Source: an uncultured Acidobacteriota bacterium (lineage in GTDB: Bacteria; Acidobacteriota; Thermoanaerobaculia; Multivoradales; UBA5704). From it: 64,000 nt of DNA. Below the pieces are notes generated by a model, which worked only from the letters and a program-made list of their open reading frames with translations, was not told the DNA's origin and did not search any database. Shown here piece by piece: positions 1 through 64,000 of this stretch. Positions within the stretch are counted from its first letter, which is position 1. The number at the start of each line of letters is the position of its first letter. The DNA is taken from the NCBI GenBank assembly GCA_963700145.1, contig OY969474.1, positions 512,001-576,000 on the forward strand, in the 5' to 3' direction. Made by a program: the position numbers and the translations under genes.

Positions 1-423
1 GCGCTGGTCAAGGACATGACCGATATCGACTGTGCCACCTTCGCGCAGCGGGTCGTCTCGGAGTTCGTCACTGCCGGCGACCTGGAGGCGCATATTCCTG
101 TCCTCCGCCAGGCCTACGCGCTCCGCCGCGACGTGCTACTCGCCGCACTCGCTCGCCACATGCCGGAAGGCACTCGGTGGTCTCGCCCGAGCAGCGGCAT
201 GTTCGTATGGGTCGAGCTGCCGGGGGGAATCGACACCTCCGCGCTCTTGCGCCAGGCGATCGAGAACGAGCGGGTGGCGTTCGTGCCCGGAGCCGCTTTC
301 TCGCTGGATGGCCATGCCGGCCGGCACGCCCTACGTCTCAACTTTTCCAACCGCGGCATCGCCGATATCGAGGAGGGCGTGGAGCGGCTCGGCAGGGCGG
401 TGCGTGCGGCGATCGCCGGCTAG
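1..423 (+). CDS. PLP-dependent aminotransferase class I/II (2-aminoadipate transaminase/MocR-like), C-terminal part; 5' end outside the window
   Basis: Frame open from base 1; motifs YALRRD, P-SSGMFVWV, VAFVPGAAF and LRLNFS are typical of the C-terminal domain of this family. Confidence 0.85.
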   Translation, partial: ALVKDMTDIDCATFAQRVVSEFVTAGDLEAHIPVLRQAYALRRDVLLAALARHMPEGTRWSRPSSGMFVWVELPGGIDTSALLRQAIENERVAFVPGAAFSLDGHAGRHALRLNFSNRGIADIEEGVERLGRAVRAAIAG

Positions 424-453
424 AGACGGCTCGCTACCGAATGAAAGGATCGT

Positions 454-2937
454 ATGCTTCTGGAGTGGTGGCATGATTTTCGGTTCGGGCTGCGGTTGCT
501 CTATCGCAGCCCCGTGTTCGCTCTAGTCGCCATCGTCACACTGGCCGTTGGCATCGGCGCCAACACTGCCATCTTCAGCCTGATCAACGCCGTCCTGCTG
601 AGGCCGCTCCCGTTCGCGGATGCTGGCGCATTGACCATGGTCTGGGAATCGCTTCCCGAGCTGGGTGCCGACAAGATTTCGTTTTCGGCCCCGGACCTGA
701 GGGATTTCAAGGAGCGGCAGCGGTCGTTCAAGAGTATCGCGACGTTCCAGAACAAACATGTCGAGTTCTCCATCTCGGGGGCGGCCGAGCGCATCGTCGC
801 CGCCCGGGCGTCGGCCAGCCTTCTTCCTCTCCTCGGCGTCTCTCCGAGCCGCGGTCGGTGGTTCACCAAGCAGGAGGACGAGAGCGGCACCAGACTGGTA
901 GTCCTCAGCCATGGGCTGTGGCGGCGCCGGTTCAATGGCGACCCAGGCATCCTCGGAAGGGCAGTTTCGATCGATCGCGTGCCTTATACCGTCGTCGGCG
1001 TCATGCCGCGCGGCTTTCGGTTTCCGCCGCCCGGCCCGCCGTTCAACAACATGCCCGCAGAGCTCTGGCTGCCCATGTCGTTCACACAGTCCGAGCTGGA
1101 GTCGCGGGGCGACATGTACAACCACAGCGTCATCGGACGTCTGCGCAAGGGCATGACCCTCGAGCGTGCCCGCGCGGAGGCACGGTCTCTCGCGACCCAG
1201 ATCCAGCAGGAGTATCCGGCGGAGCTCAATCAGGCCTTCGGCGGCGCCCGCCTACGGCTCGAGGTCGTGCCCCTGCGGGACGAGCTGGTCGGGCCGTCGC
1301 GCGCCCTGCTGCTCATCCTGATGGCGGCCGTCGGCATGGTCTTGCTGATCGCCTGCGCCAACATCGCCAACCTGCTCCTGGCACGAACCACCGGTCGCGG
1401 GCGCGAGATGGCCCTGCGAGTCGCTTTCGGAGCCGGACGCAAGCGTCTGTTCCGCCAGATGTTGTTGGAGGCGTTGTCCCTGGCGCTGCCGGGAGGGGCG
1501 CTGGGACTGGTCCTCGCCCACCTTGCGGTCGTGGCGTTCTCGCGCTTGATTCCGTCGCAATTCGCGATGCCCGAGGAGATTCAGCTCGACGGAACAGTGC
1601 TGCTGATGACGCTGCTGCTCTCGCTCGGCAGCGCGGTGCTGTTCGGCGTGGCCCCAGGCCTCCAGGTATCGCGGCGCGAGATCCAGTCGGAGCTCAACGA
1701 AGGCGGGCGCACCGTCACGGCGAGCCGCGGTCTCCGGGCCGTGCAGAACACGTTCGTCGTATCGCAGTTCGCATTGGCGTTGCTGTTGCTGGTCGCCGCC
1801 GGGCTGCTCGTGCGCAGCTTCCTCCGCCTCCTCGCCACCGATCCCGGGTTCGAGCCCGATCGCGTGTTGACGTTCTCGGTCACCCTCCCTCCCACCGCCT
1901 ATGCGCGGGCTTCCGATGTCCGCTCGTTCTACCGCGATCTCCTGGAGCGCTTGGCGACCTTGCCCGACGTAACGGCCGCGGGAGCCGCGAGCGATCTCCC
2001 TCTCGCGGGCCGCGAGGTCCGCGCGTTCCGAGCCGAGGGGAGCCCTCGCGACTCCTCGAGCGCTCCCGTCGCTTCGCATAGCTGGGTCAGCGGCGAGTAC
2101 TTCGATGCCTTCGGCATCCCCCTGCTCCGCGGCCGCCGGTTCACCGAGGGTGACCGCCGTGAGACTGCGCCCGTGGCCATCGTCAGCGAAACCCTCGCGC
2201 AGGGGCTGTGGCCGGGGCAGGACCCCATCGGCAAGAGGATCCGATGGACGTGGGACGAGGCACCCTGGCTCACGGTCGTGGGCGTCGTGGGCGACGTCAA
2301 GGATGGTCCTCTACAGAGCGAGCCGCGGCTCCATACCTATACGCCTTACGCCCAGGAGGAGGACTGGGTGATCGAAGATGCCGTCGTCGGCCAGCTGCGC
2401 TCGCTCAACTTCGTCGTGCACGCCGAAGAGGACCTCGCCGCTCTGCTGCCGTCCGTGCGCGAGGTCGTACGCGAGCTGGACCCGGGCCTCGCCGTCGCCA
2501 ACGTCCAACCCATGGCAGAGATCCTGCGCGAGTCCGTCGGGCCGCAGAGGTTCAGCGCCCTCCTCGTGGGGCAATTCGCCCTCGCCGCCCTGTTCTTGGC
2601 CGCGATCGGCATTTACGGCGTCATGGCCTATGGTGTCACTCAGCGCTACCACGAGATCGGCATCCGTCTTGCGGTCGGGAGCCAGACCCGCGACGTCCTG
2701 CGCTTGGTGAGCCTGCAAGGGCTGAAGCTCGCAGGCGTAGGGATAGGCCTGGGATTGCTCTGTGCCGCCGTCGCGACGAGGCTGATGCGGAGCCTCCTCT
2801 TCGGCGTCGAGGCCACCGATCCCGCGACCTTCGTCATTACACCGCTGGTGCTGGCGGCGGTGGCGCTCGCGGCCTGCTACTTCCCGGCTCGACGCGCTAC
2901 CCGGGTCGACCCTCTGATAGTCATGCGCAAACAGTGA
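454..2937 (+). CDS. ABC transporter permease, ADOP type (duplicated MacB_PCD/FtsX)
   Basis: 827 aa; LAVGIGANTAIFS, LLIACANIANLLLAR..R.REMALR, VVSQFALALLLL and EIGIRLAVG...PARRATRVDP give the two-repeat MacB/FtsX architecture. Confidence 0.92.
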   Translation: MLLEWWHDFRFGLRLLYRSPVFALVAIVTLAVGIGANTAIFSLINAVLLRPLPFADAGALTMVWESLPELGADKISFSAPDLRDFKERQRSFKSIATFQNKHVEFSISGAAERIVAARASASLLPLLGVSPSRGRWFTKQEDESGTRLVVLSHGLWRRRFNGDPGILGRAVSIDRVPYTVVGVMPRGFRFPPPGPPFNNMPAELWLPMSFTQSELESRGDMYNHSVIGRLRKGMTLERARAEARSLATQIQQEYPAELNQAFGGARLRLEVVPLRDELVGPSRALLLILMAAVGMVLLIACANIANLLLARTTGRGREMALRVAFGAGRKRLFRQMLLEALSLALPGGALGLVLAHLAVVAFSRLIPSQFAMPEEIQLDGTVLLMTLLLSLGSAVLFGVAPGLQVSRREIQSELNEGGRTVTASRGLRAVQNTFVVSQFALALLLLVAAGLLVRSFLRLLATDPGFEPDRVLTFSVTLPPTAYARASDVRSFYRDLLERLATLPDVTAAGAASDLPLAGREVRAFRAEGSPRDSSSAPVASHSWVSGEYFDAFGIPLLRGRRFTEGDRRETAPVAIVSETLAQGLWPGQDPIGKRIRWTWDEAPWLTVVGVVGDVKDGPLQSEPRLHTYTPYAQEEDWVIEDAVVGQLRSLNFVVHAEEDLAALLPSVREVVRELDPGLAVANVQPMAEILRESVGPQRFSALLVGQFALAALFLAAIGIYGVMAYGVTQRYHEIGIRLAVGSQTRDVLRLVSLQGLKLAGVGIGLGLLCAAVATRLMRSLLFGVEATDPATFVITPLVLAAVALAACYFPARRATRVDPLIVMRKQ

Positions 2938-2968
2938 CCGCGCCCGTCCACGGCGACGGTGCGGGACG

Positions 2969-4270
2969 TCACGCCGAGTCCAGCTCCTCGGCGGCCTCCT
3001 CCGCCACGTCGGCCGGGGAGAGCAGCAGCGGCAGAGAGGCGATCGCGGCCACCAGATAGAGGCACGCCGCCACGTTCAACATCACCGTCGCTCCGGTGAC
3101 GTCCGCCAGGGTGCTGCCGAGCCCCATCCCGGCGAGCATCGTCAGCGAGATCACGGTGGTGTAGGCGCCGAAGACCCGCCCCCGGTACTCGTCCGTGGTG
3201 CTGGTCTGGAGCAGGATCTGCGCCCCGACCAGCCAGGCCATCGCCGGAAGGCCGACGATCACCAGCAGAACCAGGGTCAGCCAGAACGACGGCACGTTGA
3301 CAATGACCAGGAAGATCAGGCCGAGGCTGAGCAGGCCTAGTCCGACCAGGCGAGCCGCACGGACGTTGCTGCTGGTGTGGCCAATGACGAACCCGCCGAG
3401 CATTCCACCCAGGCCTCGCGCCGTGAGCAGCCAGCCGAACTCTGCGGCTCCGACCTTCAGGCCGTCCTTGACGAAGACGACGAGCAGGGCGGTGAGGATG
3501 CTGTCGCCGAAGGTGGAGATGCCCTGCACCAGGAAGAGCCAAAGAACCCGCCGATTGCGGGAGAGCAGACGGAGACCCTCGATCCACTCGCTTCCCCAAC
3601 CGGTCCCGCGGCGGCGAGAGACGTCGGCGGGAGCTCCCTCGACGGCCGGTACAGGGGCGGTCCGCCCCCCCATGAAGGAGAGGAACAACGCCGACACAAG
3701 GAAGGAGGCCGAATCGAGCACCACGACGCCGGACAGACCCACCACCCCGAGCAGTCCGCCGCCCACCAACGGGCCGATGAGCCGGGCGATGTTGTCGCTC
3801 AGGGCGTCGAGCGAGTTCGCGGCCCCGAGCTGGCGCTTGCCCACCAGCAGCGGGATCAGGGAGAACTTGGCGGGGACGAAGAACAGCGAAACGAGCGCGC
3901 TCAGGAACGCCACCACGTAGAGAATCCAGACCGTGTCAGCCGAGCGCGCCAGCAGGAAGAAGGGGACGAGCACGGCACGCAGGATGTCGCAGACGATGAG
4001 CGTGGATTTGCGGTTCCAGCGGTCCACGAAGACGCCTGCCAGGGAGGACAAGAAGAGCCCCGGCAGCAGCTGCGTGACGAAAAGGGTTCCCGTGATCGTC
4101 GCTGATCCGGTCAGCTCATAGGCGTAGAAGGGAAGGGCGGTGATGCGCACCCAATCCCCGATCGCGGAGATGACCTGGCCGATGAGCAGCAGCGAGAAGT
4201 CGCGCTGCCGCAGGACTTCCCACATCGCCAGCCGGTCGGCTTTTCTCTGTCGTGCGTTCTCGCTGTTCAA
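2969..4270 (-). CDS. MFS transporter (DHA3/MefA-like), likely product exporter
   Basis: About 12 hydrophobic segments; GQVISAIGDW, GVFVDRWNRK, EYRGRVFG. Start is either TTG 4270 (4-nt overlap with the NRPS stop at 4267) or ATG 4225; the longer ORF-track N-terminus is off-frame NRPS sequence. Confidence 0.88.
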   Translation of the reverse strand: MNSENARQRKADRLAMWEVLRQRDFSLLLIGQVISAIGDWVRITALPFYAYELTGSATITGTLFVTQLLPGLFLSSLAGVFVDRWNRKSTLIVCDILRAVLVPFFLLARSADTVWILYVVAFLSALVSLFFVPAKFSLIPLLVGKRQLGAANSLDALSDNIARLIGPLVGGGLLGVVGLSGVVVLDSASFLVSALFLSFMGGRTAPVPAVEGAPADVSRRRGTGWGSEWIEGLRLLSRNRRVLWLFLVQGISTFGDSILTALLVVFVKDGLKVGAAEFGWLLTARGLGGMLGGFVIGHTSSNVRAARLVGLGLLSLGLIFLVIVNVPSFWLTLVLLVIVGLPAMAWLVGAQILLQTSTTDEYRGRVFGAYTTVISLTMLAGMGLGSTLADVTGATVMLNVAACLYLVAAIASLPLLLSPADVAEEAAEELDSA

Positions 4271-7200
4271 GTTCGGTCCTCGGCCATGTTGAGGCATTCG
4301 GTGAGCCGGCTGGCCAGGGACCGCACCCGCGGCTCGATCATCATCGTGCTGTGGCTGCCCGGGACGTCGAGGACGACCAGGGGTTCGGAGGTGAGAGCCT
4401 GCCAACCCGACCACAGCTCGGGGCTCCCGAGACCCGGATGGTCCACCAGCTCGCGCAGCCAGGGGTCCTCCTCCGGTGCGCGGAGTATGGTGATGCGCCC
4501 GGAGTAGACCCGCGGCACGAACTGCCGGAGGACGCTGAGCGCGCTGAGGTGGATCTTGAAGATGCGCCGCATGTGCTCCCTGCCGGCCGGCGGCAACACC
4601 CCGGCGGCGAGCAGGCGCTCCAACGCCCAGTCCAGCCGCCGCGTCGGCTCCACGGCGCGAATCTCGTCGAGGTCGACGTCCGGCGAGCTGCCGTGCAAAC
4701 GGGCCGCGGCGGCCATCAGCTCGACGAGGACGGCCTCGTCCGCCGCCACGGCTTCGGACAGGATCAGCCGCCCGCGGTGGATCGGGGACCAGACGTCGAG
4801 CAACGCCAGCAGCGCCACCTGCTGGCCCCGCTCGCACAACTGCCGCGCCATCTCGAAGGCGACGAAGCCGCCGAAGGAGAACCCGCCCAGCAGATAGGGC
4901 CCCTGCGGTTGGAGCTGCCGGATCTCGTCCAGGTAACAGGCCGCCATGTCCTCGACGGACGTGAGCGGCTCGCGAGTGCCGTCGAGGCCCACCGCCTGGA
5001 GCGCATAGAACGGCCGTTCGGGGTCGAAGTGCCGCGCCAAGTCGGCGAAGCTCAGGACGTTGCCGCCCGCGGGATGAACGCAGAAGAAGGGACGGCGGCT
5101 GCCGCCGGGCTTGATCGCCACCAGCGGCGACCACGCTGCCAGATCCTTGCGCTCACGGAGGCGGGCGGCAAGCTCCCGGGGCGTGGTCGCGGACAGCAGT
5201 ACCGACAGCGGCAGATCGTGCCCGAACTGCTCACGGATGCGCGTCATCAGCGCGATGGCCAGGACGGAGGTGCCGCCTAGTTCGAAAAAGTCGTCGGTGG
5301 CCGCGATCGGGCGGAGTCCGAACACCGTTTCCCAGAGCGCGGCGAGCTGGATCTCCAGGACGTCCACTCCGGCGAGGTCCCGCTGCAGGCTGCCGCGCCT
5401 CGCTTCGCCATGGACCGCGTCGGGGTCCGGCAGAGAGCCCGCAGCCAGCTCGCCGGCGGCGTCGCGCGGCAGAGCGTCGAGGAACACGAAGTCGGTGGGC
5501 AGCCGGCGGCCGTCGACGCGCTCGCGCAGCCAGCTCCGCAGCACCGCGGCGGAAGGGCGTGCCTGGCCTGAAGACACGACATAGGCCACCAGGGCGGTGC
5601 CCCGGCTCACCACTGCAACGTCCCGCACGTCCGGACGTTGGCGCAGAGCCGCTTCCAGCTCCTCGTCCGCCGCAGCGGGGCTGGAAACCTCGCTGGCGCA
5701 GAGCTGACTCCTCTCCTGCGCGTCGAGAAGCGGCAGCTCTCCGAGCCGGGTCTCCGGCGGGCCCGTCATGCCCTCCAGCAGGCTGCGGACCCGGCCCAAG
5801 ATGCGCTGCGCCGTCGCGGCGTCGAAGCGCCGGCAGTCGTAAGCGAGGGACAACGGAAGTGCCGGCGCCGGCTCGGCAAGCAGGGTCAGGGCGCTACTGG
5901 TGCGGCTGCCGAAGTGATACACCTGCTCTGTGACCAAGCTCCGGGGGCCGGAGGCGTCGCTCTCCACCGGGTAGTTTTCGAACACCACCATGCTCTCATA
6001 GAGCGGCAGGTGGGCCGGTACCTCGCTGCCGGCGCGGATCCGCGCTTGGGAGAGATACTCGTAGGAACGCTGGCGGACCTGCCGATCCAGGAGCTCCCGC
6101 AGCCAGGGGATCAACTCCGCGTCGAGTCTGACCGGCACGCGCAGCGGCACGTTGTTGAGGAAGGGGCCGAGGATGGCCTCGACACCCGGCAGGTCCGGTG
6201 GACGGCCGGAAACCGTGATCCCGAAGATCGCCTCCTCTTCGCCGCTCGAGCGCGCGAGGCAGAGGGCCCAGGCGCCTTGCACGAGAGTCCCGAGCGTCAA
6301 GCGGTCGGAGCGCGCCCGGTCGCGCAGCGCCGCGGACAGCTCCGGGCTGAGCAGGAGTCGTGCCTCGCCGAAGCCCGTCGCCGTCGGGTCCCGGTGGACG
6401 CCGTCCAGGGGCAGCGGCGTGGGCGCGCCGAACCCCTCGAGGGCTTGGCGCCAGAAGGTTTCGGCCTCACGCTCGTCCTGCCGCTGCAGCCAGGCGATGA
6501 AGTCGCGGTACGACCTCGCAGGGGGAAGCTGCGGCTCCTCTCCGGCGGCGAGCGCTTCGTAGAGCCGGAAGACCTCGGCCACCAGGCGGGCGTGCCCCCA
6601 GCCGTCGAGCAGGAGATGATGCACGGTCCACAGCAGATGGTGCTCGCGCTCGCCCGTACGCACGAGAGTGAGCCGCATGAGGGGAGGGCGGTCCAGAGCC
6701 AGGCCGCGGCGCCGGTCCTCCAAGCAGAGGGCTTCGAGAGCCGTCGGCCTTCGAGCTTCGGGCAGCGCGCTCCAGTCCAGTGTCTCCCACGGCAGCCGCG
6801 GCGCACGGCAGACGGCCTGCAGCGGCTCTCGCAGGTCGCGCCAGAGGAAGGCCGTGCGCAGCATTCCATGGCGTTCCATGGCCCGCTGCCAGCTCGCCCG
6901 GAGGGTCTCGCCGTCGAGAGGACCTTGCAGGCGCCAGAGGAATTGGAGCACCCCGAGATCCGAGTGGGCGACGGCCACGGCATGGATCAGCATATCGAGC
7001 TGCATGGGCGACAGAGGGAGCAGGTCCACGATCGCCGGTTCGCTGCGGAGAAGGCGATCGAGGGTGCCCTGGTCCACGCGCGCGAGGGGGAAATCGGAAG
7101 GGGTCGCGCCTCCTGGCTCCACTTCCAGGCAATGCGCAATCAGCGTGCGCAAGGCGGCGGTGAAGCCCGCGCAGATCCATTGGATCCGCGCGTCGTCGTG

Positions 7201-10200
7201 CAGCTCGGGGCTGTAGGTCCAATCGACCCGGAGTTCGCCGGCGAAGACCATGGCCAGGATCTCGAAGGCGTGCACACGGCGGTTGCGGGGGCTCCGATAC
7301 GGTCCGACGGGCTCCGGCGCAGGGGCGAGGAGGCTCTCGCGGGACAGCGGGGAGTCGATGCGGCCCAGATAATTGAAGCTGACCGTGGCCGGCGGCAGCT
7401 CACGGAGCGACCGCGCGACGGACTCGTCCGCGCAGAGGTACCGCAGGACGCCGAAGCCCAGCCCGTGCAGCGGCACGGAACGCAGCCGCTCCTTGACGGC
7501 CTTCAACAGCTCGCCCGGCCCCGTGGCTCCATCGCGGCAGAGGGTGACCGGATAGAGCGCGGTGAACCACCCGACCGTCCGGGACAGGTCCACGTCGGCG
7601 AAGAGCGGCTCGCGTCCGTGCGCTTCCAGGTCGATGCGCAGCCCGCTCCCCTCGCCGCACCACTCCTCGAAGACGAGCAACAGAGCCGTCAGCAGCACGT
7701 CGTCGACGCGGTTGCGGTAGGCCCGCGGCACCTGCTGCAGCAGCGCCTGCGTCTCCTCGGCGGTGAGCGATACCGAGAGCGTGCGAGTGGAAGTTGGCAC
7801 GCCGCTGCCGCCGCGGTCGACCGGCACCGGAACCACCGGCCTGGCTCCCTCCGCGAGCCAGAAGCCCAGCTCTTGCAGCGCCGCCGGCGTCGCGGCGTAG
7901 GCCTCGAGTCGGGTGCTCCAATCCCGCCAGGACGTCGTCTTGGCCGCGAGCCGGAGGTTGCGGCTGCCACCCTCGATGCGCAGCGCGGTCTCCAGGTCCT
8001 CCAAGAGGATGGACCAGGAGACGGTGTCGACGACGAGGTGGTGGATGACAATCAACAGCCGGCCGTCCCGGTCCGGACCCAGGTCGAACCACGCGGCCCG
8101 CAGGAGGGGACCGGCGGTGAGATCGAGGCCCGTTTGCAGACCGGCCGCTGCGGCCGTCACGGTCGCCGCCTGCTGGTGGACGCCCAGAGCGGACAGGTCG
8201 GCGTGCGAGAACGACACCGGCTCTCCAGGGGCGCCGCCGGTCGGTTCCCACGTGTCGCCGCGGCGAGCGAAACGCAGCCGCAGAGCGTCATGACGTTCGA
8301 GCAGACCGGCCAGAGCGCGCTCCAGCGCCCGTGGCGAGACGCGATGCCGCACGACGAGCAGCGCCGCCTGGTTGAAGTGCCAGGGCTCTGCGAAGTCCTG
8401 CTCGAAGAACCAGCGCTGGATCGGAGTGAGCGTCACCGCATCGGTGACGGCCTCTTGCTCGGTCCGGAGCGTCGAGGCCGGCTCGGTGAGCGCCGCCAGC
8501 TCGCTGACCGTCGGGCAGCGGAAGAGGGAGAGCGGAGGCAGGCCGAGGCCGATCTCGTGACCGCGGGCGCTGATCCGGATGGCAAGGATCGAGTCGCCAC
8601 CGAGCTCGAAGAAGTTGTCGTGGATCCCGATGCCTTCGATGCCGAGGACGGCGCTCCAGATCTCGATCAGGTGTCTCTCGACCGCCGTCCTCGGCGCCGC
8701 ATAGGGGACTGCCAGGTCGGGGCGAGTGGGATCCGGGAGCGGCAGGAGCCGCCGGTTCACCTTGCCGGTGGGGGTTAGGGGGAGAGCGTCGAGCAGGACG
8801 AAGGCAGCGGGCACCATGTACGACGGCAGTTGACCGCTCAGGGCGTTGCGCAGCTCGGCGCGCGTCGGATTGGCCTCCCGAGCTGGGACGACATAGGCAG
8901 TGAGACGCCGGTCGCCTGGGCGAGGCTCGAACACCGTGACCGCGCTCGCGGCGACGCCGGGGTGCCGCGACAGCGCCGCTTCGACGTCTCCGAGCTCGAT
9001 CCGGAAGCCGCGGACCTTTACTTGATGGTCGGTCCGGCCGAGGAACTCCAGACTGCCGTCGGTCCGATGGCGGGCGCGGTCTCCCGTCCGATACAGCCGC
9101 GCTCCGGGTTGACCGCCGAACGGGTCTGGAACGAAGCGCTCCGCCGTCAGATCGGGCCGGCCGCCGTAACCCCGCGCCAGGCAATCGCCGCCGACGAAGA
9201 TCTCGCCGGCGGCCCCTTGCGGGACCAGCTCGCCGTGGGAGCCCAGCAGGTAGAGGCGCACGTTGTCGACGGGGTAGCCGAGCGACGGCGGCTCGGCACT
9301 GCCTGCTGGGACGAGACCGGCGGTGGCCAGGACCGTCGTCTCCGTCGGCCCGAAGCAGTTGTACACCTCGAAGGGGATGCCCGGGCGGTGCGCCTGCCGC
9401 ATCCAGTCTCCGCCGACGAGCAGGCTGCGCAGCGCCGTCGGTTCCGGCCACGGCAGTCTCAGCACCGCTTCGGCCAGGGGTGTGACCAGCAGATGGACCT
9501 TGATCCCTTCCGCCACCAGCCAGTCGCGCAGACGTTCCGGCTGCTGGCGCTCCTCATCTCCGGCGATGTGGACGCTCCCCCCCGACGTGAGGCTCGGCCA
9601 GATCTCGCCGACCGACGAGTCGAAGGAGAAACTGGCCGTCTTGCCCGAGCGGTCACCGGGGCCGACGGCGAAGCGGCGGCGGTGGAAGGTGATGTAGTTG
9701 ACGACACTGCGGTGCTCGACCTGGATGCCCTTGGGCTCTCCCGTCGAGCCCGACGTATAGATGACGTAAGCCAGGTGACGCGGCGAGCGCGGGCCCGGCG
9801 GGCGCTCCGTTGTCCCCTGGTGCGACTCCGGGCCGTCCAGCAGCAGCCGGGGAACGCGGGTCCGTGACACGCGCGCCACCAGGTGCTCCTGGGTGAGCAG
9901 CGCCGCCGCCCCGGAGTCCTCCAGCATGACGCGCAGCCTCTCCTCGGGATAGGAAGGATCGAGCGGCAGGTAGGCTCCTCCGGCCTTGAGCACCGCCAGA
10001 GCGGCGACGATCATCTCGAGGCTCGGATCGGTGGCGATCCCCACTGGCACGTCGGGGCCGACGCCGAGCCGCCGTAAGCGCCATGCCAGATGGTTCGCCC
10101 GGCGCTCCAGCTCGCCGTAGGTCAGGCATCGACCCGGCTCGGAGACGGCGAGCGCGTCGGGGGAGGCCGCCGCCTGCTCTTCGAACAGCTCGTGGACGCA

Positions 10201-11697
10201 ACGGTCGTGCGGGTACGCCGCCGATGTCGCGTTCCTCTCCACCCGCAGGACGTGGAGCTCGGACGGCGAGAGGAGGGGCAGGTCGGCGAGCCGCCGCTCC
10301 GGCTCGTTGACGATGCCCTGGAGCAGGGTCAGGAAGCGCTCGGTGAACAGTGCCGCCGTGCTGTCGAAGTGCAGGTCGGGGTTGTACTCCAGATGCCCGA
10401 CGAACTCCGTCGGCGTCTGATACATCTCCAGGGTCAGATCGAACTTGGCCTGACCGCTGTTTACGGGCAGCGGCTCCACCTCGAGGCCCGGCAGGTCCAG
10501 CTCGGCCTCCTGCAGGGTGTGGAGCACGAAGGCGGCCTGGAAGATCGGATTGCGGCTGGCGTCACGCTCGAGATGGAGCTCCTTGACCAGCTTGTCGAAG
10601 CCGATCTCCTGATGGGCGAATGCCTCCACGAGGTTGCTCTGGATGCGCTCCAGGAGCTCACGGAACGGCGGATCGCCGGCGAGATCACAGCGCATCACCA
10701 GCGTGCTCGGGAAGCAGCCGATGATCTGCTGCAGCTCGGGCCGCCCGCGGTTCGCACTGGGGATGCCGATAAGTAGGTCGGTCTGCGAGGTGTGGCGGTG
10801 CAGCCATATCGCGTAGGCCGTGAGCAAGATGGCGAATGGCGTGACTCGCTGCTGCCGGCCGAGGGCGCGGAGCGCTTGGCTCACCCGCCGATCGCCGGCG
10901 AACCTGCGATAGGCGCCGCGAAAGGTCTGGACCTTCGGCCGCGGCCGATCGAGGGGTAGGGCGAGCACTGGCAGGGATGCCTCGAGCCGGCGCAGCCAAT
11001 AGTCCATTTGGTCCCGGAGCTCGCCGGCCTGCCAGCGGCGCGACTCCCAATCGGCGTAATCGGCGTACTGGATGGACAGCGGCTGGAGCGCCGGCGGCAC
11101 TCCTGTCCCATGGCTGCGGTAGACCGCCGACAGCTCCTGCAGCAGCAGTCCTTGAGACCAACCGTCGAGGATCGTGTGGTGGGCGCTGAGCAGCAGCGCG
11201 TGGCGGTCCGGCTCCTGCCGCAGCAACAGGGCCCGCAACAAGGGGCCGTGGACCAGGTCGAAGGGCCGGCGAGCCTCGGCGTCCAGCACGCGCCGGCACT
11301 CGCCGGTGCGCACGGACGCGGGCAGCGCCGCGAGATCGATCAGGGGGAGGGGGGTCGACCCGGCGTGAGGCGAGACCTTCTGTCGCGGTTCGCCGTCGAC
11401 GATCTCGAACGTGGTGCGGAGAGCCTCATGACGTCCGACGACCACGGACAAGCCGTGGGCCAGCGCCGATCGGTTCAGCACGCCCTGGAGATTCAGGGCC
11501 AGAGGCAGGTTATAGAAAGAGCTGCCCGGATCCAGGGTCGAGAGAATCCAGATCCGCTGCTGCGACGACGACAGGGGTGCGGGCTCGACGCTCTCGCGCC
11601 GCGTGATCGCCTGCGGCCGGACTGCGGACAGGCCTTCCTCTCGGCGCCACGTCTCCAGCAAGGCGCGTTTTCGCGGCGAGAGCTGGAAGCGGCTCAC
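4267..11697 (-). CDS. Terminal NRPS: C-A-T-E-C-[A-subdomain remnant]-T-TE
   Basis: GTG 11697 overlaps the upstream TGA. C HHTILDGWS; A YTSGSTGEPKG...PLTPTGK; T GGDSI; E LTPIQRWF/HHLVVDTVSW; DCL-type C HHLLLDGWG; T GGTSV; TE GFSFG and PGSH. A code read by eye about DSGLLGCVLK (unassigned). Confidence 0.93.
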   Translation of the reverse strand: MSRFQLSPRKRALLETWRREEGLSAVRPQAITRRESVEPAPLSSSQQRIWILSTLDPGSSFYNLPLALNLQGVLNRSALAHGLSVVVGRHEALRTTFEIVDGEPRQKVSPHAGSTPLPLIDLAALPASVRTGECRRVLDAEARRPFDLVHGPLLRALLLRQEPDRHALLLSAHHTILDGWSQGLLLQELSAVYRSHGTGVPPALQPLSIQYADYADWESRRWQAGELRDQMDYWLRRLEASLPVLALPLDRPRPKVQTFRGAYRRFAGDRRVSQALRALGRQQRVTPFAILLTAYAIWLHRHTSQTDLLIGIPSANRGRPELQQIIGCFPSTLVMRCDLAGDPPFRELLERIQSNLVEAFAHQEIGFDKLVKELHLERDASRNPIFQAAFVLHTLQEAELDLPGLEVEPLPVNSGQAKFDLTLEMYQTPTEFVGHLEYNPDLHFDSTAALFTERFLTLLQGIVNEPERRLADLPLLSPSELHVLRVERNATSAAYPHDRCVHELFEEQAAASPDALAVSEPGRCLTYGELERRANHLAWRLRRLGVGPDVPVGIATDPSLEMIVAALAVLKAGGAYLPLDPSYPEERLRVMLEDSGAAALLTQEHLVARVSRTRVPRLLLDGPESHQGTTERPPGPRSPRHLAYVIYTSGSTGEPKGIQVEHRSVVNYITFHRRRFAVGPGDRSGKTASFSFDSSVGEIWPSLTSGGSVHIAGDEERQQPERLRDWLVAEGIKVHLLVTPLAEAVLRLPWPEPTALRSLLVGGDWMRQAHRPGIPFEVYNCFGPTETTVLATAGLVPAGSAEPPSLGYPVDNVRLYLLGSHGELVPQGAAGEIFVGGDCLARGYGGRPDLTAERFVPDPFGGQPGARLYRTGDRARHRTDGSLEFLGRTDHQVKVRGFRIELGDVEAALSRHPGVAASAVTVFEPRPGDRRLTAYVVPAREANPTRAELRNALSGQLPSYMVPAAFVLLDALPLTPTGKVNRRLLPLPDPTRPDLAVPYAAPRTAVERHLIEIWSAVLGIEGIGIHDNFFELGGDSILAIRISARGHEIGLGLPPLSLFRCPTVSELAALTEPASTLRTEQEAVTDAVTLTPIQRWFFEQDFAEPWHFNQAALLVVRHRVSPRALERALAGLLERHDALRLRFARRGDTWEPTGGAPGEPVSFSHADLSALGVHQQAATVTAAAAGLQTGLDLTAGPLLRAAWFDLGPDRDGRLLIVIHHLVVDTVSWSILLEDLETALRIEGGSRNLRLAAKTTSWRDWSTRLEAYAATPAALQELGFWLAEGARPVVPVPVDRGGSGVPTSTRTLSVSLTAEETQALLQQVPRAYRNRVDDVLLTALLLVFEEWCGEGSGLRIDLEAHGREPLFADVDLSRTVGWFTALYPVTLCRDGATGPGELLKAVKERLRSVPLHGLGFGVLRYLCADESVARSLRELPPATVSFNYLGRIDSPLSRESLLAPAPEPVGPYRSPRNRRVHAFEILAMVFAGELRVDWTYSPELHDDARIQWICAGFTAALRTLIAHCLEVEPGGATPSDFPLARVDQGTLDRLLRSEPAIVDLLPLSPMQLDMLIHAVAVAHSDLGVLQFLWRLQGPLDGETLRASWQRAMERHGMLRTAFLWRDLREPLQAVCRAPRLPWETLDWSALPEARRPTALEALCLEDRRRGLALDRPPLMRLTLVRTGEREHHLLWTVHHLLLDGWGHARLVAEVFRLYEALAAGEEPQLPPARSYRDFIAWLQRQDEREAETFWRQALEGFGAPTPLPLDGVHRDPTATGFGEARLLLSPELSAALRDRARSDRLTLGTLVQGAWALCLARSSGEEEAIFGITVSGRPPDLPGVEAILGPFLNNVPLRVPVRLDAELIPWLRELLDRQVRQRSYEYLSQARIRAGSEVPAHLPLYESMVVFENYPVESDASGPRSLVTEQVYHFGSRTSSALTLLAEPAPALPLSLAYDCRRFDAATAQRILGRVRSLLEGMTGPPETRLGELPLLDAQERSQLCASEVSSPAAADEELEAALRQRPDVRDVAVVSRGTALVAYVVSSGQARPSAAVLRSWLRERVDGRRLPTDFVFLDALPRDAAGELAAGSLPDPDAVHGEARRGSLQRDLAGVDVLEIQLAALWETVFGLRPIAATDDFFELGGTSVLAIALMTRIREQFGHDLPLSVLLSATTPRELAARLRERKDLAAWSPLVAIKPGGSRRPFFCVHPAGGNVLSFADLARHFDPERPFYALQAVGLDGTREPLTSVEDMAACYLDEIRQLQPQGPYLLGGFSFGGFVAFEMARQLCERGQQVALLALLDVWSPIHRGRLILSEAVAADEAVLVELMAAAARLHGSSPDVDLDEIRAVEPTRRLDWALERLLAAGVLPPAGREHMRRIFKIHLSALSVLRQFVPRVYSGRITILRAPEEDPWLRELVDHPGLGSPELWSGWQALTSEPLVVLDVPGSHSTMMIEPRVRSLASRLTECLNMAEDRT

Positions 11698-14600
11698 AAC
11701 GCCGCTCCTTCCGCTTCCGTGTCGCTCGGCTCGAACAGCGCCGCCGCCTCCTCGTCCGAGAGGCCGGCCAGGCGCAGGAACAGCTCCGCCTCGCGCAGCA
11801 GGCGCCGGCCCTCGACCGGGTCCTGCGTCAGCGCCGCCGCCAGGCTCGCCACCGTCGGGTTCTTGAAGATGGCATCGGGAGTGATCTCGACCTGCAGCGC
11901 CTCCTGGATCTGCAAGGCGGCACGCAGTGCGAGCAGAGAGTCGCCGCCGCGCTCGACGAAGTGGTCCTCGACGCCCAGCCTCGGGACCTCCAGGACTTCG
12001 GCCCAGACATCGGCCAGGACCTCCTCCAGAGGCGTGCGCGGCACGTGGCGCAGTGAGACCTCCACCGTGGCCTCCTCCGGCGGCACCAGCGCCTTGCGGT
12101 CCACCTTGCCGTTGGGCGTCAGCGGGAAGGCCGGCAGCGGCACGAACCGGGAAGGGAGCATGTACTCGGGCAGGCTCTGCCGCAGCCATGCGCGGAACTC
12201 CGGCGCATCCGGCGTGCGCGACTCCGGCACGAACCAGGCCACGAGCTGGAGGTCGGCGACGGGGCCGGTCCGTCGGTGGGCGGTGACGACCGCCTGTTTG
12301 ACTTCCGCATGGCGGCAGAGGGCCGACTCGATCTCGCCGACCTCGATGCGGAAGCCGTGGCGCTTCACCTGCCGGTCGCTGCGTCCGAGGAAGATCAAGG
12401 CGCCGTCCCGCCGGCGGCGAGCGACGTCGCCCGTGTCGTAGAGCCGGCCGCCGGGCGAGTCGGCGAAGGGGTCGGGCACGAAGCGCTCGGCCGTGAGCCC
12501 GGTCAGCCCATGGTAGCCGCGCGCCAGCCCGCCGCCGCCGATGAAGAGAGAGCCGGCGGCGCCGAGGGGCAGGAGCTGCATGCTCGGGTCGAGGACGTAG
12601 AACCGAGTGTCGTCGATCGGCCGGCCGAGAGGGATCGTCGCCTCCGTCTCCGCCTCCGCCCTGATCCGCTCCATGGACGACCAGACGGTGGTCTCGGTGG
12701 GACCATAGACGTTCCACAGCGCGGCGCTACGCTCGCGCAACGCCGACGCCAACTCGCCGGGCAGCGCCTCGCCGCCGCACAGAGCGGTCAGACCAGGGGC
12801 GCCCTCCCACCCGGCCTCGATCAGCGCCCGCCACGTGGCCGGGGTCGCCTGCAGGAGCGTGGTGCCTTCCCGCTCCATCCGTGCCAGCAGCCGCAGGGCG
12901 TCCGGGACCTCGTCGGCTGCGGCGATCGCCAGCCGCGCGCCGCTGATCAGCGGCAGGAAGATCTCCAGGGCCGCAATGTCGAACGACACGGTGGTGACGG
13001 CCAAGAGGACGTCGCCGGCGGTGGGCTGCAGGCGTCGCTGCATGGCGGTGAGCAGGTTGGAGAGCGCCGAGTGCGGCACGGCGACGCCCTTGGGGCGCCC
13101 GGTGGAGCCGGAAGTGTAGATGACGTATGCGAGATTGGAGGGCAGGACGGCCGGTGTGGCGCCCGCCGCCGCCGGAGACGGTCCGGCCAACGGAAGGTCC
13201 TCCCACGCCAGCACCTGGGCGGCACCGGTCGGCAGCGCGGCGACCAGGCGGCGCTCCGTCAGGAGCACCGCGGGACCGGCGTCCTCCAGCATCAGCGCGA
13301 GACGTTGCCGCGGGAACTTGGGATCGAGGGGGACGTAGGCGCCACCGGCGGCGAGGACGCCGAGAAGGGCCAGGGGCAGTCGCTCGGAGCGGTCCAGGAA
13401 GACTCCGACGCGGATCTCGGGACCGACGCCGCGGGCGCGCAGACATTCCGCCAGTCGGCGAACCCGCCGGCTCACCTCGGCCCTCGTCAGGGTGACGTCC
13501 CCGAAGCTGACGGCGACGGCGTCCGGCGCCGCGGCGGCGCTGATCGCGAAGAGGTCGTGGACGCAGAGCCGGTCGGCCGCCGCGACCTCGGTGTCGTTCA
13601 GCTCGCGGAGGAGAAACCGCTCCTCGGAACGACCCAGCATGGGCACGGCGCCGAGGGCGCGGCCGGGGCTCGCCACGAGACCGTGGAGGACGTGGACCAG
13701 GTGGGAGAGGAGCCGCTCCATGTCCATACCGTCGAAGCGGCGCTGGTCGTACGACAGGCGAAGGAGCATCTCCTGGTCCGGCACGACGACCAGGGCCAGC
13801 GGGTAGTTCATCTGCTCGCGCGTGTGCAGGTGATGGAGCTCGAGACCGCAGTCCGCAGCGCCGGTCGCCGGTGCGGCGGGGTAGCTCTCGTAGATCACCA
13901 GGGTTTCGAAGAGCGGCGTGCCGGTCCGCACCCCGCTCCAGCCCTGGATCTGAGGCAGGGGAGTGGACTCGTGCTCGCGCATCTCCGCCTGCAGGCGCTG
14001 GAGCCCCTGCAGCCATGGCCGCACCGGCGACTGGGCCGGCACGCGGACGCGCGTTGGGAGGGTGTTGATGAACAGCCCGACGGTGTCTTCCATCCCGCCC
14101 GCGGAGCGCCCGGAGACGGTCGTGCCGAAGACCACGTCCTCGACACCGCAGTAGCGGCTGAGGAGGAGCGCCCAGCTGCCCTGGACGAGCGTGTTGAGCG
14201 TCACCTGGAGGCCGAGGGCGCCGGCCTGCAGCGCGGCCGTCTGTTCGGCGTCGAGGCGCAGCCCCCGCTCGCCCGGTTCCCCCGCCGGCGGACCGCTGCC
14301 GCTGCGCGGGCTGTCGAGCTCGATGGACAAGGGTTCCGCGAAGCCCTCGAGCAGCCTCGCCCAGAACGCCCGCGACCTCTCGCTGTCCTGGGCCTGCAGG
14401 GACAGGATGTGATCGCGGAACGGGCGCGGGCGTTCGAGCGGCGGCACGCCGCCGCGCCGGACCTCGGCGTAGGCGGCGAACAGATCAGGGAGGACAATGG
14501 CGATGGACCAGCCGTCCATCAGGATGTGATGAAAAGTCCACAGGAAGTAGTGGAGCCGCGGTGCGGCGCGCGCGACCGCCACGCGCAGGAGGGGTGCTTG

Positions 14601-14957
14601 GGCGAAGTCGAAGCGCTGCCGCCGGTCGCTCGCCAGCAGCTCCGCGAGTCGGCGTTCCCGATCGCTCTCCGCGATGTCGCTCCAGTCGTGCACGATCAGA
14701 GGCAGCTCGACCTCCCGATGCACCACCTGCAGCGGCTTGCCGGCGCCCTGCCAATGGAGCGACGTGCGCAGCACCTCGTGTCGCTGCAGCACGTGACGCC
14801 AAGCTGCGGTGAAGGCCGGCAGGTCCAGGTCGCCGGCGAGGGCGTAGGCGAACTGCTCGAGGTAGATCCCCGGACGGGGGTCCGAGAGGCAGTGGAACAG
14901 CATCCCTTCCTGGAGGGGGGAGAGCTCGTAGATGTCCTCGACGTCCGTCACCGTCAT
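11694..14957 (-). CDS. NRPS C(DCL)-A(Gly)-T
   Basis: EDIYELSPLQEGML and HHILMDGWS (C after an E domain); A code about DILQLGVVWK (Gly-type); T GGDSL. Confidence 0.93.
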   Translation of the reverse strand: MTVTDVEDIYELSPLQEGMLFHCLSDPRPGIYLEQFAYALAGDLDLPAFTAAWRHVLQRHEVLRTSLHWQGAGKPLQVVHREVELPLIVHDWSDIAESDRERRLAELLASDRRQRFDFAQAPLLRVAVARAAPRLHYFLWTFHHILMDGWSIAIVLPDLFAAYAEVRRGGVPPLERPRPFRDHILSLQAQDSERSRAFWARLLEGFAEPLSIELDSPRSGSGPPAGEPGERGLRLDAEQTAALQAGALGLQVTLNTLVQGSWALLLSRYCGVEDVVFGTTVSGRSAGGMEDTVGLFINTLPTRVRVPAQSPVRPWLQGLQRLQAEMREHESTPLPQIQGWSGVRTGTPLFETLVIYESYPAAPATGAADCGLELHHLHTREQMNYPLALVVVPDQEMLLRLSYDQRRFDGMDMERLLSHLVHVLHGLVASPGRALGAVPMLGRSEERFLLRELNDTEVAAADRLCVHDLFAISAAAAPDAVAVSFGDVTLTRAEVSRRVRRLAECLRARGVGPEIRVGVFLDRSERLPLALLGVLAAGGAYVPLDPKFPRQRLALMLEDAGPAVLLTERRLVAALPTGAAQVLAWEDLPLAGPSPAAAGATPAVLPSNLAYVIYTSGSTGRPKGVAVPHSALSNLLTAMQRRLQPTAGDVLLAVTTVSFDIAALEIFLPLISGARLAIAAADEVPDALRLLARMEREGTTLLQATPATWRALIEAGWEGAPGLTALCGGEALPGELASALRERSAALWNVYGPTETTVWSSMERIRAEAETEATIPLGRPIDDTRFYVLDPSMQLLPLGAAGSLFIGGGGLARGYHGLTGLTAERFVPDPFADSPGGRLYDTGDVARRRRDGALIFLGRSDRQVKRHGFRIEVGEIESALCRHAEVKQAVVTAHRRTGPVADLQLVAWFVPESRTPDAPEFRAWLRQSLPEYMLPSRFVPLPAFPLTPNGKVDRKALVPPEEATVEVSLRHVPRTPLEEVLADVWAEVLEVPRLGVEDHFVERGGDSLLALRAALQIQEALQVEITPDAIFKNPTVASLAAALTQDPVEGRRLLREAELFLRLAGLSDEEAAALFEPSDTEAEGAAL

Positions 14958-14963
14958 CGATCC

Positions 14964-17900
14964 CTAACCGATCCGTGCGATCAGCCGGTTGAGCTTGGCC
15001 TGGCTCAGCCGCGCGGCCGGGAAGCTCTCGGCCTCGTGAGCCTGCTCTGGGGCGCCGGCTTCGAGCAGCCGGTCGACGGCGTCCTCGAAGTCGCGAGCCA
15101 ATCCGAGGAGGGTTTCGGGCCGATGCAGGTTGGCACTGTGGCGGAATTCGAGCCGCAGCCGGTCGTCGGCGACGCTGCCGTCGATCTCGATCACATACGG
15201 CCGCATGTTCCGCGGCGAGCGTCGTGGGCCGGCAGGCTCACGGGCCCATACGAACGGGCGCGCGCCGCCCTCCGTTACGCCGGGGCGAGCGGAGAAGTTG
15301 AACACCACCTCGGCGCGGGGGAGCGCCCGCAACATGGATGCCCCTTCGCCTCGTCCGTCGGCGTAACGCAGCAGACCGTATCCGATGCCGCCGCGCCGTA
15401 CGCGCCGCAGCTCCCGGCGCACAGCGGCGAGGGTCTCGGCCGGAGAGCCGTCGCCGGCGGCGAGGAGCACGGGATAGATGCAGGTGAACCAGCCGGCGGT
15501 GCGCGACGTGTCGAGGTCGGGGAAGAGATCCTCCCGGCCGTGCCCTTCGAGGTCGACCAGCAAGGGGACGGCGCCGAGGCGGCGCGCGAAGGCCTGAGCA
15601 ACTGCCGCCAGGACCAGCGTGCTCACCTGGACGCGCAGCCTCCCGGCCTGCTGCCGGAGCCGACGAGTCCGCTCGGCGTCGAGCTCGCCGGCGATGCTGC
15701 GTGCCGAGGCCTCGGTGTTCGCCGCGCCGGAGAAGTCCACCGCGAGCCGCCCGGCGTGGGCGCGGGCGGGATCCAGCCAGAAGGAGAGCTCGGCCAGGAT
15801 CTCGGGAGAACGCGCGAGATCCGGCAGTCTCTCGGCCCAGCGCCGGAACGGTGCCGTGCGAGACGGCAGGACAGGCCGCCGCCCGCCAGTCCACTGGCGC
15901 GCCGCTTCCAGCAAGTCCGCCAGCAGGAAAGGCCAGGAGGCGTCGTCGGTCACCGCGTGGTGGAGGACGACGAAGAGACGACGGCCCGAGTCGGCGGTCT
16001 CGAACAGGACGATCCGGACGAGCGGACCGCGGGTCAGGTCCAAGCTCGCCTGCAGCGCGGCGGCGGCCGTTTCGAGCGCGCGCATTCTGGCCGGCGCGGG
16101 CAGCGCGGAGAGATCGATCGATGAGAAAGAGCACGCGATCTCCGGCGGCACTTGGAACGCGCGCCAGCCGTCTCGGGTAGCCGCGAACCGCAGGCACAGG
16201 CTGTCATGGTGTGCCGCCAGCGCGCCCGCGGCCAGGCGCAGGCTCCACGCCGGAAGGGGATCGTGCAGCTCCATCAACACGGACTGGTTCCAGTGATGGG
16301 GATCAGTCAGCTCCTGCTCGAACAGCCAGCGCTGGATCGGGGTCAGCGGCAGCTCACCGCCGCCTATCCCGGCGGCGTCGGGCTCCACTAGGGCCGCCAG
16401 CTCGGCGAGGACCGGCCGCTGGAAGATCTGCGTGGGCGTCACACGGACTCCGACCTGTCCGGCGCGCACCGCCACACGCACCGCCGCGATGGAGTCCCCG
16501 CCCCGCGTGATGAAGTGGTCGAAACGTTGCACGCTTTCAATTCCGAGGACTTCTTCCCACACCCCGGCGAGCGCCCGCTCGGTCCTCGTCAGTGGAGCGG
16601 CGAAGGATGTGGCGCTTGACGCCGGGATGGCGCTTGGGAACGGTAACGCTTGCCGGTCCAGCTTTCCGTTCGGAGTGAGTGGGAGCTCCCTCAGCTCGAC
16701 GAACGCCGCCGGCAGCATGTTGGCGGGCAGGGAGTCCTGCAGGAAGGCGCGCAGCTCGGCCGCGGTGGGAACGGCCGGCCCGCGAGGGACGATGTAGGCC
16801 ACCAACCGTCCGTCGGGCCCATCGCCGCGCACGGCGGCGGCGGCGGCGGCCACCGCGGGGTGGCGGCCCAGGACCCTCTCGATCTCCCCCAGCTCGATGC
16901 GCGAGCCGTGGATCTTCACCTGGTCGTCCATCCGCCCCAGGATCTCGAGGCGCCCTCCTGGCCGGAGACGGCCACGATCACCGGTGCGATAGAGACGCCG
17001 CCCGTCGGCGGCAAAGGGGTCCGGCACGAAGCGTTCCGCGGTGAGCTGCGGGTTGCCTACGTAGCCGCGGGCGAGACCGCCGCCGCCGATGTAGACCTCT
17101 CCCACTACCCCCGGGGGCACGACCTCCAGATCGGCGTCCAGCACGCGGACGCTGGTATCGGCGATCGGCCGGCCGGCGGTCACCGGTCCGCCGCCAGGCT
17201 CGATCCGCTCGACGGTGGACCAGATCGTGGTCTCGGTCGGCCCGTAGACGTTCCACACCGCCTCCGCCGAAGTGAGCAGCGCGTCGGCTAGGGGGCGCGG
17301 CAACCCTTCGCCGCCGCAGAGCACCCTGAATGAGCCCGCTCCCCGCCAGTCCGCCGCCAGCAGCATGCGCCAGGTGGACGGCGTGGCTTGCATCACCGTG
17401 GCGCCCGAATCAGCCAGAGCGTCCCTCAGCGCCAGCCCGTCCCGCGCCATACCCTCGGTGGCGATCTCCACCCGGCCACCCGCGAGGAGCGGTAGGAACA
17501 GCTCCAGAGCGGCGATGTCGAAGGCGAGCGTAGTCACCGCCAGGAGCGAGTCGTCGGCGGTGAGGCCGGGGCGCTCGAGCATCGAGGCGAGACAGTTGGT
17601 CAGGGCCGAGTGAGGGACCGGTACACCTTTGGGCTCTCCTGTCGAGCCGGAGGTGTAGAGGACGTACGCGAGGTTCGCGGCGCCAGCGGCGGGCAGCGGA
17701 CGCGCGTCCGGCTCGCGGTCGATGAGCGGCGCCTCCCGATCGAGCAGAAGCGCGCGGCCGCCGAGCGTGGCGGCCCAGGCCTCGCGCCCGCTCCAGGTCA
17801 CGATGATGACCGGCCTGGAGCTGCGCACGATGTGCTGGAGGCGCCGGTCCGGATGGCCGGGGTCCAGCGGCACGTAGGCGCCGCCGGCCTTGAGCACCGC

Positions 17901-20900
17901 CAGCAGGGCGACCAACAGGTCCGCCGAGCGCTCGAGACAGATACCGACGGTTGCCTCCGGTCCGACGCCGAGCCGGCGAAGGTAATGGGCCAGGCGGTTG
18001 GCGGCGCGGTCGAGTCCCGCATACGTCAGGTGACGACCTGCGGCAGTCGCCGCAACCGTGTCGGGGTGCAGGTCCACCCGGGCTTCGATCCTCTGCGGCA
18101 GGCAGACGTCCGGACGAGCGACCCGCTCGCTGCAGGCCGTCTCGGCCAAGATCTGCTCCCACTCGTCCGGGCGGAGTAGGGGCAGGCGCCGGATCGTCTC
18201 GTCGGGATGCGCGAGCGCGCTGTCGAGGAGGGTCTCGAGGTGCCTGAGCCAGCGCCCGACCGTGGTGAGGTCGAAGAGGGCTAGGTCGTGCTCGCAGGCG
18301 ATCTCGACGGCGTGGTCGCCCAGCGTCAGGTCGAGGTAGAGATCGTCCTTGGCGCCGCCGTTGTGCCGGGACGACACCCGCGCCTCGAGGTCGCCGAGCC
18401 GCATCCGCTCGTCCCGCACCCGGTCCATGTTGAAAAGCACCGAGACGAGAGGCGAGCGATTGGCAGCACGGGGGAGCTTGAGCTGGCGAACCAGGCGGTG
18501 GAACGGGTAGTCCTGGTGCTCATACGCATCCAGCAGCGCGCGCTGCACGCCGGCAAGGTATGCACGCCACGGCGGATCTCCTTGGACGCGGCTGCGGATG
18601 GGCAAGAGGTTTACGCAGTACCCGACCGGCGGCGTCTCGCCCAAGGTCGCCTGACCTGCCGCGGTGACGCCGACCACCACGTCGCTCTGTCCCGACAAAC
18701 GGTGGAGCAGGAGCTGCCAGGCCGCCAGCAGGAGAGTGAACACCGTGGTGCTTTGGCGCGCGGCGGCAGCACGCAGCCGGTCGTGAACGCGCGGGCCTAA
18801 GGTCGCCGTCTGGCGTGCGCCGAGGAAACTCCGCACCGCCGGCCGCGGCCGGTCGGACGGGAGCTCCAAGGGGGCCGGGGGATCGACAAAGGCCTGCAGC
18901 CAGTAGGCCTCGCTCTCCGCCAGGGTCTCCGCGCGCTGCCGTTCCGATTGCCAGCTCACGAACGCGCTGAAGGGGACGGCTGCAGGAAGCTCCGCCTTGC
19001 CGCCGGTACGCTCGGACGCGTAGAGCAGGCCCAACTCCCGCAGCAGCACGCCATTGGAGAGGCCGTCGGTGATCAGGTGATGGAGCGTCAAGCCGAGGAT
19101 GTGGCTGCGAGGCTCCAGACGAAGCAGCCGCGCACGTGCCAGCGGACCACGCTCGAAGTCGAACGACTCACGGGCGTCGCGACCCAGGATCTCGGCGGCG
19201 GCACGTCGGCGGCTCTCCTCGTCCAGGCTCGAGAGGTCCTGGAACGCCAGGTCGAGGCGCATCCGCGGCTGGACGATCTGCGCGTCTCCCAGGGGACTGA
19301 AGGTCGTTCGCAGGGCCTCGTGACGGTCGGCGAGCCGCTGCAGCGCGCGCTGCAGGCTCTCCTCCCGGAGGTCGCCCACCAACTCGATCTCCAGGGACTC
19401 GTGATAGGCGCGGGCGGCCTCGTCGCTGATCTGAACGACGGCCCACAGGGCTGTCTGCGCCTCGGTCATCGGAATGCGGTACGGCCCGGCGGGCGGCCGC
19501 CGCTGGGCGCGCGGCGGCAGGAAGCCACCCTCCCGCATGGCATCGACGGTCCGGCGGACCGCCGCCTTCACGCTCTCCAGGTCCGCATCGGTGTGGGCGG
19601 TCGAGACATAGCAGGCCCTCCCCTCCCACACGTACACGCCGTTGTCCAGGAGATGGAAGAAGAAAAGGTCCGGATACTGATAGCCGCGCTCGAAGACGAA
19701 GCGGAAGAGAGAGCCGATGTGCATCATGCGGATCGGCACCTCCTGCTCCTCGAAAAGAGCGTCGAGCTCCGCCACCAGGCGCTCGGTGCGCCGGGTGAGC
19801 CCCTCCTGCAGCTCAGGGCCGGCCTGCCGCAGATGCTCCAGCGAGGCGCAGACCGCCGCCATTGTCAGCGGGTGCTTGATATAGGTGCCGGCGATGTATG
19901 TCGTCTCCTCGCGGGGGTAGGAGGAGTCGCCGTACTGCCACTGGCCGCCGTCGACGCCGTCCATGAAGGCTCGCTTGCCGGCCACCGCGCCGATCGGGAT
20001 GCCGCCGCCAATCGCCTTGCCGTAGGTGACCAGGTCCGCCTGCACGCCGTAGAGGGCCTGGGCGCCGCCCGGGTGCATGCGGAAGCCGGTGATGACCTCG
20101 TCGAAGATCAGCGTCGCGCCGGACTCGGTGGTCACCCGGCGCAACGCGCGCAAGAAGTCGGCGGTCTCGAATCCGGGCCGGCGGCTCTGCTGCGGCTCGA
20201 CCAGCACGGCGGCGAGCTCGTGAGCGCGAGCCCGGACGGCCTCGACCGAAGCGGGACTGCAGTAGTCGAAAATGAGCACGTTGTCCGAAACGTGAGGGGA
20301 AACCCCCGGCGCCATGGGCGCGGCGCGGGTGCCGCCGTCCGGAGTGCGCTCCATGCGCACCATCACCTCGTCCGACCAGCCGTGGTACGAGCCGGCGAAG
20401 ACCGCGATGCGGGTGCGGCGCGTGCGAGCCCGGGCCAGGCGCAGCGCCACCATGACGGCCTCCGTCCCGGAATTGAAGAACGCGGCCCGATCCAGGCCGG
20501 TCATCTCGCAGATCAGACGCGCCGCGTGTCCGGCCAGCGGTGAGAGCAGGCCGATCTGGATGCCGCGTGACAGATGCTCTTGGATGGCTTCCAGGATGAA
20601 CGGAGGGGAGTGGCCGTACAGCAGCGAGCCGAAGCCCATGGTGATGTCGACGTACTCGTTGCCGTCCACGTCCCATACTCGCGCGCCGGCGGCGCGCTGG
20701 GTATGGATCGGATACTGGAGCTCTTTCCAGATCTGTCGGAAGCCGGCCACGCTCCGCTCATCGGCCAGAAAGGGGCGGCTCTCCATCGCCATGCGCTTGG
20801 ACCCAGGGGTCTTGCTCCCGAGCCGTGCAACCAGAGCCGTCAGATGCTGCTGCTGGTGAGGGGTGAGTCCCCCCTCGGGGCCGCGTTCGATCTTGCGGTA

Positions 20901-23900
20901 AGCGACATAGGGGTCCGGCAGGTACCTGGGAGCGAGGCCGGGCAGGTCGGCCGCTGCCGGTTGGGAAGCGGCTGCCACGGCGACCGCCGCGGCGGACGCA
21001 GCCGCCGCGGGTGCCACGATCGCCGGGACCTCGACCGTGGGAGCTCCCGCGGCCATCACGGTACGCAGCAGGCTGAGCTGCTCGGACATGAGCTGGAGCA
21101 GCGGCGCCAGAGCTCCACCGGCGGGTCCGGCGGCCAGAGCGGTCGCCGCCTCGCCCAGGCCGGCAACGGTGAGGGCCAGGTCCGGCGACGGAAGTGGAGC
21201 GGAGGTGGTAGGCGCCGGCGGCTCGGGAGGGAGCTCCTGGAGGAGATGGTTGGCCAACTCCGCCACGGACTGGTGCTCTTCCACCAAGCGGCGAAAGGGA
21301 ATCCGCACGCCGAACGCCCGCTCGAGGCTCTGCGCGGCCTGCAGGAGGGTCAGCGAGTCCGCGCCGAGCGCGAAGAAGGAAGACGTCGGAACGACCTCGT
21401 CCGCCGGAATGCCCAGAAGGTTGCCGAAGATCTCCGCCACTCGGAGAACGAGCTTGTCGCGGCGCATGTCCTGCACTCCGTCAACCGACAGCACCGGCTC
21501 CGGTGTGCGAGCGTCTCGGCGCGCATCCGAGCCGTTCGAGCCAGGGACTTCTGGCGCGAGCGGCTGTGCCGCGCGCCGGTGGGGGGCACCCAGCCAACTG
21601 GAGCCGGGAGATGGAGACTCTATCCAGAACCGCTGGCGCTCGAAGGGATAGGTGGGCAGGGGGCACCGGCGGCGGCGCTCGCCGGCGTGGAAGCCGGCCC
21701 AATCGATCGCGGCTCCGGCCAGCCAGAGGCGGCCAAGCGCCTCGACGAGCGCCGCCTGATCGCCGTCGCCGTCCGCCGCCGCCAGCGACGCGACGACGGA
21801 CTGCCCCTCTGCGCGCGCGGGATGCCGCCGAGCGAACCCCGCCAGGGTCCGGCCGGGCCCGACCTCCAGGAGGATCCGCTCCGGCTCCGCGAGCAGCACG
21901 GCGGCGGCGTCGAGGAAGCGGACCGTGCCGCGCATCTGTCGCGCCCAGTAGCCCGGGTCCTGGGCCTCACCGGCGGTGATCCAGGTACCGGTCAGGGTGG
22001 AAACCCAGGGAATTGCGGGCGGGCTCAGCGCGACACGCTCGAGCTCTCGCCGGAACGGCTCCATCAGCGGCTCGACCGTCGGCGAATGGAAGGCGTGGGA
22101 GGTCTCGAGACGGCGGCAGGCCGTGTGCCGCCGCGCCAACCTCGCCTCGAGAGCCGCTACCGCCGCGGGCGGTCCAGCGACGACGACCCGGCCCGGTTCG
22201 TTGACGGCCGCGACGCAGAGGTCCTCACTCTCCAGCAGGGGGGCCACGTCGTCGACCGAGGCCGCAACCGCGAGCATCGTGCCGCCCGGGAGCGCGTCCA
22301 TCAGCCGGCCGCGGACGGCGAGCAGCCGCAAGGCGTCGGGTAACGAGAACACCCCGCCGAGGCAGGCGGCCACGTACTCGCCCACGCTGTGGCCGAGCAG
22401 GGCCTGCGGCAGGACTCCCCAAGACATCCAGAGCTTCGCCAGCGCGTACTCGACGACGAACAGCGCGGGTTGCGCGAAACGCGTCTGTCGCAAGAGCTCA
22501 CGGGCGGTCTCTTCGCCGCCCGGCGGCGGGTACAGCACCTCCAGCAGGTCGCGCTCGAGCAGCGGATGCAGCACCTCCGCGCAGGCTGCGAGCTCGCCGC
22601 GAAAAGCCGGCTCGGCGAGCAGCTCACGGCCCATGTTGACGTGCTGCGCTCCCTGGCCTGGGAAGAGGAACGCCACCGGCCGATCGCCGCGGTCCTGGAG
22701 TCCGTCCAGCACGCGCCCGGCGTCGCCGCCGCGGAGAGCTGCGATCGCTTCGTCGCGGTTGGGGCAGCGGACCACGCGGCGGTGCCTGAAGACACGACGG
22801 CCGATCTGGAGCGTGAAGGCGACATCGGGCAGCGCCACCTCCGGATGGGACTCGAGATGCCGGGCGAGGTTGCGGGCGGCGGTGTCCAGGCCGGCGGCAC
22901 TGCGTGCGGAGAGCGGCAGGAGCTGCCACGAGCGGGAGGGTTCCGGCGGCTCGGTCGCGGGAGCCTCCTCCAGCACGACGTGCGCGTTGGTGCCGCCGAT
23001 TCCGAACGAGCTGACGCCGGCGCGGCGCGGCAGGGCCGGCGGGCTCCATTCCCGCAGCTCGGTATTGACGTAGAACGGCCCGCTGGCGAAGTCGATGCGC
23101 GGGTTGGGGCGCTCGAAATGGAGGCTGGGGGGGATCTGGCGCTTCTCGAGAGCCAGGACTGTCTTGATCAGGCCGGCCACCCCGGCGGCGGTGTCCAGAT
23201 GCCCGACGTTGCTCTTGATCGAGCCGAGAGCGCAGGAGCCCTGCCCGGCCGCGGCCCCGAAGACCTGGTGCAGCGCTGCGACCTCGATGGGGTCTCCCAA
23301 GGCGGTGCCGGTGCCATGGGTCTCGACGTAGGTGATGTCTGCGGCAGCGCAGCCGGCCGCCGTCTGTGCCGCGGCGATCACCCGGCTCTGGCCCTCGATG
23401 CTGGGCGCCGTGTAGCCCACCTTCGCGGCGCCGTCGTTGTTGATGGCGCTGCCTTTGATCACGGCACGGACGCGAAAGCCCCCGGCGATGGCGGCGTCCA
23501 AGCGTTGCAGGACCACCACCCCCGCGCCGTTGCCGAAGGTCGTGCCTTGCGCGCGCTCGTCGAACGCGCGGCAGTGGCCGTCCGGCGACGCGATGCCGCC
23601 CTCCTGGTAGAGATAGCCGGCTTCCTGCGGGAAGCTGATGGTCACCCCGCCGGCGCAGGCCACCTCGCACTCGCCGTCGAGGAGGCTCTTGCAGGCGAGG
23701 TGAACGGCGACCAGGGAGGTGGAGCAGGCCGTCTGCACCGCGACGCTCGGCCCCCGCAGGTCAAGCTTGTAGGAGACCCGGGTCGGCATGAAGTCCTTGT
23801 CGTTGGCGACGCAGAGCTGATAGCCGCCGACCGCCGACCGGATGCCGGGATGAGGAGCGAGGTTCGCGAGCAGATAGGTGTTGAGCCCGGTCCCGGCGAA

Positions 23901-26900
23901 GACTCCCACCCGCCCTGGATAGCGGGCGGGGTCGAGCCCTGCGTCCTCCAGCGCTTCCGACACCGTCTCGAGGAAGACGCGTTGCTGCGGGTCGGTGATC
24001 TCCGCCTCCCTGCGGCTCATGCCGAAGAAGGCGGCGTCGAACTCGTCGGCCCCTCGCAGCACCCCTTTCGCCCGGACGTAGTCGGGGTTCTGCAGGAGCT
24101 CCGGCTCGACCCCCGCCGCCGCCAGCTCCTGGTGCGAGAAGAAGGAGATGGACTCGACGCCCCGGCACAGGTTGTCCCAGAGCTCGTCGACGCCGGCGGC
24201 GCCGGGAAAGCGCCCGGCCATGCCGATCACGGCCACGGCGGTGGTCTGTGAGATCGGGCCCTCGGCGGGACCGGGGGCCGGAGCTGCGGCGGCAGGCTCC
24301 GCGATAGCGAGAGCCGCGGCGGCCAGGAAGGTCGCCTGCGCCTTGACGGTGGGATGCCTGAACAGCTCGACGAGCGGGAAGTCGTGGCCGCACCGCTCCA
24401 CGAGGCGGGTGTGGAGCTGCGCCAAGCGCAGAGAGTGGCCGCCGAGGTCGAAGAAGTTGTCGTAGAGGCCTACGCTCTCGGTCTTCAGCACCTCCTGCCA
24501 GAGAGCGGCGATCGTGCGCTCGAGCGCGGTGGTGGGAGGTCTGTGGGCGAGGGTCGTGACCTGCCTGCCGGCAGGCGCGGGCAGCGCCTCGCGGTTCACC
24601 TTCCCGTTCGGCGTCAGCGGGAGCGAGTCGAGGCGCACGAACGCCGCCGGCATCATGAAGGTGGGGAGCCGCGAAGCCAGAGAGCCCCGCAGCGCGTCCT
24701 CGGCCCCGGCCGCCCCTGCGCTGGCGACCCAGTAGGCCACCAGGGAAAGCTCCCCCGTGACCGGCCAGTCGCGCCGCGCCACGACGGCTGCCTGTGCCAC
24801 CTCCGGCAAGCCCGTCAGGAGGGCCTCGACCTCCCCCGGCTCGATCCGGAACCCGCGGATCTTCACCTGGGTGTCGATGCGGCCGAGGAACTCGAGCTGG
24901 CCGTCGGCGAGAGGCCGCGCCAGGTCTCCCGTGCGATACAGGCGCGCGCCGGGAATGGGCGCGAACGGATCGGGCACGAACCTCTCGGCCGTCAGGTCGG
25001 CGCGGTCGAGGTAGCCGCGGGCGAGACCCGCACCGCCGAGAAATAGCTCGCCGCGGACGCCGATCGGCACCGGCTGCAGGTGGCGGTCGAGAAGGTGAGC
25101 GCGGGTTCCCGCGACCGGTCTGCCGATCGTCGGCTGCCGCTGGGCTCCACGTTCGACGGTCGTCCACGTCGAGTAGGTGGTGGCTTCCGAGGGGCCGTAG
25201 AGGTTCAACACCCGCTCGACGCCCGGCCGACGATAGAGCTGATCGCTCAGCTCGCGCTGCAGCGGCTCGCCGGCGAGGTTGACCGTGCGGACCGAGGCGG
25301 GTAGACGCCCGCCATCGACTAGGGCAGCCGCCGCCGACGGCACCGTGTTGAGCAGCCGCACCTCCGCCGCGGCCGGATGAGAGGGCAGGGCGAGCGCATC
25401 CTCGCCGACGATGACTCGACCGCCCCACGCGAGGGGCACGAAGATCTCGAAGACCGACAGGTCGAAGCAGATGGAGGTGGAGGCGAAGACGCCACCGAGA
25501 TCGTCGTCGGAGAAAACCCCGCGCGCCCAGCGCGCAAAGGTCACCGCGCTCCGGTGCTCGATGGCCACGCCCTTGGGCCTCCCCGTCGAGCCCGAGGTGT
25601 AAATGAGGTAGGCCAGGTTCTCCGGGCCGGCCTCCGCCACCGGCCACGGCTCGGCCTCCTCCGCGAGCACGTCGTCGAGCCATACCACCGCGCCCGCCCA
25701 GGCGCCGCGCTCGCGCAGGATGTGCTCGACGACCGCAGCGCCGGATCGGCGGGTGGCCACCAGAACTCGCGACCGCGAGTCCGCGAGCATCAGGACGAGG
25801 CGCTCGCGCGGGTAGAGCGGGTCGAGCGGCAGGTAGGCGCCCCCGGCCCTGAGGATGCCCAGCATGGACGCCACCATCGCGACCGACCGGTCGCCCAACA
25901 GACCGACGACGACCTCGGGTCCCACGCCCACCCGCGCCAGCCGCCACGCGACCCGGTTCGCCAGCCGGTCCAGCTCCGCGTACGTGACGCTGCCTCGACG
26001 GTCGACCACCGCCACGGCGTCAGGGCGCGCCGCCACCTGCGCCGCGAAGAGCTCGTCTAGGCGGCACCCGCTCGGCTCGTCGCCGGACGTGCCGTGCCAC
26101 TCGACGAGGATCTGGTGCTTCTCCGCGGGCGTCACCAACGGCAGCTCCGACAGGCGGCTCACCGGCGACGCCGCGGCCGCGTCGAGCAGCGTCCGGAAGC
26201 GCTCCAGAAGCCGTACCGCCGTGGTCTCGTCGAACAGGTCGGTGGAGTACTGGAGATAGCCGGTGAGCCCTTGCCGGTCCTCAGCCAGCGTCAGAGCGAG
26301 ATCGAAAGGGGTGGTCTCCGGTTCGAGGTCGAGAGAGGAGAGCTCGAGCGCCTCCAGCGCCAGAGCGGGCCGCGGCGCGTTCTGCAACTGGAACATCACC
26401 TGGACCAACGGCTGGCGGTCGAGGCTCCGCTCGGGCTGGAGGACCTCCACCAGCTTCTCGAAGGGCGCGTCCTGGTGGTCGAAATCCTCCAGACAGGAGC
26501 TCCGCACCCGCTCGAGGTGGGCGCGGAAGGTCGGGTCGCCGGAGAGGTCCGCGCGCAGCACCAAGGTGTTGACGAACAGGCCGATCAGCGGCTCGACCTC
26601 CGTGCGGTTCCGGTTCGCGATCGGAGATCCGACGGCCAGGTCCATCTGATCGGTGTGACGGAAGAGCAGGACCTGGAAGACCGCGAGCAGCGTCATGAAC
26701 GGCGTTGCTCCACAGCGGCGGCCGACCGTCTTGACGGTTTCCCAGCGGGCACCGGGAAGGGCAAAGGGGACAAGCGCCCCACGGAAGCTCAGGACCGCCG
26801 GCCGCGGTCGGTCCACCGGGAGGTCCAATCCACCCGCCAGACCGGCGAGCCGCCGTTTCCAGTAGGCGAGCTGCGTCTCCAAGCGCGCCGCATGGGCCTC

Positions 26901-27626
26901 GCCGTGCTGCGCGATCGCGTAGTCCACGTACTGGAGCGGGAGCTCGGGGAGCGGTGACGGCAGGCCGCGCCGGAACGCGGAGTACAGGGTCGCCAGCTCC
27001 TGCAGCAGGATGCCTGCCGACCAGCCGTCCGAGACGATGTGATGGAGGCTCAGCAGCAGGACGTGAGCGTCGTCGCCGGTGTGCACCAGGATCGCGCGCA
27101 GCAGCGGCGCGCGGCTCAGGTCGAAGGGTCGGCTCGCCGCGTGCCGCAGCAGGCGCGGCAGCTCGTCGCGGCGCGCTGCCGCGGGCAGATGGGCGAGCTC
27201 GATCGCATGCAGCGGCGCCGCGGCATCGGGCACGACTACCTGGACCGGCTCGCCATCCCGAACCTCGAAGCGGGTGCGGAGAACGGCGTGCCGCCGCACG
27301 ATCTCCGCCAGACTGCGCGCCAGCGCCGTGCGATCCAGCGCGCCGTCGATGGCGATGGGCCACGCGACGTTGTAGACGCGCTTGTCCGCGGCAAGGCGGT
27401 GAACGAACCACAGGCGTCGCTGCGGGAACGAGAGCGGGAACGGGCCGGTGCCGCCGTGGGCGACGAGGGGAGCGTCGTCGACTGCGAGCCCCTGCTGCGC
27501 CAGCAGGACTTCCAGGGCGCGGCGGCGCTCGGGACTCAGCCGGGAGAGATCCACGGTCAGGCCCTCGGGCACTCGACCCTCCTCATCCCTCGCCTGCCCC
27601 TCTCTCGGTGTGGTCAGACTCTGCAC
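14964..27626 (-). CDS. Hybrid NRPS-PKS: C-A(Ala)-T-KS-AT(malonyl)-ACP-class III aminotransferase-C-A(Gly)-T-E
   Basis: 4220 aa, GTG with GAGGTG RBS. A1 code DLFNNALTYK (Ala); KS TACSTS/HGTGT/GHL; AT GHSVG and HAFH; ACP GADS; aminotransferase FDEVITGFR and TYGKAIGGG; C HHLITDG; A2 code DILQLGVIWK; T GGDS; E LTPIQRW/HHAVTDDASW/EGHGRE. Confidence 0.95.
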   Translation of the reverse strand: MQSLTTPREGQARDEEGRVPEGLTVDLSRLSPERRRALEVLLAQQGLAVDDAPLVAHGGTGPFPLSFPQRRLWFVHRLAADKRVYNVAWPIAIDGALDRTALARSLAEIVRRHAVLRTRFEVRDGEPVQVVVPDAAAPLHAIELAHLPAAARRDELPRLLRHAASRPFDLSRAPLLRAILVHTGDDAHVLLLSLHHIVSDGWSAGILLQELATLYSAFRRGLPSPLPELPLQYVDYAIAQHGEAHAARLETQLAYWKRRLAGLAGGLDLPVDRPRPAVLSFRGALVPFALPGARWETVKTVGRRCGATPFMTLLAVFQVLLFRHTDQMDLAVGSPIANRNRTEVEPLIGLFVNTLVLRADLSGDPTFRAHLERVRSSCLEDFDHQDAPFEKLVEVLQPERSLDRQPLVQVMFQLQNAPRPALALEALELSSLDLEPETTPFDLALTLAEDRQGLTGYLQYSTDLFDETTAVRLLERFRTLLDAAAASPVSRLSELPLVTPAEKHQILVEWHGTSGDEPSGCRLDELFAAQVAARPDAVAVVDRRGSVTYAELDRLANRVAWRLARVGVGPEVVVGLLGDRSVAMVASMLGILRAGGAYLPLDPLYPRERLVLMLADSRSRVLVATRRSGAAVVEHILRERGAWAGAVVWLDDVLAEEAEPWPVAEAGPENLAYLIYTSGSTGRPKGVAIEHRSAVTFARWARGVFSDDDLGGVFASTSICFDLSVFEIFVPLAWGGRVIVGEDALALPSHPAAAEVRLLNTVPSAAAALVDGGRLPASVRTVNLAGEPLQRELSDQLYRRPGVERVLNLYGPSEATTYSTWTTVERGAQRQPTIGRPVAGTRAHLLDRHLQPVPIGVRGELFLGGAGLARGYLDRADLTAERFVPDPFAPIPGARLYRTGDLARPLADGQLEFLGRIDTQVKIRGFRIEPGEVEALLTGLPEVAQAAVVARRDWPVTGELSLVAYWVASAGAAGAEDALRGSLASRLPTFMMPAAFVRLDSLPLTPNGKVNREALPAPAGRQVTTLAHRPPTTALERTIAALWQEVLKTESVGLYDNFFDLGGHSLRLAQLHTRLVERCGHDFPLVELFRHPTVKAQATFLAAAALAIAEPAAAAPAPGPAEGPISQTTAVAVIGMAGRFPGAAGVDELWDNLCRGVESISFFSHQELAAAGVEPELLQNPDYVRAKGVLRGADEFDAAFFGMSRREAEITDPQQRVFLETVSEALEDAGLDPARYPGRVGVFAGTGLNTYLLANLAPHPGIRSAVGGYQLCVANDKDFMPTRVSYKLDLRGPSVAVQTACSTSLVAVHLACKSLLDGECEVACAGGVTISFPQEAGYLYQEGGIASPDGHCRAFDERAQGTTFGNGAGVVVLQRLDAAIAGGFRVRAVIKGSAINNDGAAKVGYTAPSIEGQSRVIAAAQTAAGCAAADITYVETHGTGTALGDPIEVAALHQVFGAAAGQGSCALGSIKSNVGHLDTAAGVAGLIKTVLALEKRQIPPSLHFERPNPRIDFASGPFYVNTELREWSPPALPRRAGVSSFGIGGTNAHVVLEEAPATEPPEPSRSWQLLPLSARSAAGLDTAARNLARHLESHPEVALPDVAFTLQIGRRVFRHRRVVRCPNRDEAIAALRGGDAGRVLDGLQDRGDRPVAFLFPGQGAQHVNMGRELLAEPAFRGELAACAEVLHPLLERDLLEVLYPPPGGEETARELLRQTRFAQPALFVVEYALAKLWMSWGVLPQALLGHSVGEYVAACLGGVFSLPDALRLLAVRGRLMDALPGGTMLAVAASVDDVAPLLESEDLCVAAVNEPGRVVVAGPPAAVAALEARLARRHTACRRLETSHAFHSPTVEPLMEPFRRELERVALSPPAIPWVSTLTGTWITAGEAQDPGYWARQMRGTVRFLDAAAVLLAEPERILLEVGPGRTLAGFARRHPARAEGQSVVASLAAADGDGDQAALVEALGRLWLAGAAIDWAGFHAGERRRRCPLPTYPFERQRFWIESPSPGSSWLGAPHRRAAQPLAPEVPGSNGSDARRDARTPEPVLSVDGVQDMRRDKLVLRVAEIFGNLLGIPADEVVPTSSFFALGADSLTLLQAAQSLERAFGVRIPFRRLVEEHQSVAELANHLLQELPPEPPAPTTSAPLPSPDLALTVAGLGEAATALAAGPAGGALAPLLQLMSEQLSLLRTVMAAGAPTVEVPAIVAPAAAASAAAVAVAAASQPAAADLPGLAPRYLPDPYVAYRKIERGPEGGLTPHQQQHLTALVARLGSKTPGSKRMAMESRPFLADERSVAGFRQIWKELQYPIHTQRAAGARVWDVDGNEYVDITMGFGSLLYGHSPPFILEAIQEHLSRGIQIGLLSPLAGHAARLICEMTGLDRAAFFNSGTEAVMVALRLARARTRRTRIAVFAGSYHGWSDEVMVRMERTPDGGTRAAPMAPGVSPHVSDNVLIFDYCSPASVEAVRARAHELAAVLVEPQQSRRPGFETADFLRALRRVTTESGATLIFDEVITGFRMHPGGAQALYGVQADLVTYGKAIGGGIPIGAVAGKRAFMDGVDGGQWQYGDSSYPREETTYIAGTYIKHPLTMAAVCASLEHLRQAGPELQEGLTRRTERLVAELDALFEEQEVPIRMMHIGSLFRFVFERGYQYPDLFFFHLLDNGVYVWEGRACYVSTAHTDADLESVKAAVRRTVDAMREGGFLPPRAQRRPPAGPYRIPMTEAQTALWAVVQISDEAARAYHESLEIELVGDLREESLQRALQRLADRHEALRTTFSPLGDAQIVQPRMRLDLAFQDLSSLDEESRRRAAAEILGRDARESFDFERGPLARARLLRLEPRSHILGLTLHHLITDGLSNGVLLRELGLLYASERTGGKAELPAAVPFSAFVSWQSERQRAETLAESEAYWLQAFVDPPAPLELPSDRPRPAVRSFLGARQTATLGPRVHDRLRAAAARQSTTVFTLLLAAWQLLLHRLSGQSDVVVGVTAAGQATLGETPPVGYCVNLLPIRSRVQGDPPWRAYLAGVQRALLDAYEHQDYPFHRLVRQLKLPRAANRSPLVSVLFNMDRVRDERMRLGDLEARVSSRHNGGAKDDLYLDLTLGDHAVEIACEHDLALFDLTTVGRWLRHLETLLDSALAHPDETIRRLPLLRPDEWEQILAETACSERVARPDVCLPQRIEARVDLHPDTVAATAAGRHLTYAGLDRAANRLAHYLRRLGVGPEATVGICLERSADLLVALLAVLKAGGAYVPLDPGHPDRRLQHIVRSSRPVIIVTWSGREAWAATLGGRALLLDREAPLIDREPDARPLPAAGAANLAYVLYTSGSTGEPKGVPVPHSALTNCLASMLERPGLTADDSLLAVTTLAFDIAALELFLPLLAGGRVEIATEGMARDGLALRDALADSGATVMQATPSTWRMLLAADWRGAGSFRVLCGGEGLPRPLADALLTSAEAVWNVYGPTETTIWSTVERIEPGGGPVTAGRPIADTSVRVLDADLEVVPPGVVGEVYIGGGGLARGYVGNPQLTAERFVPDPFAADGRRLYRTGDRGRLRPGGRLEILGRMDDQVKIHGSRIELGEIERVLGRHPAVAAAAAAVRGDGPDGRLVAYIVPRGPAVPTAAELRAFLQDSLPANMLPAAFVELRELPLTPNGKLDRQALPFPSAIPASSATSFAAPLTRTERALAGVWEEVLGIESVQRFDHFITRGGDSIAAVRVAVRAGQVGVRVTPTQIFQRPVLAELAALVEPDAAGIGGGELPLTPIQRWLFEQELTDPHHWNQSVLMELHDPLPAWSLRLAAGALAAHHDSLCLRFAATRDGWRAFQVPPEIACSFSSIDLSALPAPARMRALETAAAALQASLDLTRGPLVRIVLFETADSGRRLFVVLHHAVTDDASWPFLLADLLEAARQWTGGRRPVLPSRTAPFRRWAERLPDLARSPEILAELSFWLDPARAHAGRLAVDFSGAANTEASARSIAGELDAERTRRLRQQAGRLRVQVSTLVLAAVAQAFARRLGAVPLLVDLEGHGREDLFPDLDTSRTAGWFTCIYPVLLAAGDGSPAETLAAVRRELRRVRRGGIGYGLLRYADGRGEGASMLRALPRAEVVFNFSARPGVTEGGARPFVWAREPAGPRRSPRNMRPYVIEIDGSVADDRLRLEFRHSANLHRPETLLGLARDFEDAVDRLLEAGAPEQAHEAESFPAARLSQAKLNRLIARIG

Positions 27627-27635
27627 GGCTGCACC

Positions 27636-29248
27636 TCACGCCACGAGCGAGATCTGCGTGTCGACCCAACTCTGCAGCTCCGCGCCCGACAGCACCTCAC
27701 GCACCGCCGCGAGGTGCTGGACGAAGGGAATGTCGTCCTCGTAGCGCGGGATGCGGCCGGCGAACTCGTCGTGGAACTTGCGCAGCGGAGCGCTGAACGC
27801 GGCGCCGTCGAGGAAGTGGTAGGCCTGATGGCAGGACGCGGCGAGGATGGTCAGCACCGTCGAGACGTTGCGGGCGAGCTGCAGCGAGCGCCGGGCCGAG
27901 GTCATGCCCATGCTGACGACGTCCTGGTTCTGGCCGTTCGACGGCAGCGACTTGATGGAGGCAGGCGCCGCGAGGTCGAGGTTCTCGGCCGCGATGCTGG
28001 TGGCGAGGTACTGGCCGCCTTCGAACCCGCAGGCAAGACCCGGAGCGCCGTGGCTCAGGAACGGCGGCAGGGGCTTGTTCAGGTGGGGATCGAGAACGCG
28101 GTTGATCTGCCGCTCCGCGAGCACGCCGATTTCGGCGAGAGCCACGTTGAGGTGGTCGCAGGCCATGGCCACGTACTGGCCGTGGAAGTTGGCGCCGTGG
28201 AAGGTGTTGTCCGGGCTGTCGAAGATCAGCGGGTTGTCGTTGCAGGAGTTGACCTCTTCCTCGACGATCCGGCGGCAGAAGTCGAGGGTGTCCAGGACGG
28301 CGCCGAGGACCTGCGGCATGCTGCGGAGCGAATAGGCGTTCTGCAGATAGATGGTGCTGTCGAAGACCTCGCTCGACCCACCGCTCTTGGCGTGGATGGC
28401 GCGCATGATCTCGCCGTGCTCGCGGGTCAGCCGGCTCCCCGCGAGGAGCTGCCGCATCTCACGGGCGATCACGATCTGGCCGGAGTGGTTCTTGAGCACG
28501 TGGCCGCGCGGATCGAAGGGGCGGTCCGAAGCGCGCATGCACTGGACGATGTCGGCGGAGGTCAGGACGGCGAGCTTGAGCAGGCGGTAGGCCTCCACCA
28601 GAGCGAGACACGCGGCGCCGGTCATGGCCGAGGTGCCGTTGACGAGCGCGAGGCCTTCCTTGTACCCCAGCGTCGGCGGGGTGAGCCCGCGCTCCTGGAG
28701 CACCTCGGCCGTCGGACGCACCCGCCCGTCGGTCCGTACCAAGCCGCCGCCGATGACCGACAGCGCCATGTGGGAGAGGGGCGCCAGATCGCCGCTGGCG
28801 CCTAGCGACCCCTGCTGCGGGATCACCGGATGAATCCGTCCGTTGAGGAACTCACGCAGGAGCGTCAGGGCCGCCGGGCTGACGCCGGAGTACCCCTTGA
28901 TCAGGCAGTTCAGGCGCACCGTGAGAATGGCCCGCACCACGTGATCCTCGAGGGGCTCGCCGCCGCCTGCCGCGTGGGTGCGGATCAGGTTCTCCTGCAA
29001 CTGCGTCTTGAACGGCGCCGGGACGATCATGTGGATCATCTCGCCGAACCCGGTGTTGACGCCGTAGATCGGATACCCGGCCTCGCCCCATTCCTGGACG
29101 CGCTCGTGAGCACGGGCGACCGCGGCCAGCTGCGTCGGATCCAGATCGACTGTGTCTCCCTGCACGGCGGCGCGGTAGACGTCATAGATCGTCAGGTCTT
29201 CTCCCGTGAGGCTCACCGTCCCCATCGTTCTCGTCTCGTCGATTACGG

Positions 29249-29252
<4 letters not shown>
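27636..29252 (-). CDS. MIO-dependent tyrosine 2,3-aminomutase (CmdF/SgcC4-like)
   Basis: GTG 29252 overlaps the upstream TGA; YGVNTGFG, NLIRTHAAGGGE, GSLGASGDL (MIO ASG at 28791-28799), QNAYSLR and SNGQNQDVVSMG (NQD, Tyr/Phe type). Adjacent to a beta-Tyr-type A domain. Confidence 0.85.
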
Positions 29253-32688
<3,436 letters not shown>

Positions 32689-32692
<4 letters not shown>

Positions 32693-35600
32693 CGCAAGAG
32701 CCCCTGGACCTCGTGGTCCAACTCCGACCTGGCCTCGGCCAGGATCTGCGCGATCGCGAGGTCCTCGTCGCGCACGGCGGCGCGCGACTCCTCCATCTGG
32801 CGGGCGGTGGCGGCGATGGTGGGTGCTTCGAGGAAGCGTCGCAGCGGGATCTCGACGCCGTGGCGGCTGCGGAGGCGATTGAGCACCTGGGTGGCGAGCA
32901 GGGAGTGACCGCCGAGATCGAAGAAGCTGTCGTGGCGGCCGGCCCGTTCGATGCGCAGGACGCCCTGCCAGACCTCGGCGACGGTCTGTTCGAGCTCTGT
33001 GCGGGGGGGCTCGAAGCTGTCGGCGGCGAGCGAGTGGAGCTCGGCGGGCTTCTCCAGGGCGTGGCGGTCGATCTTGCCGCTGACCGTGCGCGGCAGCGCC
33101 GCGAGCTGGACGAAGGCGGAGGGGACCATGGGCTCGGGCAGCCGGGCGCGCAGAAACTCCCCGAGCTGCGGCAGGGCGGCGGCGGCGAAGCCGCGCAGCG
33201 GCTTGTTGGTCAGCTCGCGCCGGTGCGCGGCGGGTGGCGGGGCAGGGAGGGCTACGGGCCGGGGGAGGGAGGGGGACTGGCCGGGTGGGCGGCTCTGCAG
33301 CACCAGGTCGAACGAGCCGTTCGCCGCGGCGCCCGTCCACAGCAGCTCGACGCTATAGGGGAGCTGTGCCGTCAGGTCCCAGAGGTTGGCAGGGTCCACC
33401 CAGTCCCGGGGAGGCGGCTGCGCGAGCGCCTGGCGCAGGTCGCCCACGGTCTCGGGGGCACCGTCGCCGTCGAGCCAGGCTGCGGTGCGCAGCGCCTCGG
33501 CCAGGCGGGCGTTGGGCACGCTGGTGAAGCCGAGCGCCTCGGGGCGGCCGTCGGCCAGGTGCCGGCGCAGGCTCTCGAGGTCCATGCCGGCCGCGCGCCA
33601 GTCGCGCCAGGCGACGTCGCGGCGCGCCGGCAGTGCCGGCTCGAGCAGCAGGATGGCGTCGTACTGGAAGCGGTTGATCTCGTTGGGAGAGCGCCCGCCC
33701 TTGGGCAGGATGCGCAGATGAGCGGGGCGCGGCAGCTCGCGCACGACCTCGGCAAACAGCGCCGGGTCGATCACCAGGTCCTTGTCCTGGAGCAGGCTGT
33801 CCTCGACGCGGCGCCGCAGCTCGGCGCGGCCGAGGCGCGGATCGGCGGCCTGCGCGAGCTGCACCGAGGCATGGAAGGCGCGCAGCAGCGGCAGGCTGCG
33901 CACGCCACCGACGAAGACGGCGCCGCCGGGGGCGGTGAGGCGCACCGCCTCGGCCACGGCGTCGCGCAGGTACTGCTCGTCGGGGAAGTGCTGTGTCACC
34001 AGGTTGAAGACCACGGTGTCGAACGAGCCATCGGGCAGATCGCCGAGCTCGTGGGCGGCGCGGCGCTCGACGGCGACGCCCGGCAACGGCGGGACGAGGG
34101 AGGCAAGCCGGCGGCGCAGGAAGCCCACCGCGGTCTCGGAGATGTCCGTTGCGAGATAGCTGGCGCAGTGCGGAGCGACGCGGAACAGCAAGAGCCCCGT
34201 GCCGGCGCCGATCTCGAGCACCCGCCCAGGACGCAGGGCGAGGATGCGTGCCACGGAGTCGTCGATGCTCTCGAGCACCTCCGCCTCGGGCAGCGCGCGG
34301 TGGGTGTAGCTGCTGGTCCAGGAGCGGGTATTGATGTTGTGATCGACCGCCGAGTAGGCCGGATCGAGGGCGTAAATCTCGTCGTAGAGGCTGCGGGTCT
34401 GCGCGATGTAGTCGGTGCGCAGGCCGGCGCCGTCCCCCGGACCGAGCGAGCCCAGCGAGTCCAGTGCCACGTAGGCCACCAGGCGCAAGTCGCCCTGGCC
34501 GTAGTCGTGGGCCGCCACCGCCGCCTCCTCGACCGCCGGATGGCAGCGCAGGGCGGTCTCGATCTCGCCCAGCTCGACGCGGTTGCCGCGCACCTTGACC
34601 TGCTGGTCGCGGCGGCGCAGGAAGACGAGACTGCTGTCGGGAAGCCAGCGTCCCAGGTCGCCGGTGCGGTAGAGCCGCCCGCCGGCGCCGCCCAGCGCGT
34701 CGGGCACGAAGCTCGCCGCCGTCTCGGCCGGCCGGTCGAGATAGCCGTCGGCCAGGTGCGCGCTGCGGATGTGGATCTCGCCCGGCACCCCGCGCGGGGC
34801 CGGTTGACCGTGGCGGTCGAGCAGCACGACGTGCCGGCCCTCGAACGCACGGCCCACCGGAACCGAGGCCTGGCGGCGGTCCGCCACCAGCACCGGATGC
34901 CAGGTGGCGAGCACGGTCTCCGATGGACCGTAGAGGTTGTACAGCCGCGGCGTCGCGGGGAAGCGCTCGAGCCAGGAGGCGGCTAGCTCGCCGCGCACCG
35001 CCTCACCCGCCAGCAGCAGGGCGGCGAGAGCGGGGAAGGGGTGATTGCCATCGTCCTCGCCCAGGCTCTGCAGCAGCTGCTGCGCGAAGCTCGGCACGAC
35101 CTGCAGCAGCGTCACCTGCTCGGCGCAGAGCCAGACCGCCAGGGCCGCCGGGTCGAACCGCAGCGACGGCTCGGCCATGCACAGCGTCGCCCCGAGGCAG
35201 AGCGCGCCGAAGATCTCGCAGTAGGACGCGTCATAGCCGCACGAGGCCCACTGTGCGAAGCGCTGGTGCGGCGCGATGGCGAAGGGCTTGCCCTGGCAGA
35301 GCACGAACTGACTGAAGCTGCGGTGGGACTCGACGATCCCCTTGGGCCGGCCGGTGGAGCCGGAGGTGTAGGCGACGTAGGCGGGCTGGGCCGGGTCGAC
35401 CTCCACCAGCGGCCGGGTCGCGGGCAGCGCATCGAACCCCGCGAGGTCCACGACTGGCCAGTCGCCGCCCTCGGCGAGCGCCGGGTGCTGGCGCAACGAC
35501 GAGGCGTCGGTCAGCAGCGCGCCGGCCGAGGCCTCGGCCAGCACCTGCGCGAGCCGCGCGGTGGGCTGGCGCGGGTCGAGGCAGACAAAGGCGCAGCCGG

Positions 35601-38600
35601 CCTTGAGGACGCCGAGCAGGGCGGCGACCTGCTGCGGCGCGCTCGGCAGCAGCACCGCGACGCGGCGGGCCGCCCCCAGCCCGAGCCCGAGCAGGCCGTG
35701 GGCCACGCGGTTGGCGCGCCGGTCGAGCTCGCCGTAGCTGACCTCCACCCCCTCGCAGCTCACCGCCACCACGTCTACCTGGCGGTCCACCCAGCTCTCG
35801 AAGAGGCGGTGCAGGCAGGTGTCGGGATAGAGCTCCGGCAGCCGGTGGTCCCACTGCGCGAGCAGCTGCCGCCTCTCCTCGGCATCGAGCAGCGCAACGT
35901 CCCAGAGGCGCTGATCTGGGTCCTCCACGATCCCTTCGAGCAGCAGGACGAAATGCCGGAGCATCTGCTCGATGGTCGATCTCTCAAACAGGTCCGCCGC
36001 GTACACCCCCTGGCACTCCAGCTCCTCCTCCCCAGGCGTCTCCCACAGATTGACCGTCAGGTCGAAGGTCGACATCCGATTGTCGATCTCCCAGACGCTC
36101 CAACGGACGCCGCCGGCCCGCTGCTCTCCCTCTTGGGTCGCCGGCTGGTGGAACAGCACTTGGATGAGCGGTTGTCGGCTGAGGTCGCGCTCGGGCCGCA
36201 ACGCCTCCACCAACCGCTCGAATGGCAGGTCCTGGTGGACATAGGCCTCGAAGGTAGTCTTCTTCGTCTGTGCGAGAAGCTCCCCAAAGCGAGGATGCCC
36301 GTCGAGCTGCACGCGCAACACCAGAGTGTTGACGAAGAAGCCGATCAGGGACTCGAGCTCGGGACGGTTGCGGTTGGCGATCGGACATCCCACCGCGAAG
36401 TCGTCCTGATCGGTGTACCGATGCAGCAGCGCCTCGAAGGCGGCGAGCAGCACGATGTAGAGCGTCGCTCCCGCGCGCCGCCCCAGCTCCCTCAGCCGCG
36501 CCACCAGCTCCCCGGACAGCGGCCGCGACAGCCGACCGCCGCGGTAGCTCTGCACCGCCGGCCGCGACCGGTCTGCCACCAGCTCGAGCCCCGGCAGCCC
36601 CGCGAGCTGCCCGCGCCAGTACTCGAGCTGCCTCGCCATTTCCGCCTCGCGCCCGTGCTGCCATTCGGCGAAGTCCGCGTACTGGATCGGCAGTGCCGCG
36701 AGCGGTGACGGCGCGCCCGCCACGAACGCCGCGTAGAGCGCCAGCAACTCGCCGTAGAGCACGCCGATCGACCAGCCGTCGGCCACCACGTGATGCATCG
36801 AAAGGATCAGGACGTGGTCCTCCGGCCCCAGGCGCAGGAGGAGAGAGCGGAAGAGCGGGCCACAGGTCAGAGCGAAGGGACGGCGCACCACGCCTTCGGC
36901 AACGCGGCGTGCCTCCGCCTCGCGCGCCGCACCGGACAGATCCCTCAGCTCCAACCGCGGGAGGCGCAGCGCAGCGTAGGGGGCGATTACCTGAACCGGC
37001 TGCCCGCCGGTTGCGTCGAAGGCGGTGCGTAGCACCTCATGCCGCCGGACGATCTCGTTTAGCGCACGCTCCAACGCCGCCACGTCGAGCGAGCCCCGCA
37101 GCCGCCGCGCCGTGTGCAAGTTGTACACGGCAGAGCCGGGCGCCAACTGGTCTAGGAACCACAGACGGACCTGGGCAAACGACGGGCGGGCGCGCTCTGC
37201 GGCCGGCCAGCGAGGGGCGATCGGCAACAGCGACGGATCCAGACCCTCCCGACGAAGCAGCTCCTCCGCTTGATGCGCGGTGGCGGCGATGGTGGGTGCT
37301 TCGAGGAAGCGTCGCAATGGGATCTCGACGCCGTGGCGGCTGCGGAGGCGATTGAGCACCTGGGTGGCGAGCAGGGAGTGACCGCCGAGGTCGAAGAAGT
37401 TGTCGTGGCGGCCGGCCCGTTCGATGCGCAGGACGCCCTGCCAGACCTCGGCGACGGTCTGTTCGAGCTCTGTGCGGGGGGGCTCGAAGCTGTCGGCGGC
37501 GAGCGAGTGGAGCTCGGCGGGCTTCTCCAGGGCGTGGCGGTCGATCTTGCCGCTGACCGTGCGCGGCAGCGCCGCGAGCTGGACGAAGGCGGAGGGGACC
37601 ATGGGCTCGGGCAGCCGGGCGCGCAGAAACTCCCCGAGCTGCGGCAGGGCGGCGGCGGCGAAGCCGCGCAGCGGCTTGTTGGTCAGCTCGCGCCGGTGCG
37701 CGGCGGGTGGCGGGGCAGGGAGGGCTACGGGCCGGGGGAGGGAGGGGGACTGGCCGGGTGGGCGGCTCTGCAGCACCAGGTCGAACGAGCCGTCCGCCGC
37801 GGCGCCCGTCCACAGCAACTCGACATCGTAGGGGAGCTGCGCCGCCAGGTCCCAGAGGTCGGCGGGATCGACCCAGGCCTGGGGCACCGGCTCGGCGAGC
37901 ATCTCGCGCAGGCCTCCCACGGCCTCGGGGGCACCGTCGCCGTCGAGCCAGGCCGCGGTGCGCAGCGCCTCGGCCAGGCGCGCGTTGGGCACGCCGGTGA
38001 AGCCGAGCGCCTCGGGGCGGTCGTCGACCAGGTGCCGGCGCAGGCTCTCGAGGTCCATGCCGGCGCGCCAATCGCGCCAGGCGACGTCGCGGCGCAGCGG
38101 CTGCGCCGGCTCGAGCAGCAGGATGGCGTCGTACTGGAAGCGGTTGATCTCGTTGGGGGAGTGCCCGCCCTTGGGCAGGACGCGCAGATGAGCGGGGCGC
38201 GACAGCTCGCGCACGACCTCGGCAAACAGCGCCGGGTCGATCACCAGGTCCTTGTCCTGGAGCAGGCTGTCCTCGACGCGGCGCCGCAGCTCGGCGCGGT
38301 CGAGGCGCGGGTCGGCGTGCGCGAGCTGCACCGAGGCGTGGAAGGCCCGCAGCAGCGGCAGGCTGCGCACGCCGCCGACGAAGACGGCGCCACCGGGAGC
38401 GGTAAGGCGCACCGCCTCGGCCACGGCCTCGCGCAGGTACTGCTCGTCGGGGAAGTGCTGCGTCACGAGATTGAAGACCACGGTATCGAACGAGCCGGCG
38501 GGCAGATCGCCGAGCTCGTGGGCGGCGCGGCGCTCGACGGCGACGCCCGGCAGCGGCGTCGCGAGCGCAGCGAGCCGGCGGCGCAGGAAGCCCACCGCGG

Positions 38601-41600
38601 TCTCGGAGATGTCCGTTGCGAGATAGCTGGCGCAGTGCGGAGCGACACGGAACAGCAGCAGCCCGGTGCCGGCGCCGATCTCGAGCACCCGACGGGGGCG
38701 TAGGGCGAGGATGCGCTCGACCGAGTCCTCGATACTCTCGAGCACCTCCGGCTCGGGCAGGGCGCGGTGCGTGTAGCTGCTGGTCCAGGAACGGGTGTTG
38801 ATATTGCCGTCGACCGCGGAATAGGCCGGATCGAGGGCGTAGATCTCGTCGTAGAGGCTGCGGGTCTGCTCGATGTAGTCGGCGCGCAGGCCGGCGCCGT
38901 CCCCCGGACCGAGCGAGCCCAGCGGGTCCAGCGCCACGTAGGCCACCAGACGCAGGTCGCCCTGGCCGTAGTCGTGGGCCGCCACCGCCGCCTCCTCGAC
39001 CGCTGGGTGGCAGCGCAGGGCGGTCTCGATCTCGCCCAGTTCGACGCGGTTGCCGCGCACCTTGACCTGCTGGTCGCGGCGGCGTAGGAAGACGAGACTG
39101 CCGTCGGGAAGCCAGCGTCCCAGGTCGCCGGTACGGTAGAGCCGCCCACCGGCACCGCCCAGCGCGTCGGGCACGAAGCTCGCCGCCGTCTCGGCCGGCC
39201 GGTCGAGATAGCCGTCGGCCAGGTGCGCGCTGCGGATGTGGATCTCGCCCGGCACCCCGCGCGGGGCCGGTTGGCCATGGCGGTCGAGCAGCACGACGTG
39301 CCGGCCCTCGAACGCACGGCCCACCGGAACCGAGGCCTGGCGGCGGTCCGCCACCAGCACCGGATGCCAGGTGGCGAGCACCGTCTCCGACGGACCGTAG
39401 AGGTTGAACAGGCGCGGCGTCGTGGGGAAGCGCTCGCGCCAAGAGATGGCCAGCTCGCCGCGCACTGCCTCGCCCGCCAGCAGCAGGGCGGCGAGAGCCG
39501 GGAAGGGATGACCGCCGCCGCCATCGCCCAGGCTCTGCAGGAGCTGCTGCGCGAAGCTCGGCACGACCTGCAGCAGCGTCACCTGCTCGGCGCAGAGCCA
39601 GACCGCCAGGGCCGCCGGGTCGAACCGCAGCGACGGCTCGGCCATGCACAGCGTCGCCCCGAGGCAGAGCGCGCCGAAGATCTCGCAGTAGGACGCGTCA
39701 TAGCCGCACGAGGCCCACTGTGCGAAGCGCTGGTGCGGCGCGATGGCGAAGGGCTTGCCCTGGCAGAGCACGAACTGACTGAAGCTGCGGTGGGACTCGA
39801 CGATCCCCTTGGGCCGGCCGGTGGAGCCGGAGGTGTAGGCGACGTAGGCGGGCTGGGCCGGGTCGACCTCCACCAGCGGCCGGGTCGCGGGCAGCGCATC
39901 GAACCCCGCGAGGTCCACGACTGGCCAGTCGCCGCCCTCGGCGAGCGCCGGGTGCTGGCGCAACGACGAGGCGTCGGTCAGCAGCGCGCCGGCCGAGGCC
40001 TCGGCCAACACCTGCGCGAGCCGCGCGGTGGGCTGGCGCGGGTCGAGGCAGACGAAGGCGCAGCCGGCCTTGAGGACGCCGAGCAGGGCGGCGACCTGCT
40101 GCGGCGCGCTCGGCAGCAGCACCGCGACGCGGCGGGCCGCCCCCAGCCCGAGCCCGAGCAGGCCGTGGGCCACGCGGTTGGCGCGCCGGTCGAGCTCGCC
40201 GTAGCTGACCTCCACCCCCTTGCAGCTCACCGCCACCACGTCTGCCTGGCGGTCGGCCCAGCTCTCGAAGAGGCGGTGCAGGCAGGTGTCGGGATAGAGC
40301 TCCGGCAGCCGGTGGTCCCACTGCGCGAGCAACTGCCGCGTCTCCTCGGCATCGAGCAGCGCAATCTCCCAGAGGCGCCGCTCCGGGTCCGCGACGATGC
40401 CCTCAAGCAGCAGGACGAAGTGCCGCAGCATCTGCTCGACCGTCGACCCCTCGTAGAGGTCCGCCGCGTACACCCCCTGGCACTCCAGCTCCTCCTCCCC
40501 AGGCGTCTCCCACAGATTGACCGTCAGGTCGAAGGTCGACATCCGATTGTCGATCTCCCAGACGCTCCAGGTGAGGCCCGCGGTTTGCCGTTCCTCCTGC
40601 GAAACGGACTGGAGGTGGAACAGCACCTGGACGAGCGGCTGACGGCTGAGGTCGCGCTCGGGCCGCAACGCCTCCACCAGCCGCTCGAACGGCAGGTCCT
40701 GGTGAGCGTAGGCCTCGAAGGTGGTCTTCTTGACCTCGTCGAGGAGCTCGGCGAACCGCGGGTGCCCCGCGAGCTGCGCGCGCAGGACGAGCGTGTTGAC
40801 GAAGAAGCCGATCAGGGGCTCGAGCTCGGGACGGTTGCGGTTGGCGATTGGACATCCCACCGCGAAGTCGTCCTGATCGGTGTACCGATGCAGCAGCGCC
40901 TCGAAGGCGGCGAGCAGCACGATGTAGAGCGTCGCTCCCGCGCGCCGCCCCAGCTCCCTCAGCCGCGCCACCAGCTCCCCGGACAGCGGCCGCGACAGCC
41001 GGCCGCCGCGGTAGCTCTGCACTGCCGGCCGCGAGCGGTCCGCCACCAGCTCCAGCCCGGGCAGCCCCGCGAGCTGCCCGCGCCAGTAGTCGAGCTGCGC
41101 CGCCATCTCCGCCTCGCGCCCGTGCTGCCACTCGGCGAAGTCCGCGTACTGGATCGGCAGCTCCCGGAGCGGTGACGGCGCGCCCACGACGAACGCCGCG
41201 TAGAGCGCCAGAAGCTCGCCGTACAGCACGCCGATCGACCAGCCGTCGGCCACGACGTGGTGCATTGCCAGGATCAGGACGTGGTCGTCCACCGCCAAGC
41301 GCAGCAGCAGAGGTCGGAACAACGGCCCGCGGCTCAGCGCGAAGGGACGCCGCACCGCGCCTTCGGCGACCCGCCGCGCCTCCGCCTCGCGCGCCCTGGC
41401 CGGGAGCCCCCAGAGGTCGAACCGCGGCAGGCGCAGCGCCGCGTGCGGCGCGACCACCTGCACCGGCTGCCCGCCGGTTGCATCGAACGCGGTGCGCAGG
41501 ACCTCGTGGCGCCGCACCACCTCGTCGAGGGCACGCTCCAACACCGCCACGTCGAGCGAGCCCCGCAGACACCGCGCCGTGTGCAGGTTGTACACCGGCG

Positions 41601-41805
41601 AGCCCGGCGCCAACTGATCCAGGAACCACAGACGGATCTGGGCAAAGGACGCCCGAGCACGCTCCCCGCCCGACTCCCGCCGCGGAATCGGCAGCAGCGA
41701 CGGATCCAGCCCCTCCCGACGCAGCAGCTCCTCCAGCAGGCGGCGCTTGTCGCCGGCAAGAGCGCTCGGGGTCGTCGGCGTTCGGTTGGTGAGCTCGCCG
41801 CGCAT
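32689..41805 (-). CDS. Bimodular NRPS (C-A/MT-T)x2, methyltransferase inserted between A8 and A9
   Basis: ATG 41805 in a TGATG overlap; C HHVVADGWS twice; A code about DACQLALLAK twice; SAM motif VLEIGAGTGLLL twice; T GGHSL twice. Confidence 0.93.
32804..41734. repeat. Tandem direct duplication of a ~4.47 kb NRPS module (copies about 32804-37267 and 37277-41734)
   Basis: Matching anchors offset by 4467-4473 nt (gcggtggcggcgatggtgggtgcttcg at 32804 and 37277; ctcctcc at 37261 and 41728); long near-identical stretches in the A and T regions. Confidence 0.95.
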
Positions 41806-43319
41806 CAAGACAGTTCCCGCACCCAACGACCCGCGCTCGCGCTGAACAGCTCCCGGGCGGCCTCGATGTCGGTGCTCATCACCCGGTCCTCTTCCAGGAA
41901 CGGGATACGCGCGCGCAGCTCGCGGAATACCTCTTCGGTGGCCGGCGAAAGCCGCAGTGGCTCGTTGAGATCGATGGCCTGGCAGGCGGTCATCAGCTCG
42001 ATGCTCATGACGTACTCGCAGTTGTCGAGGATCTGAGCCAGCTTGTGGGCGGAGGTCCCGCCCATGCTGACGTGGTCCTCCTGGAGCTGGCAGGTGGGAA
42101 TCGTGTCGACGCAGGCCGGCGTGGAGAGGACTTTGTTCTCGTTGACCAGCGCGGCCGACGTGTACTGGGAGATCATGAGCCCGGAGTTGATCCCTGGCCG
42201 CTTCACCAGGAAACTCGGTAGGCCGCGCTGTCCCGACAGGAGCTGATACGTCCGCCGCTCGGAAATGCTCGCCAGCTCGCTGATCGCCATGCAGGCAAAG
42301 TCGAGCACCAGCGCCGTCGACTCGCCGTGCAGGTTGCCGCCGAACAGAACCTCGTCCTGCTCGGGGAAGAACAGTGGGTTGTCGGAGACGCTGTTGCACT
42401 CCCGCTCGACCACCTCGCGGGCGAAGCCGACGGCTTGGCGTATGGCGCCGTGGATCTGGGGAATGCAGCGGAAGGAGTAGGGGTCCTGCATCGACTGGTT
42501 GCAGGTCGGCAGCTCGAAGTGGTTGCTTCCCGCCAGCAGCGAGCAGAGGTTGCCCGCCACCACCCGGCGCTCTTCGTGGAGAGAGGTGGTGTGGTAGAGC
42601 GGGTGATAGAAGGTGCGCGAGGCGCTGAACGCTTGGATGCTCAGTGCCGCCAGCAGGTCGGCGGCCTTGGACAGCAGCGCGCCGCGATCCAGGGCGTGGG
42701 CGGCCCAGCCGTTGATGTACTGCACGCCGTTGGTCAGGGCCAGACCCTCCTTGGGCCGCAGGCGCAAAGGCTCCCAACCCATGGCGGGCAGTACGTCACG
42801 GGCATCCTCGACGCGGCCTTGGAAGTGGACTCGCCCCAGTCCCAGCAGCGGCAACGCCATATGGGCCAGGGGCGCCAGATCGCCGCTGGCGCCGACGGTT
42901 CCCTTCTTCGGGATCGCCGGGATCACGCCGCGGTTCCAGTGCTCCAGCAGGCGCTCGACGGTCGGTCGCGAGATGCCGGTGTGACCGCTGCGGAAGGTGA
43001 GGAGCTTCACCAGCAGGACGAGGCGCGAGATCCTCTCGGGCACCAGCTCTCCGACCCCGCAGGCGTGGGACACCACGTGGTTGTACTGCAGCCGCTCCAT
43101 CTCCCCCGCCGGGACCCGGGTCTCGCAGAGCGAGCCGAAGCCGGTGTTGACGCCGTAGAGGTAACGGTCCTCCGCGGCCTTGGCGTCGACGAAGCGGGCA
43201 CCGCCGTCGATGCTGTCGGCGACCTCCGGGGAGAGCCGCAGCTCGGGCGGGTCCTCGGCGAGGCGGCAGAGCTCGTCGATCGAGTAGCGATGCAGATCGA
43301 TGAGATGAGTCGTGGCCAT
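41805..43319 (-). CDS. MIO-dependent ammonia-lyase/aminomutase with histidine ammonia-lyase signature
   Basis: ATG 43319; YGVNTGFGSLC, VSHACG, GTVGASGDL (MIO ASG at 42882-42890), QDPYSFRCIPQ and LQEDHVSMG (QED, HAL type). No other hut genes in the window. Confidence 0.85.
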   Translation of the reverse strand: MATTHLIDLHRYSIDELCRLAEDPPELRLSPEVADSIDGGARFVDAKAAEDRYLYGVNTGFGSLCETRVPAGEMERLQYNHVVSHACGVGELVPERISRLVLLVKLLTFRSGHTGISRPTVERLLEHWNRGVIPAIPKKGTVGASGDLAPLAHMALPLLGLGRVHFQGRVEDARDVLPAMGWEPLRLRPKEGLALTNGVQYINGWAAHALDRGALLSKAADLLAALSIQAFSASRTFYHPLYHTTSLHEERRVVAGNLCSLLAGSNHFELPTCNQSMQDPYSFRCIPQIHGAIRQAVGFAREVVERECNSVSDNPLFFPEQDEVLFGGNLHGESTALVLDFACMAISELASISERRTYQLLSGQRGLPSFLVKRPGINSGLMISQYTSAALVNENKVLSTPACVDTIPTCQLQEDHVSMGGTSAHKLAQILDNCEYVMSIELMTACQAIDLNEPLRLSPATEEVFRELRARIPFLEEDRVMSTDIEAARELFSASAGRWVRELS

Positions 43320-43335
43320 GAGCCCTGAGCTCCGT

Positions 43336-45594
43336 CTACGGCGCACCTTCGCCGCTCGTCACGGGCGCGTCGGCGTTCTCCGCTCGCTGTCCTTCGAGGA
43401 ACGCCTTGACCTCCTCCGCCGACAGTCTGGCGACCAGCTCGGCCAGCCGCTCGACGCGGCCGGCGTCGGCGACCGGTTTGCCCGTCGCCGCGAGGTGCCG
43501 GGCGAGCCGGGCCGGGCTCGGATGCTCGAAGAGACGGTGGGCATTGATCGAGACGTGCAGCCTCTGGCCCAGACGCGAGACGATCTGAGTCGCGAGCAAG
43601 GAGTCCCCGCTCAGCTCGACGAAGTCGTCGTGAACCCCGACCGGCGTGAAGCCGAAAACCTCCTGCCAGGCGGCGACGATCTGCGTCTCCATCTCGTTCC
43701 GAGGTGCCGTGTAGGGAGTCGACAGGGACGGGCGCGGGCGCGCTCCGGGCGCCGCGACGTTCGCCGCCACCGCGGTGGCATCCGGAGCGGAGCGCGCCGC
43801 GGGCGGGGACTGCACCTCGTAGCGCTGGCGCTGGAAAGGATAGGTGGGAAGCGGTATGCGCCGGCGGCGCCGGCCGGCATGGCGGCGCGCGAAATCGACG
43901 TCGGCTCCCGCGACCCAGAGATAGCCGAGGCTGGCGAGGTCCTCCGACGCCTCGGTGTCCGCGGGCAGCGTCGCGACGGCGACCGTGGCCTGGCCGAGGT
44001 CCTGCGCCAGGGCGGGCAGGTGCCGCGCTCTGACTTCGCCGTTCAGCATGCGAGCGGCGTCGTCGAGGACTGCGCCGAGGCCGGCGGTGTCGCGGTATAC
44101 CGCGGCGCGCCGGCGGCCGAAAGCCCGGCGCCCCGTCTGCAGCGTGTACGCGAGGTCCGACGGATCGACCTCCGGGTGAAGCTCCAGATGGCGCCGTAGA
44201 CGTCGCGTCATCTCTTCGAGGGCCGCGTCGTCGCGGGCCGACAGGACCAGGAGGTGCCATGAGTCCACGGCCGTCGCGGCCTGCTGCGCGGGAGCTTCTT
44301 CGAGGACGACGTGGGCGTTGGTGCCGCCGACGCCGAACGAGCTGACGCCGGCGCGGCGGGGAGAGGCGACGGCCGGCCATGCGGAAAGTCTCGCGTTGAC
44401 GAAGAACGGGCTGTCCTCGAGCGAGATGTCCGGGTGGAGGGACTCGAAGTGGAGGACGGGCGGCAGCTCGCGATGCTCGAGAGCGAGCGTGGCCTTGATG
44501 AGGCTGGCGATGCCCGCAGCCTCGTCCAGGTGTCCCACGTTGGGTTTGCTCGAGCTGAGGGCGCAGAACCCTCGCGCCGCGGTGGAAAGGCGGAACGCGC
44601 GGGTCAGGGCGGCGACCTCCATCGCGTCCCCGAGCGGTGTGCCGACGCCGTGCGCCTCGACGTAACCGATCGTCTCCGCGGGGATCCCGGCGGCGCCGAG
44701 CGCCAGGGTGACGACCTCCGCCTGGCCTTCGACGCACGGGGTGGTGAACCCCGGCTTGCCCGCCCCGTCGTTGTTCACGGCCGAGCCGCGGATGACGGCG
44801 CGTATCGGGTCGCCGTCGGCGACGGCGTCGGAGAGGCGCTTGAGGAGGACCAGCCCGGCCCCGTTGCCGTGGACGGTGCCCACCGCCCGCCGGTCGAAGG
44901 GGCGGCAGCGGCCGTCCGGCGAGAGGGAGAGACCCTCGCGGTAGAGATAGCCCCGCGGCTGCGGGAAGAAGATGGAGACACCTCCGGCCAAGGCCATGTC
45001 GCAGTGGTAGTCGAGCAGGCTCTGACACGCGAGGTGAACGGCGACCAGAGAGGTGGAGCAGGCGGACTGGAGGGCGATGCTGGGCCCCCGCAGGTCGAGC
45101 TTGTAGGAGAGGCGCGCCGTCAGGCTGCCGCCGTCCACCAGGGCCAGCGGTCCTTCCAGGAGCTCCAGCTTCTGCTCGAGCGACATCCGGCTCTCCAGGT
45201 AGGTACTCGGGCCTGCGCCGGCGAACACGCCGATGGCGCCCGCGTAAGCGGCGGGGTCGTAGCCGGCGCTCTCGAGCGCTTCCCAGGCGCACTCCAGGAT
45301 CAAGCGGTGCTGGGGATCGAGCATCTCCGCTTGGCGGGGCGGGATGCCGAAGAAGGGGGCGTCGAACAGAAGGGGGTCCTCGAGCACTCCTCCGGCTTTG
45401 ACGTAGTCGCTCCGCGCGAGCAGCTCGCGGCGGACGCCGGCCGCCGCCAGCTCGGAGTCGCTGAAGAAGCTGATGGACTCCACGCCGTCGCGCAGATTCC
45501 GCCAGAACGTCTCGGGGTCCGACGCTCCGGGGAAGCGGCAAGCCATGCCGATGATGGCCACGCCCTCCAGCGCCGCTTCCGAAGCGCTGTTCAT
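43336..45594 (-). CDS. Type I PKS module KS-[AT deleted]-ACP
   Basis: KS SACSTS/HGVGT/GHL; the KS-AT linker runs almost directly into the post-AT linker LGYLW...PLPTYPFQRQRY with no GHSxG; ACP SGDSL. Confidence 0.9.
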   Translation of the reverse strand: MNSASEAALEGVAIIGMACRFPGASDPETFWRNLRDGVESISFFSDSELAAAGVRRELLARSDYVKAGGVLEDPLLFDAPFFGIPPRQAEMLDPQHRLILECAWEALESAGYDPAAYAGAIGVFAGAGPSTYLESRMSLEQKLELLEGPLALVDGGSLTARLSYKLDLRGPSIALQSACSTSLVAVHLACQSLLDYHCDMALAGGVSIFFPQPRGYLYREGLSLSPDGRCRPFDRRAVGTVHGNGAGLVLLKRLSDAVADGDPIRAVIRGSAVNNDGAGKPGFTTPCVEGQAEVVTLALGAAGIPAETIGYVEAHGVGTPLGDAMEVAALTRAFRLSTAARGFCALSSSKPNVGHLDEAAGIASLIKATLALEHRELPPVLHFESLHPDISLEDSPFFVNARLSAWPAVASPRRAGVSSFGVGGTNAHVVLEEAPAQQAATAVDSWHLLVLSARDDAALEEMTRRLRRHLELHPEVDPSDLAYTLQTGRRAFGRRRAAVYRDTAGLGAVLDDAARMLNGEVRARHLPALAQDLGQATVAVATLPADTEASEDLASLGYLWVAGADVDFARRHAGRRRRRIPLPTYPFQRQRYEVQSPPAARSAPDATAVAANVAAPGARPRPSLSTPYTAPRNEMETQIVAAWQEVFGFTPVGVHDDFVELSGDSLLATQIVSRLGQRLHVSINAHRLFEHPSPARLARHLAATGKPVADAGRVERLAELVARLSAEEVKAFLEGQRAENADAPVTSGEGAP

Positions 45595-48500
45595 GCAGGG
45601 CTCCGGGAGAGTTGCGGCGGGCGCCGGCGGAGCCTTGCCTCGCGCTGCCTGGCGGCCCTCGCCAGCGCCGCCGGGAGCTGCGAGCCGGCGAGTGCCCCCG
45701 GCGCCGGCGAAGCCTCCAGATAGGCGGCGAGGGACTCGATCGTCGGTTGCTCCAGCAGCTCCAGCATCGACAGCTTGCGGCCGAGCCTCGCGGCGATGTG
45801 GGACCGCACCCGGGCCAGGAGCAGAGAGTGACCGCCGAGGTCGAAGAAGCTCTCCGCCGTGCTCACCTCCGGCAGCTCCAGCACCTCCATCCAGATGCCG
45901 GCCAGCGCCGTCTCGACGGCGCCCTGCGGCGGCGAGGGGGGGCGCGCGTAGAGCGGGCGTGCACTCGCAACCGGTAGCGCGCGGCGGTCGACCTTGCCGT
46001 TAGGAGTCAGCGGCAAGGCGTCGAGCGGCACGAACAGCGCCGGCAGCATGTAGTGCGGCAACCGCTGCCGGAGGAAGTCCCGTAGCTCGTCGGTGGCCGG
46101 AGGCTCATCACCCTTCTCGGCGACCAGGTAGGCGATCAGGCGCCGACCGCCGCCCGCGTCGTCGGCGGTGACGACCGCGGCCTGGACGACAGCCGGATGC
46201 GCGACCAGGGCGGACTCGATCTCGCCGAGCTCGATGCGGAAGCCGCGGACCTTGACCTGGCGGTCCGTGCGGCCCAAGAACTCCAGCCTGCCGTTGGGCC
46301 GGTAGCGGGCTCGGTCACCGGTGCGATAGAGGCGCGCTCCGGGTTCGCCGCCGAGCGGGTGCGGGACGAACGCCGCCGCCGTCAGATCGCCACGCCCGAG
46401 ATAGCCTCGCGCCAGCCCCTGACCGCCGATGTAGAGCTCGCCCGGCACTCCCAGCGGCGCGAGCGCGAGCCCGTCGTCGAGAACGAGGAGGGAGGTGTTG
46501 GCGACGGGCCCCGCCACCGGCACCGGACCCGCGCCGCGCTCCACGCGGTGGGCCGCCGACCAGATCGTGGTTTCGGTGGGCCCGTAGAGGTTCCAGAGGC
46601 TCTCGCCGCGGCTCGCCAGCGCCTCGGCGAGCTCGCGCGGAAGCGCCTCACCGCCGCACAGCAGCCGCAGGCCTGGCCGGCCCGACCAGCCGGCCTCGAG
46701 GAGCAGGCGCCAGGTGGCGGGCGTACCCTGCAGGACCGTGGCGCCGCTCTCCTCGAGGAGAGCGGCGAGACGGCCGCCGTCGCCGGCTTCGTCGGCGCGG
46801 GCCAGCACCACGCGTGCCCCGACGCTCAGCGGGAGAAAGAGCTCCAGGCCGGCGATGTCGAAGCTCGGCGTCGTCACCGCCAGCAGGACGTCGCCAGGCG
46901 TGAGCCCCGGCCGCTCGGCCATCGAGCCGAGGAAGCTCACCACGGCGCGGTGCACGATCTCGACCCCCTTGGGCGTTCCCGTGGAGGCCGAGGTGTAGAT
47001 CACGTAGGCCCGGTGGTCGGCTCCCGCCCCACCGTCATGGTGGGAGTCGCTCCAGGCCGCCACGGCCGCGGCATCGGAGTCCAGGCAGACCCGGCGGTGT
47101 GCTCCGGGGAGGCCCGCGAGGCGGCTCTCGGTGATCAGGACGGCGTTGCGGGAGTCCACGAGCATGTGCTCGACGCGGTGCCGCGGATACCCGGGATCGA
47201 TGGGGACGTAGGCGCCTCCCGCCTTGAGCACGCCGAGCAGCGCCACGAGCAGCTCGAGGGAGCGCTCAAGGCAGACGCCGACGAGGACGTCCGGCCCGAC
47301 GCCGAGAGACCGTAGATGGCGTGCCAGCCGGTTGGCCCGGCGGTCCAGCTCACCGAAGGTGAGGCACGCGTCGGCACAGGCCGCGGCCACGGCGTCGGGG
47401 CGGCGGCGAGCCTGGTCCTCGAAGAGCTGATGCAGGCAGTCGGGCCGCGGTCCGACCACCGCGGTGTCGCTCCACTCCGTCAGGAGCTGGTGCTGCTCGG
47501 CCTGGCTCAGGAGCGCGAGCTCCTGGATGCTCACCTCCGGCTGGGCGATGGCGCTCTCCAGAAGGCGTTGGTACTGAGCCGCCAGGCGGGCGACGGTCGG
47601 CGGCGCAAAGAGATCGGTGCTGTACTCCCACTCGAGGAGGGTCTGCTCGTCCTCGGCCCGTGGGACACGGCCGATGCGCTGCTCCGAGCGCGGTGTCACG
47701 ATGACGTTGAGGTCGAACTTGGCCGAGCCGTTGTGCGGATATTCGATGCGTCCGCTCAGCTCCCCGAAGTCCAGGTCCGGCATCGGAGCGTCGTGGAAGC
47801 TGAACATCACCTGGAAGATCGGGTTGAAGCTCGCGTGACGCTCCGGCCGCAGCTCCTGGACCAGACGATCGAAGGGAAGGTCCTGGTGGGCGAAGGCCTC
47901 CAAGGTGACCTGGTGGACACGGGCCAGCACCTCACGGAACGAGGGGGTGCCCGACAGATCGACGCGCAAGGCCAGGTTGTTGATGATCATGCCGAGGATG
48001 CGCTCGGTCTCACGCCGCCGCCGTCCGGCGACCACCGTACCCACCACCAGGTCGGCGCTGCCGTTGTAGCGGTGGAGGAGGGCGTCGAACGCCGCCAGGA
48101 GCACCATGAACGGAGTGGCGCCGCAGCGGCGGCCGAGCTCGCGGGCCGACGTGAAGAGACCGGGTCGCATCGGTTCCTTGTGGACGGCGCCGCGGAAGCT
48201 CTGCGCCGCGGGCCGCGGGGCGTCGGAGGGGAGCTCGGTCACTCCCGGGATGCCTGCCAGCTTCCGTTTCCAGTACTCGAGCTGCAGGGCGGCGGCTGCG
48301 CTCTGGAGCCACTCCCGCTGCCAGACGGCGTAGTCGGCGAACTGCAACGGCAGCTCCGGCAGCGGAGAGGCGGAGCCGGAGGAGATGGCGCGATACAGCT
48401 CTTCGATCTCACCGAGCAGCAGAGCCATCGACCAGCCGTCGTGGAGAAAATGGTGCTCGACCTGGACCAGCAGGTGCTCGCGCGGGCCGAGGCGCAGCAG

Positions 48501-50822
48501 GCTCCAGCGCACGAGCGGCAGGCGCGTCACGTCGAAGCCGGAGCGGCAGTCCGCGCGGAGCAATCTCGTTTCCTCGGTCGCGCGCGCGGGCCCGGGCAGG
48601 CCCGCCAGGTCGACCACCGGCAGGCGCGGGAGCCACGGCGAGTGAAGGCGCTGGAAAGGCTGGCCGTCTTCGCTCGGGAACGAGGTGGCGAGGATCTCGT
48701 GCCGCGCCACGACCTCGGCCAGCGCCACGCGCAGCGCCGCCACGTTCAAGCCACCCGAGAGGCGCACCGTCACGTAGGCGTTGTAGGCGACGTTCGCGGG
48801 GGAGACCTGCTCGAGGAACCAGACGCGCTCCTGTGCGGACGACAGCGGCAGCCGGCCGGTGCGGGGAACGCGCCGCAGCGGCTGACCGTCCGCATGCTCC
48901 GGGGACTCCGGTGCCTGCGCTACGCGGGCGGCGAGCTCGGCCACCGTGGAGTTGCCCAGCAGGATCTCGGCGGGCAGCGCGACCGACAGGCGCTCCCGAA
49001 TCCGGCTCGCCACCTGGGCGGCCATCAGGGAGTGACCGCCCAGCTCCAGGAACCCGTCGTGGACGCCGACCGGACCGCAGCCGAGGAGGTCCTCCCAGAT
49101 CCCTGCCACCAGACTCTCCACCGGGGTCTCCGGCGCCAGGTAGGGGCGGCCGAGGTCACCTCGGGTCCGCGTTGGAGCGGGCAGCGCGCTGCGGTCGATC
49201 TTGCCTGCCGGCGTCAGGGGCAGCTCGTCGAGGAAGCGGAAGGACGCGGGCACCATGTAGGGCGGCAGCTCTCCGGCGACGAAAGCGCGCAGGTCGGCGA
49301 GGTCCGGCCGGCGCTCGCGCGCCACCAGATAGGCCACCAGGCGGAGCGAGCCCGGCACGTCCTCCCACCCGACCACCACCGACGCGGCCACGTTCGGGTG
49401 CCGTAGGAGGACCGACTCCACCTCCGCCGGCTCGATCCGGAAGCCGCGGATCTTGAGCTGGCGATCGGCGCGCCCGAGGAACTCGAGGTTGCCGTCGGGG
49501 AGGCGCCGTGCGAGGTCACCGCTGCGGAACAGCCGCGCCCCGGGGACGGTAGCGCGAGGATCGGGCACGAAGCTGGCGGCGGTGAGGTCGGGGCGGCGCA
49601 GGTAGCCCCGAGCGACACCGGCGCCGCCGAGGTAGAGCTCGCCCGTCGCGCCGTCAGGAAGCGGGTGCAGGTCGGCGTCCAGCACGTGCGCCGCGACGTT
49701 GGCGATCGGTCTGCCGATCGGGACGGATCGGCGGAGGCCTTCCGGTTCGCTCCCCTCCTCCTCCTCCCACACCGTGGCGGTGACCGTGCCCTCGGTGAGA
49801 CCGTAGGCGTTGAGCCAGCGGACGCGGTGCCCCACCGTGCGGCGCCAGAGCTCGAGCTGCTGCGGCAGCACGCGCTCGCTCCCCACGACGACCAGGCGCA
49901 GGCTCTCGGGCCAGGGCAGGGCGGTGCGCCCGATTTCCGAGGCCCAGCCGTGCCAGTACGGGGCAGGCAGGTTGAGGACGGTGAGCGCCTGCGCGCGGGC
50001 AAGCTCCACCATCGCCGCCACGGAAGTCGCCGCCGCGGCGGAGCGCAGTACGACGGCGCTGCCGCTCAGCCAGGAGGGGAAAATCTCTTCCACGGAGACG
50101 TCGAAGCCGATGGCGGCGAACTGAAGGACCCGATCGGCCGGAGAGAGGCAGTATCGGGTAGCGATGGCGTAGCTCAGGTTGAGGAGAGCCCGGTGGGGCA
50201 CCGCGACGCCTTTGGGCACGCCGGTGGAACCGGACGTGAAGATGACGTAGGCGAGGTTCGATGGGCCGGCACCCCCACTGGGCAAGCTGTCCGGACGTCC
50301 CGCGATCGCCTCCCGGTCCCAGTCGACGCGGACCAGAGGCGGCCCGCCCGTGCCGCCGGCCCACGTCGAGGCCGTGACGACCGCCGCCGGCTTCGCCTCG
50401 TCCAGGATCGCCGCGAGGCGTCGCGGCGGCATGGCAGGGTCCAGCGGCAGGTATGCCGCGCCCGCCGCGAGGATGCCGAGGATCGCGACGAAGAGCTGCG
50501 GCGAGGGAGGGAGGCAAACTCCGACCAAGGTCTCGGGGCCCACGCCGAGTGTTTGCAGATGGTGGGCCAGACGATTGGCGCGGCACACCAGCTCCGCATA
50601 GCTCAGGTGATGGTCGTCGCAGACCAGCGCGACGGCGTCGCCCGCCTCGGCCGCTAGAGCGGCGATGAGCTCGTGCACGCACCGGTCCGCAGGGACAGGG
50701 GTTGCCGGACCGTTCGAGAGGTTGGCCTGGTAATGGCCGGCACGCCGGGAAGCGGTCCGATGCTCGCCGCTGGGAAGTTGGGAGCTACCTTCCTCGAGCG
50801 TTCGCGAGCCATCTTGTTCCAC
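45591..50822 (-). CDS. Initiating NRPS A(Arg/basic-like)-T-C(ureido-forming type)-A(Gly)-T
   Basis: Start uncertain (GTG 50822 with AGGGGG upstream; frame open to 50981). A1 code about DVENVGAVTK; T GGHS; C EHHFLHDG; A2 code DILQLGLIWK; T GGHS. Confidence 0.9.
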   Translation of the reverse strand: MEQDGSRTLEEGSSQLPSGEHRTASRRAGHYQANLSNGPATPVPADRCVHELIAALAAEAGDAVALVCDDHHLSYAELVCRANRLAHHLQTLGVGPETLVGVCLPPSPQLFVAILGILAAGAAYLPLDPAMPPRRLAAILDEAKPAAVVTASTWAGGTGGPPLVRVDWDREAIAGRPDSLPSGGAGPSNLAYVIFTSGSTGVPKGVAVPHRALLNLSYAIATRYCLSPADRVLQFAAIGFDVSVEEIFPSWLSGSAVVLRSAAAATSVAAMVELARAQALTVLNLPAPYWHGWASEIGRTALPWPESLRLVVVGSERVLPQQLELWRRTVGHRVRWLNAYGLTEGTVTATVWEEEEGSEPEGLRRSVPIGRPIANVAAHVLDADLHPLPDGATGELYLGGAGVARGYLRRPDLTAASFVPDPRATVPGARLFRSGDLARRLPDGNLEFLGRADRQLKIRGFRIEPAEVESVLLRHPNVAASVVVGWEDVPGSLRLVAYLVARERRPDLADLRAFVAGELPPYMVPASFRFLDELPLTPAGKIDRSALPAPTRTRGDLGRPYLAPETPVESLVAGIWEDLLGCGPVGVHDGFLELGGHSLMAAQVASRIRERLSVALPAEILLGNSTVAELAARVAQAPESPEHADGQPLRRVPRTGRLPLSSAQERVWFLEQVSPANVAYNAYVTVRLSGGLNVAALRVALAEVVARHEILATSFPSEDGQPFQRLHSPWLPRLPVVDLAGLPGPARATEETRLLRADCRSGFDVTRLPLVRWSLLRLGPREHLLVQVEHHFLHDGWSMALLLGEIEELYRAISSGSASPLPELPLQFADYAVWQREWLQSAAAALQLEYWKRKLAGIPGVTELPSDAPRPAAQSFRGAVHKEPMRPGLFTSARELGRRCGATPFMVLLAAFDALLHRYNGSADLVVGTVVAGRRRRETERILGMIINNLALRVDLSGTPSFREVLARVHQVTLEAFAHQDLPFDRLVQELRPERHASFNPIFQVMFSFHDAPMPDLDFGELSGRIEYPHNGSAKFDLNVIVTPRSEQRIGRVPRAEDEQTLLEWEYSTDLFAPPTVARLAAQYQRLLESAIAQPEVSIQELALLSQAEQHQLLTEWSDTAVVGPRPDCLHQLFEDQARRRPDAVAAACADACLTFGELDRRANRLARHLRSLGVGPDVLVGVCLERSLELLVALLGVLKAGGAYVPIDPGYPRHRVEHMLVDSRNAVLITESRLAGLPGAHRRVCLDSDAAAVAAWSDSHHDGGAGADHRAYVIYTSASTGTPKGVEIVHRAVVSFLGSMAERPGLTPGDVLLAVTTPSFDIAGLELFLPLSVGARVVLARADEAGDGGRLAALLEESGATVLQGTPATWRLLLEAGWSGRPGLRLLCGGEALPRELAEALASRGESLWNLYGPTETTIWSAAHRVERGAGPVPVAGPVANTSLLVLDDGLALAPLGVPGELYIGGQGLARGYLGRGDLTAAAFVPHPLGGEPGARLYRTGDRARYRPNGRLEFLGRTDRQVKVRGFRIELGEIESALVAHPAVVQAAVVTADDAGGGRRLIAYLVAEKGDEPPATDELRDFLRQRLPHYMLPALFVPLDALPLTPNGKVDRRALPVASARPLYARPPSPPQGAVETALAGIWMEVLELPEVSTAESFFDLGGHSLLLARVRSHIAARLGRKLSMLELLEQPTIESLAAYLEASPAPGALAGSQLPAALARAARQREARLRRRPPQLSRSPA

Positions 50823-51028
50823 GCAAAAACCCCCTGGACGGAGCTTATCAACATCCTGCGATATTCGGAACGTTGGAGGAACGCAGCAACGCAGCACCTC
50901 ACTTGAGGGTAGGTGCGCCCCAGGATATTCTCGATAGCTGGGTGAAGAATCAGCGAGACCGGGTGGAGCAGATGCGGTCACCGGAGCCGATCGCCGACAT
51001 CGAACGAGCCGTCAAGGAGTGAGGAGCC
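50823..51028. promoter_or_regulatory. Probable divergent promoter region for the cluster and the adjacent small gene
   Basis: AT-richer gap between divergent genes; GATATTC twice (50860, 50924), tandem AACGCAGC twice (50880-50895) and a GCACCT...AGGTGC hairpin. No specific promoter can be assigned. Confidence 0.4.
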
Positions 51029-51376
51029 GTGAACGAACTGGTACAGAGGTTGACGCAGGAGCAGTCCATCGTCGCGAGCCTTCGGCCGGAGCCCTCGTTA
51101 GATGCTCTCAAGGCCGCGCTGGACCGCGGCTATATACACGTCAAGTTCATCGAGACGCGTGGCGGCACCGAGCTTGGGATCCGTCTCGACCGGGAGAGCA
51201 GCGACCTTTCGGGGGCGAACTTCGAACAGGGCATCGGGAGCGTACGGATCGTCGGCAGTTTGGTCCTCGACTACGTGCCGGTCCGGTTCCGCGGGCATCT
51301 CGACCTGGAGAGCCTGAAGGGAACGGGCAGGCTCGAGCCCGAGGGGGAAGGCGATGAGAGCGGAGGCCGATCGTGA
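51029..51376 (+). CDS. Small protein resembling the C-terminal extension domain of long MbtH-domain proteins
   Basis: GAGGAG RBS plus GTG; GYIHVKFIETRGGTELGIRLD...LVLDYVPVR...DLESLKGTGRL resembles (from memory) the domain fused to MbtH in cyanobacterial NRPS clusters; the Trp-rich MbtH core is absent. Confidence 0.6.
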   Translation: MNELVQRLTQEQSIVASLRPEPSLDALKAALDRGYIHVKFIETRGGTELGIRLDRESSDLSGANFEQGIGSVRIVGSLVLDYVPVRFRGHLDLESLKGTGRLEPEGEGDESGGRS

Positions 51377-51416
51377 GCGATCGGAAGATCATCGAGGCCG
51401 TCGGGCCTGACGCCCC

Positions 51417-53111
51417 TCAGAACTTCGACGCCCCGATCCACGTCCCCCACTTGTTCACCCCGGCGGCGAACTTGGTGTAGCTCCAGATCGTGCTGTTGTC
51501 GACGGGGTCGTTGGCGATGCCGGCGTAGTCGCCCCAGCGGTTGCGGCCCTGGTTGTCGAGGCGGACGTAGCGGGCGGTGCCGTCCTTGAGCGGGGCGCTG
51601 GCCTGCAGGGCGCCGAGGGGGTCGGTGGCCAGACGGCCGCTGTAGCGGGCGCTGGCGTGCTCGGCGGCGCCGGAGCGGGAGAAGACCATCGTCATGTTGC
51701 CGTTGCCGTCCGGCATGACGGCGGGGAAGAAGTAGTGCCGGCCGCCGACGCCGAAGATCCCCTGCTGGGTCATCGCGCCGGTGCTCGCGTCGATCTGGAA
51801 CCAGTGGGCAACGGCCATGTTCTCGCCGCCGCTGGTCCAGGCGTGGCGCGAGGTCAGGGCCGCCCACACCGAGCCGCCGCGGAAGACGGCGTTGAGGACG
51901 CGCACGTCGCCGGTGTCGAGCCGCGTCGAGCTGCCCTTCTGGGTAGCATCCGGCGGCAGGCCGTAGGGACGGGTGCCGATGTTGCGGCGGGTCATCACCG
52001 GGTTGCCGAGCGGGTCGGTAAGGGACCAGAGCGAGAGCAAGGTCCGCGTCGGCGTCGTGGTGCTGGGGAAGAGCGAGTTGACGAAGTACTGCACCTGCGG
52101 CGCGCCGTAGGTGTGGCAGGGCTGGAGGGTGAAGGCCGTCGAGCCCTCCGCATTCTTGAAGTTGACCAGGTCGCGGAAGGTGATCGTGCCGCCGAAGTAG
52201 GCGCCGGTCGAGGGGGCGCTCCCCTTGGGCACGATCCGCACCTTCGCGTACTGGAAGCCGCCGCCGAAGCGGAACATGTTGGCGGTCAGATAGAGCGCCT
52301 GGGCGTCGACGCCGAGGCCCGGGTAGTCGGCCCAGTTGTTGGTCTGGGTCGAGCCGTCCTTGGTGGCGTCGAGCTTGTAGTTGAACCAGCCGCCGAGTGG
52401 ATCGGAGGTCTTGGAGATCGAGAGCAGGAAGAACGAGGTGTTGCCCGTCCCGAGCGCCACCGCCAGCAGCACCCAGCGGCCGGCGTGCTGGTCGTAGAGC
52501 GCCTTGGGATCGAAGATCTTGGCCTGTGAAATGACGTTGGCAAACCAGGACACCAGGGTCTTCTGGAGGACCGGCGCGCCGCCGGTCTTGCGGTAGACCT
52601 CGACCGAAGCGTTGACCGCCGCGAGCACGTGCTGCGGCCCGGCGGCGAGGGTGCAGTCGGCGGGGAACCACTGGGTGTCGGCGACGCCGCCGAAGGTGCC
52701 GACGGTGGCAGGAGCGGCGGCGAGCGGTGCACCGACCGCGCCGGCGACCGCCGCGGCAGTCAGGGGGGCCGTCGCCCGCCGCCCGCGGTCGACGGCAAGA
52801 GTGGCCGCCGCCCGCGCCCGCCCGGCGAGGGCGCGCAGGCGCGTGCGCGTCGCGGCGTTCTTGAGCTTGGCGAAGTCCTCGAGGTCGATGGGGTAGCGGG
52901 TGGTGGCCGGGCGCGGGCGGTCGAAGCGCAGGTCGGCCTCGGCGGCCAGCTCGTGCGTCAGCGGGGTCTGGCCGGGCTCGAAGTCGGCGCCGGCCGCCGC
53001 CCGGCCGCTGCGCGGCACGCTGCGGACGCGCTGGAGGCGAGGCGACGGCGCGGCGGCACGCGCCTTCGGGGTCTTCGTCCTGCGTCGCGCCGGCTTCCGT
53101 TTCGTGGCCAT
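51417..53111 (-). CDS. Hypothetical beta-rich protein with basic, low-complexity N-terminus
   Basis: ATG 53111 with GGAGA RBS; strong GC3 bias; motifs AAGPQH, FDPKALYD, WADYPGLGVD, RWGDY. Confidence 0.75.
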   Translation of the reverse strand: MATKRKPARRRTKTPKARAAAPSPRLQRVRSVPRSGRAAAGADFEPGQTPLTHELAAEADLRFDRPRPATTRYPIDLEDFAKLKNAATRTRLRALAGRARAAATLAVDRGRRATAPLTAAAVAGAVGAPLAAAPATVGTFGGVADTQWFPADCTLAAGPQHVLAAVNASVEVYRKTGGAPVLQKTLVSWFANVISQAKIFDPKALYDQHAGRWVLLAVALGTGNTSFFLLSISKTSDPLGGWFNYKLDATKDGSTQTNNWADYPGLGVDAQALYLTANMFRFGGGFQYAKVRIVPKGSAPSTGAYFGGTITFRDLVNFKNAEGSTAFTLQPCHTYGAPQVQYFVNSLFPSTTTPTRTLLSLWSLTDPLGNPVMTRRNIGTRPYGLPPDATQKGSSTRLDTGDVRVLNAVFRGGSVWAALTSRHAWTSGGENMAVAHWFQIDASTGAMTQQGIFGVGGRHYFFPAVMPDGNGNMTMVFSRSGAAEHASARYSGRLATDPLGALQASAPLKDGTARYVRLDNQGRNRWGDYAGIANDPVDNSTIWSYTKFAAGVNKWGTWIGASKF

Positions 53112-53128
53112 CGCTTTCTCCCGCCCGG

Positions 53129-53344
53129 TCAGGGCTCTCCGTCCGGCGGCGGCCGGTCGGCCGGATCGTCCGGCCCGCCGCGGCGCGCCCGCTCCTTGAG
53201 ACGCTCGTACTCGCGGCGCGGCAGCGGCGTGCCGTGCGTCACTGCGCCCGGCCCGCCTTCGGCGGTCCGCTCTTTGCCGCCGCACTCGGGCGCGGTGGGA
53301 TCGAAGCCGTGCCCGGCCTCGCTCTCGCCGCGCTCGCTGGTCAT
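53129..53344 (-). CDS. Small hypothetical protein (71 aa)
   Basis: ATG 53344 preceded by AAGGAAA; ends 17 nt before the next gene on the same strand. Confidence 0.5.
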   Translation of the reverse strand: MTSERGESEAGHGFDPTAPECGGKERTAEGGPGAVTHGTPLPRREYERLKERARRGGPDDPADRPPPDGEP

Positions 53345-53398
53345 TCGCTCTGTTTCCTTCTTTCCTGACATCTTGTATATCCCGCCTTGCAGCTATCT

Positions 53399-53625
53399 GG
53401 TCGCGGCGCTGGGCGCGCCGCGGCGACTTTGCCTGGGGCTTAGGATCACGGCAGCTTTCCGGGGAAGGCCGTTGGTACGCCTGAGGCCACCGAGCCTGTG
53501 CGTTAGATCGGCCCCCCGCCCTCTTCGTCCAAGCCGTGGAGTCTCTGAGGCCCGGGAGCCTGCATCCACAAGCTGGGTTGGCGAAGGCGCAGGGTCGGGG
53601 GACCGGAAAGCCAGGATAGCCGAAA
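53399..53625 (+). ncRNA. Putative IS110 bridge RNA
   Basis: 5' hairpin followed by two stem-flanked loops; segments at 53451, 53501, 53539 and 53601 match left target, right target (reverse complement), left donor and right donor (reverse complement) in the canonical order. Confidence 0.7.
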
Positions 53626-53635
53626 GGAGGCCGCG

Positions 53636-54639
53636 GTGAAACCACTCGTCCAGCTCGCCGGCATCGACGTCAGCGCCCGCTCCCTCACCGTCGTGGTCGA
53701 GCCGCCCGGCAGCGGCCGCGAGCGTCTCGAGTTCGCCAATGACGCCGCCGGGCACCGTCAGCTCATCCGGCGCCTCGGCAAGCAGGGTCGGCACGCGCGC
53801 GTGGCTCTCGAGGCCAGCGGCATCTACAGCCTCGATCTGGCCATGGCTCTGCACCGCGCCCCCCGCATCGAGGTCATGGTGATCAATCCACGGGCCGCCC
53901 GCGACTTTGCCAAAGCCTTCCTGCAGCGCTCGAAGACCGACGCCCTCGATGCCGAGGTCCTGCTCGAGTTCGTCCGGCGCATGCCCTTCCAGCCCTGGCA
54001 GCCGCCACCCACCGAGGCTCTCGAGCTCCGGGCCGTCACCCGCCGCATGGCCGCCCTGATCAAGGCCCGGAGCCAGGAGAAAAACCGCCTCCACGCCGCC
54101 CGCCACTGTCATGAGCTGAGCGATCTCGTGCGCCACGACATCGAGGTCAATCTCCGTCATCTCGACCGCCGCATCGCACGCCTCGAAGAGCAGGCCGTCG
54201 ACTTGGTCTGGGAGCACCCTGAGCTGCGCCGGGATCTTCTCCACCTGACCTCGGTCCGCGGCATCGCCCGCACCAGCGCGGTCCAGATCCTCGCCGAGCT
54301 CAGCGTGCTGCCGCCGGACCTCTCGGCACGCCAGTTGGTGGCCCATGCCGGCATCGACCCGCGGGCTTCGAGTCCGGCGAGTCGGTCGCCAAACCGGCCC
54401 GGATCTCGCGCGTCGGCAACCGCTACCTGCGCGCCGCGCTCTACATGCCTGCCCTGGTCGCCTCGCGCTACGAGCCCCATGTCAAAGCCTTCTACGACAT
54501 GCTCATCGCCCGCGGCAAAAAACCGAAGCAGGCGCTGGTGGCGGTCATGCGCAAGCTCCTGCACTCGATCTACGGCATGCGCAAACACGGCTGCGATTTT
54601 CAGGGGGAGAAGTTCTTCGCCATGCCCCAGGAGGCTTGA
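53636..54639 (+). pseudogene. IS110 recombinase/transposase with a 1-nt frameshift near 54362
   Basis: AGGAGG RBS; GIDVS, ALEASG, INP, KTDALDA; after AGIDPR the homology (GFESGESV...ISRVGNRYLRAALYMPA...AVMRKLL) continues in the -1 frame to TGA at 54639. Confidence 0.85.
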
Positions 54640-54661
54640 CTTGGAAGAGAGTATCTTACGT

Positions 54662-56590
54662 CTACGCCTCCTTGCGGCCGGCGGCCCCTTTCAGGTGGCG
54701 GTCCAGGAAGGCGAGGATGGCGCTGTAGGCCTTCTCCTGGTTCTCCTTCTTGGCGAAGCCGTGCCCCTCGTCGTCGAAGACGACGTACTCGACGGGCACG
54801 CCGCGCTTCCGCGCCGCGGCGACGATCTCGTCGGACTCGACCTTGAGGACGCGCGGGTCGTTCGCCCCCTGGAGGACGATGAGCGGCCGCTCGATCTTGT
54901 CGGCATGGAAGAGCGGCGAGATGCGGCGCAGGTACTCCTGGTCCACCGCCGGGTCGCCCAGCTCCTTGTAGATCGCCTGGCGCGCCGACTCCCACCAGGG
55001 GGGGATGCTCTCGAGCGTGCGCAGCCAGTTGGAGACGCCGAAGAGGTTGACGCCCACCTCGAACTCCCGCGGCCGGAAGGCCAGCGCCGCGAGCACCATG
55101 TAGCCGCCGTAGCTGCCGCCCATGATGCCGATCCGCTGCGGATCGACGGCGCCGGTCTCGACCAGCATCTTCTTGCTCGCCACGCAGTCGTCGAGGTCGG
55201 CGTTGCCGTGCTTGCGGTCGTCCATCCTGTAGAAGGTCTTGCCGTAGCCGCTGCTGCCGCGGTTGTTGATCGAGTAGACGACGTAGCCGTGGTTGACCAG
55301 GAACTGGGTGAGGCCGCTGTAGCCAAGGCGCGACTGGTCGCCCGGCCCGCCGTGCACCGAGACCAGCGCCGGGAGCTTGGCGCCGCCCCGCGCCTGGTGC
55401 GGCAGGTACAGGATGCCGGGGATCTCGACGCCGTCGTAGGAGCGGAAGCGGACGACCTTGCCCTCGACCAGGTGCTCCGGGTCGATCGCCGGGTTCAGGT
55501 TCTGGGTCAGCCGGCGCGGCTCCGCGGCCGCGCCCAGGTCGTGGACGTAGAGGTTGCGCGGCGAGCGGCTGGTGTCGGCGTAGAAGGCCATGTGCCGGCC
55601 GTCGCGCGAGATATTGACCGAGGTGATGTCGGCGTCCGGCAGCTTCGGCAGCCCGACCGGCTGCATGGTCGCCGCCTCGAACAGGCGCACCTCGGTCCTG
55701 GCGTCGGCGTTGATGCCGACGGTCAGGTAGAGGCCGTCGCGCGAGAAGGTGGCGTAGGTGACGTCCCAGTCGGGGCGCAGGACCTCCTGCCGCGCGCCGG
55801 TCGCGAGGTCGTGGCGCACCAGGTAGGCGAACTCAGTCCCCTCGTCGGTGGTGAAGAGGAAGGCCTTGCCGTCCGGCGTGAACTCCTGGGCGGCGGCGCT
55901 GACGCCGTCGCCGCCGGCGAGCTTCTTGGTCTCGCCGCTCGTGCGGTCGTGGAGGTAGAGCTCGACCTCGGAGGTGCCGACGGGCTTCGCCAGCGCCAGC
56001 CAGCGGCGGTCGGGGGAGATCGCCCCGACCTCGAGCGCCTGCTCGTTCTTGTAGAGCAGGGTGCGCCCGTAGCCGTCGAGGGTCACCTCGTAGAGGTCGA
56101 AGACCTTGGGGTCGCGCTCGTTGGTCTGCAGGAAGAGGGCGCGGTCGTCGCGCGAGTAGCCGACGAAGGCGGCCTTGAGCTTCTCGCCCGGTGTGAGGTC
56201 GCGCGCCGTGCCGTCGAGCTCGCGGACGTAGACGTGGGTGAGCTCGTTGCCTCCCTGGTCGCTCTCGTAGGCGAAGCGCTCGTCGGCGGGGAAGTAGCCG
56301 CGGACGAGGACGGCGTCGGCCGTCGAGCGGGTGAGCGGTTGCGGCTCGCCGCCGCCGACCGGCACGGCGTAGGCGTTGTAGACGCCGCTCTGGTTGCTGC
56401 TCACCAGGACCTTCGTGCCGTCCGGCGAGAAGGAGGAGCCGGTCATGTTGGTGGTGGCGAGGAACTGCTTGATGGTGTACTGGGGAGGTTGAGTAGAAAC
56501 GGCCGGCGTGGCGGCCGGCGAGCCGGCGGCGAGGAGCGCCAGGAGCAGCGCGGCGAGGCCGCCGAGGAAGCTGCGGAGCATGGTCGTCAT
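54662..56590 (-). CDS. Secreted S9 family peptidase (prolyl oligopeptidase/DAP-like)
   Basis: Signal peptide, WD40/PD40-like propeller, VHGGP, GGSYGG, GANDPRV, DEGHGF. Confidence 0.93.
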   Translation of the reverse strand: MTTMLRSFLGGLAALLLALLAAGSPAATPAVSTQPPQYTIKQFLATTNMTGSSFSPDGTKVLVSSNQSGVYNAYAVPVGGGEPQPLTRSTADAVLVRGYFPADERFAYESDQGGNELTHVYVRELDGTARDLTPGEKLKAAFVGYSRDDRALFLQTNERDPKVFDLYEVTLDGYGRTLLYKNEQALEVGAISPDRRWLALAKPVGTSEVELYLHDRTSGETKKLAGGDGVSAAAQEFTPDGKAFLFTTDEGTEFAYLVRHDLATGARQEVLRPDWDVTYATFSRDGLYLTVGINADARTEVRLFEAATMQPVGLPKLPDADITSVNISRDGRHMAFYADTSRSPRNLYVHDLGAAAEPRRLTQNLNPAIDPEHLVEGKVVRFRSYDGVEIPGILYLPHQARGGAKLPALVSVHGGPGDQSRLGYSGLTQFLVNHGYVVYSINNRGSSGYGKTFYRMDDRKHGNADLDDCVASKKMLVETGAVDPQRIGIMGGSYGGYMVLAALAFRPREFEVGVNLFGVSNWLRTLESIPPWWESARQAIYKELGDPAVDQEYLRRISPLFHADKIERPLIVLQGANDPRVLKVESDEIVAAARKRGVPVEYVVFDDEGHGFAKKENQEKAYSAILAFLDRHLKGAAGRKEA

Positions 56591-57777
56591 CGGATCTCCT
56601 TTTCCCTGTCCGTGTAGCCGGTGAGCTCGACGTAGCCGCGGCCGCCGATCGGCGCGCCGCCGGCGGTCCCCCGCACCGCCACCGCGCCCTCCCAGTAGCG
56701 GAAGACGCCGCGGTGCTCCTGGTCGACGACGAGGGGGCGAACCTCCAAGTCGAGCGCCGCCGATGGTACTCGCACCCGCCAGCGCGCCGGGTAGGAGCCG
56801 CCCGCGGGGCTCCGCCAGCGGGCTAGCTCGGCGACCGCGAAGTCGCCGCGTGCCAGGCGGCGCTTGGCGCCGTCCGCGGCGACCAGCGAGCCCGCGCTCG
56901 CGGGGTCGATGCCGCCGTCCTCCAAGCGCATCCGGTAGAGCATCAGCTCGCGGCCGTCGGCGAGCTGGAGGGCGAACCAGTCCCAGCCGACCTGGCCGGG
57001 CGACAGCGAGCTGGTGCTCCACTCGCGGTCCATCCAGGAGAGGCCGCGCACCGGGAGGTCCTCGCCCGCGAGTCGCAATCGGCCGGTGGTGGGCATGCGG
57101 GTGAGCGAATAGTAGTAGGAGGCCTGGCCCGGCGCCGCGCCCTTCTGCGAGAGGCCGTCCTCCCCTTGGAGGACCGGCGGCTTGCCGCGGGCGAGGCGAA
57201 GGTCGAGAGCGACCTCGCCTTCGGCGGCGCGGAGGGTGAGCGGACCCCAGGCCGCGGCAGCGGCCGTTGAATTCATCGCGCCGGAGGCCTCCCAGCGGTC
57301 CAGCCAGACGCGGAAGGGCGCGGCCTCGGCACCGGCGAGCCCGAGGGCGCCGCGCCGGATGCGCTCGAAGGCGTGGAAGCGGCGGCCTGCGACGTCGGTC
57401 AGCGCGAAGTGCGCGAGCCAGGCCTCGCGCGCTCCCCAGCGCGAGGCGCGCGCCACGGCGCCCGGCGCCAGCGCGTTGCGGAAGAAGGTGAGCTGGTAGC
57501 CGAAGCGCCGGCCGCCCGCGGCCTCCAGGTTGCCGGTGAAGTACCACCACTCGGTGCGGAAACCCGGATGCGGGCCGTGGTCGGCGGGGAAGACGAAGCC
57601 GCGGGGCGCCAGCGCCCGCGCGAAGCCCGCCTCCGACGACGCCTCCAGGACCGTCGCGACCGACAGCCGGGCCGCCACCGGCGGACGCTCCGGCTCGCGC
57701 AACAGGAGCCATGCGGCCCCTCCTGCGAGCAGGAGGACGGCCAGGAGGAGCGTCGCCCGGCGCAGCAACTCCATCAC
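56587..57777 (-). CDS. Lipocalin-like/CrtC (AttH-like) protein
   Basis: [48 protein letters not shown]. Confidence 0.88.
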
Positions 57778-60326
57778 TCCTCCCGCAGCGCCTCGGCCGG
57801 GGGCGTGCGCGCCATGCGCCAGGCGGGGTAGAGGCCGGCGAGGAGCGCGGCGCCGAGGGCGAGGGCCAGGGGCTGGAGGAAGACTTCAGGGGCGAGGTCG
57901 AGGCGCACCGTCCAGCCGAAGGAGCGGCGGTTGACGACGTGGACCATGACCGCCGCCAGCGCCAACCCGAGCGGCAGCGACAGCAGGCCGGCGGCGAGGC
58001 CGAGGAGGCCGGTCTGGGCGGTCACCAGCCGCCAGAGCTGGCCGCGCGTCAGGCCGTTGGCGCGCAGCACGGCGAGCTCGCGGGCGCGCTCGAGCTGCAG
58101 GGCCATCAACGCCGACAGCACGCCGATGAAGGCGACGAGGCCGGCGAGCAGCCGGAGGACGGCGGTGATGCGGAAGGTGCGGTCGAAGACCTCCATCGAG
58201 TGCCGCCTGAGCTCGCGGTTGGGGTTGATCGCGAGCGCGCGGTCGGGCCCGGCGGCGCGGCGGAGAGCGCGCTCGACCGCCGCCTCGTCCGCCCCAGGCG
58301 CCAGATGGAGCGAGAAGCCCGAGAGGAAGGGGTCGCCCCAGAGTCGGCGGTAGTGGGGAAGGGCCATCAGCGCCGCGCCCTGCTCGCTGGCGTAGTCGTA
58401 GAAGACGCCGGCCACGACGAGGGTGCGCTCGCCGGCCGGCGACGACACGCGCAGCCGCGAGCCCACGCCAAGGTCCCAACGGCTGGCGAGCGGCTCCGAG
58501 ATCAGCACGCCGCGCCCGGCCGCCACCGCCCGCCACGCTTCCGCCGGCCGCCCCTGCCGCAGCTCGAAGCTCCGCCGGCCGCGCGGGCCGAGGTCCACGG
58601 CCAGCACGCGCAGCGGCCCGCGTTCGGAGGGGACCTCCGCCTGGCGGATGGCGTCGACGCGGGAGACGCCCGGGAGGGCGGCGGCGCGCGCCGCCAGGGC
58701 CGGGTCGAGCGGCGTGCCCGGCCGGCCGGCGGCGACCACGTAGAGGTCGGCGCCGAGCGAGGCGTCGAGCCAGCGCCGGACGGTGCCGCGGAAGCTGTCG
58801 ATCATCGTCCCGACCCCCACCGCCACCGAGACGGCCACGACCAGCGCCGCCACCGCCACGCCGGTGCGCGAGAGGGCGGCGACGACGCCCCCGGCGGCCA
58901 TCCGGCCGAGGAGGCCGAAGAGGGCGCCCGCGGCCGGGCGGAGGAGGCGCATCAGGAGCACGGTGGCCCCCGGCGTCAGGAGCGCGGCGCCCAGGAACAG
59001 CCCGAAGAGGCCGGCGAAGGAAACGAGGAGGGTGCCCGGCAGCGCCAGCAGGAGGGCGCCGAGCGCCAGGAGCGCCAAGCCGAGCGCCGCCGCCCGCGGC
59101 AGGGCGCGTCGTGCGGCGCTCTCCAGCGAGGAACGGATCAGGACCGCGCGCGGCGGCGCGGCGGTCGCCTCGCGCGCCGGCGCCAGGGCGGCGAGGAGGG
59201 TCGCCGCCGTCCCCAGCAGCGCCCCCTTGACCAGCACCGCCGGGGGCACCGCCAGCTCGCGCACCGCGAGGACGAAGTAGAGGTCGTTGATCGTCTGCGT
59301 CACCAGGCCGACCAGGCCGCGGCCGAGGAGGACGCCGGCGGCGAGCCCGAGGAGCGAGCCGGCGAGCCCGACGGCCAGGGCCTCGCCGAGCACCAGGGCG
59401 AAGACCTCGCCGCGGGTGACGCCGAGCGCGCGGAGGGTGCCCAGCAGCGTGCGGCGCTGGACGACCGAGAAGGTCATGGCGTTGTAGATCAGGAAGACGC
59501 CGCAGATCAGGGCGAGGAGCGAGAGGGCCGTCAGGTTGACGCGGAAGGCGCGGGTCATCTCCTCGGTGCGGGCGGCGCGCGCGCCCGCCGGTGCGACGGT
59601 CGCGCCCGGCGGCAGGGCGCGGCGGGCGCGCGCCAGGAGCGCCGCTCCAGCCGCGCCGTCCGGCAGGCGCAGGTCGATGCGGTCGAGGCGGCCGACCCGG
59701 CCGAGCAGCTCCTGAGCGGTGGCGACGTCGACGACGAGAAGGTCGGCGAGCGCCCGGCCGGCGGTCTCGTCGTCCGGCTCCAGCACGCCGACCAGCTCGA
59801 CGCGTCGGCGCTGCCCGGCAGCGAGGATCGCGAAGCTCCCGCCCGGCGCGACGCCCAGCTCGCGCGCCGTCCCCGCGGCCAGCACCGCCGCGCCGGGACG
59901 GGTGAGGAACGCGGCGATGTCGGTGCCGGCGGCGCCCGGCGCGAGGTAGGGGCGGAAGGGCGCTTCGGTGAAAGGGTCGACGCCGAGGAGGTGCAGCACG
60001 CGCGGTGCATCAGGAGCTGCTCCCGCCCGTCGCTCGACCGTCACCCAGTCCTCGACGACCGGTGCGGCCTCGTCGATCCCCGCGGCCAGCACGAGGCGCC
60101 GGTAGGTTTCCTCCGGCAGCCCTCCCGGCCCGCCGGTCACCTGGTGCGTCGTGCGGCCCACCACCGCCTCGGTCGAGAGCGTAAAGGCGCGTTGAGCGCT
60201 GGCGTTGGCGAGGTCGATCGCCACCACGACTGCCACGCCGAGGGCCACGCCGACCACCGAGAGCCCGGCCTGCCAGGGGTGGCGGGCCAGGTGGCGGAGG
60301 CCGGAGCGGCGGAGCAGCGGCGTCAC
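57774..60326 (-). CDS. ABC transporter permease (FtsX-like, duplicated)
   Basis: GTG 60326 overlaps the ATPase stop; [48 protein letters not shown]. Confidence 0.9.
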
Positions 60327-61048
60327 GGGACGGTGACCGCCCGCTCCGCGGCGGCGCGGGCGGCGGGCCGCTCCACCAGCCGTCCGTCCTCGATCCGGAA
60401 CACCCGGTCGGCGCGCCCCACCACCTCCGGGCTGTGGGTGACCATCAGCATCGTCTTGCCGGCGCGGCGAGTGAGGCGGTCGAGGAGGTCGAGCACCGCG
60501 AGGCCGGTTTCGAGGTCGAGATTGCCGGTCGGCTCGTCGGCGAGCACCAGCGTCGGGTCGTGTGCCAAGGCGCGCGCCACCGCCACGCGCTGCTGCTCTC
60601 CGCCCGAGAGCCGGTCGGGGAAGCTGGCGGCGCGGTCGCCGAGCCCCACCTCGTCGAGCAGGTCGAGCGCCGCCCGCCGCCGCGCCGGTGTCGCCCGCCC
60701 CTGGAGCTCCAGCGGCAGGAGCAGGTTCTCGCCGACGGTGAGGGTCGGGATCAGGTTGTAGAACTGGAAGACGAAGCCGACGTGCCGGCGGCGGAAGAGG
60801 GTGCGGTCGCGCTCGGAGAGGCTGGAGAGGGCGATGCCGTCGACCAGCACCTCGCCGGCGGTGGGGAGGTCGATCCCGGCCACCAGGTTGAGCAGAGTGG
60901 ACTTCCCCGAGCCGCTCTTGCCGACCAGCACCGCCAGCTCGCCGCGCCGGACCACGGCGTCGGCGTCGCGCAGCACCACCCGCTCCCGCTCCCCTTCGCG
61001 GAAGGCGCGCGTGAGCTCGCGCAGCTCGAGAAGGGGCGGCTCGGCCAT
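60323..61048 (-). CDS. ABC transporter ATP-binding protein (LolD/MacB-like)
   Basis: [36 protein letters not shown]. Confidence 0.95.
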
Positions 61049-61118
61049 GGCGCGGCATCGTACCGCGCGGTCGCCGGGGCCCTCGTCGGGCGCCATGTGC
61101 GAAGATCGACGACGGAGC

Positions 61119-63725
61119 ATGAGACAGAGCGCGCGGTGGCCGTCGATCTGGCCGGTCCTGGCCCTCCTCGGCGCCCTGGCAGCCTTCGGGCTCGGGGCGC
61201 TCGTCGGGGTCACGGGGCCGAGCGAGACGGAGATCTGGGAGCGCCACGAGCAGGTGACGGCGGCGCTCGACGGCGTCATCCTCCACCTGCGCGAGGCCGA
61301 GGAGGCGCAGCACGCCTACCTCCTGCGCGGCCGTCAGGAGGACCTCGCGCGCGCCGGCGCCGCCGCGGCACGCGCCCGTACCGCCGCGGCGATGCTCCGC
61401 GTCCTCGCCTCCGAGCAGCCGGAGCAGCGGCGCCGCGTCGAACGGCTGCAGGCCCTGATCGGCGGGCGGCTCGGGCAGCTCGAGCGGGAGATCGCGCTGC
61501 GCCGGGCGCGGCCCCAGGTGCGGCTGAGCGGCGCCAGCAGCGACGAGCTCGTCGCCCTCCGCGAGCTCGCCACAGAGATCCGCCGCGAGGAACGGCGCAT
61601 GCTGCGCCGGCGGCTCGACGAGGTCGAGGCCGGCCGGGAGGTCTTCGCCTTCGTCAGCGGCGGCGCCGGGCTGCTCCTCTTCGGGCTCCTCCCGATCGCC
61701 CTCTGGCTCACCCGCCGCGGCCGCCGCCAGCTCGCCGATGCCGCCGAGGTGTTGAACCAGGCGCTGGAGGCCTCGGGCGCCGCCGCCTGGCGCTGGGAGG
61801 AGGGGACCGGGCGGCTCACCTGGTCGCAGCAGGCCGCGGACCTCTTCGGCGTGGAGCCCGCACGGGCTGGTACGGTGCGCGAGTTCCTGCAGCTGATCCA
61901 TCCGGACGACCGCGAGCCTTTCCGCCGCGTCCTCGAGCAGGCCCGGGCCGGCGCCCGCGAGATCCGCCACGAGTTCCGGGTGGTGCGCCCGGACGGCACT
62001 GTCGTCTGGCTGGCCGGCTCCGGCCGCTCCCTCCGCCACTCCCTCCGTCCGACCGGCGAGGAGCAGCGCATGGCGGGCACCGTCCTCGACGTCAGCGAGC
62101 GGCGGCGGGCGGAGGAGTCCCTGCGCTTCCTCGCCGAGGCGGGCAACCTCCTCGCGGCCAGCCTCGACTACGACACGACGCTGCGCAACGTCGCGCGGCT
62201 GGCGGTCGAGACGATCGCCGACGTCTGCTTCATCGATCTCTTCGGCGAGGACGGCGTCGAGCGAGTGGCCTGGGCCCACCGCGACCCGGTGGGCGAGGAG
62301 GAGCTCGACGCGAGCATGGGAGCGCACGACCGCTTCCTGCTGGCGCGCGACCTTCATGCCGTGATCACCGCGCCGGTCGTGGCGCAGGGGCGGACGCTCG
62401 GCACCCTGACGTTCTGCCGCACCAGCGACCACCCGCGGCGCTTCGACGAGGACGACCGCGAGCTGGCCGCGGAGCTGGGGCGACGGGCCGGCGTGGCGGT
62501 CGAGAACGCCCGCCTCTACCAGGAGACGCAGCGCGCCAACGCCGCCAAGGACCAGTTCCTCGCCACCCTGAGCCACGAGCTGCGCACGCCGCTGACGCCG
62601 GTGCTGGCGGTGGTCTCGGCGCTCGAGGAGGACGGCCGCCTCCCCGGCGACGTGCGCGACCGCCTGGCGATGGTGCGGCGCAACACCGAGCTGGAGGCGC
62701 GGCTCATCGACGACCTCCTCGACCTGACGCGCATCGAGCGCGGCAAGCTCGACCTCCGCCGCGAGGTGACCGACGTGCTGCCGCTCCTCGCCCACGCCGT
62801 CGAGGCCACCCGCACGCCGGAGATCGAGGCCTACGGCCTGCGCCTGGTCAGCGAGCTGGCGGCGGACGACCACCGCGTCTGGGCCGACGGACCGCGGCTC
62901 TCCCAGGTCTTCTGGAACCTGATCAAGAACTCCCTCAAGTTCACCCCCGCGGGCGGCACCATCCGCGTGCGCTCGTTCAACGAAGGGGAGGACGGCGCGC
63001 CGGCGCGCTGGCTGGTCGTCGAGGTGTCCGACACCGGGATCGGCATCGAGCCGGAGGTGCTGCCGCGCATCTTCGACGCCTTCGAGCAAGGGCAGCGGCG
63101 GATCACCCGGCAGTTCGGCGGTCTGGGGCTGGGGCTGGCGATCAGCCGCCGGATCGTCGAGCTGCACGGCGGCTCGCTCACCGCCGCCAGCGAAGGCAAG
63201 GGGAAGGGGGCGACCTTCACGGTGCGGCTGCCGGTCGGGGTGCCGGTGGAGGCCGCGGCCGCCGCGCCGTCGCGGACCGCCGCCGGAGCGGCGGCGGAGG
63301 AGGCCGCGGCGCCGGCGCCTGCCCGCCCGCTCCACATCCTGCTCGTCGAGGACCACGCCGACACCGCCGCGGCGATGGCCGACCTGCTACGCGGCATCGG
63401 CCACCGGGTGACGACGGCGGCGAGCGTCGAGGCGGCGCTCGCCGCCGCGGCGGCCGTCGAGCGGCAGGGAGGCAACGGAGGGGGCGGCCGCGGCATCGAC
63501 CTGGTGGTGAGCGACCTCGGGCTCCCGGACGGCAGCGGCTACGACCTGATGCGCGAGCTGGCCCGGCGCCACGGCCTGCGCGGCATCGCCCTCTCCGGCT
63601 ACGGCATGGAGGACGACGTGCAGCAGAGCCGGGAGGCCGGCTTCGAGCGCCACCTGACCAAGCCGGTCGACCTGCGCTCGCTCGACGCCGCGATCCGCGA
63701 CGCCTCCCAAGTCCCCGTCCCCTGA
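61119..63725 (+). CDS. Hybrid sensor histidine kinase (TM-CHASE3-like-TM-PAS-GAF-HisKA-HATPase-REC)
   Basis: ATG 61119 with GGAG RBS; [55 protein letters not shown]. Confidence 0.93.
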
Positions 63726-63782
63726 GCCGATTTCGGCGCCGGGCTGAACCTTTTTGAGGGAACGCTGTCTCTTCTACCGTCT

Positions 63783-64000
63783 ATGTCCTACGAGGGGCGG
63801 ACGGTGGAACATCGGCTTGGGTCGACCTGTCGCGACGTGCGGCGGCTGCAGGAGCGGCTGCGCGAGCTGGAGCTCTACCGCGGGCCGCTCGAGGGAGCCT
63901 ACGGCGGCGGCACGGAGGCCGCCGTCCGCGCCTTCCAGGAGCGCGAGGAGCTGCCCGCCAACGGGATGGTGGACGAGGCCACCTGGGAGCGGCTCTTCGG
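63783..64000 (+). CDS. Peptidoglycan-binding domain protein, N-terminal part (runs off the window)
   Basis: Manual translation MSYEGRTVEHRLGSTCRDVRRLQERL...GAYGGGTEAAVRAFQ...LPANGMVDEATWERLF fits the PG_binding_1 pattern. Confidence 0.8.
   Translation, partial: MSYEGRTVEHRLGSTCRDVRRLQERLRELELYRGPLEGAYGGGTEAAVRAFQEREELPANGMVDEATWERLF

Follow-up and report, generated by a model that had tools for sequence, protein, structure and literature searches.

The question raised by this locus is whether a long run of NRPS and PKS genes in an uncultured soil Acidobacteriota bacterium (probably Thermoanaerobaculia) forms a working assembly line and, if it does, what kind of peptide leaves it. According to the accessible part of a preprint (bioRxiv 10.1101/2025.10.02.680145), few metabolites from Acidobacteriota have been confirmed experimentally, so that a conserved line such as this one offers heterologous expression a definite target. 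We propose, at a probability of roughly 0.7, that the locus constitutes an intact, orphan operon of the hybrid NRPS-PKS type whose predicted product is a urea-capped peptide rich in beta-amino acids. One line would then combine urea-mediated chain reversal, three beta-amino acids in a row, a beta,gamma-diamino unit and an A-less terminal module, four chemistries each of which is uncommon; that the resulting backbone would be foldamer-like and protease resistant is speculation. The sequence-only reading that preceded this analysis knew of no characterized cluster with this combination, and the searchable papers likewise contain none.

Organization of the operon

Within the window, the whole 64,000-nt stretch of DNA that was analyzed, ten co-oriented and translationally coupled genes, g1 to g10, fill positions 2969..50822 of the minus strand (~48 kb). 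With the start codons chosen, adjoining genes overlap by 1–31 nt at seven of the nine junctions and are separated by gaps of 6 and 9 nt at the other two. A tiled Pfam scan (53 tiles) gave the domain order A-T-C-A-T (g1), KS-linker-ACP (g2), MIO (g3), C-A(MT)-T-C-A(MT)-T (g4), C-A-T (g5), MIO (g6), C-A-T-KS-AT-ACP-Aminotran_3-C-A-T-E (g7), C-A-T (g8), C-A-T-E-C-(AMP-binding_C only)-T-TE (g9) and MFS (g10). The HHxxxD motif is present in all 11 C/E domains, the serine in all 12 carrier domains and Cys-His-His in both KS domains (g2 and g7). The scan confirms the series of mostly overlapping genes from a loading A domain to a TE and an exporter that the sequence-only reading had described; that reading missed the absent AT in g2, the E domain after a Gly module and the A-less last module. 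Its further description of the line as apparently complete goes beyond what the domains show: there is no AT in the first KS module and no A domain in the last one, and neither an MbtH nor a trans-AT gene lies within the cluster; the sole MbtH match in the genome is ~4 Mb away.

Convergent with g10 lies a gene for an ADOP-family duplicated permease (454..2937, plus strand; TIGR03434, 933 bits) that possibly belongs to the cluster. Its counterpart in a second Acidobacteriota genome, G162, is 47% identical and adjoins the MFS gene there. This permease family is described as multi-copy in Acidobacteria, and the adjacency could therefore be chance. An IS110 fragment lies 2.8 kb upstream of the cluster.

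The predicted ureido start

The NRPS g1 (45591..50822, minus strand; Pfam, start codon, A codes) consists of a loading A-T didomain with the code DVENVGAVTK followed by a C domain of the ureido type and an A-T with the Gly code DILQLGLIWK. This C domain, C1 (47481..48854, minus strand), contains VEHHFLHDGWS, with EHHFLHDG at 48435-48458, whereas the pattern E-HH-xx-H-DG occurs in none of the ten other C/E domains of the cluster; it sits between the loading didomain and the first A-T, the Curea position, and its G162 counterpart carries EHHLLHDG. In the available portion of Yu and van der Donk (2024; PMC11212132), Curea domains have the active-site signature EHHXXHDG as opposed to XHHXXXDG and are located directly after the loading A-T. 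C1 is a candidate urea-forming C domain, and its match to the published signature supports the ureido cap that had been predicted. It should be noted that the published Curea enzyme SnaA needed an MbtH protein. An acidic residue in DVENVGAVTK suggests a basic substrate for the loading domain, which agrees with the earlier assignment of arginine in its basic character and does not extend to arginine as such.

The predicted diamino block and the end of the line

Downstream of g6 comes g7 (14964..27626, minus strand; Pfam, A codes and motifs), which has a C-A-T with an Ala code, a KS-AT-ACP-aminotransferase block and a C-A-T-E with a Gly-like code. The PKS module is of the cis-AT type, with Cys-His-His in the KS, GHSVG and HAFH in the AT, and the ACP serine. 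The PLP aminotransferase domain after the ACP (19623..20717, minus strand; Aminotran_3) has as its best solved relative mycosubtilin synthase subunit A (6KFM, E 1.2e-132), the PLP lysine in "tyGKaiggg" aligning with "tyGKiiggg". This MycA-type match supports the earlier claim that a beta,gamma-diamino unit would arise through the in-line domain. The Gly-coded module is followed, at the C-terminal end of g7, by an epimerization-type domain (15054..16358, minus strand; Pfam, HHxxxD) that is absent from the G162 counterpart; given the Gly-like code before it, either the E domain is pointless or the code is misleading.

Then follow g8 (11694..14957, minus strand; Pfam, A code), a C-A-T with a DCL-like C-domain N-terminus and a Gly-like A code, and g9 (4267..11697, minus strand; Pfam, A code), C-A-T-E-C-(A remnant)-T-TE with the A code DSGLLGCVLK. 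Across g1, g7 and g8, three A codes are exact or near-exact Gly codes and one, in g7, is an Ala code, read against what we take to be the canonical codes. The Gly, Ala, Gly and Gly positions of the collinear product string proposed earlier are thus supported by code extraction; the string had left out the E domain ending g7. The terminal module of g9 (4270..7023, minus strand; Pfam), also found in G162, retains of its A domain no more than a degenerate C-terminal subdomain that lacks the lysine of motif A10. The last carrier is thus left without an A domain of its own, and the cluster contains no stand-alone A-T or transferase gene that would load it. The MFS exporter g10 (2969..4297, minus strand; model match) overlaps the end of g9, and its G162 counterpart (46% identity) adjoins the TE.

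Proposed beta-amino acid supply

Both MIO enzymes that had been noted, g3 and g6, were recovered. The product of g6 (27636..29252, minus strand) passes the tyrosine 2,3-aminomutase equivalog TIGR03832 (516.5 bits against a cut-off of 501), matches SgTAM (2OHY/2RJR) with E 1e-123, and has GASGD with the Ala-Ser-Gly MIO triad; its "lirtHaag" aligns with "lvrsHsag" of SgTAM, the aligned histidine being, we assume, the residue that selects the Tyr phenol. It is a candidate, predicted tyrosine 2,3-aminomutase.

The putative consumers are g4 and g5. In g4 (32689..41805, minus strand; Pfam, A code DACQLAL(VL or LA)K) are two C-A-T modules, 92.4% identical to each other in protein and 92.8% in DNA, in both of which a SAM methyltransferase of ~430 residues (VLEIGAGTG; Methyltransf_11/12/25 matches) is inserted into the A domain, in its C-terminal part, marking them as N-methylating. 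The A domain of g5 (C-A-T, 29249..32692, minus strand; Pfam, A code DPAQLALVAK) is nearest to those of g4 (48–49% against 38–41% to the other six). The pockets of all three are hydrophobic and show no evident partner for an imidazole or a phenol, and a beta-specificity is unreadable from the codes; the presumed G162 counterparts differ from one another by one residue (DAAQLALVL and DAAQLALIL). We infer that the three domains take beta-amino acids from their adjacency to the MIO genes and from co-occurrence elsewhere.

The role of g3

The histidase-like MIO enzyme g3 (41805..43346, minus strand; model scores, alignment, tree) lies between the KS-ACP gene g2 and the NRPS gene g4 and not in a hut operon. 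Is it an ordinary histidine ammonia-lyase, or a urocanate maker for another purpose, with the g4 A domains loading something unrelated, for instance an alpha-amino acid, or the beta-Tyr or beta-Phe that g6 would supply? We consider this doubtful, even though the best scores of g3 are against histidase models: it falls narrowly below the cut-off of the hutH equivalog TIGR01225 (535.2 against 539.15 bits) and passes the looser subfamily model NF006871 (557.5 against 524), it is 44% identical to the HutH of P. putida (HAL, 1GKM/1B8F; E 1e-103), and it keeps the Ala-Ser-Gly triad, Y53, S-H83, N195, Q277, Y280, R283 and E414, that is, all the catalytic residues bar F329 (as we presume them to be numbered, mapped through the HAL alignment). 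Sequence cannot separate a lyase from a mutase, and the g4 pocket offers the imidazole no polar partner. Nevertheless, it is another HutH-like gene of this genome, 44% identical to g3, that groups with the histidases of relatives, whereas g3 belongs to a clade of at least 120 proteins that forms a single branch in a quick tree (SH-aLRT 100, all 32 sampled rows), its stem measuring 1.86 changes per column. Position 329 is Leu in 120 of 120 compared members and Phe in 10 of 10 housekeeping sequences; in all, 25 positions are clade specific, many of them beside catalytic residues, while Y53, S-H83, N195, Y280, R283 and E414 are kept in all 120 and Q277 in 110.

The context of the clade also differs from that of HutH. 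NRPS domains stand beside the g3-type gene in 30 of 42 metagenome loci, and an A domain of the g4/g5 clade in 20 of the 42, 11 of these having a code of the form DACQ.. and 8 the exact code DACQLALVL; in five loci without NRPS neighbors, no hutU or hutI was seen in 12 neighboring ORFs. The partner A domain keeps Asp235 and lies in elongation modules, often with an N-methyltransferase, which means that it needs an amine-bearing substrate, and a lyase product would not serve it. The shared DACQLALVL-coded domain and the NRPS adjacency point to a supply of beta-histidine. We regard g3 as a candidate histidine 2,3-aminomutase, an activity not yet described, and suggest tentatively, at somewhat less than even odds, that its clade comprises MIO histidine 2,3-aminomutases that arose from histidases through a burst of change including F329L and feed beta-His to DACQLALVL A domains, often N-methylating ones. 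If so, soil Acidobacteriota, Chloroflexota, myxobacteria and actinomycetes would make an unseen class of beta-histidine non-ribosomal peptides, and the product of this cluster would carry two N-methyl-beta-histidines and then beta-tyrosine. According to a 2022 review (PMC9002059), genomic evidence for a histidine aminomutase is lacking; with the g3 clade and its partner A domain, the question becomes directly testable.

Integrity of the operon

A challenge to an intact operon comes from g2 (43336..45594, minus strand; Pfam, motif check), which is KS, KS/AT linker, post-AT linker and ACP. It is not a type I cis-AT module: it lacks the AT domain cleanly and keeps Cys-His-His and the ACP serine. 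Its G162 counterpart is KS-AT-KR-ACP, an IS110 fragment is close by, and no free-standing AT lies near the cluster among the seven AT matches in the genome, six of which are in open frames of at least 1469 aa (that of g7 included) and the seventh in a 663-aa frame ~0.8 Mb from the cluster. The g2 module may be degenerate, and the cluster would then be a partly degenerate copy in which g2, having neither AT nor KR, is bypassed or stalls the line, giving a truncated product (the ureido dipeptide) or one without the ketide. We think this improbable, though it deserves weight, because the frame of g2 is open over 752 codons and coupled in translation to those of g1 and g3, the linkers on either side of the missing AT are still there, suggesting a folded KS, every downstream gene is intact, and the AT-less junction (43812-44070) is bridged by a short-read contig, the same junction being present in short-read contigs. 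Far less probable still is a silent relic without a current product. A query with g3 did not find the cluster in 40 closer relatives, which would suit a relic, yet 48 kb of reading frames are uninterrupted with every catalytic motif kept, and soil contigs contain a near-identical variant with ~1% differences and no indels. The syntenic cluster in G162, from another family of the phylum (62% GC), at 37–65% identity, shares Curea, both MIO types, the KS-AT-ACP-aminotransferase block, the A-less terminal C-remnant-T-TE and the MFS gene, which argues for selection on the cluster.

Proposed pathway

For the intact operon that we favor, we propose that the loading A-T and the Curea-A-T would link a basic amino acid to Gly, head-to-head, by a urea derived from bicarbonate, reversing chain polarity. 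The AT-less KS-ACP would then add one malonate, loaded in trans, or be passed over. The histidase-like g3 and the aminomutase g6 would convert free L-amino acids to beta-amino acids, which would be loaded by the three related A domains, twice in g4, with N-methylation, and once in g5. Ala would be extended by malonate, and the MycA-type domain would transaminate the beta-keto group to give a 3,4-diaminopentanoyl unit, after which Gly, Gly and a D-residue would be added. The final residue would sit on a carrier that another A domain must load, and the TE would release the chain, plausibly by lactamization onto the free beta-amine as in iturins, for export by the MFS pump.

Comparison with known systems

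The start of the line is most like sna (threopeptin, Stackebrandtia nassauensis), syringolin SylC, anabaenopeptin and pseudovibriamide, which likewise have A-T-Curea-A-T with EHHXXHDG, and in the sna group a KS module directly follows to extend the ureido dipeptide, as in g1-g2. The sna cluster, however, ends after the ketide and includes KS-AT-T together with a PEARL enzyme, an MbtH protein and a stand-alone TE, whereas here the KS module is AT-less and is followed by nine further modules, and genes for MbtH and PEARL are absent. The g6 gene, embedded between NRPS genes, resembles those for beta-tyrosine in C-1027 (SgcC4), chondramide (CmdF) and myxovalargin (MxvJ), the last a precedent for an MIO aminomutase in an NRPS pathway in the accessible text of PMC9853869; among the searchable papers, no beta-tyrosine cluster has a ureido start together with both a second MIO enzyme and an in-line aminotransferase. 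In the hab locus of Mycetohabitans (habitasporin), as far as the available extract of PMC9802438 describes it, the MIO aminomutase gene habB comes immediately after the NRPS gene, a module of which takes up the beta-amino acid that HabB makes; HabB is related to phenylalanine aminomutase, and hab, unlike the present cluster, has no ureido, PKS or second MIO enzyme in that extract. The KS-AT-ACP-aminotransferase-C order of g7 is that of MycA (mycosubtilin/iturin) and microcystin McyE, but its KS would be primed by peptidyl-Ala and not by a fatty acyl group as in MycA systems, so the predicted unit is a 3,4-diamino acid within a peptide instead of a beta-amino fatty acid. Module 9 of syringomycin SyrE is an A-less terminal module loaded in trans. 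The end of g9 also resembles the trans-loaded A-less terminal module of capreomycin CmnI, as given in the accessible part of PMC12400406, in being a C-T(-TE) without a working A domain, and differs from CmnI and SyrE in retaining a degenerate C-terminal A subdomain that is conserved in G162.

Organization of the assembly line and its irregular modules

The region 2969-50822 of the window, which has a G+C content of 67-78%, is filled by ten long ORFs (g1-g10), all on the minus strand, whose starts were taken as the start codons adjoining the preceding stop. According to Pfam scans of the whole proteins and of 53 overlapping 400-residue tiles, the domain order begins with g1 (45591-50822; A-T-C-A-T), g2 (43336-45594; KS, KS-AT linker, and ACP, without AT), the MIO enzyme g3 (41805-43346; Lyase_aromatic), g4 (32689-41805; two successive C-A-T modules, each with a methyltransferase insert in the A domain), and g5 (29249-32692; C-A-T). 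It continues with the second Lyase_aromatic MIO enzyme, g6 (27636-29252), followed by g7 (14964-27626; C-A-T-KS-AT-ACP-Aminotran_3-C-A-T-C/E), g8 (11694-14957; C-A-T), g9 (4267-11697; C-A-T-C/E-C-(AMP-binding_C only)-T-Thioesterase), and the MFS gene g10 (2969-4297). Seven of the nine junctions overlap by 1-31 nt, and at the remaining two the genes are 6 and 9 nt apart, which bears out the operon-like, translationally coupled block described in the sequence-only reading.

The Ser is kept in all 12 carrier domains, HHxxxD in all 11 C-type domains, and Cys-His-His in both KS domains (g2 and g7), and the AT of g7 contains GHSVG and HAFH, which we take to be a malonyl signature. When aligned, the 11 C-type domains fall into three groups. 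The first consists of two epimerisation-type domains (38% identical to each other, ~20% to the others), both with what we take to be the usual E motifs. The C domain of g8 and the last C domain of g9, both directly after an E domain, have an N-terminus (LSPxQ..ML.H) that we regard as DCL-like, and the other C domains of the cluster are LCL-like in this alignment.

The sequence-only reading was right in outline; it over-read some of the residues and overlooked three irregularities. The AT of g2 is cleanly absent; both linkers, KS-AT and post-AT (..LPTYPFQRQRY), are kept and flank ~40 residues. There are seven AT matches in the whole genome, six of them in open frames of at least 1469 aa, including the AT of g7 itself, and the seventh in a 663-aa frame ~0.8 Mb off the cluster; none of the seven is a free-standing AT near the cluster. 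The second irregularity is the E domain that ends g7 behind the Gly-like code of the A8 domain, where the carrier before E has GGDSI, which we assume to be typical for carriers serving E domains. The third is the last module, in which the A domain is reduced to a degenerate C-terminal subdomain without the A10 Lys.

Predicted ureido start, aminotransferase unit, and release

The first C domain of g1 (C1) contains the motif VEHHFLHDGWS. In the part of the study by Yu and van der Donk considered here (PMC11212132), EHHXXHDG is described as common to the C domains of ureido-containing NRPs and absent from every other C domain in MIBiG, the SnaA variants E744A and H749A lower urea formation to the detection limit, and the terminal residue of ureido NRPSs is supplied by a loading A-T. 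Both the motif (EHHFLHDG) and the position after a loading A-T are found in g1, and the ureido cap predicted from the sequence alone is thereby supported. SnaA needed an MbtH protein, according to the same part of that study (PMC11212132), whereas there is no MbtH gene near the present cluster and the sole match in the genome is at 4.645 Mb, ~4 Mb away. The openly accessible literature searched contains no report of a ureido group combined with an aminomutase. A second A-T-C-A-T start is present at 7301-12223 of contig C127 (locus L106) of G162, an Acidobacteriota genome of another family with a syntenic cluster; its C domain reads EHHLLTDG, with the Glu present and the second His absent, and so departs from the ureido-type (Curea) signature.

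Among solved structures, the MycA domain (6KFM, E 1.2e-132) is the closest to the g7 aminotransferase, and the PLP Lys aligns between them. In iturin and mycosubtilin biosynthesis, an in-line aminotransferase turns a beta-keto thioester into a beta-amine. By this logic, we propose that peptidyl-Ala and malonate would give a beta-keto thioester that is then converted to the beta-amine, and that the outcome would be a 3,4-diaminopentanoyl unit with the upstream chain on the 4-N and a free 3-NH2. Release by the TE through lactamisation onto this free 3-NH2 is a guess, one that we consider possible and still some way short of probable.

Specificity of the A domains

To obtain the ten Stachelhaus positions, the nine A domains were aligned with MAFFT, the columns were chosen by GrsA numbering, and the residues were then read by script. 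The codes are DVENVGAVTK for A0 and DILQLGLIWK for A1 (both g1), DACQLALVLK for A3 and A4 (g4), DPAQLALVAK for A5 (g5), DLFNNALTYK for A6 and DILQLGVIWK for A8 (both g7), DILQLGVVWK for A9 (g8), and DSGLLGCVLK for A10 (g9), where the last two variable positions of A3 and A4 read VL, or LA if a one-residue gap is placed otherwise. The A1 and A6 codes equal what we take to be the Gly and Ala codes, respectively, so the column choice is calibrated. The Glu of A0 at position 239 is in keeping with a basic substrate, for which Arg is no more than a candidate.

The A3 and A4 domains are 97% identical, and the two g4 modules share 92.4% protein and 92.8% DNA identity over 4.4 kb; the pair is a recent tandem duplication. 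Such near-identical modules (32689-41805) are a likely assembly hazard. The closest relative of A3 and A4 is A5 (48-49% identity), and identity to the other six A domains is 37-42% for A3 and A4 and 38-41% for A5. As for a tyrosine aminomutase that could provide a reference beta-Tyr A domain, none was found in Corallococcus, Chondromyces, Actinokineospora, and one Myxococcota MAG, the best match being 39%.

A second member of the cluster family

Among 40 genomes from the genus, family, or order of the source organism, g3 has no match above 45% identity, and of 400 genomes sampled evenly across the phylum only G162 has one above 50% (~65-66%). With g2 as query and one genome per species, no match exceeds 61%. 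In G162, which has a G+C content of 62%, the cluster is split over three contigs. The first reads A-T-Curea(EHHLLHDG)-A(Ala code)-T-KS-AT-KR-ACP-C.., and the housekeeping genes upstream of its first gene (GMP synthase, DnaE) indicate that the cluster edge matches that in the window. The second reads ..MT-T, the histidase-like MIO gene (~65-66%), and C-A(DAAQLALVL)-T-C... The third begins with ..MT-T-C-A(DAAQLALIL)-MT-T and a TAM-like MIO gene (61%), continues as C-A(Gly)-T-KS-AT-ACP-aminotransferase(63%)-C-A-T-C-A-T-C-A-T-E-C-(A remnant)-T-TE, and has MFS (46%) and ADOP permease (47%) genes after the TE. The A-less terminal module is ancestral and not a product of decay. The window differs from G162 in a first PKS module without AT and KR, in an extra E domain, and in the swap of Gly and Ala at two positions. 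The two clusters are members of one family with different predicted products.

Genomic surroundings and read support

The ORF at 51417-53117 (minus strand; 566 residues, GC3 ~0.95, Lys/Arg-rich N-terminus) has no Pfam or NCBIfam match and lacks a counterpart in the part of G162 examined (contigs C119, C131, and C141, and 20 kb of the 41.9 kb of C127); it was set outside the cluster. An IS110-family transposase ORF (53636-~54300, plus strand) is located 2.8 kb from the cluster on its upstream side; only its N-terminal DEDD domain is matched and its GC3 signal ends near 54250, so the copy is probably truncated. The region 54662-63725 encodes an S9 prolyl-oligopeptidase-type protein, a CrtC-like lipocalin, the second of two ADOP-family (ADOP/FtsX) permeases in the window, and a CHASE3-PAS-GAF hybrid histidine kinase, with gene limits that are approximate as the long ORFs overlap one another. 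The genome is a single 5.46 Mb contig with 43 condensation-domain matches in at least five regions. Four further NRPS/PKS regions are at 423000-456000, only ~56 kb before the window, and at 1.515-1.544, 2.954-2.973, and 3.358-3.379 Mb; at 1.53-1.54 Mb the C-domain matches are fragmented, with in-frame TGA stops.

The matches listed for 41000-46000 comprise four DNA runs of soil metagenomes, which come from two studies, and no RNA run. These soil matches, the best matches to g2, and the two ADOP-family permeases are in keeping with a soil member of the Thermoanaerobaculia. In two runs, short-read contigs span 42500-46500 and show no indels; the AT-less g2 junction is bridged by one of these contigs, and one run contains a variant with ~1% differences. 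As these runs possibly include the source sample, they are weak as independent support.

The MIO enzymes and the g3 clade

The g6 protein matches SgTAM (E 1e-123), the two sequences aligning at the phenol-selecting His, and passes the NCBI equivalog for tyrosine 2,3-aminomutase (516.5 bits, cut-off 501). The closest solved structures to g3 are histidases (E 1e-103, ~44% identity), with SgTAM behind (1e-75); g3 falls below the hutH equivalog cut-off (535.2 versus 539.15) and passes a loose histidase subfamily model. The g3 and g6 proteins are 34% identical. A third MIO gene of the genome, at 1.344 Mb, is 44% identical to g3 and groups with the histidases of relatives.

A search of 5.8 billion proteins yielded at least 120 g3-like proteins at 63-90% identity, called histidine ammonia-lyase where named, from Chloroflexota, Pyrinomonadaceae, Thermoanaerobaculia, Ktedonobacteraceae, Allonocardiopsis, and the myxobacteria Phaselicystis, Stigmatella, and Polyangium. 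The Phaselicystis flava protein (UniRef A0A3S5GYG7), 71% identical and present only in UniRef/nr, may belong to a cluster that has been deposited and perhaps characterised. We aligned 120 clade proteins with ten housekeeping histidases from relatives' genomes, naming positions by what we take to be P. putida HAL numbering. All 120 keep Y53, S-H83, N195, Y280, R283, and E414, and 110 keep Q277. At position F329, all 120 have Leu, versus Phe in all ten housekeeping sequences and in g6. There are 24 further clade-specific positions, many of which adjoin catalytic residues (HAL 63, 79, 139, 194, 197, 200, 311, 316, 333, 406, and 410). In a quick IQ-TREE tree of 49 rows, the clade is represented by g3, its G162 counterpart, and 30 of the 120 members (the first 6 and 24 random ones); these 32 rows form one branch nested among histidases (SH-aLRT 100, stem of 1.86 changes per column).

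We know of no sequence or fold criterion that tells a lyase from a mutase. The genomic context bears on this choice. Among 42 metagenome loci with a g3-type gene, whose neighbors were annotated by tblastn using the domains of the window, 30 have the MIO gene next to NRPS domains, most commonly in the order A(MT)-T, MIO gene, C. Most of the remaining 12 are flanked by less than 2.5 kb or have the gene at a contig end, and in five of the 12 no hutU or hutI is among 12 neighboring ORFs. A g4/g5-clade A domain adjoins the MIO gene in 20 of the 42 loci, with script-read codes of the types DACQ.. (11 loci, 8 of them exactly DACQLALVL), DVCQ.. (4), DAPH.. (3), DACI.. (1), and DACE.. (1). Asp235 is retained in these A domains, which belong to elongation modules and are frequently accompanied by an N-methyltransferase; their substrate must therefore bear an amine, which argues that the MIO partner would be a mutase rather than a lyase. 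Three metagenome clusters with a g3-type MIO gene also contain an A domain whose code (VAWLTSLSN) lacks Asp235 (L118, 12270-13508; L125, ~10951-12489; L134, 11256-12815), a hint that this peptide family could include one more substrate other than an alpha-amino acid.

Comparison with known systems

According to a 2022 review, genomic evidence for a histidine aminomutase is lacking (PMC9002059). Beyond it, the same body of literature yielded nothing relevant on beta-histidine or histidine aminomutase, no report of an NRPS-linked histidase, and no description of a Phaselicystis flava cluster. Should the g3 clade prove to be a histidine aminomutase, both the enzyme activity and the building block would be new. 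The logic of the NRPS-PKS assembly line is otherwise known; what sets it apart is an MIO clade of histidase origin that is coupled to a dedicated type of A domain.

Follow-up and report, generated by a model that had tools for sequence, protein, structure and literature searches.

The window, a 64-kb stretch of DNA (positions 512001-576000), harbors on its minus strand an operon of nonribosomal peptide synthetase (NRPS) genes, in which a gene for a MIO enzyme of the histidine ammonia-lyase (HAL) lineage, HAL1, is embedded. From the first synthetase to the operon end, it comprises the following features (window coordinates):

45591..50981, minus strand: NRPS_A, A(DVENVGAVTK)-T-C-A(Gly code)-T, first synthetase of the operon
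43336..45594, minus strand: KS-linker-ACP gene without AT domain, directly upstream of HAL1
41805..43319, minus strand: HAL1 (504 aa), HAL-derived MIO enzyme, candidate histidine 2,3-aminomutase
32689..41805, minus strand: NRPS_B (3038 aa), C-A(DACQLALLAK)-MT-T-C-A(DACQLALLAK)-MT-T
40327..41649, minus strand: NRPS_B module 1, C domain, HHVVADG intact
37426..40314, minus strand: NRPS_B module 1, A domain interrupted by a methyltransferase (MT core about 38365-38739)
37276..37461, minus strand: NRPS_B module 1, T domain, GGHSL
35860..37182, minus strand: NRPS_B module 2, C domain, HHVVADG intact
32953..35847, minus strand: NRPS_B module 2, A domain with methyltransferase (MT core about 33898-34272)
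32803..32988, minus strand: NRPS_B module 2, T domain
29249..32692, minus strand: NRPS_B2, C-A(DPAQLALVAK)-T, presumed beta-Tyr module
27636..29225, minus strand: MIO2 (529 aa), tyrosine 2,3-aminomutase (TAM) homologue
14964..27626, minus strand: NRPS_C, C-A(Ala code)-T-KS-AT-ACP-aminotransferase-C-A(Gly-like)-T-C/E
11694..14957, minus strand: NRPS_D, C-A(Gly-like)-T
4267..11697, minus strand: NRPS_E, C-A-T-(E)-C-T-TE, operon end

The HAL1 open reading frame spans 41805-43346, with the ATG at 43319 as the likely start codon. Its translation contains GASGDL, NHVVSH, and QLQEDHVSM, in agreement with the original prediction of a MIO enzyme with an intact ASG and a HAL-type QEDHVSM motif. Pfam Lyase_aromatic (PF00221) matches with 554.8 bits, covering positions 2-465 of the 466 in the profile; this full-length match and the Ala-Ser-Gly triad place the protein in the MIO ammonia-lyase/aminomutase superfamily. 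Automatic pipelines label HAL1 and the proteins of its clade 'histidine ammonia-lyase'. The top PDB matches are true HALs (348 bits, compared with 258 bits for the TAM SgcC4). HAL1 possesses every residue that we take to make up the histidine-binding and catalytic set of HutH (Y53, H83, N195, Q277, Y280, R283, and E414, Pseudomonas putida numbering), a list that agrees with the mutants in PMC11432326. The looser HAL subfamily model NF006871 is passed (557.5, cut-off 524), and the hutH equivalog TIGR01225 is missed (535.2, cut-off 539.15). The TAM model TIGR03832 yields 341.3 bits, under its cut-off of 501, and the motif is QEDH, not the NQD(V/I) of TAMs. HAL1 differs from canonical HALs by F329L, V316F, P333S, S410C, A411Q, N412L, and L79H, and thus lacks the Phe329 next to the MIO group that characterizes HutH.

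The TGA of HAL1 (41807-41805) and the in-frame ATG of NRPS_B (41805-41803) share one A, so the predicted overlap with the start of the bimodular NRPS amounts to a single nucleotide. Further overlaps connect the NRPS_B stop with the NRPS_B2 start (ATGA) and the NRPS_D stop with the NRPS_E start (GTGA). The two A cores of NRPS_B are 97% identical, and the protein shows the features of N-methylating elongation modules, i.e. a C domain with HHxxxDG, the A core motifs including Lys517, a late methyltransferase insertion, and a T domain with GGxS. The MT-bearing part of the module 1 A domain matches the interrupted A domain of PDB 5WMM, presumably a backbone N-methylating domain, from end to end (234.8 bits). 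MIO2 carries the motifs IRTHAAG and NGQNQDVVSM, scores 516.6 on TIGR03832, over the cut-off, and is 61% identical to the TAM of Chondromyces crocatus (CmdF) and 64% to that of Myxococcus fulvus.

No hut genes are found inside the window, as had been stated for hutU/I/G. They are present elsewhere in the genome in scattered positions: HutU at 302177-303937, HutH at 1344422-1345942, and HutI at about 3722827. This separate HutH is 44% identical to HAL1 and reaches 697 on the equivalog model; together with HutU and HutI elsewhere, it argues that HAL1 is not the housekeeping lyase. Fifteen other genomes contain a HAL1-like gene; 14 of them also encode a canonical-type HAL, and clade members share only about 39-44% identity with the canonical HALs of their own genomes. 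Eleven of these 15 genomes harbor no further MIO gene and consequently no TAM.

Among 1.84 billion representatives, the scores step down from 668 bits, at 62% identity, to 460 bits, at 46%. In the tree, HAL1 belongs to a distinct clade of 54 rows (SH-aLRT 100, stem of 1.18 changes per site) that branches beside the canonical HALs and far from the TAMs. Its hosts include Acidobacteriota, Chloroflexota, Gemmatimonadota, Myxococcota, Actinomycetota, Pseudomonadota, and others, several of the sequences coming from cultured strains. Of 51 clade loci, 50 have NRPS genes at a distance of at most 10 kb and none has HutU (urocanase) in that range; for 69 canonical HAL loci taken as a control, the corresponding numbers are 0 and 33. 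Homologues residing mainly in hut operons, which the original prediction considered incompatible with its proposal, are thus not observed. This distribution suggests that the clade is a previously unrecognised branch of the HAL lineage that was recruited to nonribosomal peptide synthesis. In our literature search, neither a description of such an enzyme nor a biochemical datum on any clade member turned up.

All 54 members keep Y53, S82, H83, ASG, N195, Y280, R283, E414, and D415, while H416 is kept in 53 and Q277 is replaced by E in 11. Seven changes around the active site are invariant in the clade: L79H and S410C, and in addition V316F, F329L, P333S, A411Q, and N412L, which occur in 54/54 members versus 0/10 canonical HALs. 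Position 329 is Leu in all members, Phe in 10/10 canonical HALs, and Phe in 5/5 TAMs. The SH pair, originally listed among the contrasts with the aminomutase of the cluster, does not separate HALs from aminomutases: four of five TAMs also show S-H and the TAM of the window T-H. HAL and TAM are instead discriminated by E414 and H416 (QEDH versus NQDV); in all five TAMs, position 414 is Q and position 416 is V or I. Lyases and mutases are not distinguishable by sequence, and to our knowledge none of the clade-specific changes corresponds to a known mutase signature. According to sections of PMC11432326, the F329A variant of the P. putida enzyme is 100- to 2200-fold less active as a lyase; lyase chemistry is therefore likely altered in a clade with invariant F329L. 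In the same sections, E411D abolishes the activity of Geobacillus HAL, which ties this Glu to histidine turnover.

Motif mapping assigned the code DACQLALLAK to both A domains of NRPS_B and DPAQLALVAK to that of NRPS_B2, so that the difference at positions 236, 239, and 330 described originally is reproduced exactly. The expected co-occurrence of homologues with DACQLALLAK-type A domains was found as well: in 47 of 51 clade loci, the A domain nearest to the MIO gene belongs to one family and shares its strand, the median distance being 581 bp (within 1.6 kb in 45 of the 47). Two of the 51 loci (L028 and L037) have no partner-family A domain in reach despite ample flanking sequence. In the A-domain tree, the partner family (49 rows, support 92) takes in the TAM-adjacent A domain of the window, whose code presumably resembles that of SgcC1. 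By this kinship, the partner A domains would be of the beta-aryl-beta-amino-acid type. TAM-adjacent A domains elsewhere (L095 and L098) show DAAQLALLAK, from which the partner code differs at position 239 only, and one clade member (G279) adjoins a DAAQLAL..K A domain; the code alone is therefore no pointer to an imidazole side chain. The types of A code (DACQ.., DVCQ.., DACE..) follow the MIO subclades, a pattern read here as co-diversification of the MIO enzymes and their partners. Two residues of the actinomycete partner code DACEMSELLK are acidic, in keeping with a basic side chain. Asp235 is kept in 47/47 partner A domains. The partner is a starter in 29 of the 47 loci; in the other 18, as for both domains in the window, it sits behind a C domain, so that an amine is required. 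This position and the universal Asp235 make urocanate an ill-fitting substrate, as had been argued for these modules from the window.

Taken together, HAL1 is probably a HAL-derived MIO histidine 2,3-aminomutase that supplies beta-histidine, which would be used twice in this assembly line and N-methylated. HAL1 would bind L-histidine through the ancestral HAL residues and take off the alpha-amine via the MIO cofactor, as in HAL. Rather than releasing urocanate and ammonia, it would put the amine back at C3, yielding beta-histidine. The two near-identical C-A-MT-T modules of NRPS_B, apparently translationally coupled to HAL1, would activate this compound by a beta-aryl-type A domain retaining the amine-binding Asp235, methylate its beta-amine, and incorporate two copies. 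The beta-tyrosine module, served by the tyrosine aminomutase of the cluster, would act next. The whole branch of the histidine ammonia-lyase lineage to which HAL1 belongs would have spread horizontally. The original interpretation is thus supported by genomic context and by the A-domain partner; the identity of the building block as beta-histidine is what we infer from a HAL-like enzyme paired with a beta-type A domain. Chances are slightly better than even that the whole clade consists of histidine 2,3-aminomutases spread by gene transfer with NRPS clusters, that beta-histidine is a widespread yet hidden nonribosomal building block served by an A-domain family of its own, and that the window product is a hybrid peptide in which two N-methyl-beta-histidines in a row are combined with a beta-tyrosine and a beta-amino residue derived from the PKS-aminotransferase part.

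Alternatively, HAL1 might be a dedicated HAL of secondary metabolism, whose urocanate is loaded as an acyl unit by the DACQLALLAK-type A domain. Such loading occurs in the imidacin pathway of Stigmatella aurantiaca, in which an A domain introduces urocanate, a HAL product, into the assembly line, and a Stigmatella HAL yields urocanate in vitro (PMC11301661). The Stigmatella protein P0031 belongs to the HAL1 clade; the main text of PMC11301661 does not specify which Stigmatella HAL was assayed. Plain urocanate formation would also be compatible with the HAL catalytic residues kept throughout the clade, with the NF006871 score, and with the starter position of most partner A domains, where no amine is required. 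However, the C domains preceding the others, intact in the tandem pair of the window, need an amine nucleophile that urocanate does not offer. Moreover, Asp235 is never lost, the A family clusters with TAM-linked and not with acid-activating domains, the invariant F329L lies at a position where substitution severely impairs lyase activity (PMC11432326, sections cited above), and the canonical HALs of these genomes could already supply urocanate. We regard this alternative as unlikely.

An aminomutase or lyase for a different substrate, e.g. tyrosine (giving the other beta-Tyr enantiomer), a modified histidine, or another heteroaryl-alanine, would account for the near-identity of partner and TAM-linked codes, including the G279 pairing, and for the S-H pair common to TAMs; the seven changes ringing the active site may have re-shaped the pocket. 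This is considered improbable given the HAL-type E414 and H416 in place of Q and V/I, the loss of Geobacillus HAL activity by E411D (PMC11432326, same sections), the bona fide TAM already present in the window, and the acidic residues of DACEMSELLK. That HAL1 is a redundant catabolic HutH copy lying in the cluster by chance is very hard to sustain: it would agree with the automatic annotation, and the scattered hut genes make context weak evidence in this genome alone, but the stop-start overlap with the NRPS gene, the low identity to the genome's own HutH, the subthreshold equivalog score, and the NRPS linkage of nearly all relatives and of no canonical HAL speak against it.

The known MIO aminomutases act on phenylalanine and tyrosine-type substrates, and we know of no report of beta-histidine as a natural building block. 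If the aminomutase assignment is true, it would extend the nonribosomal repertoire by a new enzyme activity and by a beta-amino acid that is new, basic, and metal-binding, mean that aminomutase chemistry arose twice independently in the MIO family, and help to explain what switches a lyase into a mutase. The 54 clade sequences are a ready set for expression and assay, and F329L, V316F, P333S, A411Q, and N412L with retained E414, together with the partner A-domain code, provide handles for genome mining.

Among known systems, HutH (e.g. P. putida HAL, PDB 1B8F/1GKM) shares with HAL1 the fold family, the MIO motif, Y53, S82-H83, N195, Y280, R283, and E414; the HAL1 clade differs by its long separate stem and by lying nearly always beside NRPS genes and never beside urocanase. 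The aminomutases of the TAM/PAM systems, presumably paired with beta-amino-acid A domains as SgcC4/SgcC1, CmdF/CmdD, and AdmH/AdmJ, resemble HAL1 in the arrangement of a MIO enzyme gene beside an Asp235-keeping A domain of the same family; the window contains such a pair itself (MIO2 and NRPS_B2), two genes from HAL1. In contrast to them, HAL1 arose independently, from the HAL lineage, and shows E414/H416 instead of Q/V and L329 where TAMs keep F. The sole precedent found in the literature for HAL chemistry feeding a thiotemplate system is imidacin, where a HAL product likewise enters the assembly line via an A domain (PMC11301661). The imidacin unit is a PKS starter lacking an amine, and the HAL gene of that pathway lies far away from its cluster (PMC11301661), whereas the HAL1 gene lies within the operon and its partner A domains are part of elongation C-A-MT-T modules.

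HAL1 (504 aa), an MIO enzyme proposed as a candidate histidine 2,3-aminomutase, harbors the motifs GASGDL, NHVVSH and QLQEDHVSM, in agreement with the original prediction, which had pointed to an ASG triad, a QEDHVSM motif and an SH pair. The SH pair had also been taken as a trait unlike the aminomutase of the same cluster, which did not hold: it is not HAL-specific, being present in four of five tyrosine 2,3-aminomutases (TAMs), the TAM of the window shows T-H, and the difference is located at E414/H416 (residue numbering according to P. putida HAL). HAL1 is 44% identical to HutH, the catabolic histidine ammonia-lyase (HAL) of its own genome, and 60-72% identical to proteins of many phyla, its nearest relative being a gene of an Acidobacteriota MAG. 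With the hutH equivalog model it scores 535.2, just below the cut-off of 539.15, and the HutH of its genome 697. As previously claimed, hut genes are absent from the window (G+C content 71%); in the source genome, a single contig of 5.46 Mb with the window at 512001-576000, HutH, HutU and HutI are each encoded alone, at approximately 1.34, 0.30 and 3.72 Mb, respectively.

A phylogeny had been suggested as a check. In a maximum-likelihood phylogeny (IQ-TREE quick search, 74 MIO proteins, after omission of ten rows that duplicated included genes), HAL1 groups with 51 genome relatives and two named myxobacterial proteins in a single clade of 54 rows (SH-aLRT 100; stem of 1.18 changes per site), which adjoins the canonical, HutH-type HALs of the same genomes and is distant from the TAMs. 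HAL1 thus belongs to a clade of its own and is not the catabolic enzyme. A canonical-type HAL is also found in 14 of the 15 other clade-bearing genomes, reaching 595-655 Pfam bits there, with 519-573 for the clade member; the exception is Mycolicibacterium neoaurum (G005; L040, L062), where no MIO-family gene other than the clade member was found. Eleven of these 15 genomes harbor no third MIO gene and hence no non-canonical one besides the clade member, so that a TAM cannot be the source of the substrate in them. Among 1.84 billion library representatives, the clade corresponds to a single full-length one (62% identity, 668 bits), followed by a protein at 460 bits and 46%. Its occurrence is rare and patchy: members with at least 50% identity occur in 2/401 sampled genomes of the phylum, the source genome included (the sample comprises the two unpublished genomes G179 and G307). 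The other one, L171 (G279:C141), lies beside C-A-T-C with the A code DAAQLAL..K, thus Ala instead of Cys at position 239. Among 61 sampled genomes of the G091 family, searched for the Stigmatella locus, only G091 itself matched, and it alone (1/61) has a clade member.

HAL1 is one of nine genes that make up a densely packed operon (4267-50981, minus strand).

Genes of the operon and their domain organization
45591-50981, minus strand: NRPS_A, A-T-C-A-T
43336-45594, minus strand: KS-ACP gene, KS, KS-AT linker and ACP, devoid of an AT domain
41805-43319, minus strand: HAL1, MIO enzyme
32689-41805, minus strand: NRPS_B, C-A-MT-T-C-A-MT-T
29249-32692, minus strand: NRPS_B2, C-A-T
27636-29225, minus strand: MIO2, second MIO enzyme
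14964-27626, minus strand: NRPS_C, C-A-T-KS-AT-ACP-aminotransferase-C-A-T-C/E
11694-14957, minus strand: NRPS_D, C-A-T
4267-11697, minus strand: NRPS_E, ending in T-TE

Several junctions overlap, namely with ATGA (NRPS_A/KS and NRPS_B/NRPS_B2), GTGA (NRPS_D/NRPS_E) and TGATG (HAL1/NRPS_B); at the latter, the HAL1 stop and the in-frame ATG of NRPS_B have one base in common, confirming the overlap noted before. The KS-ACP module is AT-less, and a free-standing AT was not seen within the window either. With its KS-AT-ACP-aminotransferase order, NRPS_C (18627-24326, minus strand) is expected to furnish the nascent product with one more beta-amino residue, so that the product may contain four beta-amino units. 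As only about 120 residues separate C and T in the last NRPS_E module, it is of the type C-T-TE and lacks an A domain. Directly upstream of the operon and on the same strand, a 742-aa open frame (51417-53645) with coding-like codon bias gave no Pfam match. The cluster flanks, 53636-54100 (plus strand) and 54662-57777 (minus strand), carry an IS110-type transposase N-terminal domain, an S9 prolyl-oligopeptidase-family gene and a CrtC-like lipocalin gene.

The two NRPS_B modules are nearly identical on the amino acid level (A cores 97%, T 98-100%, MT 94%, C 87%), suggesting that they arose by tandem duplication or were homogenized by gene conversion in the recent past, and both C domains contain HHVVADG. 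The MT, located in the late part of the A domain, can be aligned in full length to the interrupted A domain from PDB 5WMM (234.8 bits), an enzyme that presumably methylates the backbone nitrogen. Specificity positions were located via the conserved A4, A5 and A10 motifs, not from a 1AMU alignment, and are numbered in what we take to be the GrsA scheme. Both NRPS_B A domains read DACQLALLAK and, as predicted, differ at three positions (236, 239, 330) from DPAQLALVAK, the code of NRPS_B2 directly upstream of MIO2. The remaining A domains of the operon are Gly-like (three times), Ala-like, or carry one of two codes without assignment. MIO2 (motifs IRTHAAG and NQDVVSM) is, judged by its sequence, a tyrosine aminomutase homologue, with 61% identity to the named Chondromyces crocatus TAM, 64% to the Swiss-Prot Myxococcus fulvus TAM, and a TIGR03832 (NCBIfam) score of 516.6 versus a cut-off of 501; from this context, its neighboring A domain is presumed to be of "beta-Tyr type". 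A search of 81 genomes of the G002 family with the Chondromyces TAM as query yielded only a relative with 58% identity.

Neighborhoods were compared by tblastn (E <= 1e-10, within 10 kb); the control loci were collected by scanning metagenomes with MIO2 as the seed. An NRPS gene accompanies 50/51 clade relatives, 0/69 canonical-type HALs (those closer to the own-genome HutH than to HAL1) and 7/9 TAM-like genes; urocanase (hutU) occurs at 0/51, 33/69 and 0/9 of these loci, respectively, the value of 33/69 being a lower bound since many control contigs are short. The single clade locus without an NRPS match, L034, is on a contig that ends just after the gene. Homologues residing mainly in hut operons, an outcome that would have spoken against the prediction, were thus not encountered.

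The expected co-occurrence with DACQLALLAK-type A domains was observed as well. In total, 148 A domains were extracted from the window and the 51 loci. The A domain closest to the clade gene is a member of one single family in 47/51 loci; without exception it shares the strand of that gene, the median distance being 581 bp and at most 1.6 kb in 45/47. These partner A domains read DACQLALLAK or close variants (24 loci), DVCQ[LM]V[VM]AAK (11) or DA[CS]EMSEL[LA]K (8), with four rarer forms (DGLH.., DAPH.., DATL.., DATE..) in 5 loci; all retain Asp235. L005 and L034, whose contigs end right after the gene, have no partner, and none was found in L028 and L037 despite ample flank. In a FastTree phylogeny of the 134 domains left after 14 short A domains had been dropped, the family forms one clade of 49 rows (support 92) that includes the TAM-adjacent A domain of the window; the 85 others (Gly, Ala, Ser/Thr-like, Asp-like etc.) fall outside. 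TAM-adjacent A domains of two metagenome loci read DAAQLALLAK. That MIO subclades track the A-code types speaks for a functional pair of MIO enzyme and partner A domain that diversified together. The partner directly follows a C domain in 18/47 loci and in both cases in the window, and starts the assembly line in 29/47.

The surroundings of the pair vary. A small cassette common to several phyla consists of the clade MIO gene, A(DACQLALLAK)-T-C-A(VAWLTSLNAK)-T and C-A-T (L007-L009, L011, L012, L014, L016 and L027 of Chloroflexota; similar in L015, L017, L018, L021, L023, L029 and L033). Its VAWLTSLNAK domain probably activates a hydroxy or keto acid, as the code is devoid of Asp235. In L007, sugar-transport genes precede the MIO gene, which hence appears to open its cluster. 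The most divergent subclade (52-55% identity to HAL1; L046, L048-L053, L055, from Nonomuraea, Streptosporangium, Sphaerisporangium and Amycolatopsis) shows a different cluster kind, exemplified by L046: an MFS transporter, two methyltransferases, A(DACEMSELLK)-T-C, the MIO gene, two TauD-type dioxygenases, a stand-alone Asp/Asn-like A domain, a carbamoyltransferase and a free C domain. The acidic DACEMSELLK code would suit a basic side chain. PMC11446937, concerning the Amycolatopsis strain of L049, mentions no aminomutase, ammonia-lyase, histidine or imidazole. In the actinomycete loci L030-L032, L035, L036, L042 and L054, the MIO gene is situated between C-A(DVCQ..) and C-A-T-KS-AT-ACP genes, near a BtrH_N/peptidase-C39-like protein and acyl-CoA dehydrogenases, with A domains of the code DMIGFGCIVK and an Ala code on the opposite strand.

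All 54 clade members share Y53, S82, H83, the ASG triad, N195, Y280, R283, E414 and D415, whereas H416 is kept in 53/54 and Q277 is replaced by E in 11/54. Changes specific to the clade, i.e. fully or almost fully conserved in it and seen in none of the 10 canonical HALs compared, are L79H (51/54), S410C (53/54) and, in 54/54, V316F, F329L, P333S, A411Q and N412L, with four more invariant ones elsewhere in the protein. F329 and residues 410-414 are part of the known active site. According to PMC11432326, the activity of Pseudomonas HAL drops 100- to 2200-fold with F329A, F329G blocks MIO formation, and E411D inactivates Geobacillus HAL. The clade thus retains the histidine-binding residues and alters the surroundings of the MIO. 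Since these changes match no known mutase signature and TAMs keep F329, the distinction between lyase and mutase is beyond sequence alone.

On balance, it is somewhat probable that beta-histidine made by HAL1 is methylated and built in twice by NRPS_B. L-histidine would be converted to an amino-MIO adduct and bound urocanate, as in HAL, and the amine would be re-added at C3. The two C-A-MT-T modules would then activate beta-histidine via their beta-aryl-type A domains, methylate it by their MTs, and add it twice to a chain from NRPS_A and the KS-ACP module; from gene order, NRPS_B2 would follow with the TAM product. A dedicated lyase supplying urocanate to the assembly line appears unlikely, albeit with a precedent: in imidacin biosynthesis of Stigmatella, the PKS starter is urocanate, loaded by an A domain, and a recombinant Stigmatella HAL yields urocanate in vitro, the main text of PMC11301661 leaving the assayed HAL unnamed and placing the imidacin HAL gene far from the imidacin cluster. 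One Stigmatella protein falls within the clade, and urocanate fits the 29 starter partner domains; it is unfit for the 18 elongation cases and the window, because a C domain needs an acceptor amine that urocanate lacks. Transfer of urocanate from HAL1 to the first A domain of the operon (A1, code approximately DVENVGAVTK, with Asp235) was rejected, since A1-type domains recur in only two other loci (L005, L039) and A1 is therefore not the conserved partner.

A substrate other than histidine is slightly less probable still than the urocanate supply. The partner code is one residue away from the TAM-linked code, and the clade member of G279 pairs with DAAQLAL..K, for which reason Cys239 was dropped as a strict imidazole marker. 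A chance copy of HutH in the cluster is scarcely credible, being excluded by the context statistics (50/51 with NRPS, 0/51 with urocanase). The beta-histidine reading stands as a hypothesis with comparative support. If true, it would represent an independent evolutionary origin of the known pairing of an MIO aminomutase with a beta-amino-acid A domain, and a new substrate, with a clear residue signature and many ready test cases.

Searches of open-access main texts brought up no publication dealing with a histidine aminomutase, with beta-histidine as a unit of natural products or with the A-code strings of the partner domains; those for a histidine aminomutase, beta-histidine or HAL with NRPS gave only the imidacin paper (PMC11301661) and a 2022 review. 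HAL1 would work like SgcC4, CmdF and AdmH, which are paired with dedicated A domains, but lies outside their lineage, with a TIGR03832 score of 341 versus the cut-off of 501 and a separate branch. Compared with HutH, it is of HAL descent, but departs in equivalog score, F329 and hut linkage.

Follow-up and report, generated by a model that had tools for sequence, protein, structure and literature searches.

The locus raises the question of whether an IS110-family insertion sequence sits where its own bridge RNA would have sent it. The preliminary description of the window (the whole 64,000-nt stretch of DNA that was analysed) had read all four guides of the RNA against the element's own ends and insertion site, and had suggested that a core longer than CT and patterned mismatches might point to a variant recognition rule. 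Such a reading depends on where the element ends, and empty sites and other copies allow the ends to be fixed independently of the guides. With ends so fixed, 53372-54656 is very probably a single IS621-like insertion sequence of the IS110 family, with a bridge RNA in its left end, now a relic, seated at a site that is not cognate to that RNA. The ends and their surroundings are as follows.

53365-53371, plus strand: left target flank CTGACAT, as in the empty sites of G001, G003 and G004
53372-53373, plus strand: CT core, left copy; every copy starts CT-TGTAT
53374-53635, plus strand: left non-coding end, bridge RNA-encoding, opening with the right donor arm TGTATAT
54647-54656, plus strand: right end, comprising the left donor arm GAGAGTAT and the right copy of the CT core
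54657-54662, plus strand: right target flank TACGTC

Three genomes of the same genus (G001, G003 and G004) have the empty site ...CCTGACAT|TACG..., with a left flank that ends at window position 53371; in each of them CCTGACAT is followed directly by 2 nt, either TC or CG, and then by TAC. Homology among copies begins at 53372, and the start CT-TGTATAT is common to four other copies (L002, L019, L020 and L021), of which L019 has GAGAGTAT-CT as its right end. Soil contigs of relatives cover only ~53372-54660 in 4/4 runs, with zero depth in the bins 53300-47 and 54692-720, and break off at 54656-54662. The element thus delimited measures 1285 bp with one CT core counted, and has no terminal inverted repeats between 53372 and 54656. 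CT stands at both of its junctions (53372-73 and 54655-56), as it does at both ends of 27/27 elements for which we have both ends. The occupied site, CTGACAT-CT-TACGTC, lies between two minus-strand reading frames: an S9 peptidase gene, whose stop codon occupies 54662-64, and a small frame of 80 aa, whose ATG (53369-71) ends at the left flank.

These boundaries decide most of what had been proposed earlier, namely an element at 53399-54656 with a TATCT core, a target GCAGCTATCT|TACG, a donor joint GAGTATCT|GGTC and a variant recognition rule. The right junction, GAGTATCT|TACG (54656|54657), was correct. The left one had been set at 53398|53399, 27 nt inside the point where homology among copies begins; empty sites and other copies, the very comparison to which the description had appealed, place it at 53371|53372. 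With the left boundary at 53372, GCAGCTATCT is internal to the element, so that the proposed target keeps its right half and loses its left; the proposed donor joint likewise keeps its left half, while GGTC gives way to the joint GAGAGTAT-CT-TGTATAT. It also follows that the TATCT found at 53394-98 and again at 54652-56 is shared by coincidence, the core being the usual CT. Because the left end had been misplaced by 27 bases, the new recognition rule falls, and what is left is a canonical element. In this one copy the four strings do match as described (8/10, 7/8, 7/8 and 6/7), and TATCT is present at both positions; yet the 27 nt of 53372-53398 are common to four other copies and to the soil contigs, and the empty sites end at 53371, so we give that model next to no credence.

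The recombinase gene, which settles the family, is read in two frames.

53624-53630, plus strand: ribosome-binding site AAGGAGG, with a GTG start at 53636
53636-54364, plus strand: recombinase N-terminal frame (RuvC-like DEDD domain, coiled coil and start of the Tnp domain), through ...AGIDPR, from Pfam and the IS621 alignment
54364-54365, plus strand: 1-nt deletion (frameshift) immediately before the FESG serine motif, from the tblastn frame switch and the soil contigs
54367-54639, plus strand: recombinase C-terminal frame (remaining Tnp domain, FESGESV...), with a TGA stop at 54637-39, from Pfam and the IS621 alignment

Pfam finds DEDD_Tnp_IS110 (PF01548) at residues 8-154 (E 4.4e-28) and Transposase_20 (PF02371) divided between the two frames, its C-terminal piece at E 6.1e-9. 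PDB matches were to IS621 and ISCro4 only. The best is IS621, to which the N-terminal frame aligns over residues 9-238 of chain 8wt6_A (E 3.1e-27), with the GID, LEA(S/T)G and KTDxxDA motifs preserved, and the C-terminal frame over residues 241-321 (E 4.5e-14); the ISCro4 transposase (PDB 9t56), compared by protein alone, comes second (E 4.9e-27 N-terminal, 1.7e-13 C-terminal). The Tnp domain, whose C-terminal part holds in its FESG motif what we take to be the catalytic serine, is present but out of frame with the N-terminal domain after the deletion behind 54364. The broken frame therefore marks a defective member of the IS110 family, not a non-member. A search of the genome with PF01548 returned this copy and a truncated one only, with no other intact IS110-family recombinase, and the five copies found in the genus (the window copy, L002, L019, L020 and L021) are all defective.

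That the element belongs to the IS110 family and has an IS621-type bridge RNA in its left non-coding end had been recognized from the start, and the domains and structures just listed bear this out, as does a comparative fold. A search of genome contigs for related loci gave 6 loci at 33-45% identity, and the useful copies came from a wider genome search; homologues of the left end lie upstream of the recombinase gene in 38/41 non-duplicate loci. Leaving out L021, L028 and L029 (partial RNAs) and removing identical or near-identical copies, we folded 25 distinct sequences of the 35 aligned. The resulting features, with the guides that they frame, are these.

53399-53428, plus strand: 5' stem-loop (GGTCGCGGCGC...GCGCCGCGGCGAC), from the single-sequence fold
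53460-53471, plus strand: target-binding loop, basal stem 5' strand; pairs with 53509-18, with compensatory changes
53474-53482, plus strand: left target guide GGTACGC followed by CT, a variable segment directly 5' of a conserved stem-loop (loop segment 53472-82)
53483-53498, plus strand: target-loop stem-loop (AGGC/GCCU); 4 pairs, 100% of cells paired
53499-53508, plus strand: right target guide TGCGTT, then AG (core complement), then the handshake guide AT; contains CGTTAGAT
53509-53518, plus strand: target-binding loop, basal stem 3' strand, from the comparative fold
53521-53536, plus strand: donor-binding loop, basal and inner stems, 5' strands; pair with 53575-87, with compensatory change in 9/12 pairs
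53538-53546, plus strand: left donor guide GGAGTCTC(T); includes GAGTCTCT
53547-53562, plus strand: donor-loop stem-loop (AGGC/GCCU); 98% of cells paired
53564-53574, plus strand: right donor guide ATCCACAAG (53564-72), then a 2-nt handshake position, CT
53575-53587, plus strand: donor-binding loop stems, 3' strands, from the comparative fold
53593-53604, plus strand: conserved 3' hairpin GGTC-GGGG-GACC, helix 6 of the alignment

The predicted RNA has two internal loops, each flanked by stems and containing a stem-loop. Its 33 pairs are formed in 89.5% of cells across the 25 sequences, and 16 of them are changed on both sides. None of 500 shuffles reached the score of this fold, a count that, like the permutation count given below, overstates the support because the sequences are kin; slid controls were 33-53% paired, and RNAalifold arrived at the same helices on its own. 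One pair of the target-loop stem-loop switches from GC (14) to AU (11), and the donor-loop stem-loop is without covariation signal because it is nearly invariant; the sequence of the 5' stem-loop is not kept among distant copies. Folded singly, the window RNA is no more stable than its shuffles (z = +0.56; 144/200 equal or better it), and the minimum-energy structure so obtained is not that of the comparative fold. Searched against the Rfam covariance models, 53372-53635 gave nothing even at E up to 10, the 4 weak matches all being at 54617-54900. On the comparative fold, the left end is predicted to encode a canonical bridge RNA. Two stems had been thought to frame its loops. The GGGGC/GCCCC stem falls away, since its 3' arm belongs to the helix with 53460-71, in which compensatory changes occur; CCTGC/GCAGG is 86% paired only by virtue of its conserved arms, 113-395 of 500 shuffles reaching its measures.

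The fold also sorts the four strings previously read as guides, all of which are present at the coordinates given for them. CGTTAGAT (53501-08) was in the right place, as right target guide plus handshake, and so was GAGTCTCT (53539-46), as left donor guide. GCAGCTTTCC (53451-60), taken for the left target guide, lies 5' both of the target loop and of its covarying basal stem, and GACCGGA (53601-07), taken for the right donor guide, is the 3' half of the conserved 3' hairpin. Their matches of 8/10 and 6/7 hold between two internal segments of the element and drop to 5, 4 and 4/10 and to 4, 2 and 4/7 in three close copies, across which GACCGGA is unaltered although the target supposed for it differs, without co-variation.

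In relatives, the segment equivalent to the left target guide matches the left flank, and the variable 6 nt before an invariant AGA match, as their reverse complement, the right flank. We scored guide positions against 7 nt to the left and 6 nt to the right of the core in 14 representative elements: 138 of the 182 positions match, as against a permuted mean of 83.7 (sd 7.6), and 0/20,000 permutations reach 138. The test omitted the window copy and L019 (whose guides are those of L037), repeat copies with the same guide set (L027, L024, L060-65, L044, L057 and L031-33) and elements that had not both flanks (L046, L020, L002, L025, L033, L051 and L034); the left guide of L054 was scored at 3, being one base out of register, and is 7/7 by eye.

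On the donor side, the left guide matches the right end GAGTATCT at 7/8, with one internal mismatch (C for A) that is fixed in the lineage; other lineages have GGAGTATC. The right donor guide, AT(CC)ACAAG, pairs with CTTGTAT at 7/7 around a 2-nt CC bulge. This is the discontinuous pairing, of 9 RNA bases on 7 donor bases, described for right donor guides (PMC11208160, PMC11208158), and the donor stretch AT-CT-TGTAT is identical, residue by residue, to positions 6-14 of the IS621 donor (PMC11208158). The base after the left donor guide covaries in the family alignment with the first base of the right donor guide, marking a contact. The donor-loop handshake CT (53573-74) showed no pairing with left-flank positions 6-7, actual or predicted.

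The element is a further member of the known IS621-like kind, not a new type. IS1111 elements, a subgroup with the same recombinase family, carry their RNA 3' of the gene; here the guide RNA instead precedes the gene, and only 17 nt separate the recombinase stop codon from the right end, which makes this the IS110-group layout. With IS621 of Escherichia coli it shares the order of domains (RuvC-like DEDD, then Tnp with the serine motif), a bridge RNA that is placed ahead of the gene, in the left end, and runs from 5' stem-loop to target loop to donor loop, the CT core, -35-like and -10-like hexamers divided across the predicted joint, and the handshake A after the core complement. It differs in that the sequences are only distantly related, that the RNA region spans ~53390-53605 as against 177 nt (PMC11208158), that the left-target loop segment is 11 nt long in the window lineage, that the right target guide may extend to 6 nt rather than 4 nt, that a natural mismatch interrupts the left donor guide, that the lineage has an extra conserved 3' hairpin, and that this copy is frameshifted and at a non-cognate site.

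It is this last difference that answers the opening question. L037, the closest relative with an intact recombinase (70% identical), carries the same guides and scores 10/13 against its own flanks, and the flanks of the window copy score 5/13 against its own target loop (2/7 for the left guide, 3/6 for the right). The mean for non-cognate combinations is 5.2, and a score of at least 5 is reached at 24.4% of the genome's 622,706 CT sites; in the lineage's other copies, too, the left arm matches poorly, at 3, 3, 4 and 3 of 7. Since the occupied site thus matches the target loop no better than chance, the insertion was presumably off-target or guided by another RNA. Two further ways of matching the site were tried by eye and rejected. 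Donor half-match insertion, as presented in bioRxiv 10.64898/2026.08.31.748434, finds agreement between CTGACAT and AGAGTAT in the last two bases only, and between TACGTC and TGTATA in the first base only; and if the element is supposed to have gone in the other way round, the reverse-complemented site offers no match centred on CT. The last seven bases of the left target guide recur as TACGCCT at 54663-69, a coincidence for which we have no explanation; placed 7-13 nt rightward of the crossover and forming part of the flank in empty sites, TACGCCT cannot be the target that was used.

The site might instead have matched the target loop when the element arrived, in a canonical insertion whose flanks or guides drifted later. 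In its favour, enough time has passed for the gene to break, none of the five copies found in the genus is without defects, and the right arm still keeps ACG and one G-U-compatible position. Against this, three relatives in which the element never inserted have exactly this left flank, CCTGACAT, which has therefore not drifted, and the guides are ancestral, GGTACGC-CT with TGCGTT being common to L019, and TGTACGC-CT with TGCGTT occurring in intact L037; we regard later drift as very improbable. The broken gene could itself be questioned, if the base missing behind 54364 were an assembly error and the copy still able to move. One assembly alone carries the deletion, and related copies in all four metagenome runs have an extra A at this point. 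Those contigs, though, come from related copies and not from the source genome, the missing base (GG|GC) is not in a run of one letter, and the sister copies in the genus are defective likewise, so that an intact gene seems unlikely. The window copy, whose recombinase is split by a 1-nt deletion seen in one assembly, is, to judge from its reading frames, a dead relic.

How the element would have moved when intact can be sketched from IS621 with the help of two hexamers.

53376-53381, plus strand: -10-like hexamer TATATC, 17 nt from TTGACT across the joint of right and left ends
54636-54641, plus strand: -35-like hexamer TTGACT, overlapping the stop codon, in the right end

By analogy, the excised circle would join GAGAGTAT-CT-TGTATAT, setting the -35 hexamer of the right end 17 nt from the -10 hexamer of the left end. 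The arrangement TTGAC(N)-17-TAT... recurs across the joint in 22/27 elements and is a predicted promoter; formed only at the circle joint, it would drive the bridge RNA. By base pairing, this RNA would in turn bring the donor joint to a GGTACGC-CT-AACGCA-like target, with serine/RuvC-type strand exchange presumably taking place at CT. Neither circle joints nor empty-site joints turned up in the soil contigs, a kind of data that would not reveal rare circles.

As a discovery the locus carries little weight, since it adds to the known IS621-like elements only a further, dead example from a soil bacterium; its lesson is that an empty site is needed before guides are read. The family alignment gives ~20 natural guide/target pairs in clear register, including 9 copies in one genome, and these pairs, together with the covarying donor-guide contact, may help the cataloguing of bridge RNAs, although Supplementary Data 2 of PMC11208160 (tables of natural guides and targets) may list this lineage already. 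The window copy itself is a documented natural insertion at a site that its target loop does not predict, and so bears on current work on off-target and half-match recombination (bioRxiv 10.64898/2026.08.31.748434). We put forward tentatively, as a possibility that falls somewhat short of the probable, that this natural insertion was not specified by the element's own bridge RNA, in which case either unguided landing at CT would be commoner than the guided model implies, or guidance would have come in trans, from a sister element with the same donor arms and another target loop.

Empty sites, other copies and metagenome contigs agree in placing the limits of the insertion sequence at window positions 53372 and 54656. 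It measures 1285 bp when the CT, present at each of its junctions, is counted once. In the same-genus genomes G001, G003 and G004 the flanks adjoin without the element, reading ...TTTCCTGACAT-TC-TACCCCTACGCC, ...CCTGACAT-TC-TACGCC and ...CCTGACAT-CG-TACGCC, respectively; the left-flank alignment stops at 53371 and the right flank picks up at 54661/54662. G002 also lacks the element, with a left flank too diverged for placing the joint. Homology of the copies compared (L002, truncated and from the same genome as the window; L020 and L019, from G003; L021, from G004) begins at 53372 as CT-TGTATAT(C/T)CCGC, preceded by unrelated left flanks, and the right end kept in L019 reads ...GAAGAGAGTAT-CT before unrelated flank. 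Soil and rhizosphere metagenome contigs (four runs from four studies), 88-99% alike to the element, cover only ~53372 to 54656-54662, with zero depth in outer bins 53300-47 and 54692-720 in all four runs. The preliminary description had itself proposed comparing boundaries with the empty site and other copies; that comparison was run, and they differ from its own, its left junction (53398|53399) falling 27 nt within the element by empty sites, copies and contigs alike. What it read as left target, GCAGCTATCT, belongs to element sequence, and its 'shared TATCT' core is a coincidence with internal CTATCTGG. The donor joint is GAGAGTAT-CT-TGTATAT and the target CCTGACAT-CT-TACGTC; donor positions 6-14 of IS621 (A, T, C, T, T, G, T, A, T), as given in PMC11208158, are the same nine bases in the window element.

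Features of the element and its surroundings (window coordinates unless a contig is named)
53129-53371, minus strand: 80-aa ORF, its ATG at the element's left edge
53472-82: segment 5' of target stem-loop, TTGGTACGC-CT
53499-508: segment 3' of target stem-loop, TGCGTT-AG-AT
53538-46: left donor guide, GGAGTCTC(T)
53546 and 53564: covarying pair (columns 119 and 140 of A2, an alignment of 25 distinct left-end RNA sequences), U:A in 10 and C:G in 8 sequences
53564-74: right donor guide segment, AT-CC-ACAAG-CT
53636-54639, plus strand: IS110-family recombinase gene (Pfam and structure-database matches)
54662-54664, minus strand: stop codon of S9 prolyl-oligopeptidase-family gene (Pfam Peptidase_S9, E 2.2e-50)
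G000:C1:5251076-5251572 (window's own genome), minus strand: second copy, L002, 90% identical

The N-terminal 245 residues of the recombinase match Pfam DEDD_Tnp_IS110 (E 4.4e-28), while the Transposase_20 domain is spread over two frames. Among solved structures its only relatives are the transposases of IS621 and ISCro4, the N-terminal frame aligning with IS621 residues 9-238 (E 3.1e-27) and the C-terminal frame with residues 241-321 (E 4.5e-14). With intact relatives as tblastn queries the frame switch falls at 54358-64; in all four metagenome runs the contig spanning that point carries an additional A behind 54364, and relatives read DPR-S-FESG there. As assembled, the window copy is one base short just ahead of the Tnp-domain serine motif. 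A single assembly stands behind the missing base, which could be an assembly error; defects mark each of the five copies seen in the genus (one frameshifted, two truncated, one internally deleted, one partial). Genome-wide, Pfam search found PF01548 in the window copy and the truncated copy, and in no others. We regard the window element as a canonical but defective IS621-like element.

No Rfam family matches the element's left end. For 38 of the 41 non-duplicate loci (all but L035, L049 and L052), nhmmer placed homologues of this end 5' of the recombinase gene. In A2, near-invariant blocks are broken by four hypervariable segments. The bridge RNA structure has five elements: the target loop has a basal stem and a stem-loop, so does the donor loop, whose basal stem is in two parts, and a hairpin lies at the 3' side. 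Across the alignment 89.5% of the cells of its 33 pairs are paired, and both sides have changed in 16 of these pairs; the covariation score was 0.269 vs. 0.141 for shuffles, none of 500 shuffles reached these values, and slid controls were 33-53% paired. RNAalifold, run blind on A2, returned the same helices and one extra pair, 53546/53564, between the position that follows the left donor guide and the one that opens the right donor guide. This covarying pair lengthens the donor stem-loop in free RNA and recalls the A131:U159 contact of IS621 described in PMC11208158. That paper also gives a layout shared by the window RNA: a stem leads into the left guide, then come a stem-loop and the right guide with its two handshake bases, and a stem ends the series, which is then repeated for the donor. 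The donor stem-loop is nearly invariant and hence without covariation, and the window RNA folded singly did no better than shuffles. Of the stems proposed earlier, the 3' arm of GGGGC/GCCCC pairs instead with 53460-71, with compensatory changes, and CCTGC/GCAGG is 86% paired through conservation alone, its measures being reached by 113-395 of 500 shuffles. CCTGC (53559-63, overlapping the donor stem-loop) and GCAGG (53589-93) are complementary and strongly conserved without covariation, and could be an alternative pairing or mere conservation. Separately, L021 (G004:C31) has a tandem duplication of the RNA target-loop region, and L023 and L024 (genome G015) have a second CTTGTATCTTCTCT left-end start 40-194 nt within the first, resembling a partial left-end duplication.

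The four guide strings quoted in the preliminary description do stand where it put them, and GAGTCTCT is correctly the left donor guide. CGTTAGAT is also correct, covering the right target guide's 3' part, the core complement and the handshake AT, but four of its eight matches (ATCT) hit the element's own end and core, not the target. GCAGCTTTCC sits immediately 5' of the target loop, and what it had been matched to is element sequence (close copies match at only 5, 4 and 4 of 10); GACCGGA makes up the 3' half of a conserved hairpin, GGTC-GGGG-GACC, and is constant in close copies though its supposed partner varies (4, 2 and 4 of 7). The observation of an IS110 element with bridge-RNA guides survives in part, without its special interpretation. 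Both donor guides fit the ends of the window copy itself: 7 of 8 positions of the left one agree with GAGTATCT, and the right one pairs the whole CTTGTAT around a two-base bulge, the 9-on-7 pattern of IS621 (PMC11208160 and PMC11208158). The window lineage's left donor guide has a C-for-A mismatch absent from intact L037 and L046 and from every other lineage.

Guide register was tested by reading the ends of relatives, with 14 representative elements each having its own guide set. When the left guide is compared with the 7 nt preceding the core, and the right-guide reverse complement with the 6 nt following it, 138 of 182 positions agree; with flanks permuted among the elements the agreement averaged 83.7 (sd 7.6, maximum 125) and never reached 138 in 20,000 trials, a count that overstates support, since relatives are not independent and left flanks are C-rich (null left-arm mean 3.7/7), though the effect is still large. 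Examples are L022 (CCCATC-CT and GTCC), L026 (TCAGGG, 6/6) and L030 (TCCCACC, 7/7); L037, intact and with the window's guides, occupies TGTCCGC-CT-AACGGC and scores 10/13. Genome G056 has nine copies of a relative with 57% identity, and the eight that were read (L044, L054, L060-L065) make up a clean set of natural targets: each occupies a (T/C)CCGGC(C/T)G-CT-A(C/T) site that fits the left guide, and guidance on the right is limited to two bases.

The window's target flanks match its own target loop at 2/7 positions on the left and 3/6 on the right (4 with one G-U pair). The resulting 5/13 equals the mean for 230 non-cognate pairs (5.2), 60% of which reach at least 5; the genome's 622,706 CT sites include 24.4% that score 5 or more and 40 that score 10 or more. 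The left flank is conserved in relatives without the insertion, and the window guides are common to L019 and L037; therefore drift after insertion does not explain the mismatch. Donor-arm half-match insertion, as set out in bioRxiv 10.64898/2026.08.31.748434, does not fit the site either. The lineage's other defective copies match in the left arm through ...CGC-CT only (3-4 of 7). We infer that the window insertion was off-target or guided in trans. At 54663-69, 7-13 nt beyond the crossover, the right flank carries TACGCCT, the same seven bases that end the left target guide (53476-82). Empty sites already have it in the flank, and it may be coincidental or represent a half-site close by.

The element sits exactly between the S9 peptidase stop codon and the ATG of the 80-aa ORF. 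Because these lie 1-7 nt apart in relatives' empty sites, where the last peptidase codons (AAGGAGGCG) resemble the small ORF's ribosome-binding site, the insertion probably uncoupled the ORF from its translation signals. L002 starts CT-TGTATATTCC after a different flank (CATGGTCGC) and ends at the equivalent of 53872, with unrelated sequence beyond. Soil, rhizosphere, sediment and freshwater metagenome assemblies (runs X1-X17, at least 10 studies) contain a quarter to a third of the stretch's sampled words, and the close element relatives in the four aligned runs lie in other contexts.

By analogy with IS621, as presented in PMC11208160 and PMC11208158, excision would join the right end to the left end, setting TTGACT (54636-41) 17 nt from TATATC (53376-81) as a predicted promoter. 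Of 27 elements, 22 show the same arrangement across the joint, the others being one with 18-nt spacing and four with TTGAT or TTGAA. Bridge RNA from the joint promoter would grip the donor joint in one loop and the target in the other, and the recombinase would exchange strands at CT. The window element adds one member to the known IS621-like type, the special interpretation first given to it being refuted, and its non-cognate insertion site is the one feature that lifts it above low interest.
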